This document shows, in pieces, positions 1 to 64,000 of a stretch of DNA of 64,000 nt (position 1 is the stretch's first letter; each line of letters opens with the position of its first letter). The DNA is taken from contig CM121341.1 of the NCBI GenBank assembly GCA_051530055.1, positions 6,178,784 to 6,242,783 on the forward strand, given 5' to 3'. Position numbers and translations under genes: made by a program. This DNA is from Neoechinorhynchus agilis. Its lineage: Eukaryota > Animalia > Acanthocephala. The notes below the pieces were generated by a model. It was given only the letters and a program-made list of their open reading frames with translations. It made no database searches and had not been told where the DNA came from.

Positions 1-3000
1 TTTTGATGACGTCATCGCGATTTTTGATGACGTCATCGCCATTTTTGATGACGTCATCGCGATTTTTGATGACGTCATCGCGATTTTTGATGTCGTCATC
101 GCGATTTTTGATGACGTCATCGCCATTTTTGATGGCGTCATCGCCATTTTTGATGACGCCATCGCAATTTTTGATGACGTCATCGCGATTTTTGATGACG
201 TCATCGCCATTTTTGATGACGTCATAAACCATTACGTCATCGCGATTTTTTATGACGTCATCGCCGTTTTTGATGACGTAATCGCCATGACGTCATCGCG
301 ATTTTTTACGATGTCATCGCCATTTTTGATAACGTCATCGCCATTTTTGATGACGTCATCGCCATGACGTAATCGCGATTTTTGATGACGTCATCGCCAT
401 TTTTGATGACGTCATCGCCATTTTTGATGACGCCATCGCCATTTTTGATGACGTCATCGCCATTTCTGTTGACGTCATCGTCATTTTATGACGTCATCGC
501 GATTTTTGATGACGTCATCGCGATTTTTGATGACGTCATCGCCATTTTTGATGACGTCATCGCCATTTCTGATGACGTCATCGTAATTTTATGACGTCAT
601 CGTAATTTTATGACGTCATCGTAATTTTATGACGTCATCGCCGTTTTTGATGACGTCATCGCCATGACGTCATCGCGATTTTTGACGATGTCATCGCCAT
701 TTTTGATAACGTCATCGCCATTTTTGATGACGTCATCGCCATGACGTCATCGCCATTTTTGATGACGTCATCGCGATTTTTGATGACGTCATCGCAATTT
801 TTGATGACGTCATCGCCATTTTTGATGACGTCATCGCCATTTTTGATGACGTCATCGCCATGACGTAATCGCGATTTTTGATGACGTCATCGCCATTTTT
901 GATGACGTCATCGCCATTTTTGATGACGTCATCGCCATTTTTGATGACGTCATCGCCATTTTTGATGACGTCATCGCTATTTTTAATGACGTCATCGCCA
1001 TTTTTGATGACGTCATCGCCATTTTTGATGACGTCATCGCCATTTTTGATGACGTCATCGCCATTTTTGATGACGTCATCGCGATTTTTGATGACGTCAT
1101 CGCCATTTTTGATGACGTCATCGCCATTTTTGATGACGTCATCGCCATTTTTGATGACGTCATCGCCATTTTTGATGACGTCATCGCCATTTTTGATGAC
1201 GTCATCGCCATTTTTGATGACGTCATCGCCATTTTTGATGACGTCATCGCCATTTTGATGACGTCATCGCCATTTTTGATGACGTCATCGCCATTTTTGA
1301 TGACGTCATCGCCATTTTTGATGACGTCATCGCCATTTTTGATGACGTCATCGCCATTTTTGATGACGTCATCGCCATTTTTGATGACGTCATCGCCATT
1401 TTTGATGACGTCATCGCCATTTTTGATGACGTCATCGCCATTTTTGATGACGTCATCGCGATTTTTTATGACGTCATCGCGATTTTTGATGACGTCATCG
1501 CCATTTTTGATGACGTCATCGCCATTTTTGATGACGTCATCGCCATTTTTGATGACGTCATCGCCATTTTTGATGACGTCATCGCCATTTTTGATGACGT
1601 CATCGCCATTTTTGATGACGTCATCGCCATTTTTGATGACGTCATCGCCATTTTTGATGACGTCATCGCCATTTTTGATGACGTCATCGCCATTTTTGAT
1701 GACGTCATCGCCATTTTTGATGACGTCATCGCCATTTTTGATGACGTCATCGCCATTTTTGATGACGTCATCGCCATTTTTGATGACGTCATCGCCATTT
1801 TTGATGACGTCATCGCCATTTTTGATGACGTCATCGCCATTTTTGATGACGTCATCGCCATTTTATGACTATCGCGATTTTTGATGACGTCATCGCGATT
1901 TTTGATGACGTCATCGCGATTTTTGATGACGTCATCGCGATTTTTGATGACGTCATCGCGATTTTTGATGACGTCATCGCCATTTTTGATGACGTCATCG
2001 CCATTTTTGATGACGTCATCGCCATTTTTGATGACGTCATCGCCATTTTTGATGACGCCATCGCCATTTTTGATGACGTCATCGCCATTTTTGATTACGT
2101 CATCGCGATTTTTGATGACGTCATCGCCATTTTTGATGACGTCATAACCATGACGTCATCGCGATTTTTGATGACGTCATCGCCGTTTTTGATGACGTCA
2201 TCGCCATGACGTCATCGCGATTTTTGATGATGTCATCGCCATTTTTGATAACGTCATCGCCATTTTTGATGACGTCATCGCCATGACGTAATCGCGATTT
2301 TTGATGACGTCATCGCCATTTTTGATGTCGTCATCGCCATTTTTGATGACGTCATCGCCATTTTTGATGACGTTATCGCCATTTTTGATGACGTCATCGC
2401 CATTTTTGATGACGCCATCGCCATTTTTGATGACGTCATCGCCATTTCTGATGACGTCATCGTCATTTTATGACGTCATCGCGATTTTTGATGACGTCAT
2501 CGCCATTTTTGATGACGTCATCGCCATTTTTGATGACGTCATCGCCATTTCTGATGACGTCATCGTCATTTTATGACGTCATCGCGATTTTTGATGACGT
2601 CATCGCGATTTTTGATGACGTCATCTCCATTTTTGATGACGTCATCGCCATTTTTGATGACGTCATCGCCATTTTTGATGACGTCATCGCCATTTTATGA
2701 CGTCATCGCCATTTTTGATGACGTCATCGCGATTTTTGATGACGTCATCGCCATTTTTGATGACGTCATCGCCATTTTTGATGACGTCATCGCCATTTTT
2801 GATGACGTCATCGCCATTTTTGATGACGTCATCGCCATTTTTGATGACGTCATCGCCATTTTTGATGACGTCATCGCCATGACGTATCGCGATTTTTGAT
2901 GACGTCATCGCCATTTTTGATGACGTCATCGCCATTTTTGATGACGTCATCGCCATTTTTGATGACGTCATCGCCATTTTTGATGACGTCATCGCCATTT

Positions 3001-6000
3001 TTGATGACGTCATCGCCATTTTATGACGTCATCGCCATTTTTGATGACGTCATCGCCATTTTTGATGACGTCATCGCCATTTTTGATGACGTCATCGCCA
3101 TTTTTGATGACGTCATCGCCATTTTTGATGACGTCATCGCCATTTTTGATGACGTCATCGCCATTTTTGATGACGTCATCGCCATTTTTGATGACGTCAT
3201 CGCGATTTTTGATGACGTCATCGCCATTTTTATGACGTCATCGCCATTTTTATGACGTCATCGCCATTTTTATGACGTCATCGCCATTTTTGATGACGTC
3301 ATCGCCATTTTTGATGACGTCATCGCCATTTTTGATGACGTCATCGCCATTTTTGATGACGTCATCGCCATTTTTGATGACGTCATCGCCATTTTTGATG
3401 ACGTCATCGCCATTTTTGATGACGTCATCGCCATTTTTGATGACGTCATCGCCATTTTTGATGACGTCATCGCCATTTTTGATGACGTCATCGCCATTTT
3501 TGATGACGTCATCGCCATTTTTGATGACGTCATCGCCATTTTTGATGACGTCATCGCCATTTTATGACGTCATCGCCATTTTTGATGACGTCATCGCCAT
3601 TTTTGATGACGTCATCGCCATTTTTGATGACGTCATCGCGATTTTTTATGAGGTCATCGCGATTTTTGATGACGTCATCGCCATTTTTGATGACGTCATC
3701 GCGATTTTTGATGACGTCATCGCGATTTTTGATGACGTCATCGCCATTTTTGATGACGTCATCGCGATTTTTGATGACGTCATCGCGATTTTTGATGACG
3801 TCATCGCGATTTTTGATGACGTCATCGCGATTTTTGATGACGTCATCGCCATTTTTGATGACGTCATCGCGATTTTTGATGACGTCATCGCCAATTTTGA
3901 TGACGTCATCGCCATTTTTGATGACGTCATCGCCATTTTTTATGACGTCATCGCCATTTTTGATGACGTCATCGCGATTTTTGATGACGTCATCGCGATT
4001 TTTGATGACGTCATCGCCATTTTTGATGACGTCATCGCGATTTTTGATGACGTCATCGCGATTTTTGATGACGTCATCGCGATTTTTGATGACGTCATCG
4101 CGATTTTTGATGACGTCATCGCCATTTTTGATGACGTCATCGCCATTTTTGATGACGTCATCGCCATTTTTGATGACGTCATCGCCATTTTTGATGACGT
4201 CATCGCCATTTTTGATGACGTCATCGCCATTTTTGATGACGTCATCGCCATTTTTGATGACGTCATAACCATGACGTCATCGCGATTTTTGATGACGTCA
4301 TCGCCGTTTTTGATCGTCATCGCCATGACGTCATCGCGTTTTTTATGATGTCATCGCCATTTTTGATGACGTCATCGCCATGACGTAATCGCGATTTTTG
4401 ATGACGTCATCGCCATTTTTGATGACGTCATCGCCATTTTTGATGACGTCATCGCAATTTTTGATGACGTCATCGCCATTTTTGATGACGTCATCGCGAT
4501 TTTTGATGACGTCATCGCCATTTTTGATGACGTCATAACCATGACGTCATCGCGATTTTTGATGACGTCATCGCCATTTTTGATGACGTCATCGCCATTA
4601 CGTCATCGCGATTTTTGATGATGTCATCGCCATTTTTGATGACGTCATCGCCATGACGTAATCGCGATTTTTGATGACGTCATCGCCATTTTTGATGACG
4701 TCATCGCCATTTTTGATGACGTCATCGCCATTTTTGATGACGTCATCGCGATTTTTGATGACGTCATCGCCATTTTTGATGACGTCATCGCCATTTTTGA
4801 TGACGTCATCGCCATTTTTGATGACGTCATCGCAATTTTATGACGTCATCGCCATTTTTGATGACGTCATCGCCATTTTTGATGACGTCATCGCCATTTT
4901 TGATGACGTCATCGCCATTTTTGATGACGTCATCGCCATTTTTGATGACGTCATCGCCATTTTTGATGACGTCATCGCCATGACGTAATCGCGATTTTTG
5001 ATGACGTCATCGCCATTTTTGATGACGTCATCGCCATTTTTGATGACGTCATCGCCATTTTTGATGACGTCATCGCCATTTTTGATGACGTCATCGCCAT
5101 TTTTGATGACGTCATCGCGATTTTTGATGACGTCATCGCGATTTTTGATGACGTCATCGCCATTTTTGATGACGTCATCGCCATTTTTGATGACGTCATC
5201 GCGATTTTTGATGACGTCATCGCGATTTTTGATGACGTCATCGCGATTTTTGATGACGTCATCGCCATTTTTGATGACGTCATCGCCATTTTTAATGACG
5301 TCATCGCCATTTTTGATGACGTCATCGCCATTTTTGATGACGTCATCGCCATTTTTGATGACGTCATCGCCATTTTTGATGACGTCATCGCCATTTTTGA
5401 TGACGTCATCGCGATTTTTGATGACGTCATCGCCATTTTTGATGACGTCATAACCATGACGTCATCGCGATTTTTGATGACGTCATCGCCATTTTTGATG
5501 ACGTCATCGCCATGACGTCATCGCGATTTTTGATGATGTCATCGCCATTTTTGATAACGTCATCGCCATTTTTGATGACGTCATCGCCATGACGTAATCG
5601 CGATTTTTGATGACGTCATCGCCATTTTTGATGACGTCATCGCCATTTTTGATGACGTCATCGCCATTTTTGATGACGTCATCGCCATTTTTGATGACGT
5701 CATCGCCATTTTTGATGACGTCATCGCCATTTTTGATGACGTCATCGCCATTTCTGATGACGTCATCGTCATTTTATGACGTCATCGCGATTTTTGATGA
5801 CGTCATCGCCATTTTTGATGACGTCATCGCCATTTTTGATGACGTCATCGCCATTTTTGATGACGTCATCGCCATTTTATGACGTCATCGCCATTTTTGA
5901 TGACGTCATCGCCATTTTTGATGACGTCATCGCCATTTTTGATGACGTCATCGCCATTTTATGACGTCATCGCGATTTTTGATGACGTCATCGCCATTTT

Positions 6001-7828
6001 TGATGACGTCATCGCCATTTTTGATGACGTCATCGCCATTTTTGATGACGTCATCGCCATTTTTGATGACGTCATCGCCATTTTTGATGACGTCATCGCC
6101 ATTTTTGATGACGTCATCGCCATTTTTGATGACGTCATCGCCATTTTTGATGACGTCATCGCCATTTTTGATGACGTCATCGCCATTTTTGATGACGTCA
6201 TCTGACGTATCGTTTTTGAGACGTCATCGCCATTTTTGATGACGTCATCGCCATTTTTGATGACGTCATCGCCATTTTTGATGACGCCATCGCCATTTTT
6301 GATGACGTCATCGCCATTTTTGATGACGCCATCGCCATTTTTGATGACGTCATCGCCATTTTTGATGACGTCATCGTTATTTTGAATGACGTCATCGCCA
6401 TTTTTGATGACGTCATCGCCATTTTTGATGACGTCATCGCCATTTTTGATGACGTCATCGCCATTTTTATGACGTTATCGCCATTTTTGATGACATCATC
6501 GCGATTTTTTATGAGGTCATCGCGATTTTTGATGACGTCATCGCCATTTTTAATGACGTAGTCGCCATTTTTGATGACGTCATCGCCATTTTTGATGACG
6601 TCATCGCCATTTTTGATGACGTCATCGCCATTTTTGATGACGTCATCGCCATTTTTGATGACGTCATCGCGATTTTTGATGACGTCATCGCCATTTTTGA
6701 TGACGTCATCGCCATTTTTGATGACGTCATCGCCATTTTGATGACGTCATCGCCATTTTTGATGACGTCATCGCCATTTTTGACGTCATCGCCATTTTTG
6801 ATGACGTCATCGCCATTTTTGATGACGTCATCGCCATTTTTGATGACGTCATCGCCATTTTTGATGACGTCATCGCCATTTTTGATGACGTCATCGCCAT
6901 TTTTGATGACGTCATCGCCATTTTTGATGACGTCATCGCCATTTTTGATGACGTCATCGCCATTTTTGATGACGTCATCGCCATTTTTGATGACGTCATC
7001 GCGATTTTTGATGACGTCATCGCGATTTTTGATGACGTCATCGCCATTTTTGATGACGTCATCGCGATTTTTGATGACGTCATCGCGATTTTTGATGACG
7101 TCATCGCGATTTTTGATGACGTCATCGCGATTTTTGATGACGTCATCGCCATTTTGGATGACGTCATCGCGATTTTTGATGACGTCATCGCCATTTTTGA
7201 TGACGTCATCGCCATTTTTGATGACGTCATCGCCATTTTTTATGACGTCATCGCCATTTTTGATGACGTCATCGCGATTTTTTATGACGTCATCGCGATT
7301 TTTGATGACGTCATCGCCATTTTTGATGACGTCATCGCGATTTTTGATGACGTCATCGCGATTTTTGATGACGTCATCGCGATTTTTGATGACGTCATCG
7401 CGATTTTTGATGACGTCATCGCCATTTTGGATGACGTCATCGCGATTTTTGATGACGTCATCGCCATTTTTGATGGCGTCATCGCCATTTTTGATGACGC
7501 CATCGCCATTTTTGATGACGTCATCGCCATTTTTGATTACGTCATCGCGATTTTTGATGACGTCATCGCCATTTTTGATGACGTCATAACCATGACGTCA
7601 TCGCGATTTTTGATGACGTCATCGCCATTTTTGATGACGTCATCGCCATGACGTCATCGCGATTTTTGATGATGTCATCGCCATTTTTGATGACGTCATC
7701 GCCATGACGTAATCGCGATTTTTGATGACGTCATCGCCATTTTTGATGACGTCATCGCCATTTTTGATGACGTCATCGCAATTTTTGATGACGTCATCGC
7801 CATTTTTGATGACGTCATCGCGATTTTT
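1..7828. repeat. 21-bp palindromic tandem satellite, consensus GATGACGTCATCGCCATTTTT (GCC/GCG variants; 14-, 19- and 20-bp deletion units), about 370 copies
   Basis: Directly visible tandem unit from base 1 to the junction at about 7828. The heptapeptide-repeat ORFs in the track (MTSSPFL, DDVIAIF, MAMTSSK) follow from the 21-bp period. Confidence 0.99.
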
Positions 7829-10800
7829 TTCTTCAAAGAAATTCTTAAAATTGTTTTAGTGGGCATGATGTCGTCATGTCATCGACCGGGATATAAACAG
7901 TAGTTACCGCATGCGCGAAAATGTGTGGGTGGGTGTGTTCGGTTTTTTGTAGAATATAGAACCTATCTACTAGCGGCTCGGTCACAAAAATGAACTTGAC
8001 GACGCGCTAGAGAGAAGGAAGAATCCATATGCGAAACCTGTACATTGTAATGCTTTACCCGAACTGAACTTCTTTTAGCGAGTGATCGATTGCGTACTGA
8101 CGTTTTATATTTTCTTCAAAAAAATTCTTAAAATTGTTATAGTGGGCATGATGTCGTCATGCCATCGATCGGGATATAAACAGTAGTAATCGCATGCGTG
8201 TAAATGTGTAGGTGGGTGTGTTCGGTATTGCGTGGAATATAGAACATGTCCGCTAGCGGATCGGTCACAAAAATGAACTTGACGACGCGCTAGAGAGCAG
8301 GAAGAATCCATATGCGGAACCTGTACATTGTAATGCTTTACCCGAAATGAACTTCTTTCAGCGAGTGATCGATTTCGTACTGACGTTTTATATTTTCTTC
8401 AAGGAAATTCTTAAAATTGTTATAGTGGGCATGATGTCGTCATGCCTTCGATCGGGATATAAACAGTAGTAACCGCATGCGTGTAAATGTGTAGGTGGAT
8501 GTGTTCGGTTTTGTGTAGAATATAGAACATGTCTTCTAGCGGCTCGGTCACAAAAATGAACTTGACGACGTGCTAGAGAGCATGAAGAATCCATATGCGG
8601 AACCTGTACATTGTAATGCTTTACCCGAAATGAACTTCTTTCAGCGAGTGATCGATTGCGTAGTGACGTTTTATATTTTATTCAAAGAAATTCTTAAAAT
8701 TGTTATAGTGTGCATGATGTCGTCATGCCTTCGATCGGGATATAAACAGTAGTAGCCGCATGCGTGTGAATGTGTAGGTGGGTGTGTTCGGTTTTGTGTA
8801 GAATATAGAACGTGTCTACTAGCGGCTCGGTCACAAAAATGAACTGGACGACGCGCTAGAGAGCAGGAAGAATCCATGTGCGAAACCTGTACATTGTAAT
8901 GCTTTACCCGAAATGAACTTCTTTTAGCTAGTTATCGATTGCGTACTGACGTTTTATATTTTCTTCAAAGAAATTCTTAAAATTGTTATAGTGGGCATGA
9001 TGTCGTCATGCCATCGATCGGGATATAAACAGTAGTAACCGCATGCGTGTAAATGTGTAGGTGGGTGTGTTCGGTTTTGTGTAGAATATAGAACATGTCT
9101 ACTAGCGGCTCGGTCACAAAAAATAACTTGACGACGCGCTAGAGAGCAGGAAGAATCCATTTGCGAAACCTGTACATTGTAATGCTTTACCCGAAATGAA
9201 CTTCTTTTAGCGAGTGATCGATTGCGTACTGACGTTTTATATTTTCTTCAAAGAAATTCTTAAAATTGTTATAGTGGGCATGATGTCGTCATGCCATCGA
9301 TCGGGATATAAACAGTAGTAACCGCATGCGCGAAAATGTGTAGGTGGGTGTGTTCGGTTTTTTGTAGAATATAGAACATATCTACTAGCGGCTCGGTCAC
9401 AAAAATGAACTTGACGACGCGCTAGAGAGAAGGAAGAATCCATATGCGAAACCTGTACATTGTAATGCTTTACCCGAAATGAACTTCTTTCAGCGAGTGA
9501 TCGATTGCGTACTGACGTTTTATATAACATGTCTACTAGCGGCTCGGTCACAAAAATGGACTTGACGACGCGCTAGAGAGCATGAAGAATCCATATACGG
9601 AACCTGTACATTGTAATGCTTTACCCGAAATGAACTTCTTTCAGCGAGTGATCGATTGCGTAGTGACGTTTTATATTTTCTTCAAAGAAATTCTTAAAAT
9701 TGTTATAGTAAGCATGATGTCGTCATGCCTTCGATCGGGATATAAACATTAGTAACCGCATGCGTGTAAATGTGTAGGTGGGTGTGTTCGGTTTTGTGTA
9801 GAATATAGAACATGTCTACTAGCGGCTCGATCACAAAAATTAACTTGACGACGCGCTAGAGAGCAGGAAGAATCCATATGCGAAACCTGTACATTGTAAT
9901 GCTTTACCCGAAATGAACTTCTTTCAGCGAGTGATCGATTTCGTACTGACGTTTTATATTTTCTTCAAAGAAATTCTTAAAATTGTTATAGTGGGCATGA
10001 TGTCGTCATGCCATCGATCGGGATATAAACAGTAGTAACCGCATGCGTGTAAATGTGTAGGTGGGTGTGTTCGGTTTTGTGTAGAATATAGAACATGTCC
10101 GCAAGCGGATCGGTCACAAAAATGAACTTGACGACGCGCTAGAGAGCAGGAAGAATCCATATGCGGAACCTGTACATTGTAATGCTTTACCCGAAATGAA
10201 CTTCTTTCAACGAGTGATCGATTTCGTACTGACGTTTTATATTTTCTTCAAGGAAATTCTTGAAATTGTTATAGTGGGCATGATGTCGTCATGCCTTCGA
10301 TCGGGATATAAACAGTAGTAACCGCATGCGCGAAAATGTGTAGGTGGGTGTGTTCGGTTTTGTGTAGAATATAGAACATGTCTTCTAGCGGCTCGGTCAC
10401 AAAAATGAACTTGACGACGCTAGAAGAGCATGAAGAATCCATATGCGGAACCTGTACATTGTAATGCTTTACCCGAAATGAACTTCTTTCAGCGAGTGAT
10501 CGATTGCGTAGTGACGTTTTATATTTTCTTCAAAGAAATTCTTAAAATTGTTATAGTGGGCATGATGTCGTCATGCCATCGATCGGGATATAAACAGTAG
10601 TAACCGCATGCGCGAAAATGTGTAGGTGGGTGTGTTCGGTTTTTTGTAGAATATAGAACATGTCCGCTAGCGGATCGGTCACAAAAATGAACTTGACGAC
10701 GCGCTAGAGAGAAGGAAGAATCCATATGCGAAACCTGTACATTGTAATGCTTTAACCGAAATGAACTTCTTTTAGCGAGTGATCGATTGCGTACTGACGT

Positions 10801-13800
10801 TTTTTATTTTCTTCAAAGAAATTCTTAAAATTGTTATAGTGGGCATGATGTCGTCAAGTCGTCGACCGGGATATAAACAGTAGTAACCGCATGCGTGTAA
10901 ATGTGTAGGTGGGTGTGTTCGGTTTTGTTCAGAATATAGAACATGTCCACTGGCGACTCGATAACAAAAAGAACTTGACGACGCGCTAGAGAGCAGGAAG
11001 AATCCATATGCGAAACCTGTACATTGTAATCTTTTACAGAAATGAACTTCTTTCAGCGAGTGATCGATTGCGTACTGACGTTTTATATTTTCTTCAAAGA
11101 AATTCTCAAAAATTGTTATAGTGGGCATGATGTCTTCATGCAATCGATCGGGATATAAACAGTAGTAACCGCATGCGTGCAAATGTGTAGGTGGGTGTGT
11201 CCGGTTTTGTGTAGAATATAGAACATGTCCATTAGCGACTCGGTCACAAAAATGAACTTGACGACGCGCTAGAGAGCAGGAAGTATCCATATGCGAAACC
11301 TGTACATTGTAATGCTTTTCCCGAAATGAACTTCTTTTAGCGAGTTATCGATTGCGTACTTACGTTTTATATTTTCTTCAAAGAAATTTTTAAAATTGTT
11401 TTAGTGGGCATGATGTCGTCATGACATCGACCGGGATATAAACAGTAGTAACCGCATGCGTGTAAATGTGTAGGTGGGTGTGTTCGGTATTGTGTAGAAT
11501 ATAGAACATGTCCACTAGCGACTCAGTCACAAAAATGAACTTGACGACGCGATAGAGAGCAGGACAAATCCATATGCGAAACCTGTACATTGTAATGCTT
11601 TACCCGAAATGAACTTCTTTTAGCGAGTGATCGATTGCGTACTGACGTTTTATATTTTCTTCAAAGAAATTCTTAAAATTGTTATAGTGGGCATGATGTC
11701 GTCATGCCATCGATCGGGATATAAACAGTAGTAACCGCATGCGTGTAAATGTGTAGGTTTGTGTGTTCGGTTTTGTGTAGAATATAGAACGTGTCTACTA
11801 GCGGCTCGGTCACAAAAAATAACTTGACGACGCGCTAGAGAGCAGGAAGAATCCATATGGGAACCTGTACATTGTAATGCTTTAACCGAAATGAACTTCT
11901 TTTAGCGAGTGGTGGATTGCGTACTGACGTTTTATATTTTCTTCAAAGAAATTCTTAAAATTGTTATAGTTGGCATGATGTCGTCATGCCATCGATCAGG
12001 ATATAAACAGTAGTAACCGCATGCGCGAAAATGTGTAGGTGGGTGTGTTCGGTTTTTTTGTAGAATATAGAACATATTTACTAGCGGCTCGGTCACAAAA
12101 ATGAACTTGACGACGCGCTAGAGAGAAGGAAGAATCAATATGCGAAACCTGTACATTGTAATGCTTTACCCGAAATGAACTTCTTTTAGCGAGTGATCGA
12201 TTGCGTACTGACGTTTTATATTTTCTTCAAAGAAATTCTTAAAATTGTTTTAGTGGGCATGATGTCGTCATGCCATCGATCGGGATATAAACAGTAGTAA
12301 CCGCATGCGTGTAAATGTGTAGGTGGGTGTGTTCGGTTTTGTGTAGAATGTAGAACATGTCTACTAGCGGCTCGGTCACAAAAATGAACTTGACGACGCG
12401 CTAGAGAGCATGAAGAATCCATATGCGGAACCTGTACATTGTAATGCTTTACCCGAAATGAACTTCTTTCAGCGAGTGATCGATTGCGTAGTGACGTTTT
12501 ATATTTTCTTCAAAGAAATTCTTAAAATTGTTGTAGTGGGCATGATGTCGTCATGCCATCGATCGGGATATAAACAGTAGTAACCGCATGCGCGAAAATG
12601 TGTAGGTGGGTGTGTTCTGTTTTTTGTAGAATATAGAACATATCTACTAGCGGCTCGGTCACAAAAATGAACTTGACGACGCGCTAGAGAGAAGGAAGAA
12701 TCCATCTGCGAAACCTGTACATTGTAATGCTTTACCCGAAATGAACTTCTTTCAGCGAGTGATCGATTGCGTACTGACGTTTTATATTTTCTTCAAAGAA
12801 ATTCTTAAAATTGTTTTAGTTGGCATGATGTCGTCAAGTCGTCGACCGGGATATGAACAGTAGTAACCGCATGCGTGTAAATGTGTAGGTGGGTGTGTTC
12901 GGTTTTGTGTAGAATATAGAACATGTCCACTAGCGACTCGGTCACAAAAATGAACTTGACGAAGCGCTAGAGAGCAGGAAGAATCCATATGCGAAACCTG
13001 TACATTGTAATGCTTTACCAGAAATGAACTTCTTTCTGCGAGTGATCGATTGCGTACTTACGTTTTTTATTTTCTTCAAAGAAATTCTTAAAATTGTTAT
13101 AGTGGGCATGATGTCGTCATGCAATCGATCGGGATATAAACAGTAGTAACCGCATGCGTGTAAATGTGTAGGTGGGTGTGTACGGTTTTGTGTAGAATAT
13201 AGAACATGTCCATTAGCGACTCGGTCACAAAAATGAACTTGACGACGCGCTAGAGAGCAGGAAGTATCCATATGCGAAACCTGTACATTGTAATGCTTTT
13301 CCAGAAATGAACTTCTTTTAGCGAGTGATCGATTGCGTACTTACGTTTTATATTTTCTTCAAAGAAATTTTTAAAATTGTTTTAGTGGGCATGATGTCGT
13401 CATGTCATCGACCGGGATATAAACAGTAGTAACCGCATGCGTGTAAATGTGTAGGTGGGTGTGTTCGGTATTGTGTAGAATATAGAACATGTCCACTAGC
13501 GACTCGGTCACAAAAATGAACTTGACGACGCGATAGAGAGCAGGACAAATCCATATGCGAAACCTGTACATTGTAATGCTTTACCCGAAATGAACTTCTT
13601 TTAGCGGGTGATCGATTGCGTACTGACGTTTTATATTTTCTTCAAAGAAATTCTTAAAATTGTAATAGTGGGCATGATGTCGTCATGCCATCGACCGGGA
13701 TATAAACAGTAGTAACCGCATGCGTGTAAATGTGTAGGTGGGCGTGTTCGGTTTTGTGTAGAATATAGAACATGTCTACTAGCGGCTCGGTCCCAAAAAA

Positions 13801-16800
13801 TAACTTGACGACGCGCTAGAAGGAAACGGGAAGAATCCATATGTGAACCTGTACATTGTAATGCTTTTACCGAAATGAACTTCTTTTAGCGAGTGGTGGA
13901 TTGCGTACTGACGTTTTATATTTTCTTCAAAGAAATTCTTAAAATTGTTATAGTTGGCATGATGTCGTCATGCCATCGATCGCGATATAAACAGTAGCAA
14001 CCGCATGCGCGAAAATGTGTAGGTAGGTGTGTTCGGTTTTTTGTAGAATATAGAACATATCTACTAGCGGCTCGGTCACAAAAATGAACTTGACGACGCG
14101 CTAGAGAGAAGGAAGAATCCATATGCGAAACCTGTACATTGTAATGCTTTACCCGAAATGAACTTCTTTCGGCGAGTGATCGATTGCGTACTGATAGAAT
14201 ATATTTTCTTCAAAAATTCTATAATCCTTAAAATTGTTTTAGTCGGCATGATGTCGTCATGCCATCGATCGGGATATAAACAGTAGTAACCGCATGCGTG
14301 TAAATGTGTAGGTGGGTGTGTTCGGTTTTGTGTAGAATATAGAACATGTCTACTAGCGGCTCGGTCACAAAAATGAACTTGACGACGCGCTAGAGAGCAT
14401 GAAGAATCCATATGCGGAACCTGTACATTGTATTACTTTACCCGAAATGAACTTCTTTCAGCGAGTGATCGATTGCGTAGTGACGTTTTATATTTTCTTG
14501 AAAGAAATTCTTAAAATTGTTATAGTGGGCATGATGTCGTCATGCCATCGATCGGGATATAAACAGTAGTAACCGCATGCGTGTAAATGTGTAGGTGGGT
14601 GTGTTCGGTTTTTTGTAGAATATAGAACATATCTACTAGCGGCTCGGTCACAAAAATGAACTTGACGACGCGCTAGAGAGAAGGAAGAATCCATATGCGA
14701 AACCTGTACATTGTAATGCTTTACCCGAAATGAACTTCTTTCAGCGAGTGATCGATTGCGTACTGACGTTTTATATTTTCTTCAAAGAAATTCTTAAAAT
14801 TGTTTTAGTGGGCATGATGTCGTCATGCAATCGATCGGGATATAAACAGTAGTAACCGCATGCGTGTAAATGTGTAGGTGGGTTTGTTCGGTTTTGTGTA
14901 GAATATAGAACATGTCTACTAGCGGCTCGGTCACAAAAATGGACTTGACGACGCGCTAGAGAGCATGAAGAATCCATATGCGGAACCTGTACATTGTAAT
15001 GCTTTACCCGAAATGAACTTCTTTCAGCGAGTGATCGATTGCGTAGTGACGTTTTATATTTTATTCAAAGAAATTCTTAAAATTGTTATAGTGTGCATGA
15101 TGTCGTCATGCCTTCGATCGGGATATAAACAGTAGTAACCGCATGCGTGTCAATGTGTAGGTGGGTGTGTTCGGTTTTGTGTAGAATATAGAACATGTCT
15201 ACAAGCGGCTCGGTCACAAAAATGAACTTGACGACGCGCTAGAGAGCAGGAAGAATCCATATGCGGAACCTGTACATTGTAATGCTTTACCAGAAATGTA
15301 TATCTTTCAGCGAGTGATCGATTTCGTACTGACGTTTTATATTTTCTTCAAAGAAATTCTTAAAATTGTTATAGTGGGCATGATGTCGTCATGCCATCGA
15401 TCGGGATATAAACAGTAGTAACCGCATGCGTGTAAATGTATAGGTGGGTGTGTTCGGTTTTGTTTAGAATATAGAACATATCTACTAGCAGCTCAGTCAC
15501 AAAAATGAACTTGACGATGCGCTAGAGATCAGGAAGAATCCATATGCGGAACCTGTACATTGTAATGCTTTACCCGAAATGAACTTCTTTCAACGAGTGA
15601 TCGATTTCGTACTGACGTTTTATATTTTCTTCAAGGAAATTCTTGAAATTGTTATAGTGGGCATGATGTCGTCATGCCTTCGATCGGGATATAAACAGTA
15701 GTAACCGCATACGTGTAAATGTGTAGGTGGGTGTGTTCGGTTTTGTGTAGAATATAGAACATGTCTACTAGCGGCTCGGTCACAAAAATGAACTTGACGA
15801 CGCGCTAGAGAGCAGGAAGAATCCATATGCGGAACCTGTACATTGTAATGCTTTACCCGAAATGAACTTCTTTCAGCGAGTGATCGATTGCGTAGTGACG
15901 TTTTATATTTTCTTCAAAGAAATTCTTAAAATTGTTATAGTGGGCATGATGTCGTCATACCGTCAGTCAGGATATAAACAGTAGTAACCGCATGCGAGAA
16001 AATGTGTAGGTAGGTGTGTTCGGTTTTTTGTAGAATATAGAACATATCTACTAGCGGCTCAGTCACAAAAATGAACTTGACGACGCGCTAGAGAGAAGGA
16101 AGAATCCATATGCGAAACCTGTACATTGTAATGCTTTACCCGAAATGAACTTCTTTCAGCGAGTGATCGATTGCGTACTGACGTTTTATATTTTCTTCAA
16201 ATTCTTAAAATTGTTTTAGTGGGCATGATGTCGTCAAGTCGTGGACCGGGATATAAACAGTAGTAACCGCATGCGTGTAAATGTGTAGGTGGGTGTGTTC
16301 AGTTTTGTGTAGAATATAGAACATGTCCACTAGCGACTCGGTCACAAAAATGAACTTGACGACGCGCTAGAGAGCAGGAAGAATCCATATGCGAAACCTG
16401 TACATTGTAATGCTTTACCAGAAATGAACTACTTTCTGCGAGTGATCGATTGCGTACTTACGTTTTTTATTTTCTTCAAAGAAATTCTTAAAATTGTTAT
16501 AGTGGGCATGATGTCGTCATGCAATCGATCGGGATATAAACAGTAGTAACCGCATGCGTGTAAATGTGTAGGTGGGTGTGTCCGGTTTTGTGTAGAATAT
16601 AGAACATGTCCATTAGCGACTCGGTCACAAAAATGAACTTGACGACGCGCTAGAGAGCAGGAAGTATCCATATGCGAAACCTGTACATTGTAATGCTTTT
16701 CCCGAAATGAACTTCTTTTAGCGAGTTATCGATTGCGTACTTACGTTTTATATTCTCTTCAAAGAAATTTTTAAAATTGTTTTAGTGGGCATGATGTCGT

Positions 16801-19800
16801 CATGTCATCGACCGGGATATAAACAGTAGTAACCGCATGCGTGTAAATGTGTAGGTGGGTGTGTTCGGTATTGTGTAGAATATAGAACATGTCCACTAGC
16901 GACTCAGTCACAAAAATGAACTTGACGACGCGATAGAGCAGGACAAATCCATATGCCGAAACCTGTACATTGTAATGCTTTACCGAAATGAACTTCTTTT
17001 GTGAGTGATCGATTGCGTACTGACGTTTTATATTTTCTTCAAAGAAATTCTTAAAATTGTAATAGTGGGCATGATGTCGTCATGCCATCGACCGGGATAA
17101 AAACAGTAGTAACCGCATGCGTGTAAATGTGTAGGTGGGTGTGTTCGGTATTGTGTAGAATATAGAACATGTCCACTAGCGACTCGGTCACAAAAATGAA
17201 CTTGACGGCGCGATAGAGAGCAGGACAAATCCATATGCGAAACCTGTACATTGTAATGCTTTACCCGAAATGAACTTCTTTTAGCGAGTGATCGATTGCG
17301 TACTGACGTTTTATATTTTCTTCAAAGAAATTCTTAAAATTGTCATAGTGGGCATGATGTCGTCACGCCATCGACCGGGATATAAACAGTAGTAACCGCA
17401 TGCGTGTAAATGTGTAGGTGGGTGTGTTCGGTTTTGTGTAGAATATAGAACATGTCTACTAGCGGCTCGGTCACAAAAATGAACTTGACGACGCGCTAGA
17501 GAGCATTAAGAATCCATATGCGGAACCTGTACATTGTAATGCGTTACCCGAAATGAACTTCTTTCAGCGAGTGATCGATTGCGTAGTGACGTTTTATATT
17601 TTATTCAAAGAAATTCTTAAAATTGTTATAGTGTGCATGATGTCGTCATGCCTTCGATCGGGATATAAACAGTAGTAACCGCATGCGTGTAAATGTGTAG
17701 GTGGGTGTGTTCGGTTTTTTGTAGAATATAGAACATATCTACAAGCGGCTCGGTCACAAAAATGAACTTGACGACGCGCTAGAGAGAAGGAAGAATCCAT
17801 ATGCGAAACCTGTACATTGTAATGCTTTACCCGAAATGAACTTCTTTTAGCGACTGATCGATTGCGTACTTACGTTCTATATTTTCTTCAAAGAAATTCT
17901 TAAAATTGTTATAGTGTGCATGATGTCGTTATGCCTTCGATCGGGATATAAACAGTAGTAACCGCATGCGTGTAAATGTGTAGGTGGGTGTGTTCGGTTT
18001 TGTGTAGAATATAGAACATGTCCACTAGCGACTCGGTCACAAAAATGAACTTGACGACGCGATAGAGAGCAGGACAAATCCATATGCGAAACCTGTACAT
18101 TGATGCTTTTTACGAAATGAACTTCTTTCAGCGAGTGATCGATTGCGTACTGACGTTTTTATTTTCTTCAAAGAAATTCTTAAAATTGTTATAGTGGGCA
18201 TGATGTCGTCATGCAATCGATCAGGATATAAACAGAAGTAACCGCATGCGTGTAAATGTGTAGGTGGGTGTGTTCGGTTTTGTGTAGAATATAGAACATG
18301 TCTACTAGCGGCTCGGTCACAAAAATGGACTTGACGATGCGCTAGAGAGCATGAAGAATCCATATGCGGAACCTGTACATTGTAATGCTATACCCGAAAT
18401 GAACTTCTTTCAGCGAGTGATCGATTGCGTAGTGACGTTTTATATTTTATTCAAAGAAATTCTTAAAATTGTTATAGTGTGCATGATGTCGTCATGCCTT
18501 CGATCAGGATATAAACAGTAGTAGCCGCATGCGTGTGAATGTGTAGGTGGGTGTGTTCGGTTTTGTGTAGAATATAGAACGTGTCTACTAGCGGCTCGGT
18601 CACAAAAATGAACTTGACGACGCGCTAGAGAGCAGGAAGAATCCATATGCGGAACCTGTACATTGTAATGCTTTACCCGAAATGAACTTCTTTCAGCGAG
18701 TGATCGATTTCGTACTGACGTTTTATATTTTCTTCAAAGAAATTCTTAAAATTGTTATAGGTAACATGATGTCGTCATGCCATCGATCGGGATATAAACA
18801 GTAGTAACCGCATGCGTGTAAATGTGTAGGTGGGTGTGTTCGGTTTTGTTTAGAATATAGAACATGTCTACTAGCGGCTCGGTCACAAAAATGAACTTGA
18901 CGATGCGCTAGAGAGCAGGAAGAATCCATATGCGGAACCTGTACATTGTAATGCTTTACCCGAAATGAACTTCTTTCAACGAGTGATCGATTTCGTACTG
19001 ACGTTTTATATTTTCTTCAAGGAAATTCTTAAAATTGTTATAGTGGGCATGATGTCGTCATGCCTTCGATCGGGATATAAACAGTAGTAACCGCATGCGT
19101 GTAAATGTGTAGGTGGGTGTGTTCGGTTTTGTGTAGAATATAGAACATGTCTACTAGCGGCTCGGTCACAAAAATGAACTTGACGACGCGCTAGAGAGCA
19201 TGAAGAATCCATATGCGGAACCTGTACATTGTAATGCTTTACCCGAAATGAACTTCTTTCAGCGAGTGATCGATTTCGTACTGACGTTTTATATTTTCTT
19301 CAAAGAAATTCTTAAAATTGTTATAGTGGGCATTATGTCGTCATGCCATCGATCGGGATATAAACAGTAGTAACCGCATGCGCGAAAATGTGTAGGTGGG
19401 TGTGTTCGGTTTTGTGTAGAGTATAGAACATGTCTACTAGCGGCTCGATCACAAAAATTAACTTGACGACGCGCTAGAGAGAAGGAAGAATCCATATGCG
19501 AAACCTGTACATTGTAATGCTTTACCCGAAATGAACTTCTTTCAGCGAGTGATCGATTGCGTACTGACGTTTTATATTTTCTTCAAAGAAATTCTTAAAA
19601 TTGTTTTAGTGGGCATGATGTCGTCAAGTCGTCGACCGGGATATAAACAGTAGTAACCGCATGCGTGTAAATGTGTAGGTGGGCGTGTTCGGTTTTGTGT
19701 AGAATATAGAACATGTCTACTAGCGGCTCGGTCCCAAAAAATAACTTGACGACGCGCTAGAGAGCAGGAAGAATCCATATGTGAACCTGTACATTGTAAT

Positions 19801-22800
19801 GCTTTAACCGAAATGAACTTCTTTTAGCGAGTGGTGGATTGCGGACATTTTATATTTTCTTCAAAGAAATTCTTAAAATTGTTATAGTTGGCATGATGTC
19901 GTCATGCCATCGATCAGGATATAAACAGTAGTAACCGCATGCGCGAAAATGTGTGTAGGTGGGTGTGTTCGGTTTTTTTGTAGAATATGGGCTGTATTTA
20001 CTAGCGGCTCGGTCACAAAAATGAACTTGACGACGCGCTAGAGAGAAGGAAGAATCCATATGCGAAACCTGTACATTGTAATGCTTTACCCGAAATGAAC
20101 TTCTTTCAGCGAGTAATCGATTGCGTACTGACGTTTTATATTTTCTTCAAAGAAATTCTTAAAATTGTTTTAGTGGGCATGATGTCGTCATGTCATCGAC
20201 CGGGATATAAACAGTAGTTACCGCATGCGCGAAAATGTGTAGGTGGGTGTGTTCGGTTTTTTGTAGAATATAGAACATATCTACTAGCGGCTCGGTCACA
20301 AAAATGAACTTGACGACGCGCTAGAGAGAAGGAAGAATCAATATGCGAAACCTGTACATTGTAATGCTTTACCCGAAATGAACTTCTTTTAGCGAGTGAT
20401 CGATTGCGTACTGACGTTTTATATTTTCTTCAAAAAAATTCTTAAAATTGTTATAGTGGGCATGATGTCGTCATGCCATCGATCGGGATATAAACAGTAG
20501 TAATCGCAAGCGTGTAAATGTGTAGGTGGGTGTGTTCGGTATTGCGTGGAATATAGAACATGTCCGCTAGCGGATCGGTCACAAAAATGAACTTGACGAC
20601 GCGCTAGAGAGCAGGAAGAATCCATATGCGGAACCTGTACATTGTAATGCTTTACCAGAAATGAACTTCTTTCTGCGAGTGATCGATTGCGTACTGACGT
20701 TTTTTATTTTCTTCAAAGAAATTCTTAAAATTGTTATAGTGGGCATGATATCGTCATGCAATCGATCGGGATATAAACAGTAGTAACCGCATGCGTGTAA
20801 ATGTGTAGGTGGGTGTGTCCGGTTTTGTGTAGAATATAGAACATGTCCATTAGCGACTCGGTCACAAAAATGAACTTGACGACGCGCTAGAGAGCGGGAA
20901 GTATCCATATGCGAAACCTGTACATTGTAATGCTTTTCCCGAAATGAACTTCTTTTAGCGAGTGATCGATTGCGTACTTACGTTTTATATTTTCTTCAAA
21001 GAAATTTTTAAAATTGTTTTTTAGTGAAAGCAGTGTCGTCATGTCATCGACCGGGATATAAACAGTAGTAACCGCATGCGTGTAAATGTGTGAGTGGGTG
21101 TGTTCATTATTGTGTAGGGTATAAGTGCTGTCCACTAGCGACTCAGTCACAAAAATGAAAACTTGACGACGCGATGAGAGCAGGAAGAATCCATATGCGA
21201 AACCTGTACATTGTAATGCTTTACCCGAAATGAACTTCTTTTAGCAAGTGATCGATTGCGTACTGACGTTTTATATTTTCTTCAAAGAAATTCTTAAAAT
21301 TGTCATAGTGGGCATGATGTCGTCATGCCATCGATCGGGATATAAACAGTAGTAACCGCATGCGTGTAAATGTGTAGGTGGGTGTGTTCGGTATTGTGTA
21401 GAATATAGAACATGTCCACTAGCGACTCGATCACAAAAATGAACTTGACGGCGCGATAGAGAGCAGGACAAATCCATATGCGAAACCTGTACATTGTAAT
21501 GCTTTACCCGAAATGAACTTTTTTTAGCGAGTGATCGATTGCGTACTGACGTTTTATATTTTCTTCAAAGAAATTCTTAAAATTGTCATAGTGGGCATGA
21601 TGTCGTCATGCCATCGATCGGGATATAAACAGTAGTAACCGCATGCGTGTAAATGTGTAGGTGGGTATGTTCGGTTTTGTGTAGAATATAGAACATGTCT
21701 ACTAGCGACTCGGTCACAAAAATGAACTTGACGACGCGCTAGAGAGCAGGAAGAATCCATATGCGAAACCTGTACATTGTAATGCTTTACCCGAAATGAA
21801 CTTCTTTCAGCGAGTGATCGATTGCGTAGTGACGTTTTATATTTTATTCAAAGGAAATTCTTAAAATTGTTATAGTGTGCATGATGTCGTCATGCCTTCG
21901 ATCGGGATATAAACAGTAGTAACCGCATGCGTGTAAATGTGTAGGTGGGTGTGTTCGGTTTTTTGTAGAATATAGAACATATCTACTAGCGGCTCGGTCA
22001 CAAAAATGGACTTGACGACGCGCTAGAGAGAAGGAAGAATCCATATGCGAAACCTGTACATTGTAATGCTTTACCCGAAATGAACTTCTTTTAGCGACTG
22101 ATCGATTGCGTACTTACGTTCTATATTTTCTTCAAAGAAATTCTTAAAATTGTTATAGTGTGCATGATGTCGTCATGCCTTCGATCGGGATATAAACAGT
22201 AGTAACCGCATGCGTGTAAATGTGTAGGTGGGTGTGTTCGGTTTTGTGTAGAATATAGAACATGTCTACTAGCGATTCGGTCACAAAAATGAACTTGACG
22301 ACGCGCTAGAGAGCAGGAAGAATCGATATGCGAAACCTGTACATTGTAATGCTTTACCCGAAATGAACTTCTTTTAGCGAGTGATCGATTGCGTACTGAC
22401 GTTTTTTATTTTCTTCAAAGAAATTCTTAAAATTGTTATAGTGGGCATGATGTCGTCATGCAATCGATCGGGATATAAACAGAAGTAACCGCATGCGTGT
22501 AAATGTGTAGGTGGGTTTGTTCGGTTTTGTGTAGAATATAGAACATGTCTACTAGCGGCTCGGTCACAAAAATGGACTTGACGACGCGCTAGAGAGCATG
22601 AAGAATCCATATGCGGAACCTGTACATTGTAATGCTTTACCCGAAATGAACTTCTTTCAGCGGGTGATCGATTGCGTAGTGACGTTTTATATTTTCTTCA
22701 AAGAAATTCTTAAAATTGTTATAGTGGGCATGATGTCGTCATGCCATCGATCGGGATATAAACAGTAGTAACCGCATGCGTGTAAATGTGTAGGTGGGTG

Positions 22801-25800
22801 TGTTCGGTTTTGTGTAGAATATAGAACATGTCTACTAGCGGCTCGGTCACAAAAATGAACTTGACGACGCGCTAGAGAGCAGGAAGAATCCGTGTGCGAA
22901 ACCTGTACATTGTAATGCGAAGTATCCATATGCGAAACCTGTACATTGTAATGCTTTTCCCGAAATGAACTTCTTTTAGCGAGTGATCGATTGCGTACTT
23001 ACGTTTTATATTTTCTTCAAAGAAATTTTTAAAATTTTTTTAGTGGGCATGATGTCGTCATGTCATCGACCGGGATATAAACAGTAGTAACCGCATGCGT
23101 GTAAATGTGTAGGTGGGTGTGTTCGGTATTGTGTAGAATATAGAACATGTCCACTAGCGACTCGGTCACAAAAATGAACTTGACGACGCGATAGAGAGCA
23201 GGACAAATCCATATGCGAAACCTGTACATTGTAATGCTTTACCCGAAATGAACTTCTTTTAGCAAGTGATCGATTGCGTACTGACGTTTTATATTTTCTT
23301 CAAAGAAATTCTTAAAATTGTCATAGTGGGCATGATGTCGTCATGCCATCGATCGGGATATAAACAGTAGTAACCGCATGCGTGTAAATGTGTAGGTGGG
23401 TGTGTTCGGTTTTGTTTAGAATATAGAACATGTCTACTAGCGGCTCGGTCACAAAAATGAACTTGACGATGCGCTAGAGAGCAGGAAGAATCCATATGCG
23501 AAACCTGTACATTGTAATGCTTTACCCGAAATGAACTTCTTTTAGCGAGTTATCGATTGCGTACTGACGTTTTATATTTTCTTCAAAAAATTCTTAAAAT
23601 TGTTATAGTGGGCATGATGTCGTCATGCCATCGATCGGGATATAAACAGTAGTAACCGCATGCGTGTAAATGAGTAGGTGGGTGTGTTCGGTTTTGCGTA
23701 GAATATAGAACGTGTCCATTAGCGACTCGGTCACAAAAATGAACTTGATGACGCGCTAGAGAGCAGGAAGTATCCATATGCGGAACCTGTACATTGTAAT
23801 GCTTTACCCGAAATGAACTTCTTTCAGCGAGTGATCGATTTCGTACTGACGTTTTATATTTTCTTCAAGGAAATTCTTAAAATTGTTATAGTGGGCATGA
23901 TGTCGTCATGCCTTCGATCGGGATATAAACAGTAGTAACCGCATGCGTGTAAATGTGTAGGTGGGTGTGTTCGGTTTTGTGTAGAATATAGAACATGTCT
24001 TCTAGCGGCTCGGTCACAAAAATGAACTTGACGACGTGCTAGAGAGCATGAAGAATCCATATGCGGAACCTGTACATTGTAATGCTTTACCCGAAATGAA
24101 CTTCTTTCAGCGAGTGATCGATTGCGTAGTGACGTTTTATATTTTATTCAAAGAAATTCTTAAAATTGTTATAGTGTGCATGATGTCGTCATGCCTTCGA
24201 TCTTGATATAAACAGTAGTAACCGCATGCGTGTTAATGTGTAGGTGGGTGTGTTCGGTTTTGTGTAGAATATAGAACATGTCTACTAGCGGCTCGGTCAC
24301 AAAAATGAACTTGACGACGCGCTAGCGAGCAGGAAGAATCCGTGTGCGAAACCTGTACATTGTAATGCTTTACCCGAAATGAACTTCTTTTAGTTAGTTA
24401 TCGATTGCGTACTGACGTTTTATATTTTCTTCAAAGAAATTCTTAAAATTGTAATAGTGGGCATGATGTCGTCATGCCATCGATCGGGATATAAACAGTA
24501 GTAACCGCATGCGGGTAAATGTGTAGGTGGGTGTGTTCGGTTTTGTGTAGAATATAGAACATGTCTACTAGCGGCTCGGTCACAAAAAATAACTTGACGA
24601 CGCGCTAGAGAGCAGGAAGAATCCATATGCGAAACCTGTACATTGTAATGCTTTACCCGAAATGAACTTCTTTTAGCGAGTGATCGATTGCGTACTGACG
24701 TTTTATATTTTCTTCAAAGAAATTCTTAAAATTGTTATAGTTGGCATGATGTCGTCATGCCATCGATCGGGATATAAACAGTAGTAACCGCATGCGCGAA
24801 AATGTGTTGGTGGGTGTGTTCGGTTTTTTGTAGAATATAGAACATATCTACTAGCGGCTCGGTCACATAAATGAACTTGACGACGCGCTAGAGAGAAGGA
24901 AGAATCCATATGCGAAACCTGTACATTGTAATGCTTTACCCGAAATGAACTTCTTTCAGCGAGTGATCGATTGCGTACTGACGTTTTATATTTTCTTCAA
25001 AGAAATTCTTAAAATTGTTATAGTGGGCATGATGTCGTCATGCCATCGATCGGGATATAAACAGTAGTAACCGCATGCGCGAAAATGTGTAGGTGGGTGT
25101 GTTCGGTTTTTTGTAGAATATAGAGCATATCTACTAGCGGCTCGGTCACAAAAATGAACTTGACGACGCGCTAGAGAGAAGGATGAATCCATATGCGAAA
25201 CCTGTACATTGTAATGCTTTACCCGAAATGAACTTCTTTCAGCGAGTGATCGATTGCGTACTGACGTTTTATATTTTCTTCAAAGAAATTCTTAAAATTG
25301 TTTTAGTGGGCATGATGTCGTCAAGTCATCGACCGGGATATAAACAGTAGTAACCGCATGCGTGTAAATGTGTAGGTGGGTGTGTTCGGTTTTGTATAGA
25401 ATATAGAACATGTCCACTAGCGACTCGGTCACAAAAATGAAGTTGACGACGCGCTAGAGAGCAGGAAGAATCCATATGCGAAACCTGTACATTGTAATGC
25501 TTTACCAGAGATGAACTTCTTTCTGCGAGTGATCGATTGCGTACTGACGTTTTTTATTTTCTTCAAAGAAATTCTTAAAATTGTTATAGTGGGCATGATG
25601 TCGTCATGCAATCGATCGGGATATAAACAGTAGTAACCGCATGCGCGTAAATGTGTAGGTGGGTGTGTTCGGTTTTTTGTAGAATATAGAACATATCTAC
25701 TAGCGGCTCGGTCACAAAAATGAACTTGACGTAGGTGGGTGTCGGTAGAATATAAAATTCTACTAGCGGCTCGGTCACAAAAAAACTTGACGACGCGCTA

Positions 25801-28800
25801 GAGAGCAGGAAGAATCCATATGCGAAACCTGTACATTGTAATGCTTTACCCGAAATGAACTTCTTTTAGCGAGTGATCGATTGCGTACTGACGTTTTATA
25901 TTTTCTTCAAAGAAATTCTTAAAATTGTTATAGTGGCATGATGTCGTCATGCCATCGATCGGGATATAAACAGTAGTAACCGCATGCGCGAAAATGTGTG
26001 GTGGGTGTGTTCGGTTTTTTGTAGAATATAGAACATATCTACTAGCGGCTCGGTCACAAAAATGAACTTGACGACGCGCTAGAGAGAGGAAGAATCCATA
26101 TGCGAAACCTGTACATTGTAATGCTTTACCCGAAATGAACTTCTTTAGCGAGTATCGATTGCGTACTGACGTTTTATATTTTCTTCAAAAATTCTTAAAA
26201 TTGTTAGTGGGCATGATCGTCATCATCGACGGGATATAAACAGTAGTAACCGCATGCGGAAAGGTAGGTTTTTTTAGTATAGACATTCACTAGCGCCTCA
26301 CAAAAATAACTTGAGACGCCTAGAGAGAGGAGAATCCATAGCAACCTGTACATTGTAACACCCACCAAAAAATTCTTAAAATTGTTAGTGGCATGATTTG
26401 CATCCATTAAACAGACCATAATGGGTGGGTGTTCGGTTGTTAGAATAAGAACATGTCACTAGCGACTCGTCACAAAAATGAATTGAGACGCGCTAGAGAG
26501 CAGGAAGAATCCATATGCGAAACCTGTACATTGTAATGCTTTACCAGAGATGAACTTCTTTCTGCGAGTGATCGATTGCGTACTGACGTTTTTTATTTTC
26601 TTCAAAGAAATTCTTAAAATTGTTATAGTGGGCATGATGTCGTCATGCAATCGATCGGGATATAAACAGTAGTAACCGCATGCGCGAAAATGTGTAGGTG
26701 GGTGTGTTCGGTTTTTTGTAGAATATAGAACATATCTACTAGCGGCTCGGTCACAAAAATGAACTTGACGACGCGCTAGAGAGCAGGAAGAATCCATATG
26801 CGAAACCTGTACATTGTAATGCTTTACCACAAAACACCCACAAAAAAACCACCCAAAAAAACCACAAAACCACAAACCACGAAATGAACTTCTTTTAGCG
26901 AGTTATCGATTGCGTACTGACGTTTTATATTTTCTTCAAAGAAATTCTTAAAATTGTTATAGTGGGCATGATGTCGTCATGCCATCGACCGGGATATAAA
27001 CAGTAGTTACCGCATGCGTGTAAATGTGTAGGTGGGTGTGTTCGGTTTTGTGTAGAATATAGAACATGTCCACTAGCGACTCGGTCACAAAAATGAACTT
27101 GACGACGCGCTAGAGAGCAGGAAGAATCCATATGCGAAACCTGTACATTGTAATGCTTTACCCGAAATGATCTTCTTTCTGCGAGTGATCGATTGCGTCC
27201 TGACGTTTTTTATTTTCTTCAAAGAAATTTTTAAAATTGTTTTAGTTGGCATGATGTCGTCATGTCATCGACCGGGATATAAACAGTAGTAACCGCATGC
27301 GTGTAAATGTGTAGGTGGGTGTGTTCGGTATTGTGTAGAATTTAGAACATGTCCACTGGCGACTCGGTCACAAAAATGAACTTGACGACGCGATAGAGAG
27401 CAGGACAAATCCATATGCGAAACCTGTACATTGTAACGCTTTACCCGAAATGAACTTCTTTTAGCGAGTGATCGATTGCGTACTGACGTTTTATATTTTC
27501 TTCAAAGAAATTCTTAAAATTGTTATAGTGGGCATGATGTCGTCATGCCATCGATCGGGATATAAACAGTAGTAACCGCATGCGTGTAAATGTGTAGGTG
27601 GGGGTGTTCGGTTTTGCGTAAAATATAGAACATGCCCACTAGCGACTCGGTCACAAAAATGAACTTGACGACGCGCTAGAGAGCATGAATAATCCATATG
27701 CGGAACCTGTACATTGTAATGCTTTACCCGAAATGAACTTCTTTCAGCGAGTGATCGATTTCGTACTGACGTTTTATATTTTCTTCAAAGAAATTCTTAA
27801 AATTGTTATAGTGGGCATGATGTCGTCATGCCATCGATCGGGATATAAACAGTAGTAACCGCATGCGTGTAAATGTGTAGGTGGGTGTGTTCGGTTTTGT
27901 GTAGAATATAGAACATGTCCACTAGCGACTCGGTCACAAAAATGAACCTGACGACGCGCTAGAGGGCAGGAAGAATCCATATGCGAAACCTGTACATTGT
28001 AATGCTTTACCCGAAATGAACTTCTTTCAGCGAGTGATCGATTGCGTAGTGACGTTTTTATTTTCTTCAAAGAAATTCTTAAAATTGTTATAGTGGGCAT
28101 GATGTCGTCATGCAATCGATTGGGATATAAACAGTAGTAACCGCATGCGTGTAAATGTGTAGGTGGGTGTGTCCGGTTTTGTGTAGAATATAGAACATGT
28201 CCACTAGCGACTCGGTCACAAAAATGAACTTGACGACGCGCTAGAGAGCAGGAAGTATCCATATGCGAAACCTGTACATTGTAATGCTTTTCCCGAAATG
28301 AACTTCTTTTAGCGAGTGATCGATTGCGTACTTACGTTTTATATTTTCTTCAAAGAAATTTTTAAAATTGTTTTAGTGGGCATGATGTCGTCATGTCATC
28401 GACCGGGATATAAACAGTAGTAACCGCATGCGTGTAAATGTGTAGGTGGGTGTGTTCGGTATTGTGTAGAATATAGAACATGTCCACCAGCGACTCGGTC
28501 ACAAAAATTAACTTGACGACGCGATAGAGAGCAGGACAAATCCATATGCGAAACCTGTACATTGTAATGCTTTACCCGAAATGAACTTCTTTTAGCGAGT
28601 GATCGATTGCGTACTGACGTTTTATATTTTCTTCAAAGAAATTCTTAAAATTGTCATAGTGGGCATGATGTCCTCATGCCATCGACCGGGATATAAACAG
28701 TAGTAACCGCATGCGTGTAAATGTGTAGGTGGGTGTGTTCGGTTTTTTGTAGAATATAGAACATGTCCACTAGCGACTCGGTCACAAAAAGTAACTTTAC

Positions 28801-29160
28801 AACTCGCTAGAGAGCAGGAAGAATCAATATGCGGAACCTGTACATTGTAATGCTTTACCCGAAATGAACTTCTTTCAGCGAGTGATCGATTTCGTACTGA
28901 CGTTTTATATTTCCTTCAAAGAAATTCTTAAAATTGTTATAGTGGGCATGATGTCGTCATGCCATCGATCGGGATATAAACAGTAGAAACCGCATGCGTG
29001 TAAATGTGTAGGTGGGTGTGTTCGGTTTTGTGTAGAATATAAAACATGTCTACTAGCGACTCGGTCACAAAAATGAATTTTACGACGCGCTAGAGAGCAG
29101 GAAGAATCCATATGCGGAACCGGTTCATTGTAATGCTACACTCAAAATGAACTTTTTTCA
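7826..29160. repeat. 283-bp tandem satellite, about 75 copies, with variant classes forming irregular higher-order structure
   Basis: Recurring 68-aa minus-strand ORFs spaced 283 bp apart (e.g. 8105, 8388, 8671, 8954); unit read directly from the sequence. Confidence 0.99.
8135..8269. mobile_element. Solo-LTR-like 135-bp insert inside each 283-bp unit (representative copy)
   Basis: Begins TGTTATAG, ends CGGTCACA, flanked by AAAAT (8130-8134) and AAAAT (8270-8274); contains GATATAAAC; absent from the edge monomers at 29.2-30.0 kb, which show the empty site. Confidence 0.55.
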
Positions 29161-30056
29161 GCCAGTAATCGATTACATGCTGACGTTTTATGTTTTCTTT
29201 GAAAATTCTTTAAAGTGAACTTGACGACGCGGTAGAGAGCAGGTAGAATCTCTATGCGCAATCTGTTCATTGTAATTCTACACTCTAAATGAACTTTTCT
29301 AGCGAGTGATCGATGACATACTGACCTTTTATATTTTCTTCAAAGAAATTTCTACAGTGAAGTTGACGACGCGGTAGAGAGCAGGAAGAATCCGTATGCA
29401 CAAGGTGTTAATTGTAATTCAACACTCGAAACGATCTTTTTAGCGAGGGATCGATAACAATCTGGAGTTTTATAGTTTCTTCCAAGAATTTCTTTAAGTA
29501 AACTTGGCGACGCGGTAGAGAGCTGGAAGATTCTTTATAAGATATCTGTTCATTGTAGTTGCACATTCGAAATCAGCTTTTTTAGCGAGTGATCGATTCC
29601 ACACGAACGTTTTTTATTTTGTTCAAGAAATTCTTTAAATGAACTTGACGACGCGGTAGGGATCAGAAAGAATCCCAATGCGAAGCCCGTCCATTGTAGT
29701 TCTACACTCGAAATGAACTTTTTTTTAGGGTTTGATCGATTACATGCCACTTCAGCGGCGGCACGTAATCAAGACGTACTTTTTATTTTTATATCTACAT
29801 TGGTCAAATGCTTGTTGTCCTTCCTTCATTCGGCGAAAGGAAACTTCTTCCGGCTTCCCGTCATTCACGTGAAAGAAGTCGCCGCCATGCCACGTTTTAT
29901 ATTTTCAGGAAGAATCTATATGAAAAATCTGTTCGTTTTAGTTCTTCACTCGAAATGAACTTATTTTAGCGAGTGATCGATTGCATACTGACCTTTTATG
30001 TTTTCTTCGAAAAAAATCCTACAGTGAACTTGACGACGCGGTAGAGAGCTGGAAGA
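29161..30056. repeat. Diverged 141-142-bp monomers, ancestral form of the 283-bp satellite
   Basis: TGAACTTGACGACGC-type anchors at 29216, 29358, 29499, 29640 (periods 142, 141, 141) and 30025. Homologous to the non-insert half of the 283-mer. Confidence 0.93.
29751..29885. mobile_element. 135-bp insertion with 8-bp direct repeat (CATGCCAC) in an edge monomer; possible small non-autonomous DNA transposon
   Basis: CATGCCAC at 29743-29750 and 29886-29893; imperfect GCGGCG inverted termini; the monomer sequence resumes after it. Confidence 0.4.
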
Positions 30057-30450
30057 CTTTACGGATTTTTTCACGGCATATCTGATTTCATGTTGACGTT
30101 TTTATGTTTTGGAGCTTAATTTCGTGTCTTGTACTTAAATTGTGATTTGGTTGTTGTTTGTTTTCTGGGTTCTAAACAATTATTTTACGTTACTTTTTGT
30201 GGTTGAATTCGCTTTTCTTCATTAATGTTACGTTGGCCAAAGTATTGTTTTCTTTTTTTTATAAAACATAAATTGCGAAGTTGATAAATTAGATTTGCAC
30301 TGGCATCGATCAAATGCTTTATATTATTTTTGTTAAAATGTAAAAATAGGTTCATTTTAGACCATAGGTTGCCGACGTTGTTCACTATTTTTCACAACAA
30401 CGCTCTAATTACAAGCGCCGTTGAGCCCGGCTCGATTTTAGAGACAACTA

Positions 30451-30545
30451 AAATCATTGATTGTTGTTTTTCGAAGGATATTTTCATTTTTTAAACGTAT
30501 TTTTTAAACAACAATCAATGATTTTTCGAAGGATATTTTCTTATT
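30451..30545. repeat. Perfect 19-bp inverted repeat interleaved with a direct repeat (A-D-A'-D)
   Basis: AAATCATTGATTGTTGTTT (30451-30469) and its reverse complement (30506-30524), each followed by TTCGAAGGATATTTTC. Confidence 0.85.
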
Positions 30546-30721
30546 TTAAGCGTTTTTTTATTGCTTATTCGAGGTTTTTATGAGAACGTTTCGTGTTAAC
30601 TGTTGTTTTGTGTATTTACAACGAAACATTTTTTTGTGTTAGATTGGCTCTTCACATTGAATTTCACGATTTTTTAAACTTTGGCGTTCTTTAAGGCAGT
30701 ATCATCTCTTTCAGAGACTAA

Positions 30722-31912
30722 ATGAGCTTACTTAAATCAGCTCCAGAGGCTTCTTTAGCAGACGCATCGAAATTTTCCGAGGTTGTTAAGGACTTGCCCA
30801 CTGCTGACGTCCCATTCGATAAAGACACTTTTCTACAAAAATTCCAATCACTTCGTAGTAGCATTCAATATCCATCTCGCACTTTCGTAAATAATGTGCA
30901 GCGTCTGTTCGAGCTTTGTTCAGCAAAGCCCCATCGATTCCATCTGAGCTTTCAGCTGAAGGGTGAAAAATCCGATATGTTACAAGGTGTCATCTACCTC
31001 GATGGGGTAATGATGTCGGTCACTTCTCGTGGGAGAGGTAAAAGGGCCGTGAAGTCTCGATGTTTTGACATGTTGGCCGATAAATTGACCGACGTGAACA
31101 CTTGTGTTGAATTGCGAGAGAACGAAGGAGGTGCCATGGTTCTCGATTTCAAATCCTGCGTGAAACCACCCGAAACTTCAACACATCCAAGTCTTGCATT
31201 AACTCGTAGCGACGCTTCAACGAGTTCGCCATTTCCATCGTTCCTGGAAGGCTTGGTACTCAATGCTATTCCACGAGACTGTGATTACCGTGAAGCCGGC
31301 TCGAGCTATCGTCTCCGGTATCTTCTGGCTGCCGGACTCGATATGCTCGGCGACAACGTCATGAAGAGTCCTTCTGGCCTCAGTCCAGAGCCTTTGATTA
31401 TTCACTGGATGGTGCTCGGTTGGATGGGGATCTTCAGTAGGCATTTTAACCTTCTGAAAAGCCTTCAAATATAAGAGCATCATCCAGTGCGTCCAGGACT
31501 CCTCAATGAAATACGCCGTAGAATTCTCGATCTTCTTTCAAAGTATCCCATTCAAGCAGAATCTGCTCTAACTATTTTGATTAAGTGCATAAGTGGACAA
31601 ACACCTACGATGATTCCCTCGTGGATTGCTGAACGATGCCTTGATCCGATGGGATTTGGGTGCGTTTTCATGCTCGACTACGTCGTAATCAGTGAGTTCT
31701 GTGCTGCGAGCAGCTTGAAAGAAGCAAGGGAGGCCGCTTCTCGAAGTGCTGTTAGGCGTCTTATTCAGCCTATCATTTCTATTGAGAAGGTCACCGTGCC
31801 AACACTCGAGCTTATCGTCGTGGAACAGAGTCATAAATACGCCGGATTTCCACCCATTTATTGTATGAAAATCAAGGTGATCGAGGCCGAGAATAACGCG
31901 TTAGTTCACTAG
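30722..31912 (+). CDS. Hypothetical protein with two divergent dsRBD-like modules (NKRF/CARF-like architecture, tentative)
   Basis: Two same-frame ORFs (30722-31474, 31487-31912) joinable by a 39-nt GT-AG intron 31437-31475; modules end in dsRBD-like helices (SRGRGKRAVKSRCFDMLADKL; AASSLKEAREAASRSAVRRL). Confidence 0.45.
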
Positions 31913-32199
31913 TGCAAAAGTTGGTTATTATATGCGTTGTTTGAAATAAATGACAAATTAATTATATGGATGCAACTTTTATTTGGAGTAAACGATATTT
32001 TGAATTGCCATATATTTTTTTGCGAGCAATTCAAAATATCCTTTTATCCCCAAAAGGACTCCAATTCTACCATTCCGGACGATACTCTCGATTATTTTAA
32101 TTTGTTAGATGCACCTTCATCGTTTTTGGTCGATATCGAATTTTTTTTAGTTCGATCATTATTTTTTTCACAATAGATTATTTTTTTACTAGATTGAGA

Positions 32200-35132
32200 A
32201 TGCGTCCATTGATCCTATATCAGACGATGGATTCAAATGGTCATTTAAGAGGTTTGCCGAAAATCACGTGGAATTGTCGCCGAGAATTAATCATTCATGA
32301 TATCCAATATATGGTGCAAATGAAAGATGATGACTTTTTTAAAGAGGTGAACTATGTTAATTGTATCGATCCGTCTCACTGATGGCCGTATGTAGCTGCT
32401 AAATAATAGTGTTGGATTAAAAGAAATGTTGGACTCATTTTTTTCATATTATTCGAACGAGTAAGTCAATGTTTTTTAAAGCATATATCAACATTTTGTA
32501 GGGACAAACGGGAGGATTGTCGTGATCCATTATCTTTATATTCCTTATTATTTAAACTGATTCAAAGGGTAAGTTCATTTCGGATATGAACTTTTTTTCA
32601 AATCCAATAGATTGTCGAGAATGCTGACGTTGAAACTATTTACTCCATTTTTGCGTTTGAAACCTTGCTTGATGCCATTAATATATACAAGCAGTCGGAT
32701 CATCACAATGCCCTCCAGAAACTGCTTTCTGATTTGTTTAAAAGACAATCAAATTATTTTACTAATGATGTCTCCAAATGTGTCAAGTTTATGCAGAAGG
32801 TAAAAGTTTAAATTTGCTGGCAGTACGAATTATGTGTTATTTTTTTATAAGGTAATTAAAACCCTTAACGATTCTCTTGAGAACGAAGAAAGCGAAGAGT
32901 CAAGACAAGAACTACTCGTTGAGAATTTAGATCTGATGGAAAATCTGACCGAAACATTGTCCAGCTTGACATGTCACTCTGAGATTTGCGAATTTCTAAC
33001 TGAGATCGAGGTACAGAACCAGCAATGGAGCGAAGAAACTTTATTGTCTGCTAATGACGATACACAACGATCGACGATCTTTAGGTGCCATATCTCCCAA
33101 TCCAAGTTCAATATGTATATTGTTCTTTACGTCGCTTTTAGAATGCTGAAGTTGATCGATCAATTGTTTTCAATTGGATGTTTGATATTGGAGAATAACG
33201 ACGTTGTTATAAACCGACGTCTTGTACAGTTAATGATCAATGCTTCTATCTCAACAAATCTCAAATGTTTTGGCTACTTGATTCGTTCGCATCTTAATTG
33301 GAGTTTCCCGAATTTTCCTTGAGATTCGTTGATCTACAGCATTCGAAAACTGTCTACGAAACGTATATTTTAAACGTATCTTAAACGCACACGGAAACCA
33401 GCACGAGATGTAAGTTACACATTTTTTGCGGTTTAAAATTATCTTCCTTTTTTATTATTTGAGTGAAATTGTGCTTGAAAGATTATTGCCAGAACTCATG
33501 GAAGTATTTGGACTTTTAAAGTTAGTACAAACGTAAATAGTTAAAGCGTTTATTATAATTTAGTTTCTTGGCAATATACAACGAAATATATCCGATCGAT
33601 AATTCTATTTCAGAATTACAATCGTTGACAAATAGTGGAATGTGAGTCAGTTTATTTTGGATCGTGCAAAAATAATGCGGTTCTTACACAGTAAATATGA
33701 ATTCCCCAGACTTACAATCTAGGGAAAAAACGTCAAGGCTCTTGTGTTAACTAAGTGTTTAGAACATCCTATACTCGGCTTTTTTGAATCATAACGCCAC
33801 ACCGATCTCTTATATATATCAGAGAAGTGATTGAATCACTTAGGCTCTCAAAAATATGCGGTTATGAGTTTTGTGTTCAACATTCAGTATCCTCAGATAC
33901 CTCCCGAGGAGACGTTTGTTTATGAGTCATCAGCGATCGTGGATTTGAACCCTTCGACCTGAAACCTCGACTACTGCGGAATTTCCTTTGGGCAATGAAT
34001 CCCGCCTCCTCCTTCTCCACGGGAGGTATCTTAGGATACTGAATGTTGAGTACAAAACTCATGACCGTATATTTTTAAGAGTCTAAGTGATTCAATCGCT
34101 TCTCTGATATATATAAGAGATCGGTGTGGCTGTGTGCCTAAAACCAAAAAAAGTCGAGTAAGGAATGCTCTAAACACTTAATTATTAGCTGAATTCAATG
34201 CCACTTGTTTAAACAGAATCGTAAAATGATCGAAATTCTTTACTTTTAACAGAATTGGAAGCTAGCCTTCGATTGTTATTTAGTGATTCATCTGACCATC
34301 ATTTCGAGAATCTTAGATCCAAAGTGCACGTGAACTACATGATGAAGTTTCTCCGACAAGCCAATGTAAAAGTGTTTGGGCAATCTGATTTTGGAATTGA
34401 TTTCGTCGAGGAAAATGGGAGCTGCATTGATGATACCGTCAATACTCTGAATGAAATTCAGAAAGTAAAGGAGGTATTTCCTGATTTGAGCGAGAATTTT
34501 ATCATGGTATTCTGGTCTGTGTGTGTGTGTTATTTTTCATCAGCAGCTCTTCTTAGATTTGCCTGGAGTCGCTCACTACAAGTGAAGCTCTGATTAGCGC
34601 TCTTCTTGAAGAGAATCTTCCACCCGGACTTATAGAACTGAAAGATTCGGATAAGACAATTCATAATTTTGAAAATGAAGCTAGCATTTACACATGCGGT
34701 GGTGAGTCTGATACCAACCGTACGGCTTATAAAGGCAACCGAGCAACAAATGAATCGGGGAATGACCGGAAGATGTTGAACGCAATAACACTAGAGTTAG
34801 CCGCTTCGATTGCCGACAATGAGAAAGTATCAGATGGTTTTCTTGATATGTATTTACAAAACGACAATTATAAGATATCTGACGAGGAAGTTAATCTTGA
34901 GTATGATGATGATCATTACGAGAATCAGGTAGATGTGGCCGCTGATGATTCTGGAATCTTACACCACGAGGAGAAGAATGAATCAGTCGCTGAAATGCGG
35001 CTTCCTTCAAATCAGAGGGCCAATGTCCAGCGTACGACAGAACAACAAGGAAACATACATAAAACTAAGAAAAAAGGAAAGCAAAAAGGCGGATTCTTTA
35101 GTTTCCATGGAGCATGTAGAAGGAGACAATAG
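32200..35132 (+). CDS. ASCC2: Activating signal cointegrator 1 complex subunit 2 (CUE domain), multi-exon
   Basis: Spliced translation gives LQKLLSDLFKRQSNYF (ASCC2 LLQKMIGNIFTQQPSYY), CUE motif VKEVFPDLSENFIM|ICLE...LISALLEENL, and an acidic EYDDDHYENQV segment; GT-AG introns at 32461-32501 and 32569-32610. Confidence 0.8.
33748..34184. mobile_element. Foldback/MITE-like element: about 160-bp inverted arms around an about 113-bp spacer, inside an ASCC2 intron
   Basis: 33748-33906 is the reverse complement of 34020-34184, with 8 substitutions over the inner ~110 bp; possible TA flanks. Confidence 0.85.
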
Positions 35133-35359
35133 CATTGTCCGGCCGATAAGATCACCATAAATGTCGCTACTTATTGCTGATTTACCACCAGAACGAACAT
35201 TTGAAAACGGTTGTTGTTGTTGTGTACGACGACTATAATCGAAATGCTAAAGGATAACTTTTTATTTAATAATGTCGATATGTGCTAGGAGGTATTGCGA
35301 GGGGGGGGAGAGAATGTGATTATTGGAATTATGGCTGCAAGTCTTCACACTCGCAATGA

Positions 35360-35765
35360 TTATTTCGATAAAAACGGAAGTTCTGTGAACCTTGTCGGGT
35401 GTAGATATAATTCCAATAACTTTATTTAAGCACTCAATTTTCATAGTTTTGATCTTACTTTTAAAATGCAGATTACATCAAGTAGCCGCATGGTCATCAT
35501 TTCTTCTCCATGATTACCAATGCGATTGTATAGAAATAACAGGGAAGCGTGTCTAAATCGGGCTAACGTCTCTCCAAAATCTTGTTCGAATTGTAGTTTG
35601 TCAGCACAAAAAAACTAGTCGTTCAAAAACTAGCTGGAGTCGATGATCAGAGAGTGTTTATTCGCTCATAAAAGGACTAACGTTCAATTTCGCCGTTTCC
35701 GGTCGCTGAAAATCGGCATTTCTAAGCACATAGATACAAACGGTAACATCAAAATGCAATTTAAC
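35360..35765 (-). CDS. Small hypothetical multi-exon gene between ASCC2 and GBA2
   Basis: Exons joined by GTTAGT..TAG and GTAAGA..AAG introns read ...VCIYVLRNADFQRPETAKLN|FFCADKLQFEQDFGETLARFRHASLLFLYNR...ICILK|LLELYLHPTRFTELPFLSK*. Start not located. Confidence 0.35.
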
Positions 35766-36030
35766 TGATTTCAGCAGCAATCATAGTGTGTTATTGCAGG
35801 TAAGTGGCTTAAACGTGGTCCCAACGGTCACCTTCAAAAAAGACGATTGCTCTTTTCATAGAGCACGAATTTTTCATCATAATGTTTCCAGTAAAGGGAT
35901 AAAAGGGTAACACTTCTTTGTGGTGTTATGAAAGACGTTTAGACATTTCCATTGCTCACGCCTGATTCACGAATTCGTGTACCCAAAAAAAAGTTCGTGT
36001 TGGATTTTGCAGATATCTAAAAGCGGTTTT

Positions 36031-39000
36031 ATGCAAACGGACGATGGCGAATCACTGTGGTATCGTACAGAAGGTGCTGGATATCAATGGGATTCATCGT
36101 GGAAACCATTTGCTTTTGGTTCATTGAGACAGATGATGAAGTTCCTTAGACACATCCCAAAGTAATCAAATTTTTTGGATAAACACTGAATAATTTTTTT
36201 GTACTATGTAACAATAGCTTTATTCGCTTGATAGCGTATAGACGAGCCAAGAAGCAACCGTCGATTTCAACCATCTTCAAACACAAAAGTCTCGTACCGA
36301 TATACGGAGCTCCAATTGGTGGGATTGGCAGTGGAACTATCGGTCGTGGTTACATGGGTGAGTTCTGCAGATATCAACTTCGACCTGGTATCTATGACCA
36401 TGGTACGTGTTATGGAACCACCGTGAGTTTTTTCAAGTTTAGCCTCGCTACAAATTCAGTCAAATTTAGTTTCTGTTGACAGTAAGACGGCATAACCAAC
36501 TGCTTTACCAGTATTTGTTGACTAGAAGACCTACAAACAAAGAAAAAAGTTCCATGAGTATCGGCTTAAGGTGTTTCAGTTGCGTATATCAAAGGCATAC
36601 TTAAAAAGGGGGTACAATATGCTTTTGATGCTTAAGTTCTAGCTCAGTGAGTTACCGAGCAATGTATCCATTAGCTTACTACACCTATAAGTTGCCTTTT
36701 CTACGTTTGACCTGTCGACAATTATCCCCCTTTTTACCACATAATTACAAAGACTCGTGTTTGCCTGTCGGTATGTTCGAATGGACGATAGATTGCTTAA
36801 AAGACGACATGGAGGTCACTTTGAGTCTACTCTGGCAAGCAGGGTCCAGTTCGTGTCATTTTCTTAGTGCTCGAAGTAAACCAATCAGTTTAGAACGAGT
36901 ACAGATGACTAACGTCGAATGCTCAGAATTTAATACTGAAACAATCTGCGGAATTCAAACAAAAGGACTTTATGCCGGAACACCGCTCACTTTCGTAACG
37001 AGCGTACACTGTGGAAATGTAGTATTTCTCGTTTGGTATTACTTAGAATTTTACGTTTAAAATTAGAGCAATCATTTCATAAAGACACACCAAAATACCC
37101 TTGATTCTAGTTTATTGTTAGCTTAATCCATTTTCGAATTTATTGTTTTTATTTGTGGGTAAAGAATGACTATCAACTTAACAAAATCGAATAGGAGATT
37201 GAGATAACAAAGAAGTGTTCATTTGATCCAACTTCAGTGAGTTCGAGTATGAAACTTTGGAAAGAGCTCATGGAGACCGGTCAAGTTACTGAGGGATCAA
37301 CAATTTTCAGGCATAACATTTCAGTCCTGTCCGCCAAAGTACGACCAAACGCCAATGTATCACAAACTATAAAGTTTGGGATAGGTTGGCACACACCAAA
37401 GGTTCACTTTGAGAACTTTGAATATGAAAGGTAACGAAATTAAACTTTATTTTATAGACCAATCTTAAACTACAGGTTCTATACTACTTATTTTGACGAT
37501 CGCAGCGAAGATGCCGCGGTCGAGATAGTGAAATACGCTCATCGCAATCACGACGTATGGAATGCGGCCATAGTTCAATGGCAGAATAACGTTATCCAAA
37601 ATGCGTACGGGTTTGAGCAGAGAATCATTTTATTCATTTCAATGTGTACCGCAGAGATCTGACGCACATTTGCCAAGCTAGCATATTTAATGAGCTTTAT
37701 TATATTGCTGACGGTGGAACACTGTGGTTGAAAGGAACTCTACACGATCACGACTTTGTAAAACAGTGGGGGAAGTTTGCGATTCTTGAAGGTACTTATA
37801 TGGTTCATTTTAAATTTAAGGAAACGGGCGCTTTTGGTAAGCACATCACTAACGTGCAGAAGTGCGTTTTCTTCCTTTTATATCTGATTTTAGTCCATCA
37901 AAACGTGATCGTTTCACCGGTTACCGTTAATTCTTAATTTTGAAAGGATTTTGTAAGATATTGTTAAAATCATCATTTCTTTTTTTGTTCAGGTGGAAGT
38001 ACCAAAAATTCTCAATTTGTTCCAGAGCTCTCTTTAGGAAATAACATTTTTCTTTGATAAAAGAGAAAATTTACCGTTTTGATCAAAATTGAACGTTGCA
38101 ACAAACTAATGTTTTGATAAGAATCGACAATCAGTTTGTGGCTTGACCTCATTTTCTACAAAATTTGTAAGTTCGCCAATGAAAATGGTCCCCAGTTGCT
38201 GCTTGGTGATTACCATTTGTGGTCAGGATGCTTTCTGCAAGCAAAAAAGGTCTAAAATGAGCTTCTACCAGCCAATAGACTGGCATATCACTTTTCAAGT
38301 TAAACAAAAACATTAAGCGCTAAAACTAAATTGCGTTGCTGCAATCGATATTGTGTTTCTATTCGGGATTTATAAAAACAACTACATTCCGAAAGGCCAA
38401 AGCAAAACAAATAAGCTCACAAATGTACGACATCATATTTGTTTTAAAGGTCAAGGAATGCAATTATACAACACACTGGACGTACTGTACTATGCATCGA
38501 TAGCCATAATTGATTTATTTCCGAATCTACAGCTCTCTATTCAGTATGCGTTTGGTACGTCGTAGAAAGGGCGATATAGTCGCAACTCTGAATTGTTCAT
38601 AGCTGAGGCAATACTTTCTGAAGACAAAGAAATAGTAGCCTTTCTCACAAGTCCACCGGCTCAACGGAAAGTTAGAAATACGTGTCCACACGACATGGGA
38701 AGTCCATGTAAGTTCGAGACTCCAAAGACAGTAATTATATTGTGTTTATGTCTACAGTCGAGCACCCTTGGACTAAGCTGAATTCCTTTCCGATCTCAAA
38801 CACAACCGACTGGAAAGACTTGAATTCGAAGTTCGTACTGATGGTCTATCGAGATTATGTTTGGACAAATAACAATAACTTCTTAAAGGATATGTGGCCG
38901 TCTGTTAAGGTAAAATTATTTTTCTTTTTGTAGTTATGCTACAAATGGTGTGTAAAGGCCGTTTTGGAGTGTATGAAATCGCAGGATTTGAACGGCGATG

Positions 39001-39976
39001 GAGTTGTTGACAATTGCGGTTCTGATCAGACTTTTGATACGTGGTCCATGTTCGGCCTAAGGTATTGAATGTATCTATACCTTTTTATCAAAATAACGTC
39101 GTATATTCAGCGCCTACTGTGCTGGTCTCCAAATGTGTGCCATAAATGCGGCTCTCTACATGGCCATTATTCTCCAAGATGATGACATTTCTAAAGAATT
39201 ATCCATGTGGTTATGTCAAGGTCATTCTGATGAGCGGGGCACAGAAATCCTGATGAATGCCTTGAGTAGAAAATATAATGACAACCGTACAAACAAAACT
39301 CTGGAACGGTGTGAGCATCCTTTAGTGAGAAAAAACGACTCTTCTTTTTAGGTTACTACTTTAATTTTGACTGCAGAAAATCGAGTGTATTCATGAGTGC
39401 TCAGTTGTCCGGTCTCTTCATGCTTCTGCAGACGAATATGGATGTAGAAAAAGTAAGTTCGAGTGGCTCTGTGGCGACATTAAATTCACACACGCGTACG
39501 TAACAGATTTACCCCCGAGAACAAGTCGAATCAATCCTGTACTCGTTGATGAACTATAATCTCGATTTAAAACTTGGATTTATTAATGGGACGACCGCAA
39601 CTGGCGACATTGAACGTTCTAGCATTCAAAGTGAAGAAGTTTGGGTGGGCACAACGTTTTCAATTTTATCCATGCTTATCCATTATGTTCGTGTTATGTT
39701 TCTCTATTTTCCCTAAATAGTGGTGTTAAGGGAATGAAAGATGCAGCTATAAACGTTCTGGAGAGGATTTTCCGTACTTACTACTACGAACTTGGACTAG
39801 CTTTTCAAACTCCAGAATCACTGAGCGCCCGTAAAAAATACAGACATCTCGGATATCTACGACCGTTGGCAATATGGTCCATCTTTACGACTTTACGAAG
39901 CTTAAATTCATTGCAGGCAACAGAGGATAATTCCGATCACCTGATCGGCGAATCCGTCTCTGTTGAGCATCAATGA
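36031..39976 (+). CDS. GBA2: Non-lysosomal glucosylceramidase (GH116), multi-exon
   Basis: Motifs [104 protein letters not shown]; GT-AG introns restore the frame. Confidence 0.95.
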
Positions 39977-40287
39977 TTCTAGCTGCTAACTTGAGACGAC
40001 AAAACTGTAATTCCTAATAATCGCATAATGAACTTTATAAGCAATGACATCAGTAAGCAATAAATCGAGAGCAGTAATTATTTGATTAAGATTGCCATCC
40101 CAACGATCAAATTTTGAGATGCCAAACAGAAGGACCTAACACAAAAATCACCGCCCATTCCTTCCAATTTTCTGATCAAAACTTGTGGCTGTCCGTCATT
40201 AGAACGACGAAAAAAAAGTAAATAAGTGACCTCGACCGTATTCCTGTTTGAGTCTCCTCATAAAAAAACTGTTTTTGTTTATTCAGC

Positions 40288-40585
40288 CACACGTGTGTGG
40301 ACGTGGACACCTTCGCAGTAAGCAACATTCCCTACTCTCTCGAAATCACTGGAGGTGCAGCGGAAGGGAGGAAGGTACGAAAATATAGGGATTTAGCAAG
40401 TATTTTGTCCCCTTCAGAGTAGAGACGTGTGGAGCGCTTGGCAGCTCGGCACTCTGCTCCAGGATCTCTCGAAGAAATTGAGAGAAACGACCGGCGACGC
40501 ACGAGCAGGTGTATTCCTTCGAAAAAATATCTCGCTTGCAGTACAACGAGGCAGCCGAGGAAGGAGAGAAGCTACGATTTTGCGG
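40288..40585 (+). pseudogene. Decayed C-terminal fragment of an RLE-type (CRE-like) non-LTR retrotransposon
   Basis: Across frameshifts: TCVDVDTFA..GGAAEGRKVRKYRDL, YFVPFRVETCGA, LLQDLSKKLRETTGDARAGVFLRKNISLAVQRG, matching the RLE tail pattern FVPxAVETxG..FLxQRLSxAVQRGN. Confidence 0.75.
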
Positions 40586-40948
40586 ACGGTGGTGATTGCA
40601 CGTTTTGTACTTTATTATTGTAAAACCTTCCGCCACTTTGCATCGATCGCGATTGCGTAAGTGTTCAAAACGAAAATTAAGCTCACCAGCCGTGACAAAT
40701 ATGTGTTTGCCAAAAGTGCTTGTAGAGGTCGTCAATTTTTAAATTTTATAACAATTAATCTGGTAGTCCTTTCTTTAAAGTATAGACCGTTAATAAAATA
40801 TTGAGCATCGTAAGTGCTACGACGATGTTATGTATTTTTGCAGGTTAACTGAACAGCAGCACCGACGACGACACAACCCTAGTTCATCCTCGAAGTCCAT
40901 TGAAAATGTGCATCAAATGCCTATCATCAGTACAAAAAGAAATTCCAT

Positions 40949-42232
40949 TTGTGGAAAATATTGTCGAGACTTCTGCCCAGGAACGTTCTAAAAAGAATCC
41001 CAAGGGGCGCACAAAACTCAGAGTTGTCGTCGATTCGTCTCTTCGCGCTCCCTAAACTAATATTTTCCGTCGGTGATGTACCTCGGAGGTCTTTGACCAC
41101 ATCTATAAACGAGCAAATAAGTTCCTTTTTGACAAAATTTTTACTCGGCGCCTGTGGGCAACATGCGAGCTACGTAAGGAATGTGTCCAGAAGGCTGACC
41201 ACCGCCGAAACTCAAATTAGTCGCTTGCTGAGCGCGTTTTTCGAAGTTCGTAGACTGCCAACTGATCATCTCACGGACGCAAGGGGAAGGAATATTCCGA
41301 AAGCAATTGAGTTACTTTTCGGATCATCGCTGTGTGCCTCGTGAAAAAGAAAGGTGGGATTTGTTCCAATTGCAATTGTAGCAACTCTGCGCAGCTTAAC
41401 AGCATAAATTTTGAATAAGCGGATCACGGAAAAGGTAGGTATGCAGCTTCGAGCAACCACCGTCGCAGATAGTAGCCAGCTTAATTTTCTTTTTGAACAT
41501 TGGGCAATATCTCATTACATAATGATCTTAAACTGCAAAGAAATGTCATCGTCTCCGGTTGCACAAGACCGATGGCAGAAAGTACTGTAATCTACAAATC
41601 TGATCTTAAGGCCATACAAAAAACTGCAAAATACTTAGCCGACATTCCAAAAAGTGGTCGAATATTGCAAGGTTCTACTTCAAATTACTCACCACGGATA
41701 TTTGATGTTAAAGGCGGCGCATTACCTGGTCAAACAATTGTCCAAGAGACTGAAACAGGAGAATTCCTCCTGGAAAACAAACCCGGCGGTGCATCCGTCC
41801 TTTGTACCGTTACGCCAGGACGGCAGCTGAGTGACCTTTTCAAATTCTTTTTGTTGAGCAAAAGTTGTATGTTTTATATGACGGAAAATTGAAGAACTTT
41901 ATAAAGTTCGATATTTCGGCACAATCTGGTAACTGTGAAATATTGAACTTAATAAATTTCCTCCATTTTTTCCACCATAAAAAGCATTAACAACCGAATC
42001 TTCAAATAGTTGTATAAATAGAACGCCAACTCAATTGTTAAACGAAGTCGACGTAAATGAGCTCGAGTTCGTTCAAACTCTGGTGCTTGATCAATTTATC
42101 GCTCTTCGTGAGGTAAATTATTCTGGCAAATTGGAAATTTCTGGAGTCAAACACTTTCAAATCTATTTTCTATTATCCTTCAAATTATTGTTTAAATTAT
42201 CCAACTTATTAGTCCGGCACACCCGTCGGTAA
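40949..42232 (+). CDS. Hypothetical multi-exon protein
   Basis: ORF blocks joinable by short GT-AG introns (GTAGGT..GCAG, GTACTG..TAAG, GTTGTA..GAAG), e.g. SSQLNFLFEHWAISHY..AQDRWQK|AIQKTAKYLADIP. No family recognised; ends uncertain. Confidence 0.4.
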
Positions 42233-43015
42233 CAATTGAAGTAAAGTTTTAGTTTATCCTTCATTCTAAGAGCTGCTTTCTTTGCTTCGTCACTTTCTTT
42301 AGATAACATCTCAAATATAATGCGGCACTCATGAACATTCGTCCAATCTTGAATCTTTTCAAAAAGTGGGAATGTGCTCAAGCACTCATCCATGTCGAGA
42401 GCAAGGTCATATACGTCGGTAATTGTGTAAGAACAAATGATTCTTTTTCGAACCCACAAAAAGAACCAGTCCATAGAGCACCCCTGAGTCAGCCATCACG
42501 TACGCGTACTCTGGCAACATTTCCTTTGAGACTATTCTACGTTTGTGATTGCATTTCTTGAAATGAGGATCCGGAAAGGCGATAACTAAAATGTCCAATT
42601 GGGCTTTTCCTATGTAGAATGGTAAGTGTTTCATAGCATTCGCCCGTAAGCACCAAACGTTCCCATGAATATCACGACCACTCGCGATTCTTTGTTGAAC
42701 AAACTCGGATACACTGACTCGAATCTCCATGCCCAAACAGAGCCTTTGATGGAAATGACTTCCAAGAGAACATAAAACCGATCCGTATCCACATCCAATG
42801 TCGAGTACGCTGACTTGTTTGCATTTCAACAATGCCGTTGAAGAAAACATTGATTCCAGGCAGAGCATCGAGGGGTTCGATGGCACATTGTCACAAGAAT
42901 GAAACGAAAATGGATTGCTATGAGCGCGTTGTTTGAATAATTTCTTCTTAGGGTACGAAACTGCCGGCAATTCAACACTTGATCGTAATCGATGTTCGGA
43001 TTTTTGGTAACTCAT
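42163..43015 (-). CDS. METTL1: tRNA (guanine-N7)-methyltransferase, with an unexplained frame break at 42427-42472
   Basis: KQRAHSNPF, DIGCGYG, LGMEIR, RANAMKHLP, FPDPHFKK.NHKRRIVS, EYAYVM..SGVLY, then in another frame TITDVYDL..FPLFEKI..EAKK. Confidence 0.93.
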
Positions 43016-43067
43016 CAAAAAATATGGAGCTTAAATTTGGCTTATTTTAAATGAAAAGTCTTTTAAG

Positions 43068-43772
43068 ATGAAAAATCGAAACACTAAGCCGCAATTTTCA
43101 ATGGCTTCGACGACCGAACTCTATAAAAGCCGAGCATCCTTAAGCCCTTCCCTTGAATGTCGCTAGTTTTGGGGCGTGTAAAACCTTCAAATATGAATGA
43201 AAAATCGAAACACTAAGCCGCAATTTTCAATGGCTTCGACGACCGAACTCTATAAAAGCCGAGCATCCTTAAGCCCTTCCCTTGAATGTCGCTAGTTTTG
43301 GGACGTGTAAAACCTTCAAATATGAATGAAAAATCGAAACAGTAAGCCGCAATTTTCAATGGCTTCGACGACCGAACTCTATAAAAGCCGAGCATCCTTA
43401 AGCCCTTCCCTTGAATGTCGCTAGTTTTGGGGCGTGTAAAGCCTTCAAATATGAATGAAAAATCGAAACACTAAGCCGCAATTTTCAATGGCTTCGACGA
43501 CCGAACTCTATAAAAGCCGAGCATCCTTAAGCCCTTCCCTTGAATGTCGCTAGTTTTGGGACGTGTAAAACCTTCAAATATGAATGAAAAATCGAAACAG
43601 TAAGCCGCAATTTTCAATGGCTTCGACGACCGAACTCTATAAAAGCCGAGCATCCTTAAGCCCTTCCCTTGAATGTCGCTAGTTTTGGGGCGTGTAAAGC
43701 CTTCAAATATGAATGAAAAATCGAAACACTAAGCCGCAATTTTCAATGGCTTCGACGACCGAACTCTATAAA
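43068..43772. repeat. 129-bp tandem array, about 5.5 copies, with a 258-bp dimeric pattern
   Basis: Unit starts at 43068, 43197, 43326, 43455, 43584, 43713; units 2-3 are repeated as units 4-5 (CACT/CAGT, GGGA/GGGG, AAAA/AAAG markers). Confidence 0.97.
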
Positions 43773-43915
43773 GACCAACTATTTTTTTCTTGTTACGTTA
43801 CGTTGAGTTTCATCTGAAAGGCAAATCAATTATGAAGCCTAAATACTAACGACCGATCTATTTGGCATGTTTTATTCGATTTCCACGAGGTCATATCGAG
43901 AGTTTACGTTTTGCA

Positions 43916-46900
43916 CTATTCCCAATCCATTGGCTCCGATTCACACGATTTTTGATCGCTACGTTCCAGAGACATTTCAACATATCGCTTCTTTACATCT
44001 TCCGCGAGCCGGACGAAGGCTGTTACCGCTTCAGATTGATCCTTGAACTCGCTTATATGTTCTTCGTAAAAAATCTCGAAGGCAGAACGCTTTTTGTTAG
44101 TTTGTGGAGGTGTACCAAGTAAAGGATTGTTCCTTGCAAGAAATAAGTTCAACTACTCGAAAGAGGTGTGTGCTTATAAACAAATCAATTTCGAAGAAAT
44201 CAGGGGCAATTAAAATCTTCAGATATATTCTGTGAGGAACAATCCTTAGCTTTCGCATACTATTTAGAGATCCTAAGAGGGTTGTTTGAACGAGCCCTTT
44301 GCGTACGTTGCATTTCTTTATGTGTGAAGATTCTCCGATTTTTGAAAATATACTTATTCGAGAGCTTGGTGTGGTGGGTGATGTCTTGAAGGGCGGCCAC
44401 TTTGCTAGGTTAGTCGCATTTTCGATTTTCTGTTTAGAGAACTCCTTAAGGCTATCTGTAAGCGTGGATGGTTTTAGAATGGGAATGCTCGGCTCTTCTA
44501 TTACATCGACATCGGGTTCGTCGTCGTTCATGGTTAGCGTCGTTGTCACTTTCGATATCATCTCATTGATCTCGTCAATAACACGGCGTCTTCCTAATCG
44601 ATCGGCGCACTTCAAAGCAGATCGTAGGCACTTTGTATCCATAAATGTTAAAAGTTGAGCTGCTTTCATGTCATTGGAGTATTTACACGAAAGTTGAAAA
44701 GCCTTCAGTAAATGTTCTATGAAGTGGTGATCGCTTTTTTCGTGTGTTTTATATAAGAGATACGAGAGGACGCCATTATCAGCATGACCTGATTGACTTT
44801 GGTCGATATGTTTTTCCCGCAAACCGAAATTGGTTTCGACGAAAAGCGGCAGTCTGACTGGCATTGGGCGAGGTGTCAATACGTCCGGATACGTACATTT
44901 GCACTGAATACAAATGATGAACGAGGAGTTTTCATGGATTGATACAGGCCAATAGTGCTTCGTTTGGGCACTATAGCCAGATCGATCTTCAGGTTTGAGC
45001 CTCGTTAAATTCTGTATGAACATTGCCACGCATCCTCCACCTGAGCAGCTCGTCCTCTGGATTACTCTCAGATTCGATTCATTATCCACGTAATAAAGGT
45101 GCCGGTTATCTGTTTCTCCAAAACAACACCATATAAGATCACAATGGATGGAAACCTCGACATCAATTGAGTAACATACTCGGTCAACATCACCACTCAA
45201 ATCAAAATCGAACACCATACATCTCATCGAGTACGACGAGTAATAAAAAACAGCCAATGATTTTGCCGTACTTGTTGATGTTACTATGGTACCTGGAATA
45301 CACAAACTTGGACAACTCGGTCTACCGGCATTGGTGAACACTTTGATAGTCTGAGAACTTGTTATTACAAATATTCGTTCGTCCATGGAACAAACGCCTA
45401 ATATGTAATCATCTTCACCGACCGATTTTACATCCCACTCCATTCCAGCCCATTTTCCGCGATAGATCATACATTTTAGGTGCCGGTCGCCAGCAAGAGT
45501 GAGGGCCTGAGTGCTCAGTGAAGCTTTGTTGAACCGAGAGCGTGGGTTTGCGACATTGAAGTTGTGATGATGAAGACTGTTGTGAAATTCTACAATAATC
45601 GTTTCTTCTTTTGTGTAAGTAAGCACTATCCCTAATCTGTTCCAAACTAGAAGTGCTTGATCCAAGTGGCTTGGAGTGGAAGCAGTCTGAAAATAAGGCT
45701 GCTGCTTTTCGAGACTGACACGACGGTTTGAGAACACGGGATTCTCATCATCTTCTGGTATCGGAATGAAAGTTTTTGTGTTCAGGAAAAATAGGGGAGA
45801 AGACTGATTATTTGGGAGCTTTAGATTTGGAAACAAAACGAATTGGGCGATTTTTCAAACCCCAATGATTTCCATTCCAATAATATTGTTCTTCGCTCTT
45901 CTCCATTGCCATAGGTCATCGGCTCCATAGTTACTACATCATCATCCGTATTTTGACGAACGGGCGAATTTATTGCACTCGTTATAGTGCTTGACTTGAT
46001 CATTCCAATGTTCCCTTGTTTAGCTATAATCCATAGTTCTCCTGGTAGATCATTTGCAAACACAAGTTGACAGATCGGATTAGGTTTTGCGATGAAAAAA
46101 AGTGCCCGTGATGGTTGTTCCAGTGATTGGTTAAACATGATAATGCGTCCGTTGGAGAAGGCGACTGCCAGAACGCAGTGAGTGTTAGAGTACGCAACTG
46201 CCTGTGGTCCATCCTTCGGATCGTCCACATTCGCAATTCGATTTGATAAATTCGGAGAGTTCAAGTTAGCGATGATCGCCACTGATAGTTCAACGGGAAC
46301 CGCGAACACTTCGTCTTCATCGGCGCCCACGAATGCGATGCAAGGTCTTGAAAGCAGTTTAGAGTGGTTTATGTCGTTAGATTTCGGAAGCAATTCGAAC
46401 GACTTTATTAGAAGTCCCGAATCCAATGACCAAATTCTGATAGTTCCATCGCACGACGTTGAACACTAAACAATATATGTGAGTGAATAACAAAAAACAG
46501 CTACAACCATGTGAGATCCAGTTGAATTGCATGAGATTGCGAGGACGGGAGCTCGGTGACCCAGTAGATATTTTACTTTTAATCGATCAATCAAATCGAT
46601 CGCGCGTATCTCAAAATCACTTTAAATCGAGATTATCGTTTTTCTTAAACATTACTCACGCTGTAGCAATCAGCACTTGGTCCATTAAAGGAGTGTGCGT
46701 AATGAACGTAGCCGGAAGCTTGCTCGTAGCGAAAGTACAGAGCTTTTTGTGAGTGTCGATATCGTACACAATCACGGCGCCCATTTCGGTCCCAACGAAT
46801 GCTTTACGCTCCTACACAACAGAGATGGGAGCTAAGGGATCAAAGGCAAAACTAACAATGACATCGAGGGCCGTACAGCATTCCGATACCGAAACAGTGT

Positions 46901-47099
46901 TGTCCGGTCCTTTTGAGACTCCATCAAAAGATCTTGGCCAGAACTTCAAGTTACCATCTTGACCACACGATACGATCGTATCACTTCATCACGAAATGAA
47001 GAGCAATGAAAAATCCCCTTTTTAATACCCAAGTCCGTGAGAAATGAACGATATGCCAGGACGGTGAGCTTCATTCAAACTTATCTGAATGGGAGACAT
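43916..47099 (-). CDS. WDHD1: WD repeat and HMG-box DNA-binding protein 1 (AND-1/Ctf4), multi-exon
   Basis: N-terminal WD40 (IVSCGQDGNLKFW, GHRAPVLAI, SCDGTIRIW), SepB region (QQPYFQTASTP, LLVWNRLGIV, IVEFHNS, HYWPV, YPDVLTPRP) and C-terminal HMG-like exon (RSAFEIFYEEH). Confidence 0.9.
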
Positions 47100-47445
47100 C
47101 TAAAGATCAAATATCGGACCTTATCCATCAATAAAGGGGAAACATCGTTTTAGAAAATCAATCAAAATACAGCAAATCAACCTCTCCAACTACACACAAT
47201 CACTTCGTTCAGTCACACAAAAACAATCAAACACTAACCCGAATTTATGACCACTTAGAAAAATCGTTCTTTCGGAAAATAGAACCAAAAAAGCTGGAAT
47301 TCGGCGGGAGGTGGTGTGTTAATTGTCGAGAAATGAAGATTGATTGAATACATTTGTAAACAGGGGAAAAAAACTTTCACGAATAGATTTTTTCCCAAAA
47401 GACGAGTGCAATGTTTTATTTTGTCCGAATTTTCGCCGTTTCACG

Positions 47446-48278
47446 GCTTCGCTCTGAAAAGGTCAGAAAAGTGATAAACCGTCTGAGAATTCATCCTTCC
47501 GATTGAGTGCTACTCCGCGACCAATAATCAGAGCCTCGGCAATGGAAAGGTCTACAGGATCAGATGCCTTGGCTGACTGCTTCGCTCTGAAAAGGTCAGA
47601 AAAGTGATAAACCGTCTGAGAATTCATCCTTCCGATTGAGTGCTACTCCGCGACCAATAATCAGAGCCTCGGCAATGGAAAGGTCTACAGGATCAGATGC
47701 CTTGGCTGACTGCTTCGCTCTGAAAAGGTCAGAAAAGTGATAAACCGTCTGAGAATTCATCCTTCCGAGCGACCAATAATCAGAGCCTCGGCAATGGAAA
47801 GGTCTACAGGATCAGATGCCTTGGCTGACTGCTTCGCTCTGAAAAGGTCAGAAAAGTGATAAACCGTCTGACAATTCATCCTTCCGATTGAGTGCTACTC
47901 CGCGACCAATAATCAGAGCCTCGGCAATGGAAAGGTCTACAGGATCAGATGCCTTGGCTGACTGCTTCGCTCTGAAAAGGTCAGAAAAGTGATAAACCGT
48001 CTGAGAATTCATCCTTCCGAGCGACCAATAATCAGAGCCTCGGCAATGGAAAGGTCTACAGGATCAGATGCCTTGGCTGACTGCTTCGCTCTGAAAAGGT
48101 CAGAAAAGTGATAAACCGTCTGACAATTCATCCTTCCGATTGAGTGCTACTCCGCGACCAATAATCAGAGCCTCGGCAATGGAAAGGTCTACAGGATCAG
48201 ATGCCTTGGCTGACTGCTTCGCTCTGAAAAGGTCAGAAAAGTGATAAACCGTCTGACAATTCATCCTTCCGATTGAGT
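47446..48278. repeat. 133/119-bp tandem array (units 133,133,119,133,119,133, partial)
   Basis: Unit starts at 47446, 47579, 47712, 47831, 47964, 48083, 48216; short units lack TTGAGTGCTACTCC (14 bp). Confidence 0.97.
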
Positions 48279-50930
48279 GAAACGCTTACTTTTCGCGAGC
48301 TGAATGGTGCATTCTTTGTCGGATTCGTTCAACAACAATAACAACAAAAAAAGTCGAAAAGAAAATGAGCTAACGTTGTGGATATCCACTGCCCGAACAT
48401 CTTTTTATTTTCTATAAAATGGCTCTTTATATCGATCGAGTTTCGAAGTAGTGACCCAAATCGGAATAGCCAATAAAACCTTAAAAGTCCGTGAATTTAA
48501 AATCAATGGTCAAATCACAAGAGATGCTCAATACACGAAAACGCTTACTTTTCGCAAGCTGAATGGTGCATTCTTTGTCGGATTCGTTCAACAACAAAAA
48601 AAATCGAAAAGAAAATGAGCTAAAGTTGTGGATATCCACTGCCCGAACATCTTTTTATTTTCTATAAAATGGCTCTTTATATCGATCGAGTTTCGAAGTA
48701 GTGACCCAAATCGGAATAGCCAATAAAACCTTAAAAGTCCGTGAATTTACAATCAATGGTCAAATCACAAGAGAAGCTCAATACACGAAAACGCTTACCT
48801 TTCGCAAGCTGAATGGTGCATTCTTTGTCGGATTCGTTCAACAACAAAAAAAATCGAAAAGAAAATGAGCTAAAGTTGTGGATATCCACTGCCCGAACAT
48901 CTTTTTATTTTCTATAAAATGGCTCTTTATATCGATCGAGTTTCGAAGTAGTGACCAATCGGAATAGCCAATAAAACCTTAAAAGTCCGTGAATTTACAA
49001 TCAATGATCAAATCACAAGACGAGCTCAATACACGAAAACTCTTACCTTTCGCAAGCTGAATGGTGCATTCTTTGTCGGATTCGTTCAACAACAACAATA
49101 ACAACAAAAAAAGTCGAAAAGAAAATGAGCTAAAGTTGTGGATATCCACTGCCCGAACATCTTTTTATTTTCTATAAAATGGCTCTTTATATCGATCGAG
49201 TTTCGACGTAGTGACCTAAATCGGAATAGCCAATAAAACCTTAAAAATTGGTGAATTTACAATCAATGGTCAAATCACAAGAGAAGCTCAATACACGGAA
49301 ACGCTTACTTTTCGCGAGCTGAATGGTGCATTCTTTGTCGGATTCGTTCAACAACAACAAAAATCGAAAAGAAAATGAGCTAACGTTGTGGATATCCACT
49401 GCCCGAACATCTTTTTATTTTCTATAAAATGGCTCTTTATATCGATCGAGTTTCGAAGTAGTGACCCAAATCGGAATAGCCAATAAAACCTTAAAAGTCC
49501 GTGAATTTACAATCAATGATCAAATCACAAGACGAGCTCAATACACGAAAACTCTTACCTTTCGCAAGCTGAATGGTGCATTCTTTGTCGGATTCGTTCA
49601 ACAACAACAATAACAACAAAAAAAAGTCGAAAAGAAAATGAGCTAAAGTTGTGGATATCCACTGCCCGAACATCTTTTTATTTTCTATAAAATGGCTCTT
49701 TATATCGATCGAGTTTCGACGTAGTGACCCAAATCGGAATAGCCAATAAAACCTTAAAAATTGGTGAATTTACAATCAATGGTCAAATCACAAGAGAAGC
49801 TCAATACACGAAAACGCTTACTTTTCGCGAGCTGAATGGTGCATTCTTTGTCGGATTCGTTCAACAACAAAAAAAATCGAAAAGAAAATGAGCTAAAGTT
49901 GTGGATATCCACTGCCCGAACATCTTTTTATTTTCTATAAAATGGCTCTTTATATCGATCGAGTTTCGACGTAGTGACCCAAATCGGAATAGCCAATAAA
50001 ACCTTAAAAATTCGTGAATTTACAATCAATGGTCAAATCACAAGAGAAGCTCAATACACGAAAACGCTTACCTTTCGCGAGCTGAATGGTGCATTCTTTG
50101 TCGGATTCGTTCAACAACAAAAAAAAGTCGAAAAGAAAATGAGTTAACGTTGTGGATATCCACTGTCCGAACATCTTTTTATTTTCTATAAAATCGCTCT
50201 TTATATCGATCGAGTTTCGACGTAGTGACCCAAATCGGGATAGCCAATAAAACCTTAAAAATTGGTGAATTTACAATCAATGGTCAAATCACAAGAGGAG
50301 CTCAATACACGAAAACGCTTACCTTTCGCGAGCTGAGTGGTGCATTCTTTGTCGGATTCGTTCAACAACAAAAAAAAGTCGAAAAGAAAATGAGTTAACG
50401 TTGTGGATATCCACTGTCCGAACATCTTTTTATTTTCTATAAAATCGCTCTTTATATCGATCGAGTTTCGACGTAGTGACCCAAATCGGGATAGCCAATA
50501 AAACCTTAAAAATTGGTGAATTTACAATCAATGGTCAAATCACAAGAGGAGCTCAATACACGAAAACGCTTACCTTTCGCGAGCTGAGTGGTGCATTCTT
50601 TGTCGGATTCGTTCAACAACAAAAAAAAGTCGAAAAGAAAATGAGTTAACGTTGTGGATATCCACTGTCCGAACATCTTTTTATTTTCTATAAAATCGCT
50701 CTTTATATCGATCGAGTTTCGACGTAGTGACCCAAATCGGGATAGCCAATAAAACCTTAAAAATTGGTGAATTTACAATCAATGGTCAAATCACAAGAGA
50801 AGCTCAATACACAAAAACGCTTACCTTTCGCGAGCTGAGTGGTGCATTCTTTGTCGGATTCGTTCAACAACAACAATAACAACAAAAAAAGTCGAAAAGA
50901 AAATGAGCTAGAACATCTTTTTATTTTCTA
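48279..50930. repeat. About 250-bp tandem array (248-263 bp), about 10.5 copies
   Basis: Unit starts near 48279, 48537, 48787, 49035, 49297, 49547, 49810, 50060, 50311, 50562, 50813; length varies at a (CAA)n/A-run; contains the palindrome GTGGATATCCAC. Confidence 0.97.
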
Positions 50931-52832
50931 CTAGCTGGCTGGACATAATTTCTTGAAATGAGTTGAGCAACGCTGGGAAGGTTAATCTTCGTGAAAGCGT
51001 GATCGAAGATGCGCAAAAGCGCATAACGTTCCTCGAGGGTACACCCAAGTATCATCGTGAGAGCATTGAGACTGGTCCTTCTCACACTCGGTTCGGAGCT
51101 AGAAAAGCACCGAATCAACACTGCTCGGATGTACTCCAAATTCACTGGTTCAAAAGGATGTTCCACACATGAAACAGCTTCAAGCCTGACGCGGAGCAAT
51201 GCAATTTCTCTCGAATGGTCCACCTGCTCTGCACGAAGTCGGTTTGCAAGAGCCATCCGATCTCTTTGTAACTCTCCCAATTCACATCTATATCGCTGTT
51301 CGATTAATAAACGCGGAATGGGACCGTTATTGTCCTCAGCTTTCGTATCAGGAAATACACCACTAAATTGTTTCGTTTCCATATTAAGGATTGCTCGGTT
51401 GAGTAACCTTCGCCATGCTTCACTTTCAGTTTGTTTCTCGATCTCTATTCTGTGCATTCTGCTTCGAAGCTCAAGAATGTCGTCTCGGCCACTAATGGAT
51501 GTTATTAACGAAAAACTAACCGATATTAACACCCATCTGATTACATTCCAGTTCCTTATTAAATTTTTCGATAATTCGATCCCTTTCGTTCCTCAGATTT
51601 GCAATTTCCGCTTTCAGGGAGGATACGTAATCATTGTTGCTGTCCGTAGAGTTGGTCGGCGAAATAGATGTAAGGGTATTGACAATAAATTCGGTGCTCA
51701 TTTCGGTGTCACCATCCTCGGTCTGTACTTCAACTGATTGAACAGAGAACTCATGCAAAGATACCAACGGGTCTTCAGTTTTTATTTAAACGTTTTTTCT
51801 CAAACAGCCGCAGAGCAAGAAGATGGCAATGTACACGAGTATATCTCAATGTTTTGATTTTGGTTTTATTTAGTTTTGATGAAGATAACCACCAAAAATG
51901 TAGTTTTAGTATGAAAATCACAAAAATGTAGAAAAAGCGTTTAGCGACTCTACTGCTCATGGTTGCCGCGGCGATATCTTCCTCGCTTGCACTTTGGAGG
52001 TATCCGATCATTTTGCGCCCATTTTCTAATTCCCTTCTCAAAGAAGCTACTAACTTCACATTGTCCATTTTTTCCTTTTCCAAACTATCAATCATCATTT
52101 GCCTGCTCTCAATCTCCGATTTCATCGATTCTTCTTTTATCTTAAAAAGATTACGTTCACTGTCAAGCATTCCTCCAAAATATTCCTCGGTTTTCTGCAT
52201 ATATTCAGATAAACTCGCTGCCTTTTCGAGCTCCACGATTTCTTCTTTATCGTCCAATTTTCGTTGCAATTGAGCCACTTTAGATTGCAGACTGGTATTT
52301 TGTTCTCCCAGCGAATGTTCCATCTTTAATTTAGAAATTCTTAACTCAGTGGTTTCGTTCGACAATCTTTCAATCTACCTTGAGAAAAATCGTTTTCCAC
52401 TGGGGCGATTTAGGAGTGAAAATTTACCCGGTTCTTTAGATCGACCACTTCTTGTTTACTTTCATCCCATTTTATTTTACAGACCGCATAAGCTGATTTC
52501 AGTTCCGTAATTCCTTCCTTAACAAGATTGAACAAAGTGGACTAATAAGCAGTACGGGGAAAGAGAATACTCACGATGAACTTTGATCTCTCTTCTGCGT
52601 AGCGTTCCTGTTTTTCCTTCAAAATCTTACATTCCTCAGTAATATCTTGTATCCTGGCAAGTACTTGATCGTCGTCATCCTCCGGCGTCAAATCAATAAG
52701 AGATTTTATTTCATTCATTCTGGACTGTGTATTAGAACTGAGAATAGGTTCATTTTCGCCTTTATCGAAAGCTGAGATGGCATTATTATCCGTTATTGTT
52801 GGCACTAGTGCATAATCATTAGTGTTAGACAT
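50921..52832 (-). CDS. GCC1: GRIP-domain coiled-coil golgin (GCC88-like), multi-exon
   Basis: Long coiled coil, then HSREIALL..PVNLEYIRAVLIRCF..RRTSLNALTMILGCTLEER, resembling the GCC1 C-terminus (HREEVAAL..ANLEYLKNIIYRFL..RQQTLTAILTILHFSPEEK). Confidence 0.75.
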
Positions 52833-53561
52833 CTACAATCAATGGGGAATGTTTTGAAAGATGCGAATTGTCTTCCTACCACCGTACAATATTTATATTC
52901 TAAACTCAAAATAATTTGTGTCAACTCTATAACAGAAATTGAAATCAAAAGAACTAGGTAACAACAGTATCCTCTCGGACGACGCTTTCTGCTCCTAAAA
53001 GCACAAAACATTTCAATCGTGAAAGCAACGAAGTGTCGCTCTCGCGATATATGGATTTAATGCTATCCATGAGCTGGGTTAAGGAGATAAAAAAAGTGTA
53101 AACATATATATACCCCACTCATAGCCCAAGATTCCCAAGCAAAAAATCTGATGAAGATCCATTCAAGAAAATTTTAAATCTCAAACCACGTGGCGTTGAA
53201 AGTTTCTTAGGGTTTTTTACGGGTGTCTAATGAGGGTAAGGCAGTAAATAGTGATAAAAATGTCACATTTCTAAATGAGATCTGTAAAGTCAAATAATCT
53301 AAGATTCTAAACTTAAACAGCGTAACTGTTAAAAGAAAAAGTTTCACATATTAACAGCAATTTAGAACGAACTAATCAATAAAAAACATCATTGAGAACG
53401 TAATCGTTTAAGGTTATTTTGGTTCCAACACAAACTCATTTCAACGTCGTCCTAGTAGACGTTGAGATTCTATGAGAACAAAGCTAACTTTGAAGTGGAT
53501 ATTGGAAATCAGTGCAATATTCTGAGAAAACAGCAAAAAATCACGCCGCGACCGTCAGTTT

Positions 53562-55627
53562 TCATTTTGGGCGATTTTTTTTAACAAATTCCGTTGTCCG
53601 CTCTCGTTTTAAAATCAAATTCTTCAAATTTGTAGCTAAGTTTAGGTGATCATGGGGATATAGCTAAAAAGCATACATGATTGGCGTTATTCGTCAAAAG
53701 ATCATACCAAGATAGGACGATAGCCCAAGACTTTGAGCTGTCTCACTTTTGATTGAACCGTTTGTATCGGTTGAGTTGGCGCATTCGAATATGTTTCATC
53801 TTCACTCAAAAACTGAACAACAAACATGCCATGAGAACGAATGCCAACAACTATATCTTTAAATTCACAATGAGACTTAATGGGAACCAATAATAGTAAT
53901 GAAAGTACCTGGAATTTTAAAATGTCTAAGTTGAAATCTATTGTCAATTAGTCTGCATCCGTCTAAATCCATTAAGGTTTGAAGAAAATCGGTTATCATA
54001 GGGCGCCTTTTGAGTTCCTTTCTCCATGAACCGAATAAATGGGATGGAAGATCAGCCTGCCGTAAAAAATTAAGTCCAATACTTTGTCCAGAAAACCATA
54101 ATTTGTGTTTCAGTTTCGATTCTAAATCACGGTGAGAACAATTGAAGTTAACGAATAATAAAGATTAGTAGGAGGAAAACAGTGTGGACAATTCGAACCT
54201 TTAAAATTCTCCATGGATAAACTTGTAATTTTTGCATTGAGTTCATCATTTTTGTACAAGTGTTTGGATAATTGATAGATTGTTTCCAAAAGAAAAGAGG
54301 GTCTTCGTTCAAAGTACATTTTCTTTTGCTTTATTAGCGTTAGAGCGTAAGAAGCAACGGTATGGCAGGTACAAGCGTTATACTCAAGTCCTGCCCAAAG
54401 GCAAATAAGAACATCTTTTGGTCTAATGTACATGTACCAAAATGTGGTTGAGTCAATTTGAAGTGTTACATCGTCAGAAAGATGACTTCTAAATTCAAAA
54501 CTAGGAAGATATCTACATGATTGCATGAACTGTAAAAGTCTTGCTAAGATTCGAGTTGAACGGTACGTTAAGTGGTTGGCGAAAAGATTAATAATCGCGT
54601 ATTGGTCTAGTAGAGAACACAATTCCAGATAGTCCGGGTGAATTGAACTTTTTAAAACGAAGGACAATGATATAGAACAAAAACCTTCAAAGGCCTAAAG
54701 TTGAGATCAATTTAACACTTAGTCTCTCTCTCTCGATCATTGCTCCTATCTAAATAAAATTGTTCATTCGTTTTCTTTATACATAAAAACCTTAGTCCGA
54801 AAAGGAAAAATAAGTCAAATTCTGACCAAAAGTGAAATAAACAAATTAGCAGCCAAATTAATGGACAAAAGAGCGATAAATTGCACTAACAAAAATATTG
54901 AAAAGATAATTCATAGTTCTACAATTGATTATTAAATTCAATATTTCGATCCCCAATCTTGGACCTTCTTCAGAATTGTTTGCAAGTGGATCGAAATATT
55001 GAACTTAATAAATAATCAATTGTAGTTCTCCAAAACAATGAACAAAAATCTCATTTTCAGAAAAAAAGGAGCATTACAAAAGAAGAAATTTCAAACGATT
55101 ACGTTAACTCAGTGGACGTCCTCCGTTTTTGTACACTCCTTCTTCTCATCAGTTTCTCGAGTAAGACATAGAATCTTGAGAACATCCGCGATAGTGCAAT
55201 CGTCCAAGCGATCGATTCCGTCCACCAAATGTTCAATAACGAAATGTGCAATCTGAACATTCGCACTAGTTTTTGTCCGGAATAAAGACCAGCACATTAA
55301 ATTAAGTTCCCAAGACTCCAATCGTTGCGAACACTTCGCAATTCGATGAGCAAGAAACAGTGGACACGTCGATGGACATCGCCGAACTCCAAAATGAAAA
55401 AGGAAATGAAGTAACTCTTGGACAGAGGTACAGCCGGCGCCACTGCGTAATAAAGCGCTCACGTCTTTATCAAGATCGACGCAGTCGTTTTCAATCGAGA
55501 ATCGATCAAATCGAAGGAAATTTTGGTCAGCACGAAACAAAGACTTGAACCGAGTAGGTCGGGATACGCGGTGAAAGAACTCAAGCTCAAACGGTAGAGT
55601 CTTAATGAAACGGCGCGGAAAATGCAT
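53562..55627 (-). CDS. FASTK-family (RAP-domain) mitochondrial RNA-binding protein, multi-exon
   Basis: Arg/Phe-rich presequence-like N-terminus, helical repeats, and a C-terminal RAP-like motif VVQFLSEDETYSN..VQSKVRQLKVLGYRPIL. Confidence 0.65.
54919..55025. repeat. Short inverted repeat (about 35-bp arms, about 35-bp spacer) in a FASTK-gene intron
   Basis: CTACAATTGATTATTAAATTCAATATTTCGATCC versus GGATCGAAATATTGAACTTAATAAATAATCAATTGTAG. Confidence 0.85.
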
Positions 55628-56121
55628 GTACCAACGATGACCGTAATGTTCGCAGCACCAGAATGGTAATTCAAATAAGCGCTCTGTATACGAATGAATT
55701 TAAAGGTGAAGAATCGAGATTTTGTGTATCCGTACAAAAGGGCGAAAATCTATTTTCCTCACGGATACTCAGAATCTCTATTCTTAACCCCCACGAACAA
55801 TAAAAATAACTTTATTTCCGGCGAGATTGGGGTACTTCTCCATCTTCTCGAATGACTCAAAGTCCAATTTTAAGAAGCACCATAGTTCCCCCGGTTTCGT
55901 TGTTCATGAATAAAACGTGTTATTATATTCCCTAAATCAAATTTGGTTGAAGTTTTATAGGGTTCCAAATGTCTTTAACGCGATCCTCAACGAAGAAGAA
56001 ACCTTTTTCCCCCTGTGACTGTTTTTACTTTTTCGAAATATCTTTAAAAAAGATAATTTTTTGTTTCCGGTGTTGCTCCTTGTTGATGATTTGGTTGATT
56101 AGTCGTGTAATTTCCTTTGAG

Positions 56122-56851
56122 ATGTCCACTTGGAAGAAAATAAGCGAATCGACCCGTCGAAAGCACTTTGAACGTGGTCAGCATGCGGATAGATTGCATC
56201 TTGGAATGCTGGAGAAACATCCTGACTACAAGCTAAGAGCCGACGATTATAATCGCAAACGTCGAACACTCTATAGACTCCGTCAAAAAGCACTAAACCG
56301 GAATTCGGATGAGTTTTTTTTTGGAATGATCCGCACTCGTAACCGAAACGGAATTCATAATCTCAAGGACAGAGTAATGAATTTTACACGAGATGAACTG
56401 AAACTCATTGGCAATAGTGATCGCAAATATGTTGACTTTCGATTGCAATTGGAAAAAAGGAAATTGGAAAAATTGACATGCGCTGCTAATGCAGTGGAAG
56501 CAGCTAACAAAATTATTAGGTTCTTCGACAATGAAGAGGAGGCTAAAACTGCGGCTGAAATGAACATTGAACCTCTAGTCAAATTTAATCCAAGGCGGCA
56601 AAATAGCGAAATTGATAAAAGGAGGCGGCGTGTGGAAAGTTTAACAAAAGTGGCAAATGCTCTTCAACAGCCTGATATCTATGCTCAAATTCTGACGGAA
56701 GCATCATGACACTCTGGCACATAATTGTTAAGCTGATATTTCTTTTAAAATGTGCAAGATTGAACTAAAAAAGGACGATGATATGCTTATAGATGATGAT
56801 GATGTACCCAAGATTCGAGAACACTATCCACGATACGTGCGAAAGAGGTAG
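56122..56851 (+). CDS. UTP11: U3 snoRNA-associated protein 11, with a probable terminal exon at 56759-56851
   Basis: RRKHFERGQ..RLHLGMLEKHPDYKLRADDYNRK..LRQKALNRNSDEFFFGM; downstream exon ends YPRYVRKR* like the UTP11 RKR tail. Confidence 0.9.
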
Positions 56852-57219
56852 AGATCCGGGTAAGTGATTTTGATGGATATCGAATAAGCGTTTTAAGACA
56901 GTGATTGTTGGATTACCGAAACTGATAGAATCATGATTTGTCGACCTTTCATTCACATTTTCGACTACTTTTCAATGGCGCTCTTATATATTTTTGTTTC
57001 TAATAATGTTTTGTGTAACATCCCTTTTGTCGAAGCTTTATCATGCTGCCTATTTTGTGTGATTTAAGCCTTGTTTATCATTTAGTTTCTTTAAAAGACA
57101 CCGCCCAGTCTTTCATCAATTGATAAATCAATTCATCAATTGAGTGCATACCAATATCATCTCATTCGTAATAAGTAAAAAAAGAAGTCTAGTCAGGCTG
57201 GATATTATAATAATACGTT

Positions 57220-60200
57220 TTATTAATCTTTGTAGTCCGGCCTCAGGATGTCCGTTCGAGTGAGAATTTCTGGTCGGAGATGCCCGTTCGTTTGTAGAAG
57301 GTCTGTTTTGGTGGGAAAGTAGGTGGTTATTGCTTGCAGGAGCACTTGTGAGGTTGGGTCTTTCCTCAGGTTCATTTCAAGTTCTGGTATCCGAGAGAAG
57401 ATTGGCGGCATGGAAAAAGGAGCGTAGGTATGTGGAGGTGCAGGATTGAGGGAGGATGAAACGAATTAGGATTACGAGTGTTGTGCTCGTGTGAAAAGGG
57501 GGCGATATGTGGTAGAAATTATAAGAAAAGTTTAGAGTGAGAGGAAAGAGGTTTGAGGTCGTTTAGGAAAATATTAAAGGGAAGTACGCATTTGGTGAGG
57601 GATAGATTGATAGAGGAAGTAGAATGGCAGTGAATGTATTGTTTGCGATTGTGAAAATAAGAGGCGAGCCAGAGGATCTGCCACAATTTTGGACCAAAAT
57701 CAAAGCAGCCCTGGAGATGGATTGAATGGTATACGGAGTCGAATGCTTTCGAAAAGTACAGTTGAATGAGACGGGTGACGTGGGAGGGATTATTGTCGTG
57801 CCATAAATGCAAACTAGGTGTCGGTTGCAGAAAATTTGGGCCTGAAGCCGAATTGTAGAGGCGATAACTTATCGTTGAGAAGTGAAAGAAGGCGATATAT
57901 AAAACATTTTTCGATGATTTTTGAAAGAGCGGGTAAATTTTATATTGGACGGAATGATTCGGTGGAAATAGGATGTTCTTTTTTGGAACAAGTATAACTT
58001 TAGCAGTTTTCAGGTAGTTATTTGTAATGTAGGTAAGAGGGCTGATGAGTTCGGGGATGATTCAGTGAAGAGTCCAGTTTGGGATTTCGGATTGAGAGGA
58101 CGAATTTCGAGGTAATTTCTTGAGATGTTGTAGTACTTCGTATGACGAAACTAAGCGAAGTATTGGAGATTTGACAGAAGTTTCAAGTGCGGGCGTGAAA
58201 GATTGTGGAGACTGATATTGAGCAGTGATCGTAAATTGAGTCAGGGCAGAGGTCCTGATTGACGGAGTCTAGAATCTGTTTTAATTCAGTGGTAGTCAAA
58301 CGCGAATTTCGTAAGGGACGCACGAAGGAAAGGTTTCGTTGCCGTTTTTCAAAGCGATCCCTGACCGAACGTGTCTCTTCGAGTTGAGAACGGCGAACTC
58401 CCCCAACATCTTTGAACCCGCTTATCCAACTCTGAACAGCGGCAGCTCCCTGATGTCCACATTTCTTTTCTTGTCCCTGAGAGTGTACCTGCTGCACATC
58501 TAAGCATCCTCACCTCGTTCGTTTCTAGTCTTCTGAGGTCGTTTTGCTTGGTCGTCCAAATTTCTGCGCCGTCGCTCCCGGTCTCGAACACCCGCCCTTT
58601 CAGTTTTGGTGAGATCCTTTAGTCCGATAGTGCACTAGACATCTTCCTCCAGTTGAGCCACCCGCTTTATATACGAGCAGTTATTTCGGGTTTGAGGGAA
58701 TTTGTCATATTTACTTCGCTGCATAGATATTTCACTGTTCCTCTCATCGTCAAATCCACACCTTCTAACTTTAGCGCTCCCTGTCCCATGCATATTGTCT
58801 TCAACCTGTTTACCATATGACCGTTGGCTTCCAATGCCTCACTCCACCCTTCCAGACTTCGCTGAGCCTCTTCACATGTTTCAGCTGTCACAATCAAGTC
58901 ATCAGCGACCAATAGTGTCCTTGAAGGCTTTCGGGTGATTTGCTTAGAACCCAACACATCCATGATCGTGACGAATAGGAACGGACTGAGAGCTGATCCC
59001 TGATGCAATCCAACTGTAACCTCAAAATAGTTTGTCTCTCCCACACTGCATCTGACACAAGTGCAGGATCCTTCGTATATGATCTGGATTGCTCTTATGT
59101 ATTCCTCGGGACAGTTCTTCTTTCTGCCCGCCAAGGACGGTCCCAAGCCCGGCTGAAAAAGGAGGAGGGTTGGCGTCAGGAATTGCATCGGGCTGTAAAA
59201 TTCTAGTTAAATTTTGACCCAAATGACAACCAACAACCGAATCAACCAAAGGGTCCTCTTCTTAAACAAAATAAAAATAAAACGTGTTGTTGTACCCGGG
59301 AAGGATATCCGAATTGCGGTTGAAGAAGGTATGCCACGTTTCTCTTAAGATGACTACGTCGGCTTTTGAGGTAGATGAAATGAATGAAATTTCGTTTAGG
59401 AAGGAGGCCACGAGGATCGGGGTAGATTACGATGGGGAAGGGAATTTTGAATTTCAGCAAACCGGGGCGGAAATGAGGAAGATTGAGGTTACATTGATCG
59501 TTGCCGGTCATGGATTAATAACACGTGTTACAGGTTGCCGACAAAGAACGATTGATTATCCCAACGAGAGAAGTCCAGGAGCGAATCAAAAATATGAGTG
59601 ATTGATAATGATATAAACGAGTTTAGAGTTGAGACTTAACTACGTTTTTGTGTAGGGGTAGAGCGATAATAATTTGCTTGTTTTGGGAGAAAGAGAGTGT
59701 GTAATGTGGAAGGGCTGGGAGATTGACCTTTGTGGTTTTGCACGTTGTCAAGGAAGTTGGGAAGTCGCTTACTTTCGAGTTTTTGGGATGGGGGAGATGT
59801 TCGTGTGTGTTCGCTAAAAGTGAAGGATTATATTGGGAAGATGAGGTCTGTGTTGGGTTCGGAGAGATGGTGGAAAGATTTTTGATGAATTTTTATGTGG
59901 ATAGATACGAAAAGAAAGTTGAGAAGGAGTTTGTACCTCCTGTTAAGAATGAGGGAGGCTACGAGTGGTGAAATAAAAGTTACTTTGAGGAGAAGTGGTC
60001 TCGGGTTAAAGGGATTTCTGGAGAGAATGTCCATAACAGTTGACGGAGGAAGGAATAGTAGAGTGAATGTCGGGGAAAAGGAGTTGACCGATACGAAAAA
60101 TTTGGTGGTTGTGTGCATCAGCGGCGACAGGATCTATAGCAGGGGCTTCCGGCATATCAGAAATAAAAATGGTGCGATTTATATCCTTGAAGGAGGAGTG

Positions 60201-60400
60201 CATGATACGATGGGTCGAATTCCGAGCAACGAGGGATGATGGCCGTTTGTGGAGAAGGCGTAACAGAAATAAATCGAAGGGTTGATTGATTTTGATGATG
60301 TCAACCTTATATCCTTATAGTTATTTGTTTCTCCTATTGCCTTTTTCCCCATTCGTTCAGATGTATCTTTGACCTGTTCTTCAACCGTAGCTCTCTTAGT
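57220..60400 (-). mobile_element. Degenerate CR1/L2/Jockey-group LINE (ORF1, endonuclease and RT remnants), interrupted by an RTE fragment
   Basis: ORF1-like RTIFISDMPE and RPLLLKVTFIS..ILNRRYKL (59.8-60.2 kb); NLNLPH endonuclease-like piece (about 59.5 kb); RT remnants LKKLPRNSSS..IPNW, KTAKVILVPKK, FSKAFDSVYH, WLASYFHNRKQ, FNIFLNDL (57.5-58.2 kb); many stops and frameshifts. Confidence 0.75.
58330..59205 (-). mobile_element. 5'-truncated RTE-clade retrotransposon fragment (RT and 3' region)
   Basis: CPEEYIRAIQIIYEG..VGETNYFEVTVGLHQGSALSPFLFVTIMD..VADDL..KYL..EITARI*SGW.NWRK..PKLKGRVF..GAEIW..RRLETNEVRMLR, an RTE-type RT. Confidence 0.88.
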
Positions 60401-60769
60401 AGTTACATCAACCGAATCGCTTTCGGTTTTCCTATCGTTACCTTTAATCGGAGTCACAATATCATACTCCTCCGCAATAATTTTAGAATCATTAAGTACT
60501 TCAGGCTGAATATCCTTTAAGAATCCGGTTTATTGGACCACCGTTTAATTGGATCAACTGCTTATTAGTACCAAATTCTAAAGACATGAATTAAATGTAT
60601 TTACATGAACGTAATATAGAGCTAAATCCGGCGGTTAATCAAGCCAAATGGGACTTTAACCCGATCCATCTCGGGAGTTGATATCCGAAGAAAATCCTTT
60701 TGAAGAGTCGACATTGTTTAATATAACCTTCAGAAATCATTCACACCACCGCTCTGGATTACTCAGCTG

Positions 60770-61400
60770 CCGTCCTGGTGTAACGTTCGAAAGGGTGGAC
60801 GCGGCGTTCCTGTTGCTTAGCTAAACTTATGTTCTGAAGGAGAAATCCTCCTGATCTCGGATTGAAAAGTGATTCGTCTCAATCTTTTTTTTGGACAATT
60901 GATCAGTTCTTAAGCCGCGGTACCAAACGACCCGAGCGTAATGATTTCGTCCGAGGTCCTTGTATTTTGTCTTTTTACGTTCCTCAGCGGCAGTTTCTGC
61001 TTCCCCTCTGATTTAATAGCGGCCAATTTTATGTTGCTGGCTGCCTCCCTTCACCGCGAGAATACTGTGACACGGTCCGGTCCACGGTGGCCATTGAGTC
61101 TGCAAAGATTGCTCGCCTCTGGGATGTTGGGCGCATTCACAGTATTCGGGGCACGACTAAGAGAGAGTTGCGTTCACTTCAGCGTGTCGTGAGCCCGATT
61201 GCCGACAGACGCGACCACGGAGTCCGGATTATTCCGCAGCGACAGCGATGTGCACATCTGTACGCCCCAAGTCTCAGTGGGACACTTGGATCCTTATTGT
61301 TTCGTCGGAGTTTACCCACAGAAGCGTTCGGGTGCCGCCAATTGAGTGGCCAGGTCACGAGAATCTGAAACTAAAGAGTTATGGATTCTCGCTAGCCGGG
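60770..61400 (-). pseudogene. Second decayed RLE-type (CRE-like) non-LTR retrotransposon fragment
   Basis: Minus strand across frameshifts: PLRLGAYRCAHRCRCG (zinc knuckle), SRHAEVN, NLCRLNGHRGPD, AETAAEERKKTKYKDL, TLGSFG, FLLQNISLA. Confidence 0.78.
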
Positions 61401-62017
61401 ATTGGTCCCCGGGCATCCTAGTAGCCATACAAAAGAGGCATTTTTTCGCCTTTATCCGACTTATGATCACCTCAAAGTCCACATAATTCCTAAAGATTTT
61501 GATGATCACTCAGAAATGCATCCTAGTGATTAATGAAACTAAGTTTTCTATTGGTTCACTGGCTATCAAGAGCGTTTCCTCTTTTGCAAGTTTTTTGACT
61601 TTGCACTAAAAGAGTCTCACGATTAAATTTTCAACGTTCTTCAGCACTTTTTGTCCATTTGTGGTTGTCCATTTCCACCAATGGTTGCATGACCGAATAC
61701 GCGTTTTCGCATTGTCGTGTCCGCCGATACTTTCCATTTATTATATCGACAAACGCACGCGTCGTGTGTATAAGCAGATTCACGAAGAGGCACAAACTGA
61801 AAGCGCCAACACGCAGCAAGATGATCCAACTTTCCCACAAGAAGTATCTCAATCGGACGCGATTTCGGCAATCGACGAAGCATTTAAACGTAAGCTCATT
61901 TTCTAGGTTTCCACACTCTTCTCGAATTAGATCAAGAAGAGGTTTCAATCGATCTTATCCGAACTATTACCAATGTCCTTCCGACGTGACGATGAAATAC
62001 TTTATTCAATCGATTAC

Positions 62018-63278
62018 ATGCGACCAAACAATCAGCTCAATGAATCTTTTAACTCTGGTGAATCACTGAGGTAAATTTGCCTTTAAAGGAACGCTATCAC
62101 ACATTATCTTTAGTAACTCTACCCGCCCGATCGCTTCATCGATCATTGTAGACCAGTCAAACGAATCAATCGATAGTCTAACGTACACCGATATAACAAT
62201 CCAAAAGTTCTCTCATCTATGGGTCATTGATAACTTTCATACTTACATCGATGATCCCGTTGAAAGTGTGTGTCTAACAAGTACAACATTCTCACCTCCA
62301 AACATATCTTCAACTCGAGAAAAGAATCCCAATAAATTCCGACTCTTATTCTATCCCAAAGAAACTCCAATGTCTCTCAAATTGAACTACATACAAGGAG
62401 CCGGTGCCTTGAAAGTCCGGGCAAAGTTCTTTATCATTTCGGACTCCTACGAGAACAATCAAATCGAGATTTCAAATAACGCGAGATTCCACATCTACAA
62501 TGGCCCTAGTTATTCGAACTATATGGCGACTTCAAATCCTGTAACATTGAGAGAAGATGTGATCAATAATGCACTTATAACTAACGATCGACTCCGAATT
62601 TTATTAAAGATGGAGATAATGGGCTCCCCCAAATCGGAGAGCATTGCCACCGCTTCCATGCATTCGCTGGATACCACCAATTCAAATGTTTCATCCGACT
62701 TGAAACGATTGTTTGATTCTGGAGAGTTCGCAGACACAAAGGTGATCGTAAAGTGGCGTGAAAATAACTTGTCCTCTAATTGTTCCGAGTTACTGAACCC
62801 GTTTGAATATGAAGACACATTTAATGTACACAAGACTATCCTTGCTGCAAGAAGCCCCGTTTTTAAAGTGATGCTTACAAGTTCATACACAACCGAGAAC
62901 CAAAGTGGTCAGGTAAAGATCGAAGAGTTTTCTCCGCATACAATTAACTACTTTCTGGAGTTTCTTTATGCGGGCCAATTGAGTAAATGCGATTGCGATT
63001 ATATTGAACTTTTCCGAGTTGCTGATAAGTACGAGGTCAGCGATCTAAGACTGCTGTGTGAGCAGAAATTGGTTGCGCTGATCAAAAGTGAGAATGCAGC
63101 GGAGATTCTACTTTTAGCCGACTTGTGCCGATCGTCAGTTCTCAAAAACGAAGCAATCGAGTTTGTGGCTCGGCATGTTGATGAAGTCGTTGCGAGTGAA
63201 GGCTGGAGCAAGTACGTTGTTTGCGAACACGAACTTGTCACCCAAGTTCTCAAGTTCACCGGATCATTAATCAACTAA
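62018..63278 (+). CDS. MATH-BTB (SPOP-like) Cullin-3 substrate adaptor
   Basis: Exon 62018-62070, 43-nt intron 62071-62113, then MATH (KFSHLWVIDNF..STTFS..FRLLFYPK) and BTB/BACK (FNVHKTILAARSPVF, FLEFLYAG, ADKYEVSDLRLLCE, ENAAEILLLADL). Confidence 0.88.
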
Positions 63279-64000
63279 AAATTAGTTTTCATCGTCCGAA
63301 TATGGACGATAGGGTTTTTGTCGAGACCTTACACGTAAACGAGAGTATAAACGCTAATATGTATTTTTGAACCGTACGAAAAGTTGGTGGGAAAGCTCTC
63401 GTTTAGTACACATTGTCCGACTTGTTAGCGATTACGCTCAAGTGAGACGTCCATTGACTCCCATGAATCCTAGAGTTTAATGGTTTTTGATTTTTTGGAC
63501 GTTGAGGGACACACACAATCTTTTATTGAATCCGATATTTCGGCGCCTCACGCCTTCTTCAGGTTCCTTGATAATCTAAAACACACAAAGGGAGTTCACA
63601 AGAGGTCCATGCTCCCTGTCAATTCGTCAGTTTAATTTTAATCCTAGTAACTTTAGTGCTTCTACACCCACAAAAAATCATCGTACTAATGAGAGTAATC
63701 ACATCCTAAAAAAACACAGATCTGAGCATTTTTATCATAAACGTGAAATGTGAAAAGAACATTTGGGCTGCCGTAATGATAAAAGAGCTATGTTTTCGCC
63801 GTAAAATCAACCATTTTTTCACAAGACCGTTTTATTGGAACAGAAACAAACTTGACGATTATAACCAAACGAATCTGTACACACACATTCATACCCGCAT
63901 TACTTTCATATTGCTTCTTTTTTTGTGTTTGCCAACTTTTGTCACCGTTTTTAAAGCTCACAGACCCTTAGTATCCGTCCAGCAGCGAGCATCGTTGTAT

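Follow-up and report, generated by a model that had tools for sequence, protein, structure and literature searches.

How did a satellite with a 283-bp unit arise in Neoechinorhynchus agilis beside marginal monomers of about 141 bp? The stretch of DNA analysed here, referred to as the window, is 64,000 nt long; plain positions are counted from its first nucleotide, and those prefixed C1, C2 or C3 refer to contigs of the assembly. Within the window, TRF detected a period of 283 bp that starts at 7827, adjoining a 21-bp satellite at 7826/7827, and runs to about 29200. Over 29075–30056 the period falls to 141 bp (76% matches), and there a 135-bp segment and one pentamer are missing. The features are collected in Table 1.

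Table 1. Positions of the satellite features and of related LTR copies.
Feature	Position	Strand	Remarks
21-bp satellite (TTTTGATGACGTCATCGCCAT), array flank	1..7826	.	total 8.5 kb, start C1:6178087
Composite satellite array	7827..29074	+	~73–75 units of 283 bp; ~143-bp monomer + 135-bp solo LTR + second AAAAT
First LTR copy of window array	7852..7986	+	
Left target-site duplication (TSD) copy AAAAT, example unit	8130..8134	+	
Solo LTR, Ty3/gypsy-type family, example unit	8135..8269	+	TGTTATAG...CGGTCACA, 135 bp; imperfect TGT.A/T.ACA terminal inverted repeat
TATAAA within LTR, example unit	8175..8180	+	satellite-specific derived state; candidate promoter motif
Right TSD copy AAAAT, example unit	8270..8274	+	
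Older monomer part, example unit	8275..8412	+	GAACTTGACGACG...AAATTCTT
151-bp partial duplication within array	9370..9676	+	junction TTTTATAT/AACATG, inside LTR
Rearranged, degenerate units	25731..26880	+	many single-base deletions; CA-rich patch 26830–26880
Last LTR copy of window array	28935..29069	+	
LTR-less monomers of ~141 bp (~4.8)	29075..29745	+	79–87% identity to core monomer
Empty site TTCTT TAAAT GAACTT, edge monomer	29631..29646	+	
Unrelated sequence, ~160 bp	29746..29905	.	breaks up last edge monomers
Last monomer and partial monomer, 141-bp family	29906..30056	+	satellite ends here
Dispersed LTR copies, some positions	C3:5850777–5850911; C3:11379/15582 pair; C1:9810710; C2:15475029		

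The unit had been described as carrying a 135-bp segment with TG...CA ends between two copies of AAAAT, and this is what is read at 8130–8274. A consensus of the non-coding 283-bp unit was built, solely for measuring divergence, and is matched by individual units at 94.7–98.9% (mean 96.6%; 50 units, exactly 283 bp each). The LTR part and the monomer part show equal identity within the array, about 94–95%. AAAAT is the same on both sides of the LTR in 61 of the 71 window units, the remainder being single-base variants. A second 283-bp array lies inverted, about 52 kb upstream of the window array (C1:6075121–6134206, minus strand, about 205 units). The consensus sequences of the two arrays differ at one position, and AAAAT is the same on both LTR sides in 135 of 202 second-array units, again with single-base variants in the rest. 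The repeat is a composite satellite, in which a part derived from a transposable element and a satellite part of other origin have been homogenised together over two arrays totalling about 280 units. Between the second array and its 141-bp edge lies a block of 2.4 kb that gave no Pfam match; by eye it resembles a non-LTR retrotransposon, with zinc-knuckle and endonuclease-like motifs. Two stretches of the window array are irregular: the duplication at 9370–9676 is a rearrangement and contains no empty site, and the degenerate units at 25731–26880 are possibly an assembly error. Both stretches, and the larger sister array beyond the window, were missed in the original prediction.

If the 135-bp segment is an LTR, as was proposed, then copies might be expected outside the satellite. 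Contigs C1, C2 and C3 carry at least 12 such copies, at 11 loci, so the segment is not confined to the satellite. Their boundaries fall exactly at TGTTATAG and GGTCACA, and every copy, satellite or dispersed, has the termini TGTTA...TCACA, that is, TG...CA ends with a short terminal inverted repeat. The dispersed copies carry LTR states found in no satellite copy. At C1:16.46 Mb (locus L060), two copies flank a primer-binding-site-like sequence (TT-TGGCGACGAGGGTGC), a gag-like ORF and the integrase domains Integrase_H2C2 and rve, with a polypurine tract (GGAAGAAAAAAGGCGAAA) immediately before the 3′ LTR copy. This element is internally deleted, its 5′ LTR has a 46-bp deletion and its flanks are unlike (CTCAC vs CTATT). 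Another locus (L059) encodes RVT_1 with RT_RNaseH/RT_RNaseH_2 at 3369–4232 of that locus, then Integrase_H2C2 at 4220–4801; the order reverse transcriptase (RT), RNase H, integrase is that of Ty3/gypsy pol, and the domains lie upstream of a purine tract and LTR. The L059 copy is truncated, with 5′ LTR and gag absent, and among the copies seen none is an intact full-length element that has both LTRs complete and a matching duplication. The 135-bp segment is the LTR of a Ty3/gypsy-type family that has unusually short LTRs and coding relatives. TRIM-type elements had been mentioned earlier for their very short LTRs, but the parent is not a TRIM, as its family encodes RT, RNase H and integrase. 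The primer of the family may be tRNA-Ser. A pattern joining a T-loop to the complement of the primer-binding site matched four candidate genomic sites at one mismatch (control 0); the window and the fetched loci contained no tRNA genes.

These copies also bear on two other origins for the segment. It could be a strongly diverged sister monomer, in which case the 283-bp unit would be a dimer, or higher-order repeat, and the edge monomers its undimerised form. The insert with one AAAAT (140 bp) is nearly of monomer length, and 283 is close to 2 × 141; however, the segment occurs beside retroelement genes outside the satellite with exact common boundaries, and a dimer is almost certainly not the explanation. 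Local alignment of the insert with the doubled monomer gave no similarity when compared with shuffles (z = -0.28 forward, 1.8 reverse). It is also highly improbable that a rearrangement without transposition copied the segment out of the adjacent 21-bp satellite or other DNA nearby, or that the array is an artefact of assembly. The two satellites do abut, and 17 nt of the LTR (TGATGTCGTCATGCCAT) are similar to the 21-bp unit (z = 4.1, reached by 2 of 300 shuffles), but this likeness spans only 17 of the 135 nt and is shared by dispersed LTRs far from any 21-bp array. An artefact would fit the error-ridden appearance of 25731–26880, but would hardly account for about 280 units that agree across two separate arrays and keep a regular 283-bp spacing.

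LTR-less monomers, which were originally suggested to preserve the pre-insertion site, are present at the outer edge of both arrays. The window example reads TTCTT TAAAT GAACTT, and the exact predicted empty site, TTCTTAAAATGAACTTG, occurs in an edge monomer of the second array (C1:6136752–6136727, minus strand). The five LTR-less junctions of the window differ from one another by point substitutions (TAAAGT, CTACAGT, TTTAAGT, TAAAT), not by variable deletion breakpoints. The first monomer of the window edge combines core-type with edge-type states. Edge and core monomers have diverged by 13–21% (79–87% identity), against a 6% difference between the satellite LTR and its nearest dispersed relatives (94% identity), and therefore the monomer preceded the LTR. 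In both arrays the LTR states peculiar to the satellite have become fixed, save that one ancestral state persists (13 of 73 units and 5 of 203). Since a microhomology-mediated deletion also leaves a 5-bp A-rich direct repeat, the direction of change is taken from these divergences and from an independent 5-bp duplication of the family, described below. The dissimilarity of insert and monomer, the empty sites and the greater age of the edge monomers support the original prediction that an LTR element inserted into a pre-existing monomer of about 143 bp.

The independent duplication is found at C1:2.678 Mb, where a 407-bp LTR-monomer-LTR copy has AGTCC on each side. When its flanks are joined so that AGTCC stands once, the resulting sequence is matched (≤3 mismatches in 28) at 21 further sites in the genome, against 0 for the reversed control. 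The predicted 5-bp target-site duplication is thus seen twice, as AAAAT around the satellite LTR and as AGTCC here, the latter with 21 paralogous empty sites. The insertion sits within or beside a Penelope-like element. Its LTRs retain family-ancestral states, while its monomer has core-type derived states and no edge-type states. The internal part contains no significant primer-binding site (the best candidate matches at 9/15, P = 0.17) and no purine tract before the 3′ LTR; it differs in this from a TRIM, whose internal region codes for no protein and has a functional primer-binding site and polypurine tract.

A copy of this form raises the question of whether the 283-bp unit itself began as a non-autonomous element of LTR-internal-LTR structure. 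The 'monomer' would then be its 143-bp internal part, unequal exchange between LTRs would have produced an (LTR-internal)n array, and the LTR-less monomers would have formed later, when the LTR was lost from between the AAAAT repeats. Such an origin would account for a copy with its own 5-bp duplication and ancestral LTR states, and a primer-site-like motif does stand in the monomer 10 nt after the LTR. That motif (TGACGACGCGCTAGA) is the 9/15 match to the element's site given above; its P value drops to 0.02 if position is required, a post hoc restriction, and it was not accepted as a primer-binding site. Against this origin, the monomers predate the arrival of the LTR, the LTR-less monomers lie at the outer edges of both arrays like old array margins, and the copy at 2.678 Mb bears a core-type rather than an edge-type monomer. 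Its internal part also lacks significant priming sequences, and a matching AAAAT at both ends of the internal region would be a 1-in-1000 coincidence. An origin as a tandem miniature element is therefore considered unlikely.

The reverse relationship, in which the satellite yielded the copy, may be suggested tentatively. Two adjacent array LTRs and the one monomer between them could have acted like a TRIM: after transcription starting in the LTR, Ty3/gypsy proteins would have reverse-transcribed the RNA in trans and inserted the product at C1:2.678 Mb, creating the 5-bp duplication. The chief rival to this reading is that an element already resident there underwent gene conversion by the array.

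The history that very probably explains the locus is that a Ty3/gypsy-type LTR landed in an older satellite monomer, and that the composite 283-bp unit was amplified and homogenised and took over the array core. A satellite of about 141–143 bp would already have been in place when a retrotransposon with 135-bp LTRs inserted itself in one of its monomers, duplicating the target AAAAT. One LTR would have been left, presumably by LTR-LTR recombination to a solo LTR. Unequal exchange or gene conversion would presumably then have multiplied and homogenised the composite unit (monomer, LTR and second AAAAT), which replaced the array core while diverged LTR-less monomers survived at both outer edges. 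A single ancestral array (edge, core, edge) may have been split by an inversion of about 100 kb, giving the two inverted blocks. About five substitutions would have become fixed in the satellite LTR during homogenisation, one pair of them making a canonical TATAAA. The LTR ends of adjacent array units could jointly serve as the ends of a miniature element, and in this way an LTR, one core-type monomer and a second LTR would have entered a site 3.5 Mb away and duplicated 5 bp of it.

The change to a canonical TATAAA is specific to the satellite, because the dispersed LTRs have TGATAAAC or TGATACAC at this position. Of a possible U3-R-U5 organisation with its promoter and polyadenylation signal, the motifs seen in the satellite LTR are this TATAAA and an AATATA near the 3′ end. 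GATATAAAC of the satellite LTR is a candidate promoter for transcription of the satellite.

Tandem repeats derived from centromeric Ty3/gypsy retrotransposons are known from maize as CRM1TR and CRM4TR (Sharma, Wolfgruber and Presting 2013, PMC3648361). As in those repeats, a Ty3/gypsy LTR is found in a tandem array, growth and homogenisation would proceed by recombination or gene conversion, and two nearby loci carry the same repeat. CRM1TR and CRM4TR are, however, wholly element-derived (LTR plus UTR), whereas half of the present unit is LTR and half a pre-existing satellite monomer, the empty site and target duplication are still readable, and the host is an animal. Routes from transposable elements to satellites have been described (McGurk and Barbash 2018, PMC5932611) and reviewed ('Satellite DNAs rising from the transposon graveyards', PMC12628747). 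Shared with those routes are LTRs as substrates for unequal exchange, neighbouring units that share one LTR, and composite monomers with element-derived parts; the reviewed composites are mosaics of degraded pieces, unlike the one clean integration into an existing satellite, with its duplication intact, seen here. In humans, centromeric HERV-K (K111) spread along with its flanking pericentromeric repeat (PMC3759726, PMC4425911). Both cases involve a retroelement in a (peri)centromeric repeat that multiplied with its flanks by recombination, not by new integrations, with one target duplication common to all copies. K111 copies differ: they are proviruses of kilobase size or solo LTRs, number from a few dozen to hundreds and are scattered across chromosomes, whereas here a 135-bp solo LTR makes up a regular half of a 283-bp unit at one locus.

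Bovine satellites carry amplified inserted segments, and TRIMs have LTRs of 100–250 bp and form tandem arrays that alternate LTR and internal region. The 407-bp copy at C1:2.678 Mb has the dimensions of a TRIM and a 5-bp duplication, and the satellite shows the same alternation. It is distinguished from TRIMs by the coding relatives of its LTR family (RT, RNase H, integrase), and the miniature copy by having as its internal part a satellite monomer, in which there is neither a significant primer-binding site nor a polypurine tract. Composite repeat arrays are also present in the complete human genome (Hoyt et al., bioRxiv 10.1101/2021.07.12.451456). In the human and bovine cases, as here, satellite DNA and an element-derived segment were amplified as one unit, but their units are far bigger, and how they originated can usually be reconstructed less cleanly.

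The 283-bp satellite is a clean new example of the already known remodelling of satellite DNA by mobile elements. Most accounts of conversion between transposable elements and satellites rest on degraded remains, whereas each step of one route is readable at this locus: the old monomer, the empty site, the 5-bp duplication, the solo LTR, the coding relatives, and the takeover of the core with old monomers at both margins. Because the LTR serves as a time stamp, the locus is a compact model in which array turnover can be dated and measured, and it would suit tests of possible transcription of the satellite from an LTR promoter. The ectopic LTR-monomer-LTR copy raises the idea that satellites bearing solo LTRs can generate new miniature retroelements. 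If the copy did arise as a mobile miniature element, it would be a direct case of a satellite reverting to a retroelement and a possible route to the origin of TRIMs, and the roughly 280 tandem LTRs would be, or would once have been, active promoters.

Tandem Repeats Finder resolved three adjoining arrays in the window (G000:C1:6178784-6242783, from a eukaryotic assembly of 46 Mb), formed by a 21 bp satellite, the 283 bp satellite and a short run of period 141 bp. With the junction between monomer and insert as anchor, 73 units were counted in the 283 bp array, and 50 of the intervals were exactly 283 bp. The 50 units of this length are 94.7–98.9% identical to their consensus, the only one constructed, which represents a non-coding satellite unit and was used for measurement. 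The example unit reads as originally described, a 135 bp segment between two AAAAT pentamers, and the left and right pentamers are identical in 61 of 71 units of the window array. Units between 25731 and 26880 show dense single-base deletions, one truncated unit and a 50 bp CA-rich patch (26830–26880), and this stretch is either decayed or a local assembly error.

Features of the 283 bp satellite locus and of the related copy at 2.678 Mb (bare numbers are window positions)
Feature	Position	Strand	Remarks
21 bp satellite	1 to about 7826-7828		Tandem Repeats Finder
283 bp array	7827 to about 29200	plus	Tandem Repeats Finder
Period-141 bp array	29071-29745		Tandem Repeats Finder; 76% matches only
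AAAAT, left copy	8130-8134		example unit
135 bp segment	8135-8269		example unit; TGTTATAG...CGGTCACA
AAAAT, right copy	8270-8274		example unit
Tandem array, 129 bp x 5.5	43068-43772		unrelated to 283 bp satellite
Tandem array, 133 bp x 6.5	47446-48279		unrelated to 283 bp satellite
Tandem array, 250 bp x 10	48280-50873		unrelated to 283 bp satellite
(AAG)n, about 5 kb, degenerate	L037:9-5116 = C1:6070009-6075116		directly flanks far end of second 283 bp array
Second 283 bp array	C1:6075121-6134206	minus	about 205 units
2.4 kb block	L043:4212-6560 = C1:6134212-6136560	minus	between second array and its 141 bp edge
LTR-less 141 bp monomers	C1:6136570-6137515	minus	6.7 monomers
Other sequence			about 41 kb, between 141 bp edge of second array and 21 bp satellite
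21 bp satellite, start	C1:6178087 (L047:8087)		
Window array with its own 141 bp edge	after 21 bp satellite	plus	
LTR-monomer-LTR copy	L048:4139-4545 = C1:2678139-2678545		flanked by AGTCC

Copies of the insert exist outside the satellite. They were located at C1:261821, 2678138, 11765732 and 16460767 by a pattern in which TGTTATAG had to follow a non-T base, and BLAST matches between the unit and these four loci both start and stop precisely at the insert boundaries. A local alignment of the insert to the doubled monomer scored at shuffle level (z = -0.28 forward, 1.8 reverse), so that the insert is not a diverged sister monomer. The locus at 16.46 Mb (L060, minus strand) carries two copies in the same orientation, 1.8 kb apart, the first of which has an internal deletion of 46 bp. 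It is followed by TT, a tRNA-type primer-binding motif (TGGCGACGAGGGTGC) and a gag-like ORF, then by an ORF that encodes Integrase_H2C2 and rve, and a purine tract (GGAAGAAAAAAGGCGAAA) lies directly before the second copy. The primer motif may match tRNA-Ser; a query in which a tRNA T-loop runs into the motif's complement gave four genomic sites at 1 mismatch, C1:662097, C1:11642338, C2:962893 and C2:5633746 (control, 0), which would be compatible with a small tRNA gene family. At 11.77 Mb (L059), ORFs with RVT_1, RT_RNaseH/RT_RNaseH_2 and Integrase_H2C2 lie in that order, together with a purine tract, upstream of the LTR, an order that is the Ty3/gypsy arrangement. At 0.26 Mb (L061) a further copy is likewise preceded by this integrase end and purine tract, and a genome search with the integrase-plus-LTR stretch of L060 picked up additional LTRs and incomplete elements across C1, C2 and C3. 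Other dispersed LTRs lie at C3:5850777-5850911, C3:11379-11516 and 15582-15719, C1:9810710, C1:12359719-851 and C2:15475029. Because the outside copies adjoin a primer motif, a gag-like ORF, reverse transcriptase, RNase H and integrase domains, and purine tracts, the insert is identified as an LTR belonging to a Ty3/gypsy-type family whose LTRs are very short and whose copies are few and mostly degraded. The LTR nature first proposed for it is thus upheld, both by the paired copies at L060 and by the coding domains at L059 and L060. The dispersed copies sit within coding sequence resembling that of non-LTR retrotransposons (L060:4796-4830, L059:5866-5960; one such stretch, ...TKGVHQGAVLSQLLFNIFLND, follows the L059 LTR). 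CTCAC precedes the 5′ LTR of L060 and also follows the 3′ LTR of L059.

From position 29075 on, the monomers are without the 135 bp segment and without one pentamer, giving junctions such as TTCTT TAAAT GAACTT (29631-29646), as the original prediction had claimed for pre-insertion sites. In the 141 bp edge of the second array, the junction of one monomer, TTCTTAAAATGAACTTG, is an exact match to the predicted empty site. The edge junctions vary by substitutions and not by variable deletion breakpoints, which were to be the sign of secondary loss.

Dispersed LTRs have in common GGGTGATAAAC (or TGATACAC), AACTGCA and GCGCGTATATG, and at these positions all satellite LTRs have GGGATATAAAC, AACCGCA and GCGTGTAAATG. 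The dispersed pattern was seen in 12 LTRs at 11 loci and in none within the arrays. Both arrays are fixed for the satellite states except at one site, where 13 of 73 window units and 5 of 203 second-array units keep an ancestral C. TATAAA (8175-8180), a putative promoter motif, belongs to a set of about five changes fixed specifically in the satellite and for that reason is, alone, no evidence for selection. The satellite LTR consensus shows 94% identity to its nearest dispersed relatives, compared with 79–87% between the core monomer (that within the 283 bp units) and the edge monomers, making the monomer family 2–3 times older than the arrival of the LTR, assuming comparable rates. This age contradicts an origin of the LTR-less monomers by secondary loss.

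A search with the insert revealed a second, minus-strand array, and the region C1:6060001-6178783 was mapped with insert and monomer as separate queries. The consensus sequences of the two arrays differ at one position, and units resemble one another about equally across arrays (93.9%) and within them (94–95%). In unit orientation, the old monomers lie on the 5′ side of one array and the 3′ side of the other, which suggests that a single edge-core-edge array was split by an inversion with one breakpoint inside the array. The phases at the two inner array ends give no exact abutment. A monomer-core 15-mer has 74 forward and 195 reverse matches genome-wide, numbers that fit the two arrays, and the satellite is therefore essentially confined to this locus. 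Two exact matches outside the arrays, at C1:1275276-1275290 and C1:2300586-2300600 (chance expectation about 0.09), may be additional monomer fragments dispersed in the genome. The 2.4 kb block beside the second array contains two ORFs, of 395 aa and 327 aa, in which motifs similar to zinc knuckles and endonucleases were recognised by eye; visually, the block resembles the 5′ portion of a non-LTR retrotransposon, and a Pfam search of it gave no match.

The copy at 2.678 Mb (L048) consists of one satellite monomer between two LTRs with a perfect 5 bp direct repeat outside, reading ...GCG AGTCC, LTR, AAAAT-monomer-AAAAT, LTR, AGTCC CATTT.... An empty-site query, built by placing a single AGTCC between the adjoining 10 nt on the left and 13 nt on the right, gave 21 genomic matches with at most 3/28 mismatches, two of them with only 1, compared with none for the reversed control and a computed chance expectation of about 1e-4. 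The L048 site therefore lies within another dispersed repeat, other copies of which are uninterrupted. That repeat is probably a Penelope-like element, since 1.2 kb upstream is the end of an ORF that matches RVT_1 and, weakly, GIY-YIG. L048 thus shows, independently, that 5 bp are duplicated when LTR ends of this family integrate, supporting the claim that AAAAT in the satellite is a target-site duplication. Its monomer, 98% identical to the core consensus, has the derived states of the core type, its LTRs mostly keep the family-ancestral states, and it shares the variant CCTGAACATT with one array unit only, the 5′-most of the second array. This combination fits a composite unit that branched off early and integrated when most of the LTR changes specific to the satellite had yet to become fixed, and it also fits a resident element with its interior replaced via gene conversion from the array. 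Within the L048 monomer, the best primer-binding site (9/15, P = 0.17) is not significant and no purine tract is present, so that trans-retrotransposition is not assured, and in its simple form it is a tentative, somewhat doubtful origin for the copy.

The 21 bp satellite occupies 8.5 kb (window 1-7826, continuing upstream to C1:6178087) and directly abuts the 283 bp array. Each unit, TTTTGATGACGTCATCGCCAT, contains a palindrome, ATGACGTCAT, with a CRE-like core (TGACGTCA), and a 17 nt stretch shows similarity (z = 4.1) to the hairpin-forming part of the LTR. Just upstream lies a tandem repeat of 119 bp (or 236 bp) with about six copies and 82% matches (L047:7360-8080). Matches are 91–98% across the three unrelated arrays between 43068 and 50873. 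None of the sequence described is similar to human DNA.

A Ty3/gypsy-type LTR sits in a satellite monomer between 5 bp direct repeats, and the composite unit has been homogenised over about 280 copies, with old monomers surviving at the array margins. A full element would have integrated and later been reduced to a solo LTR, amplification may have proceeded via unequal exchange or gene conversion, and an inversion would have split the array. LTR-derived satellites, LTR-sharing arrays, retroelements multiplied with their pericentromeric flanks, and composite units of transposable element plus satellite are documented (PMC3648361; PMC5932611; PMC12628747; PMC3759726; PMC4425911; bioRxiv 10.1101/2021.07.12.451456). 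The 283 bp satellite is a new, unusually legible case of this phenomenon, and the LTR-monomer-LTR copy is an element that is possibly novel.
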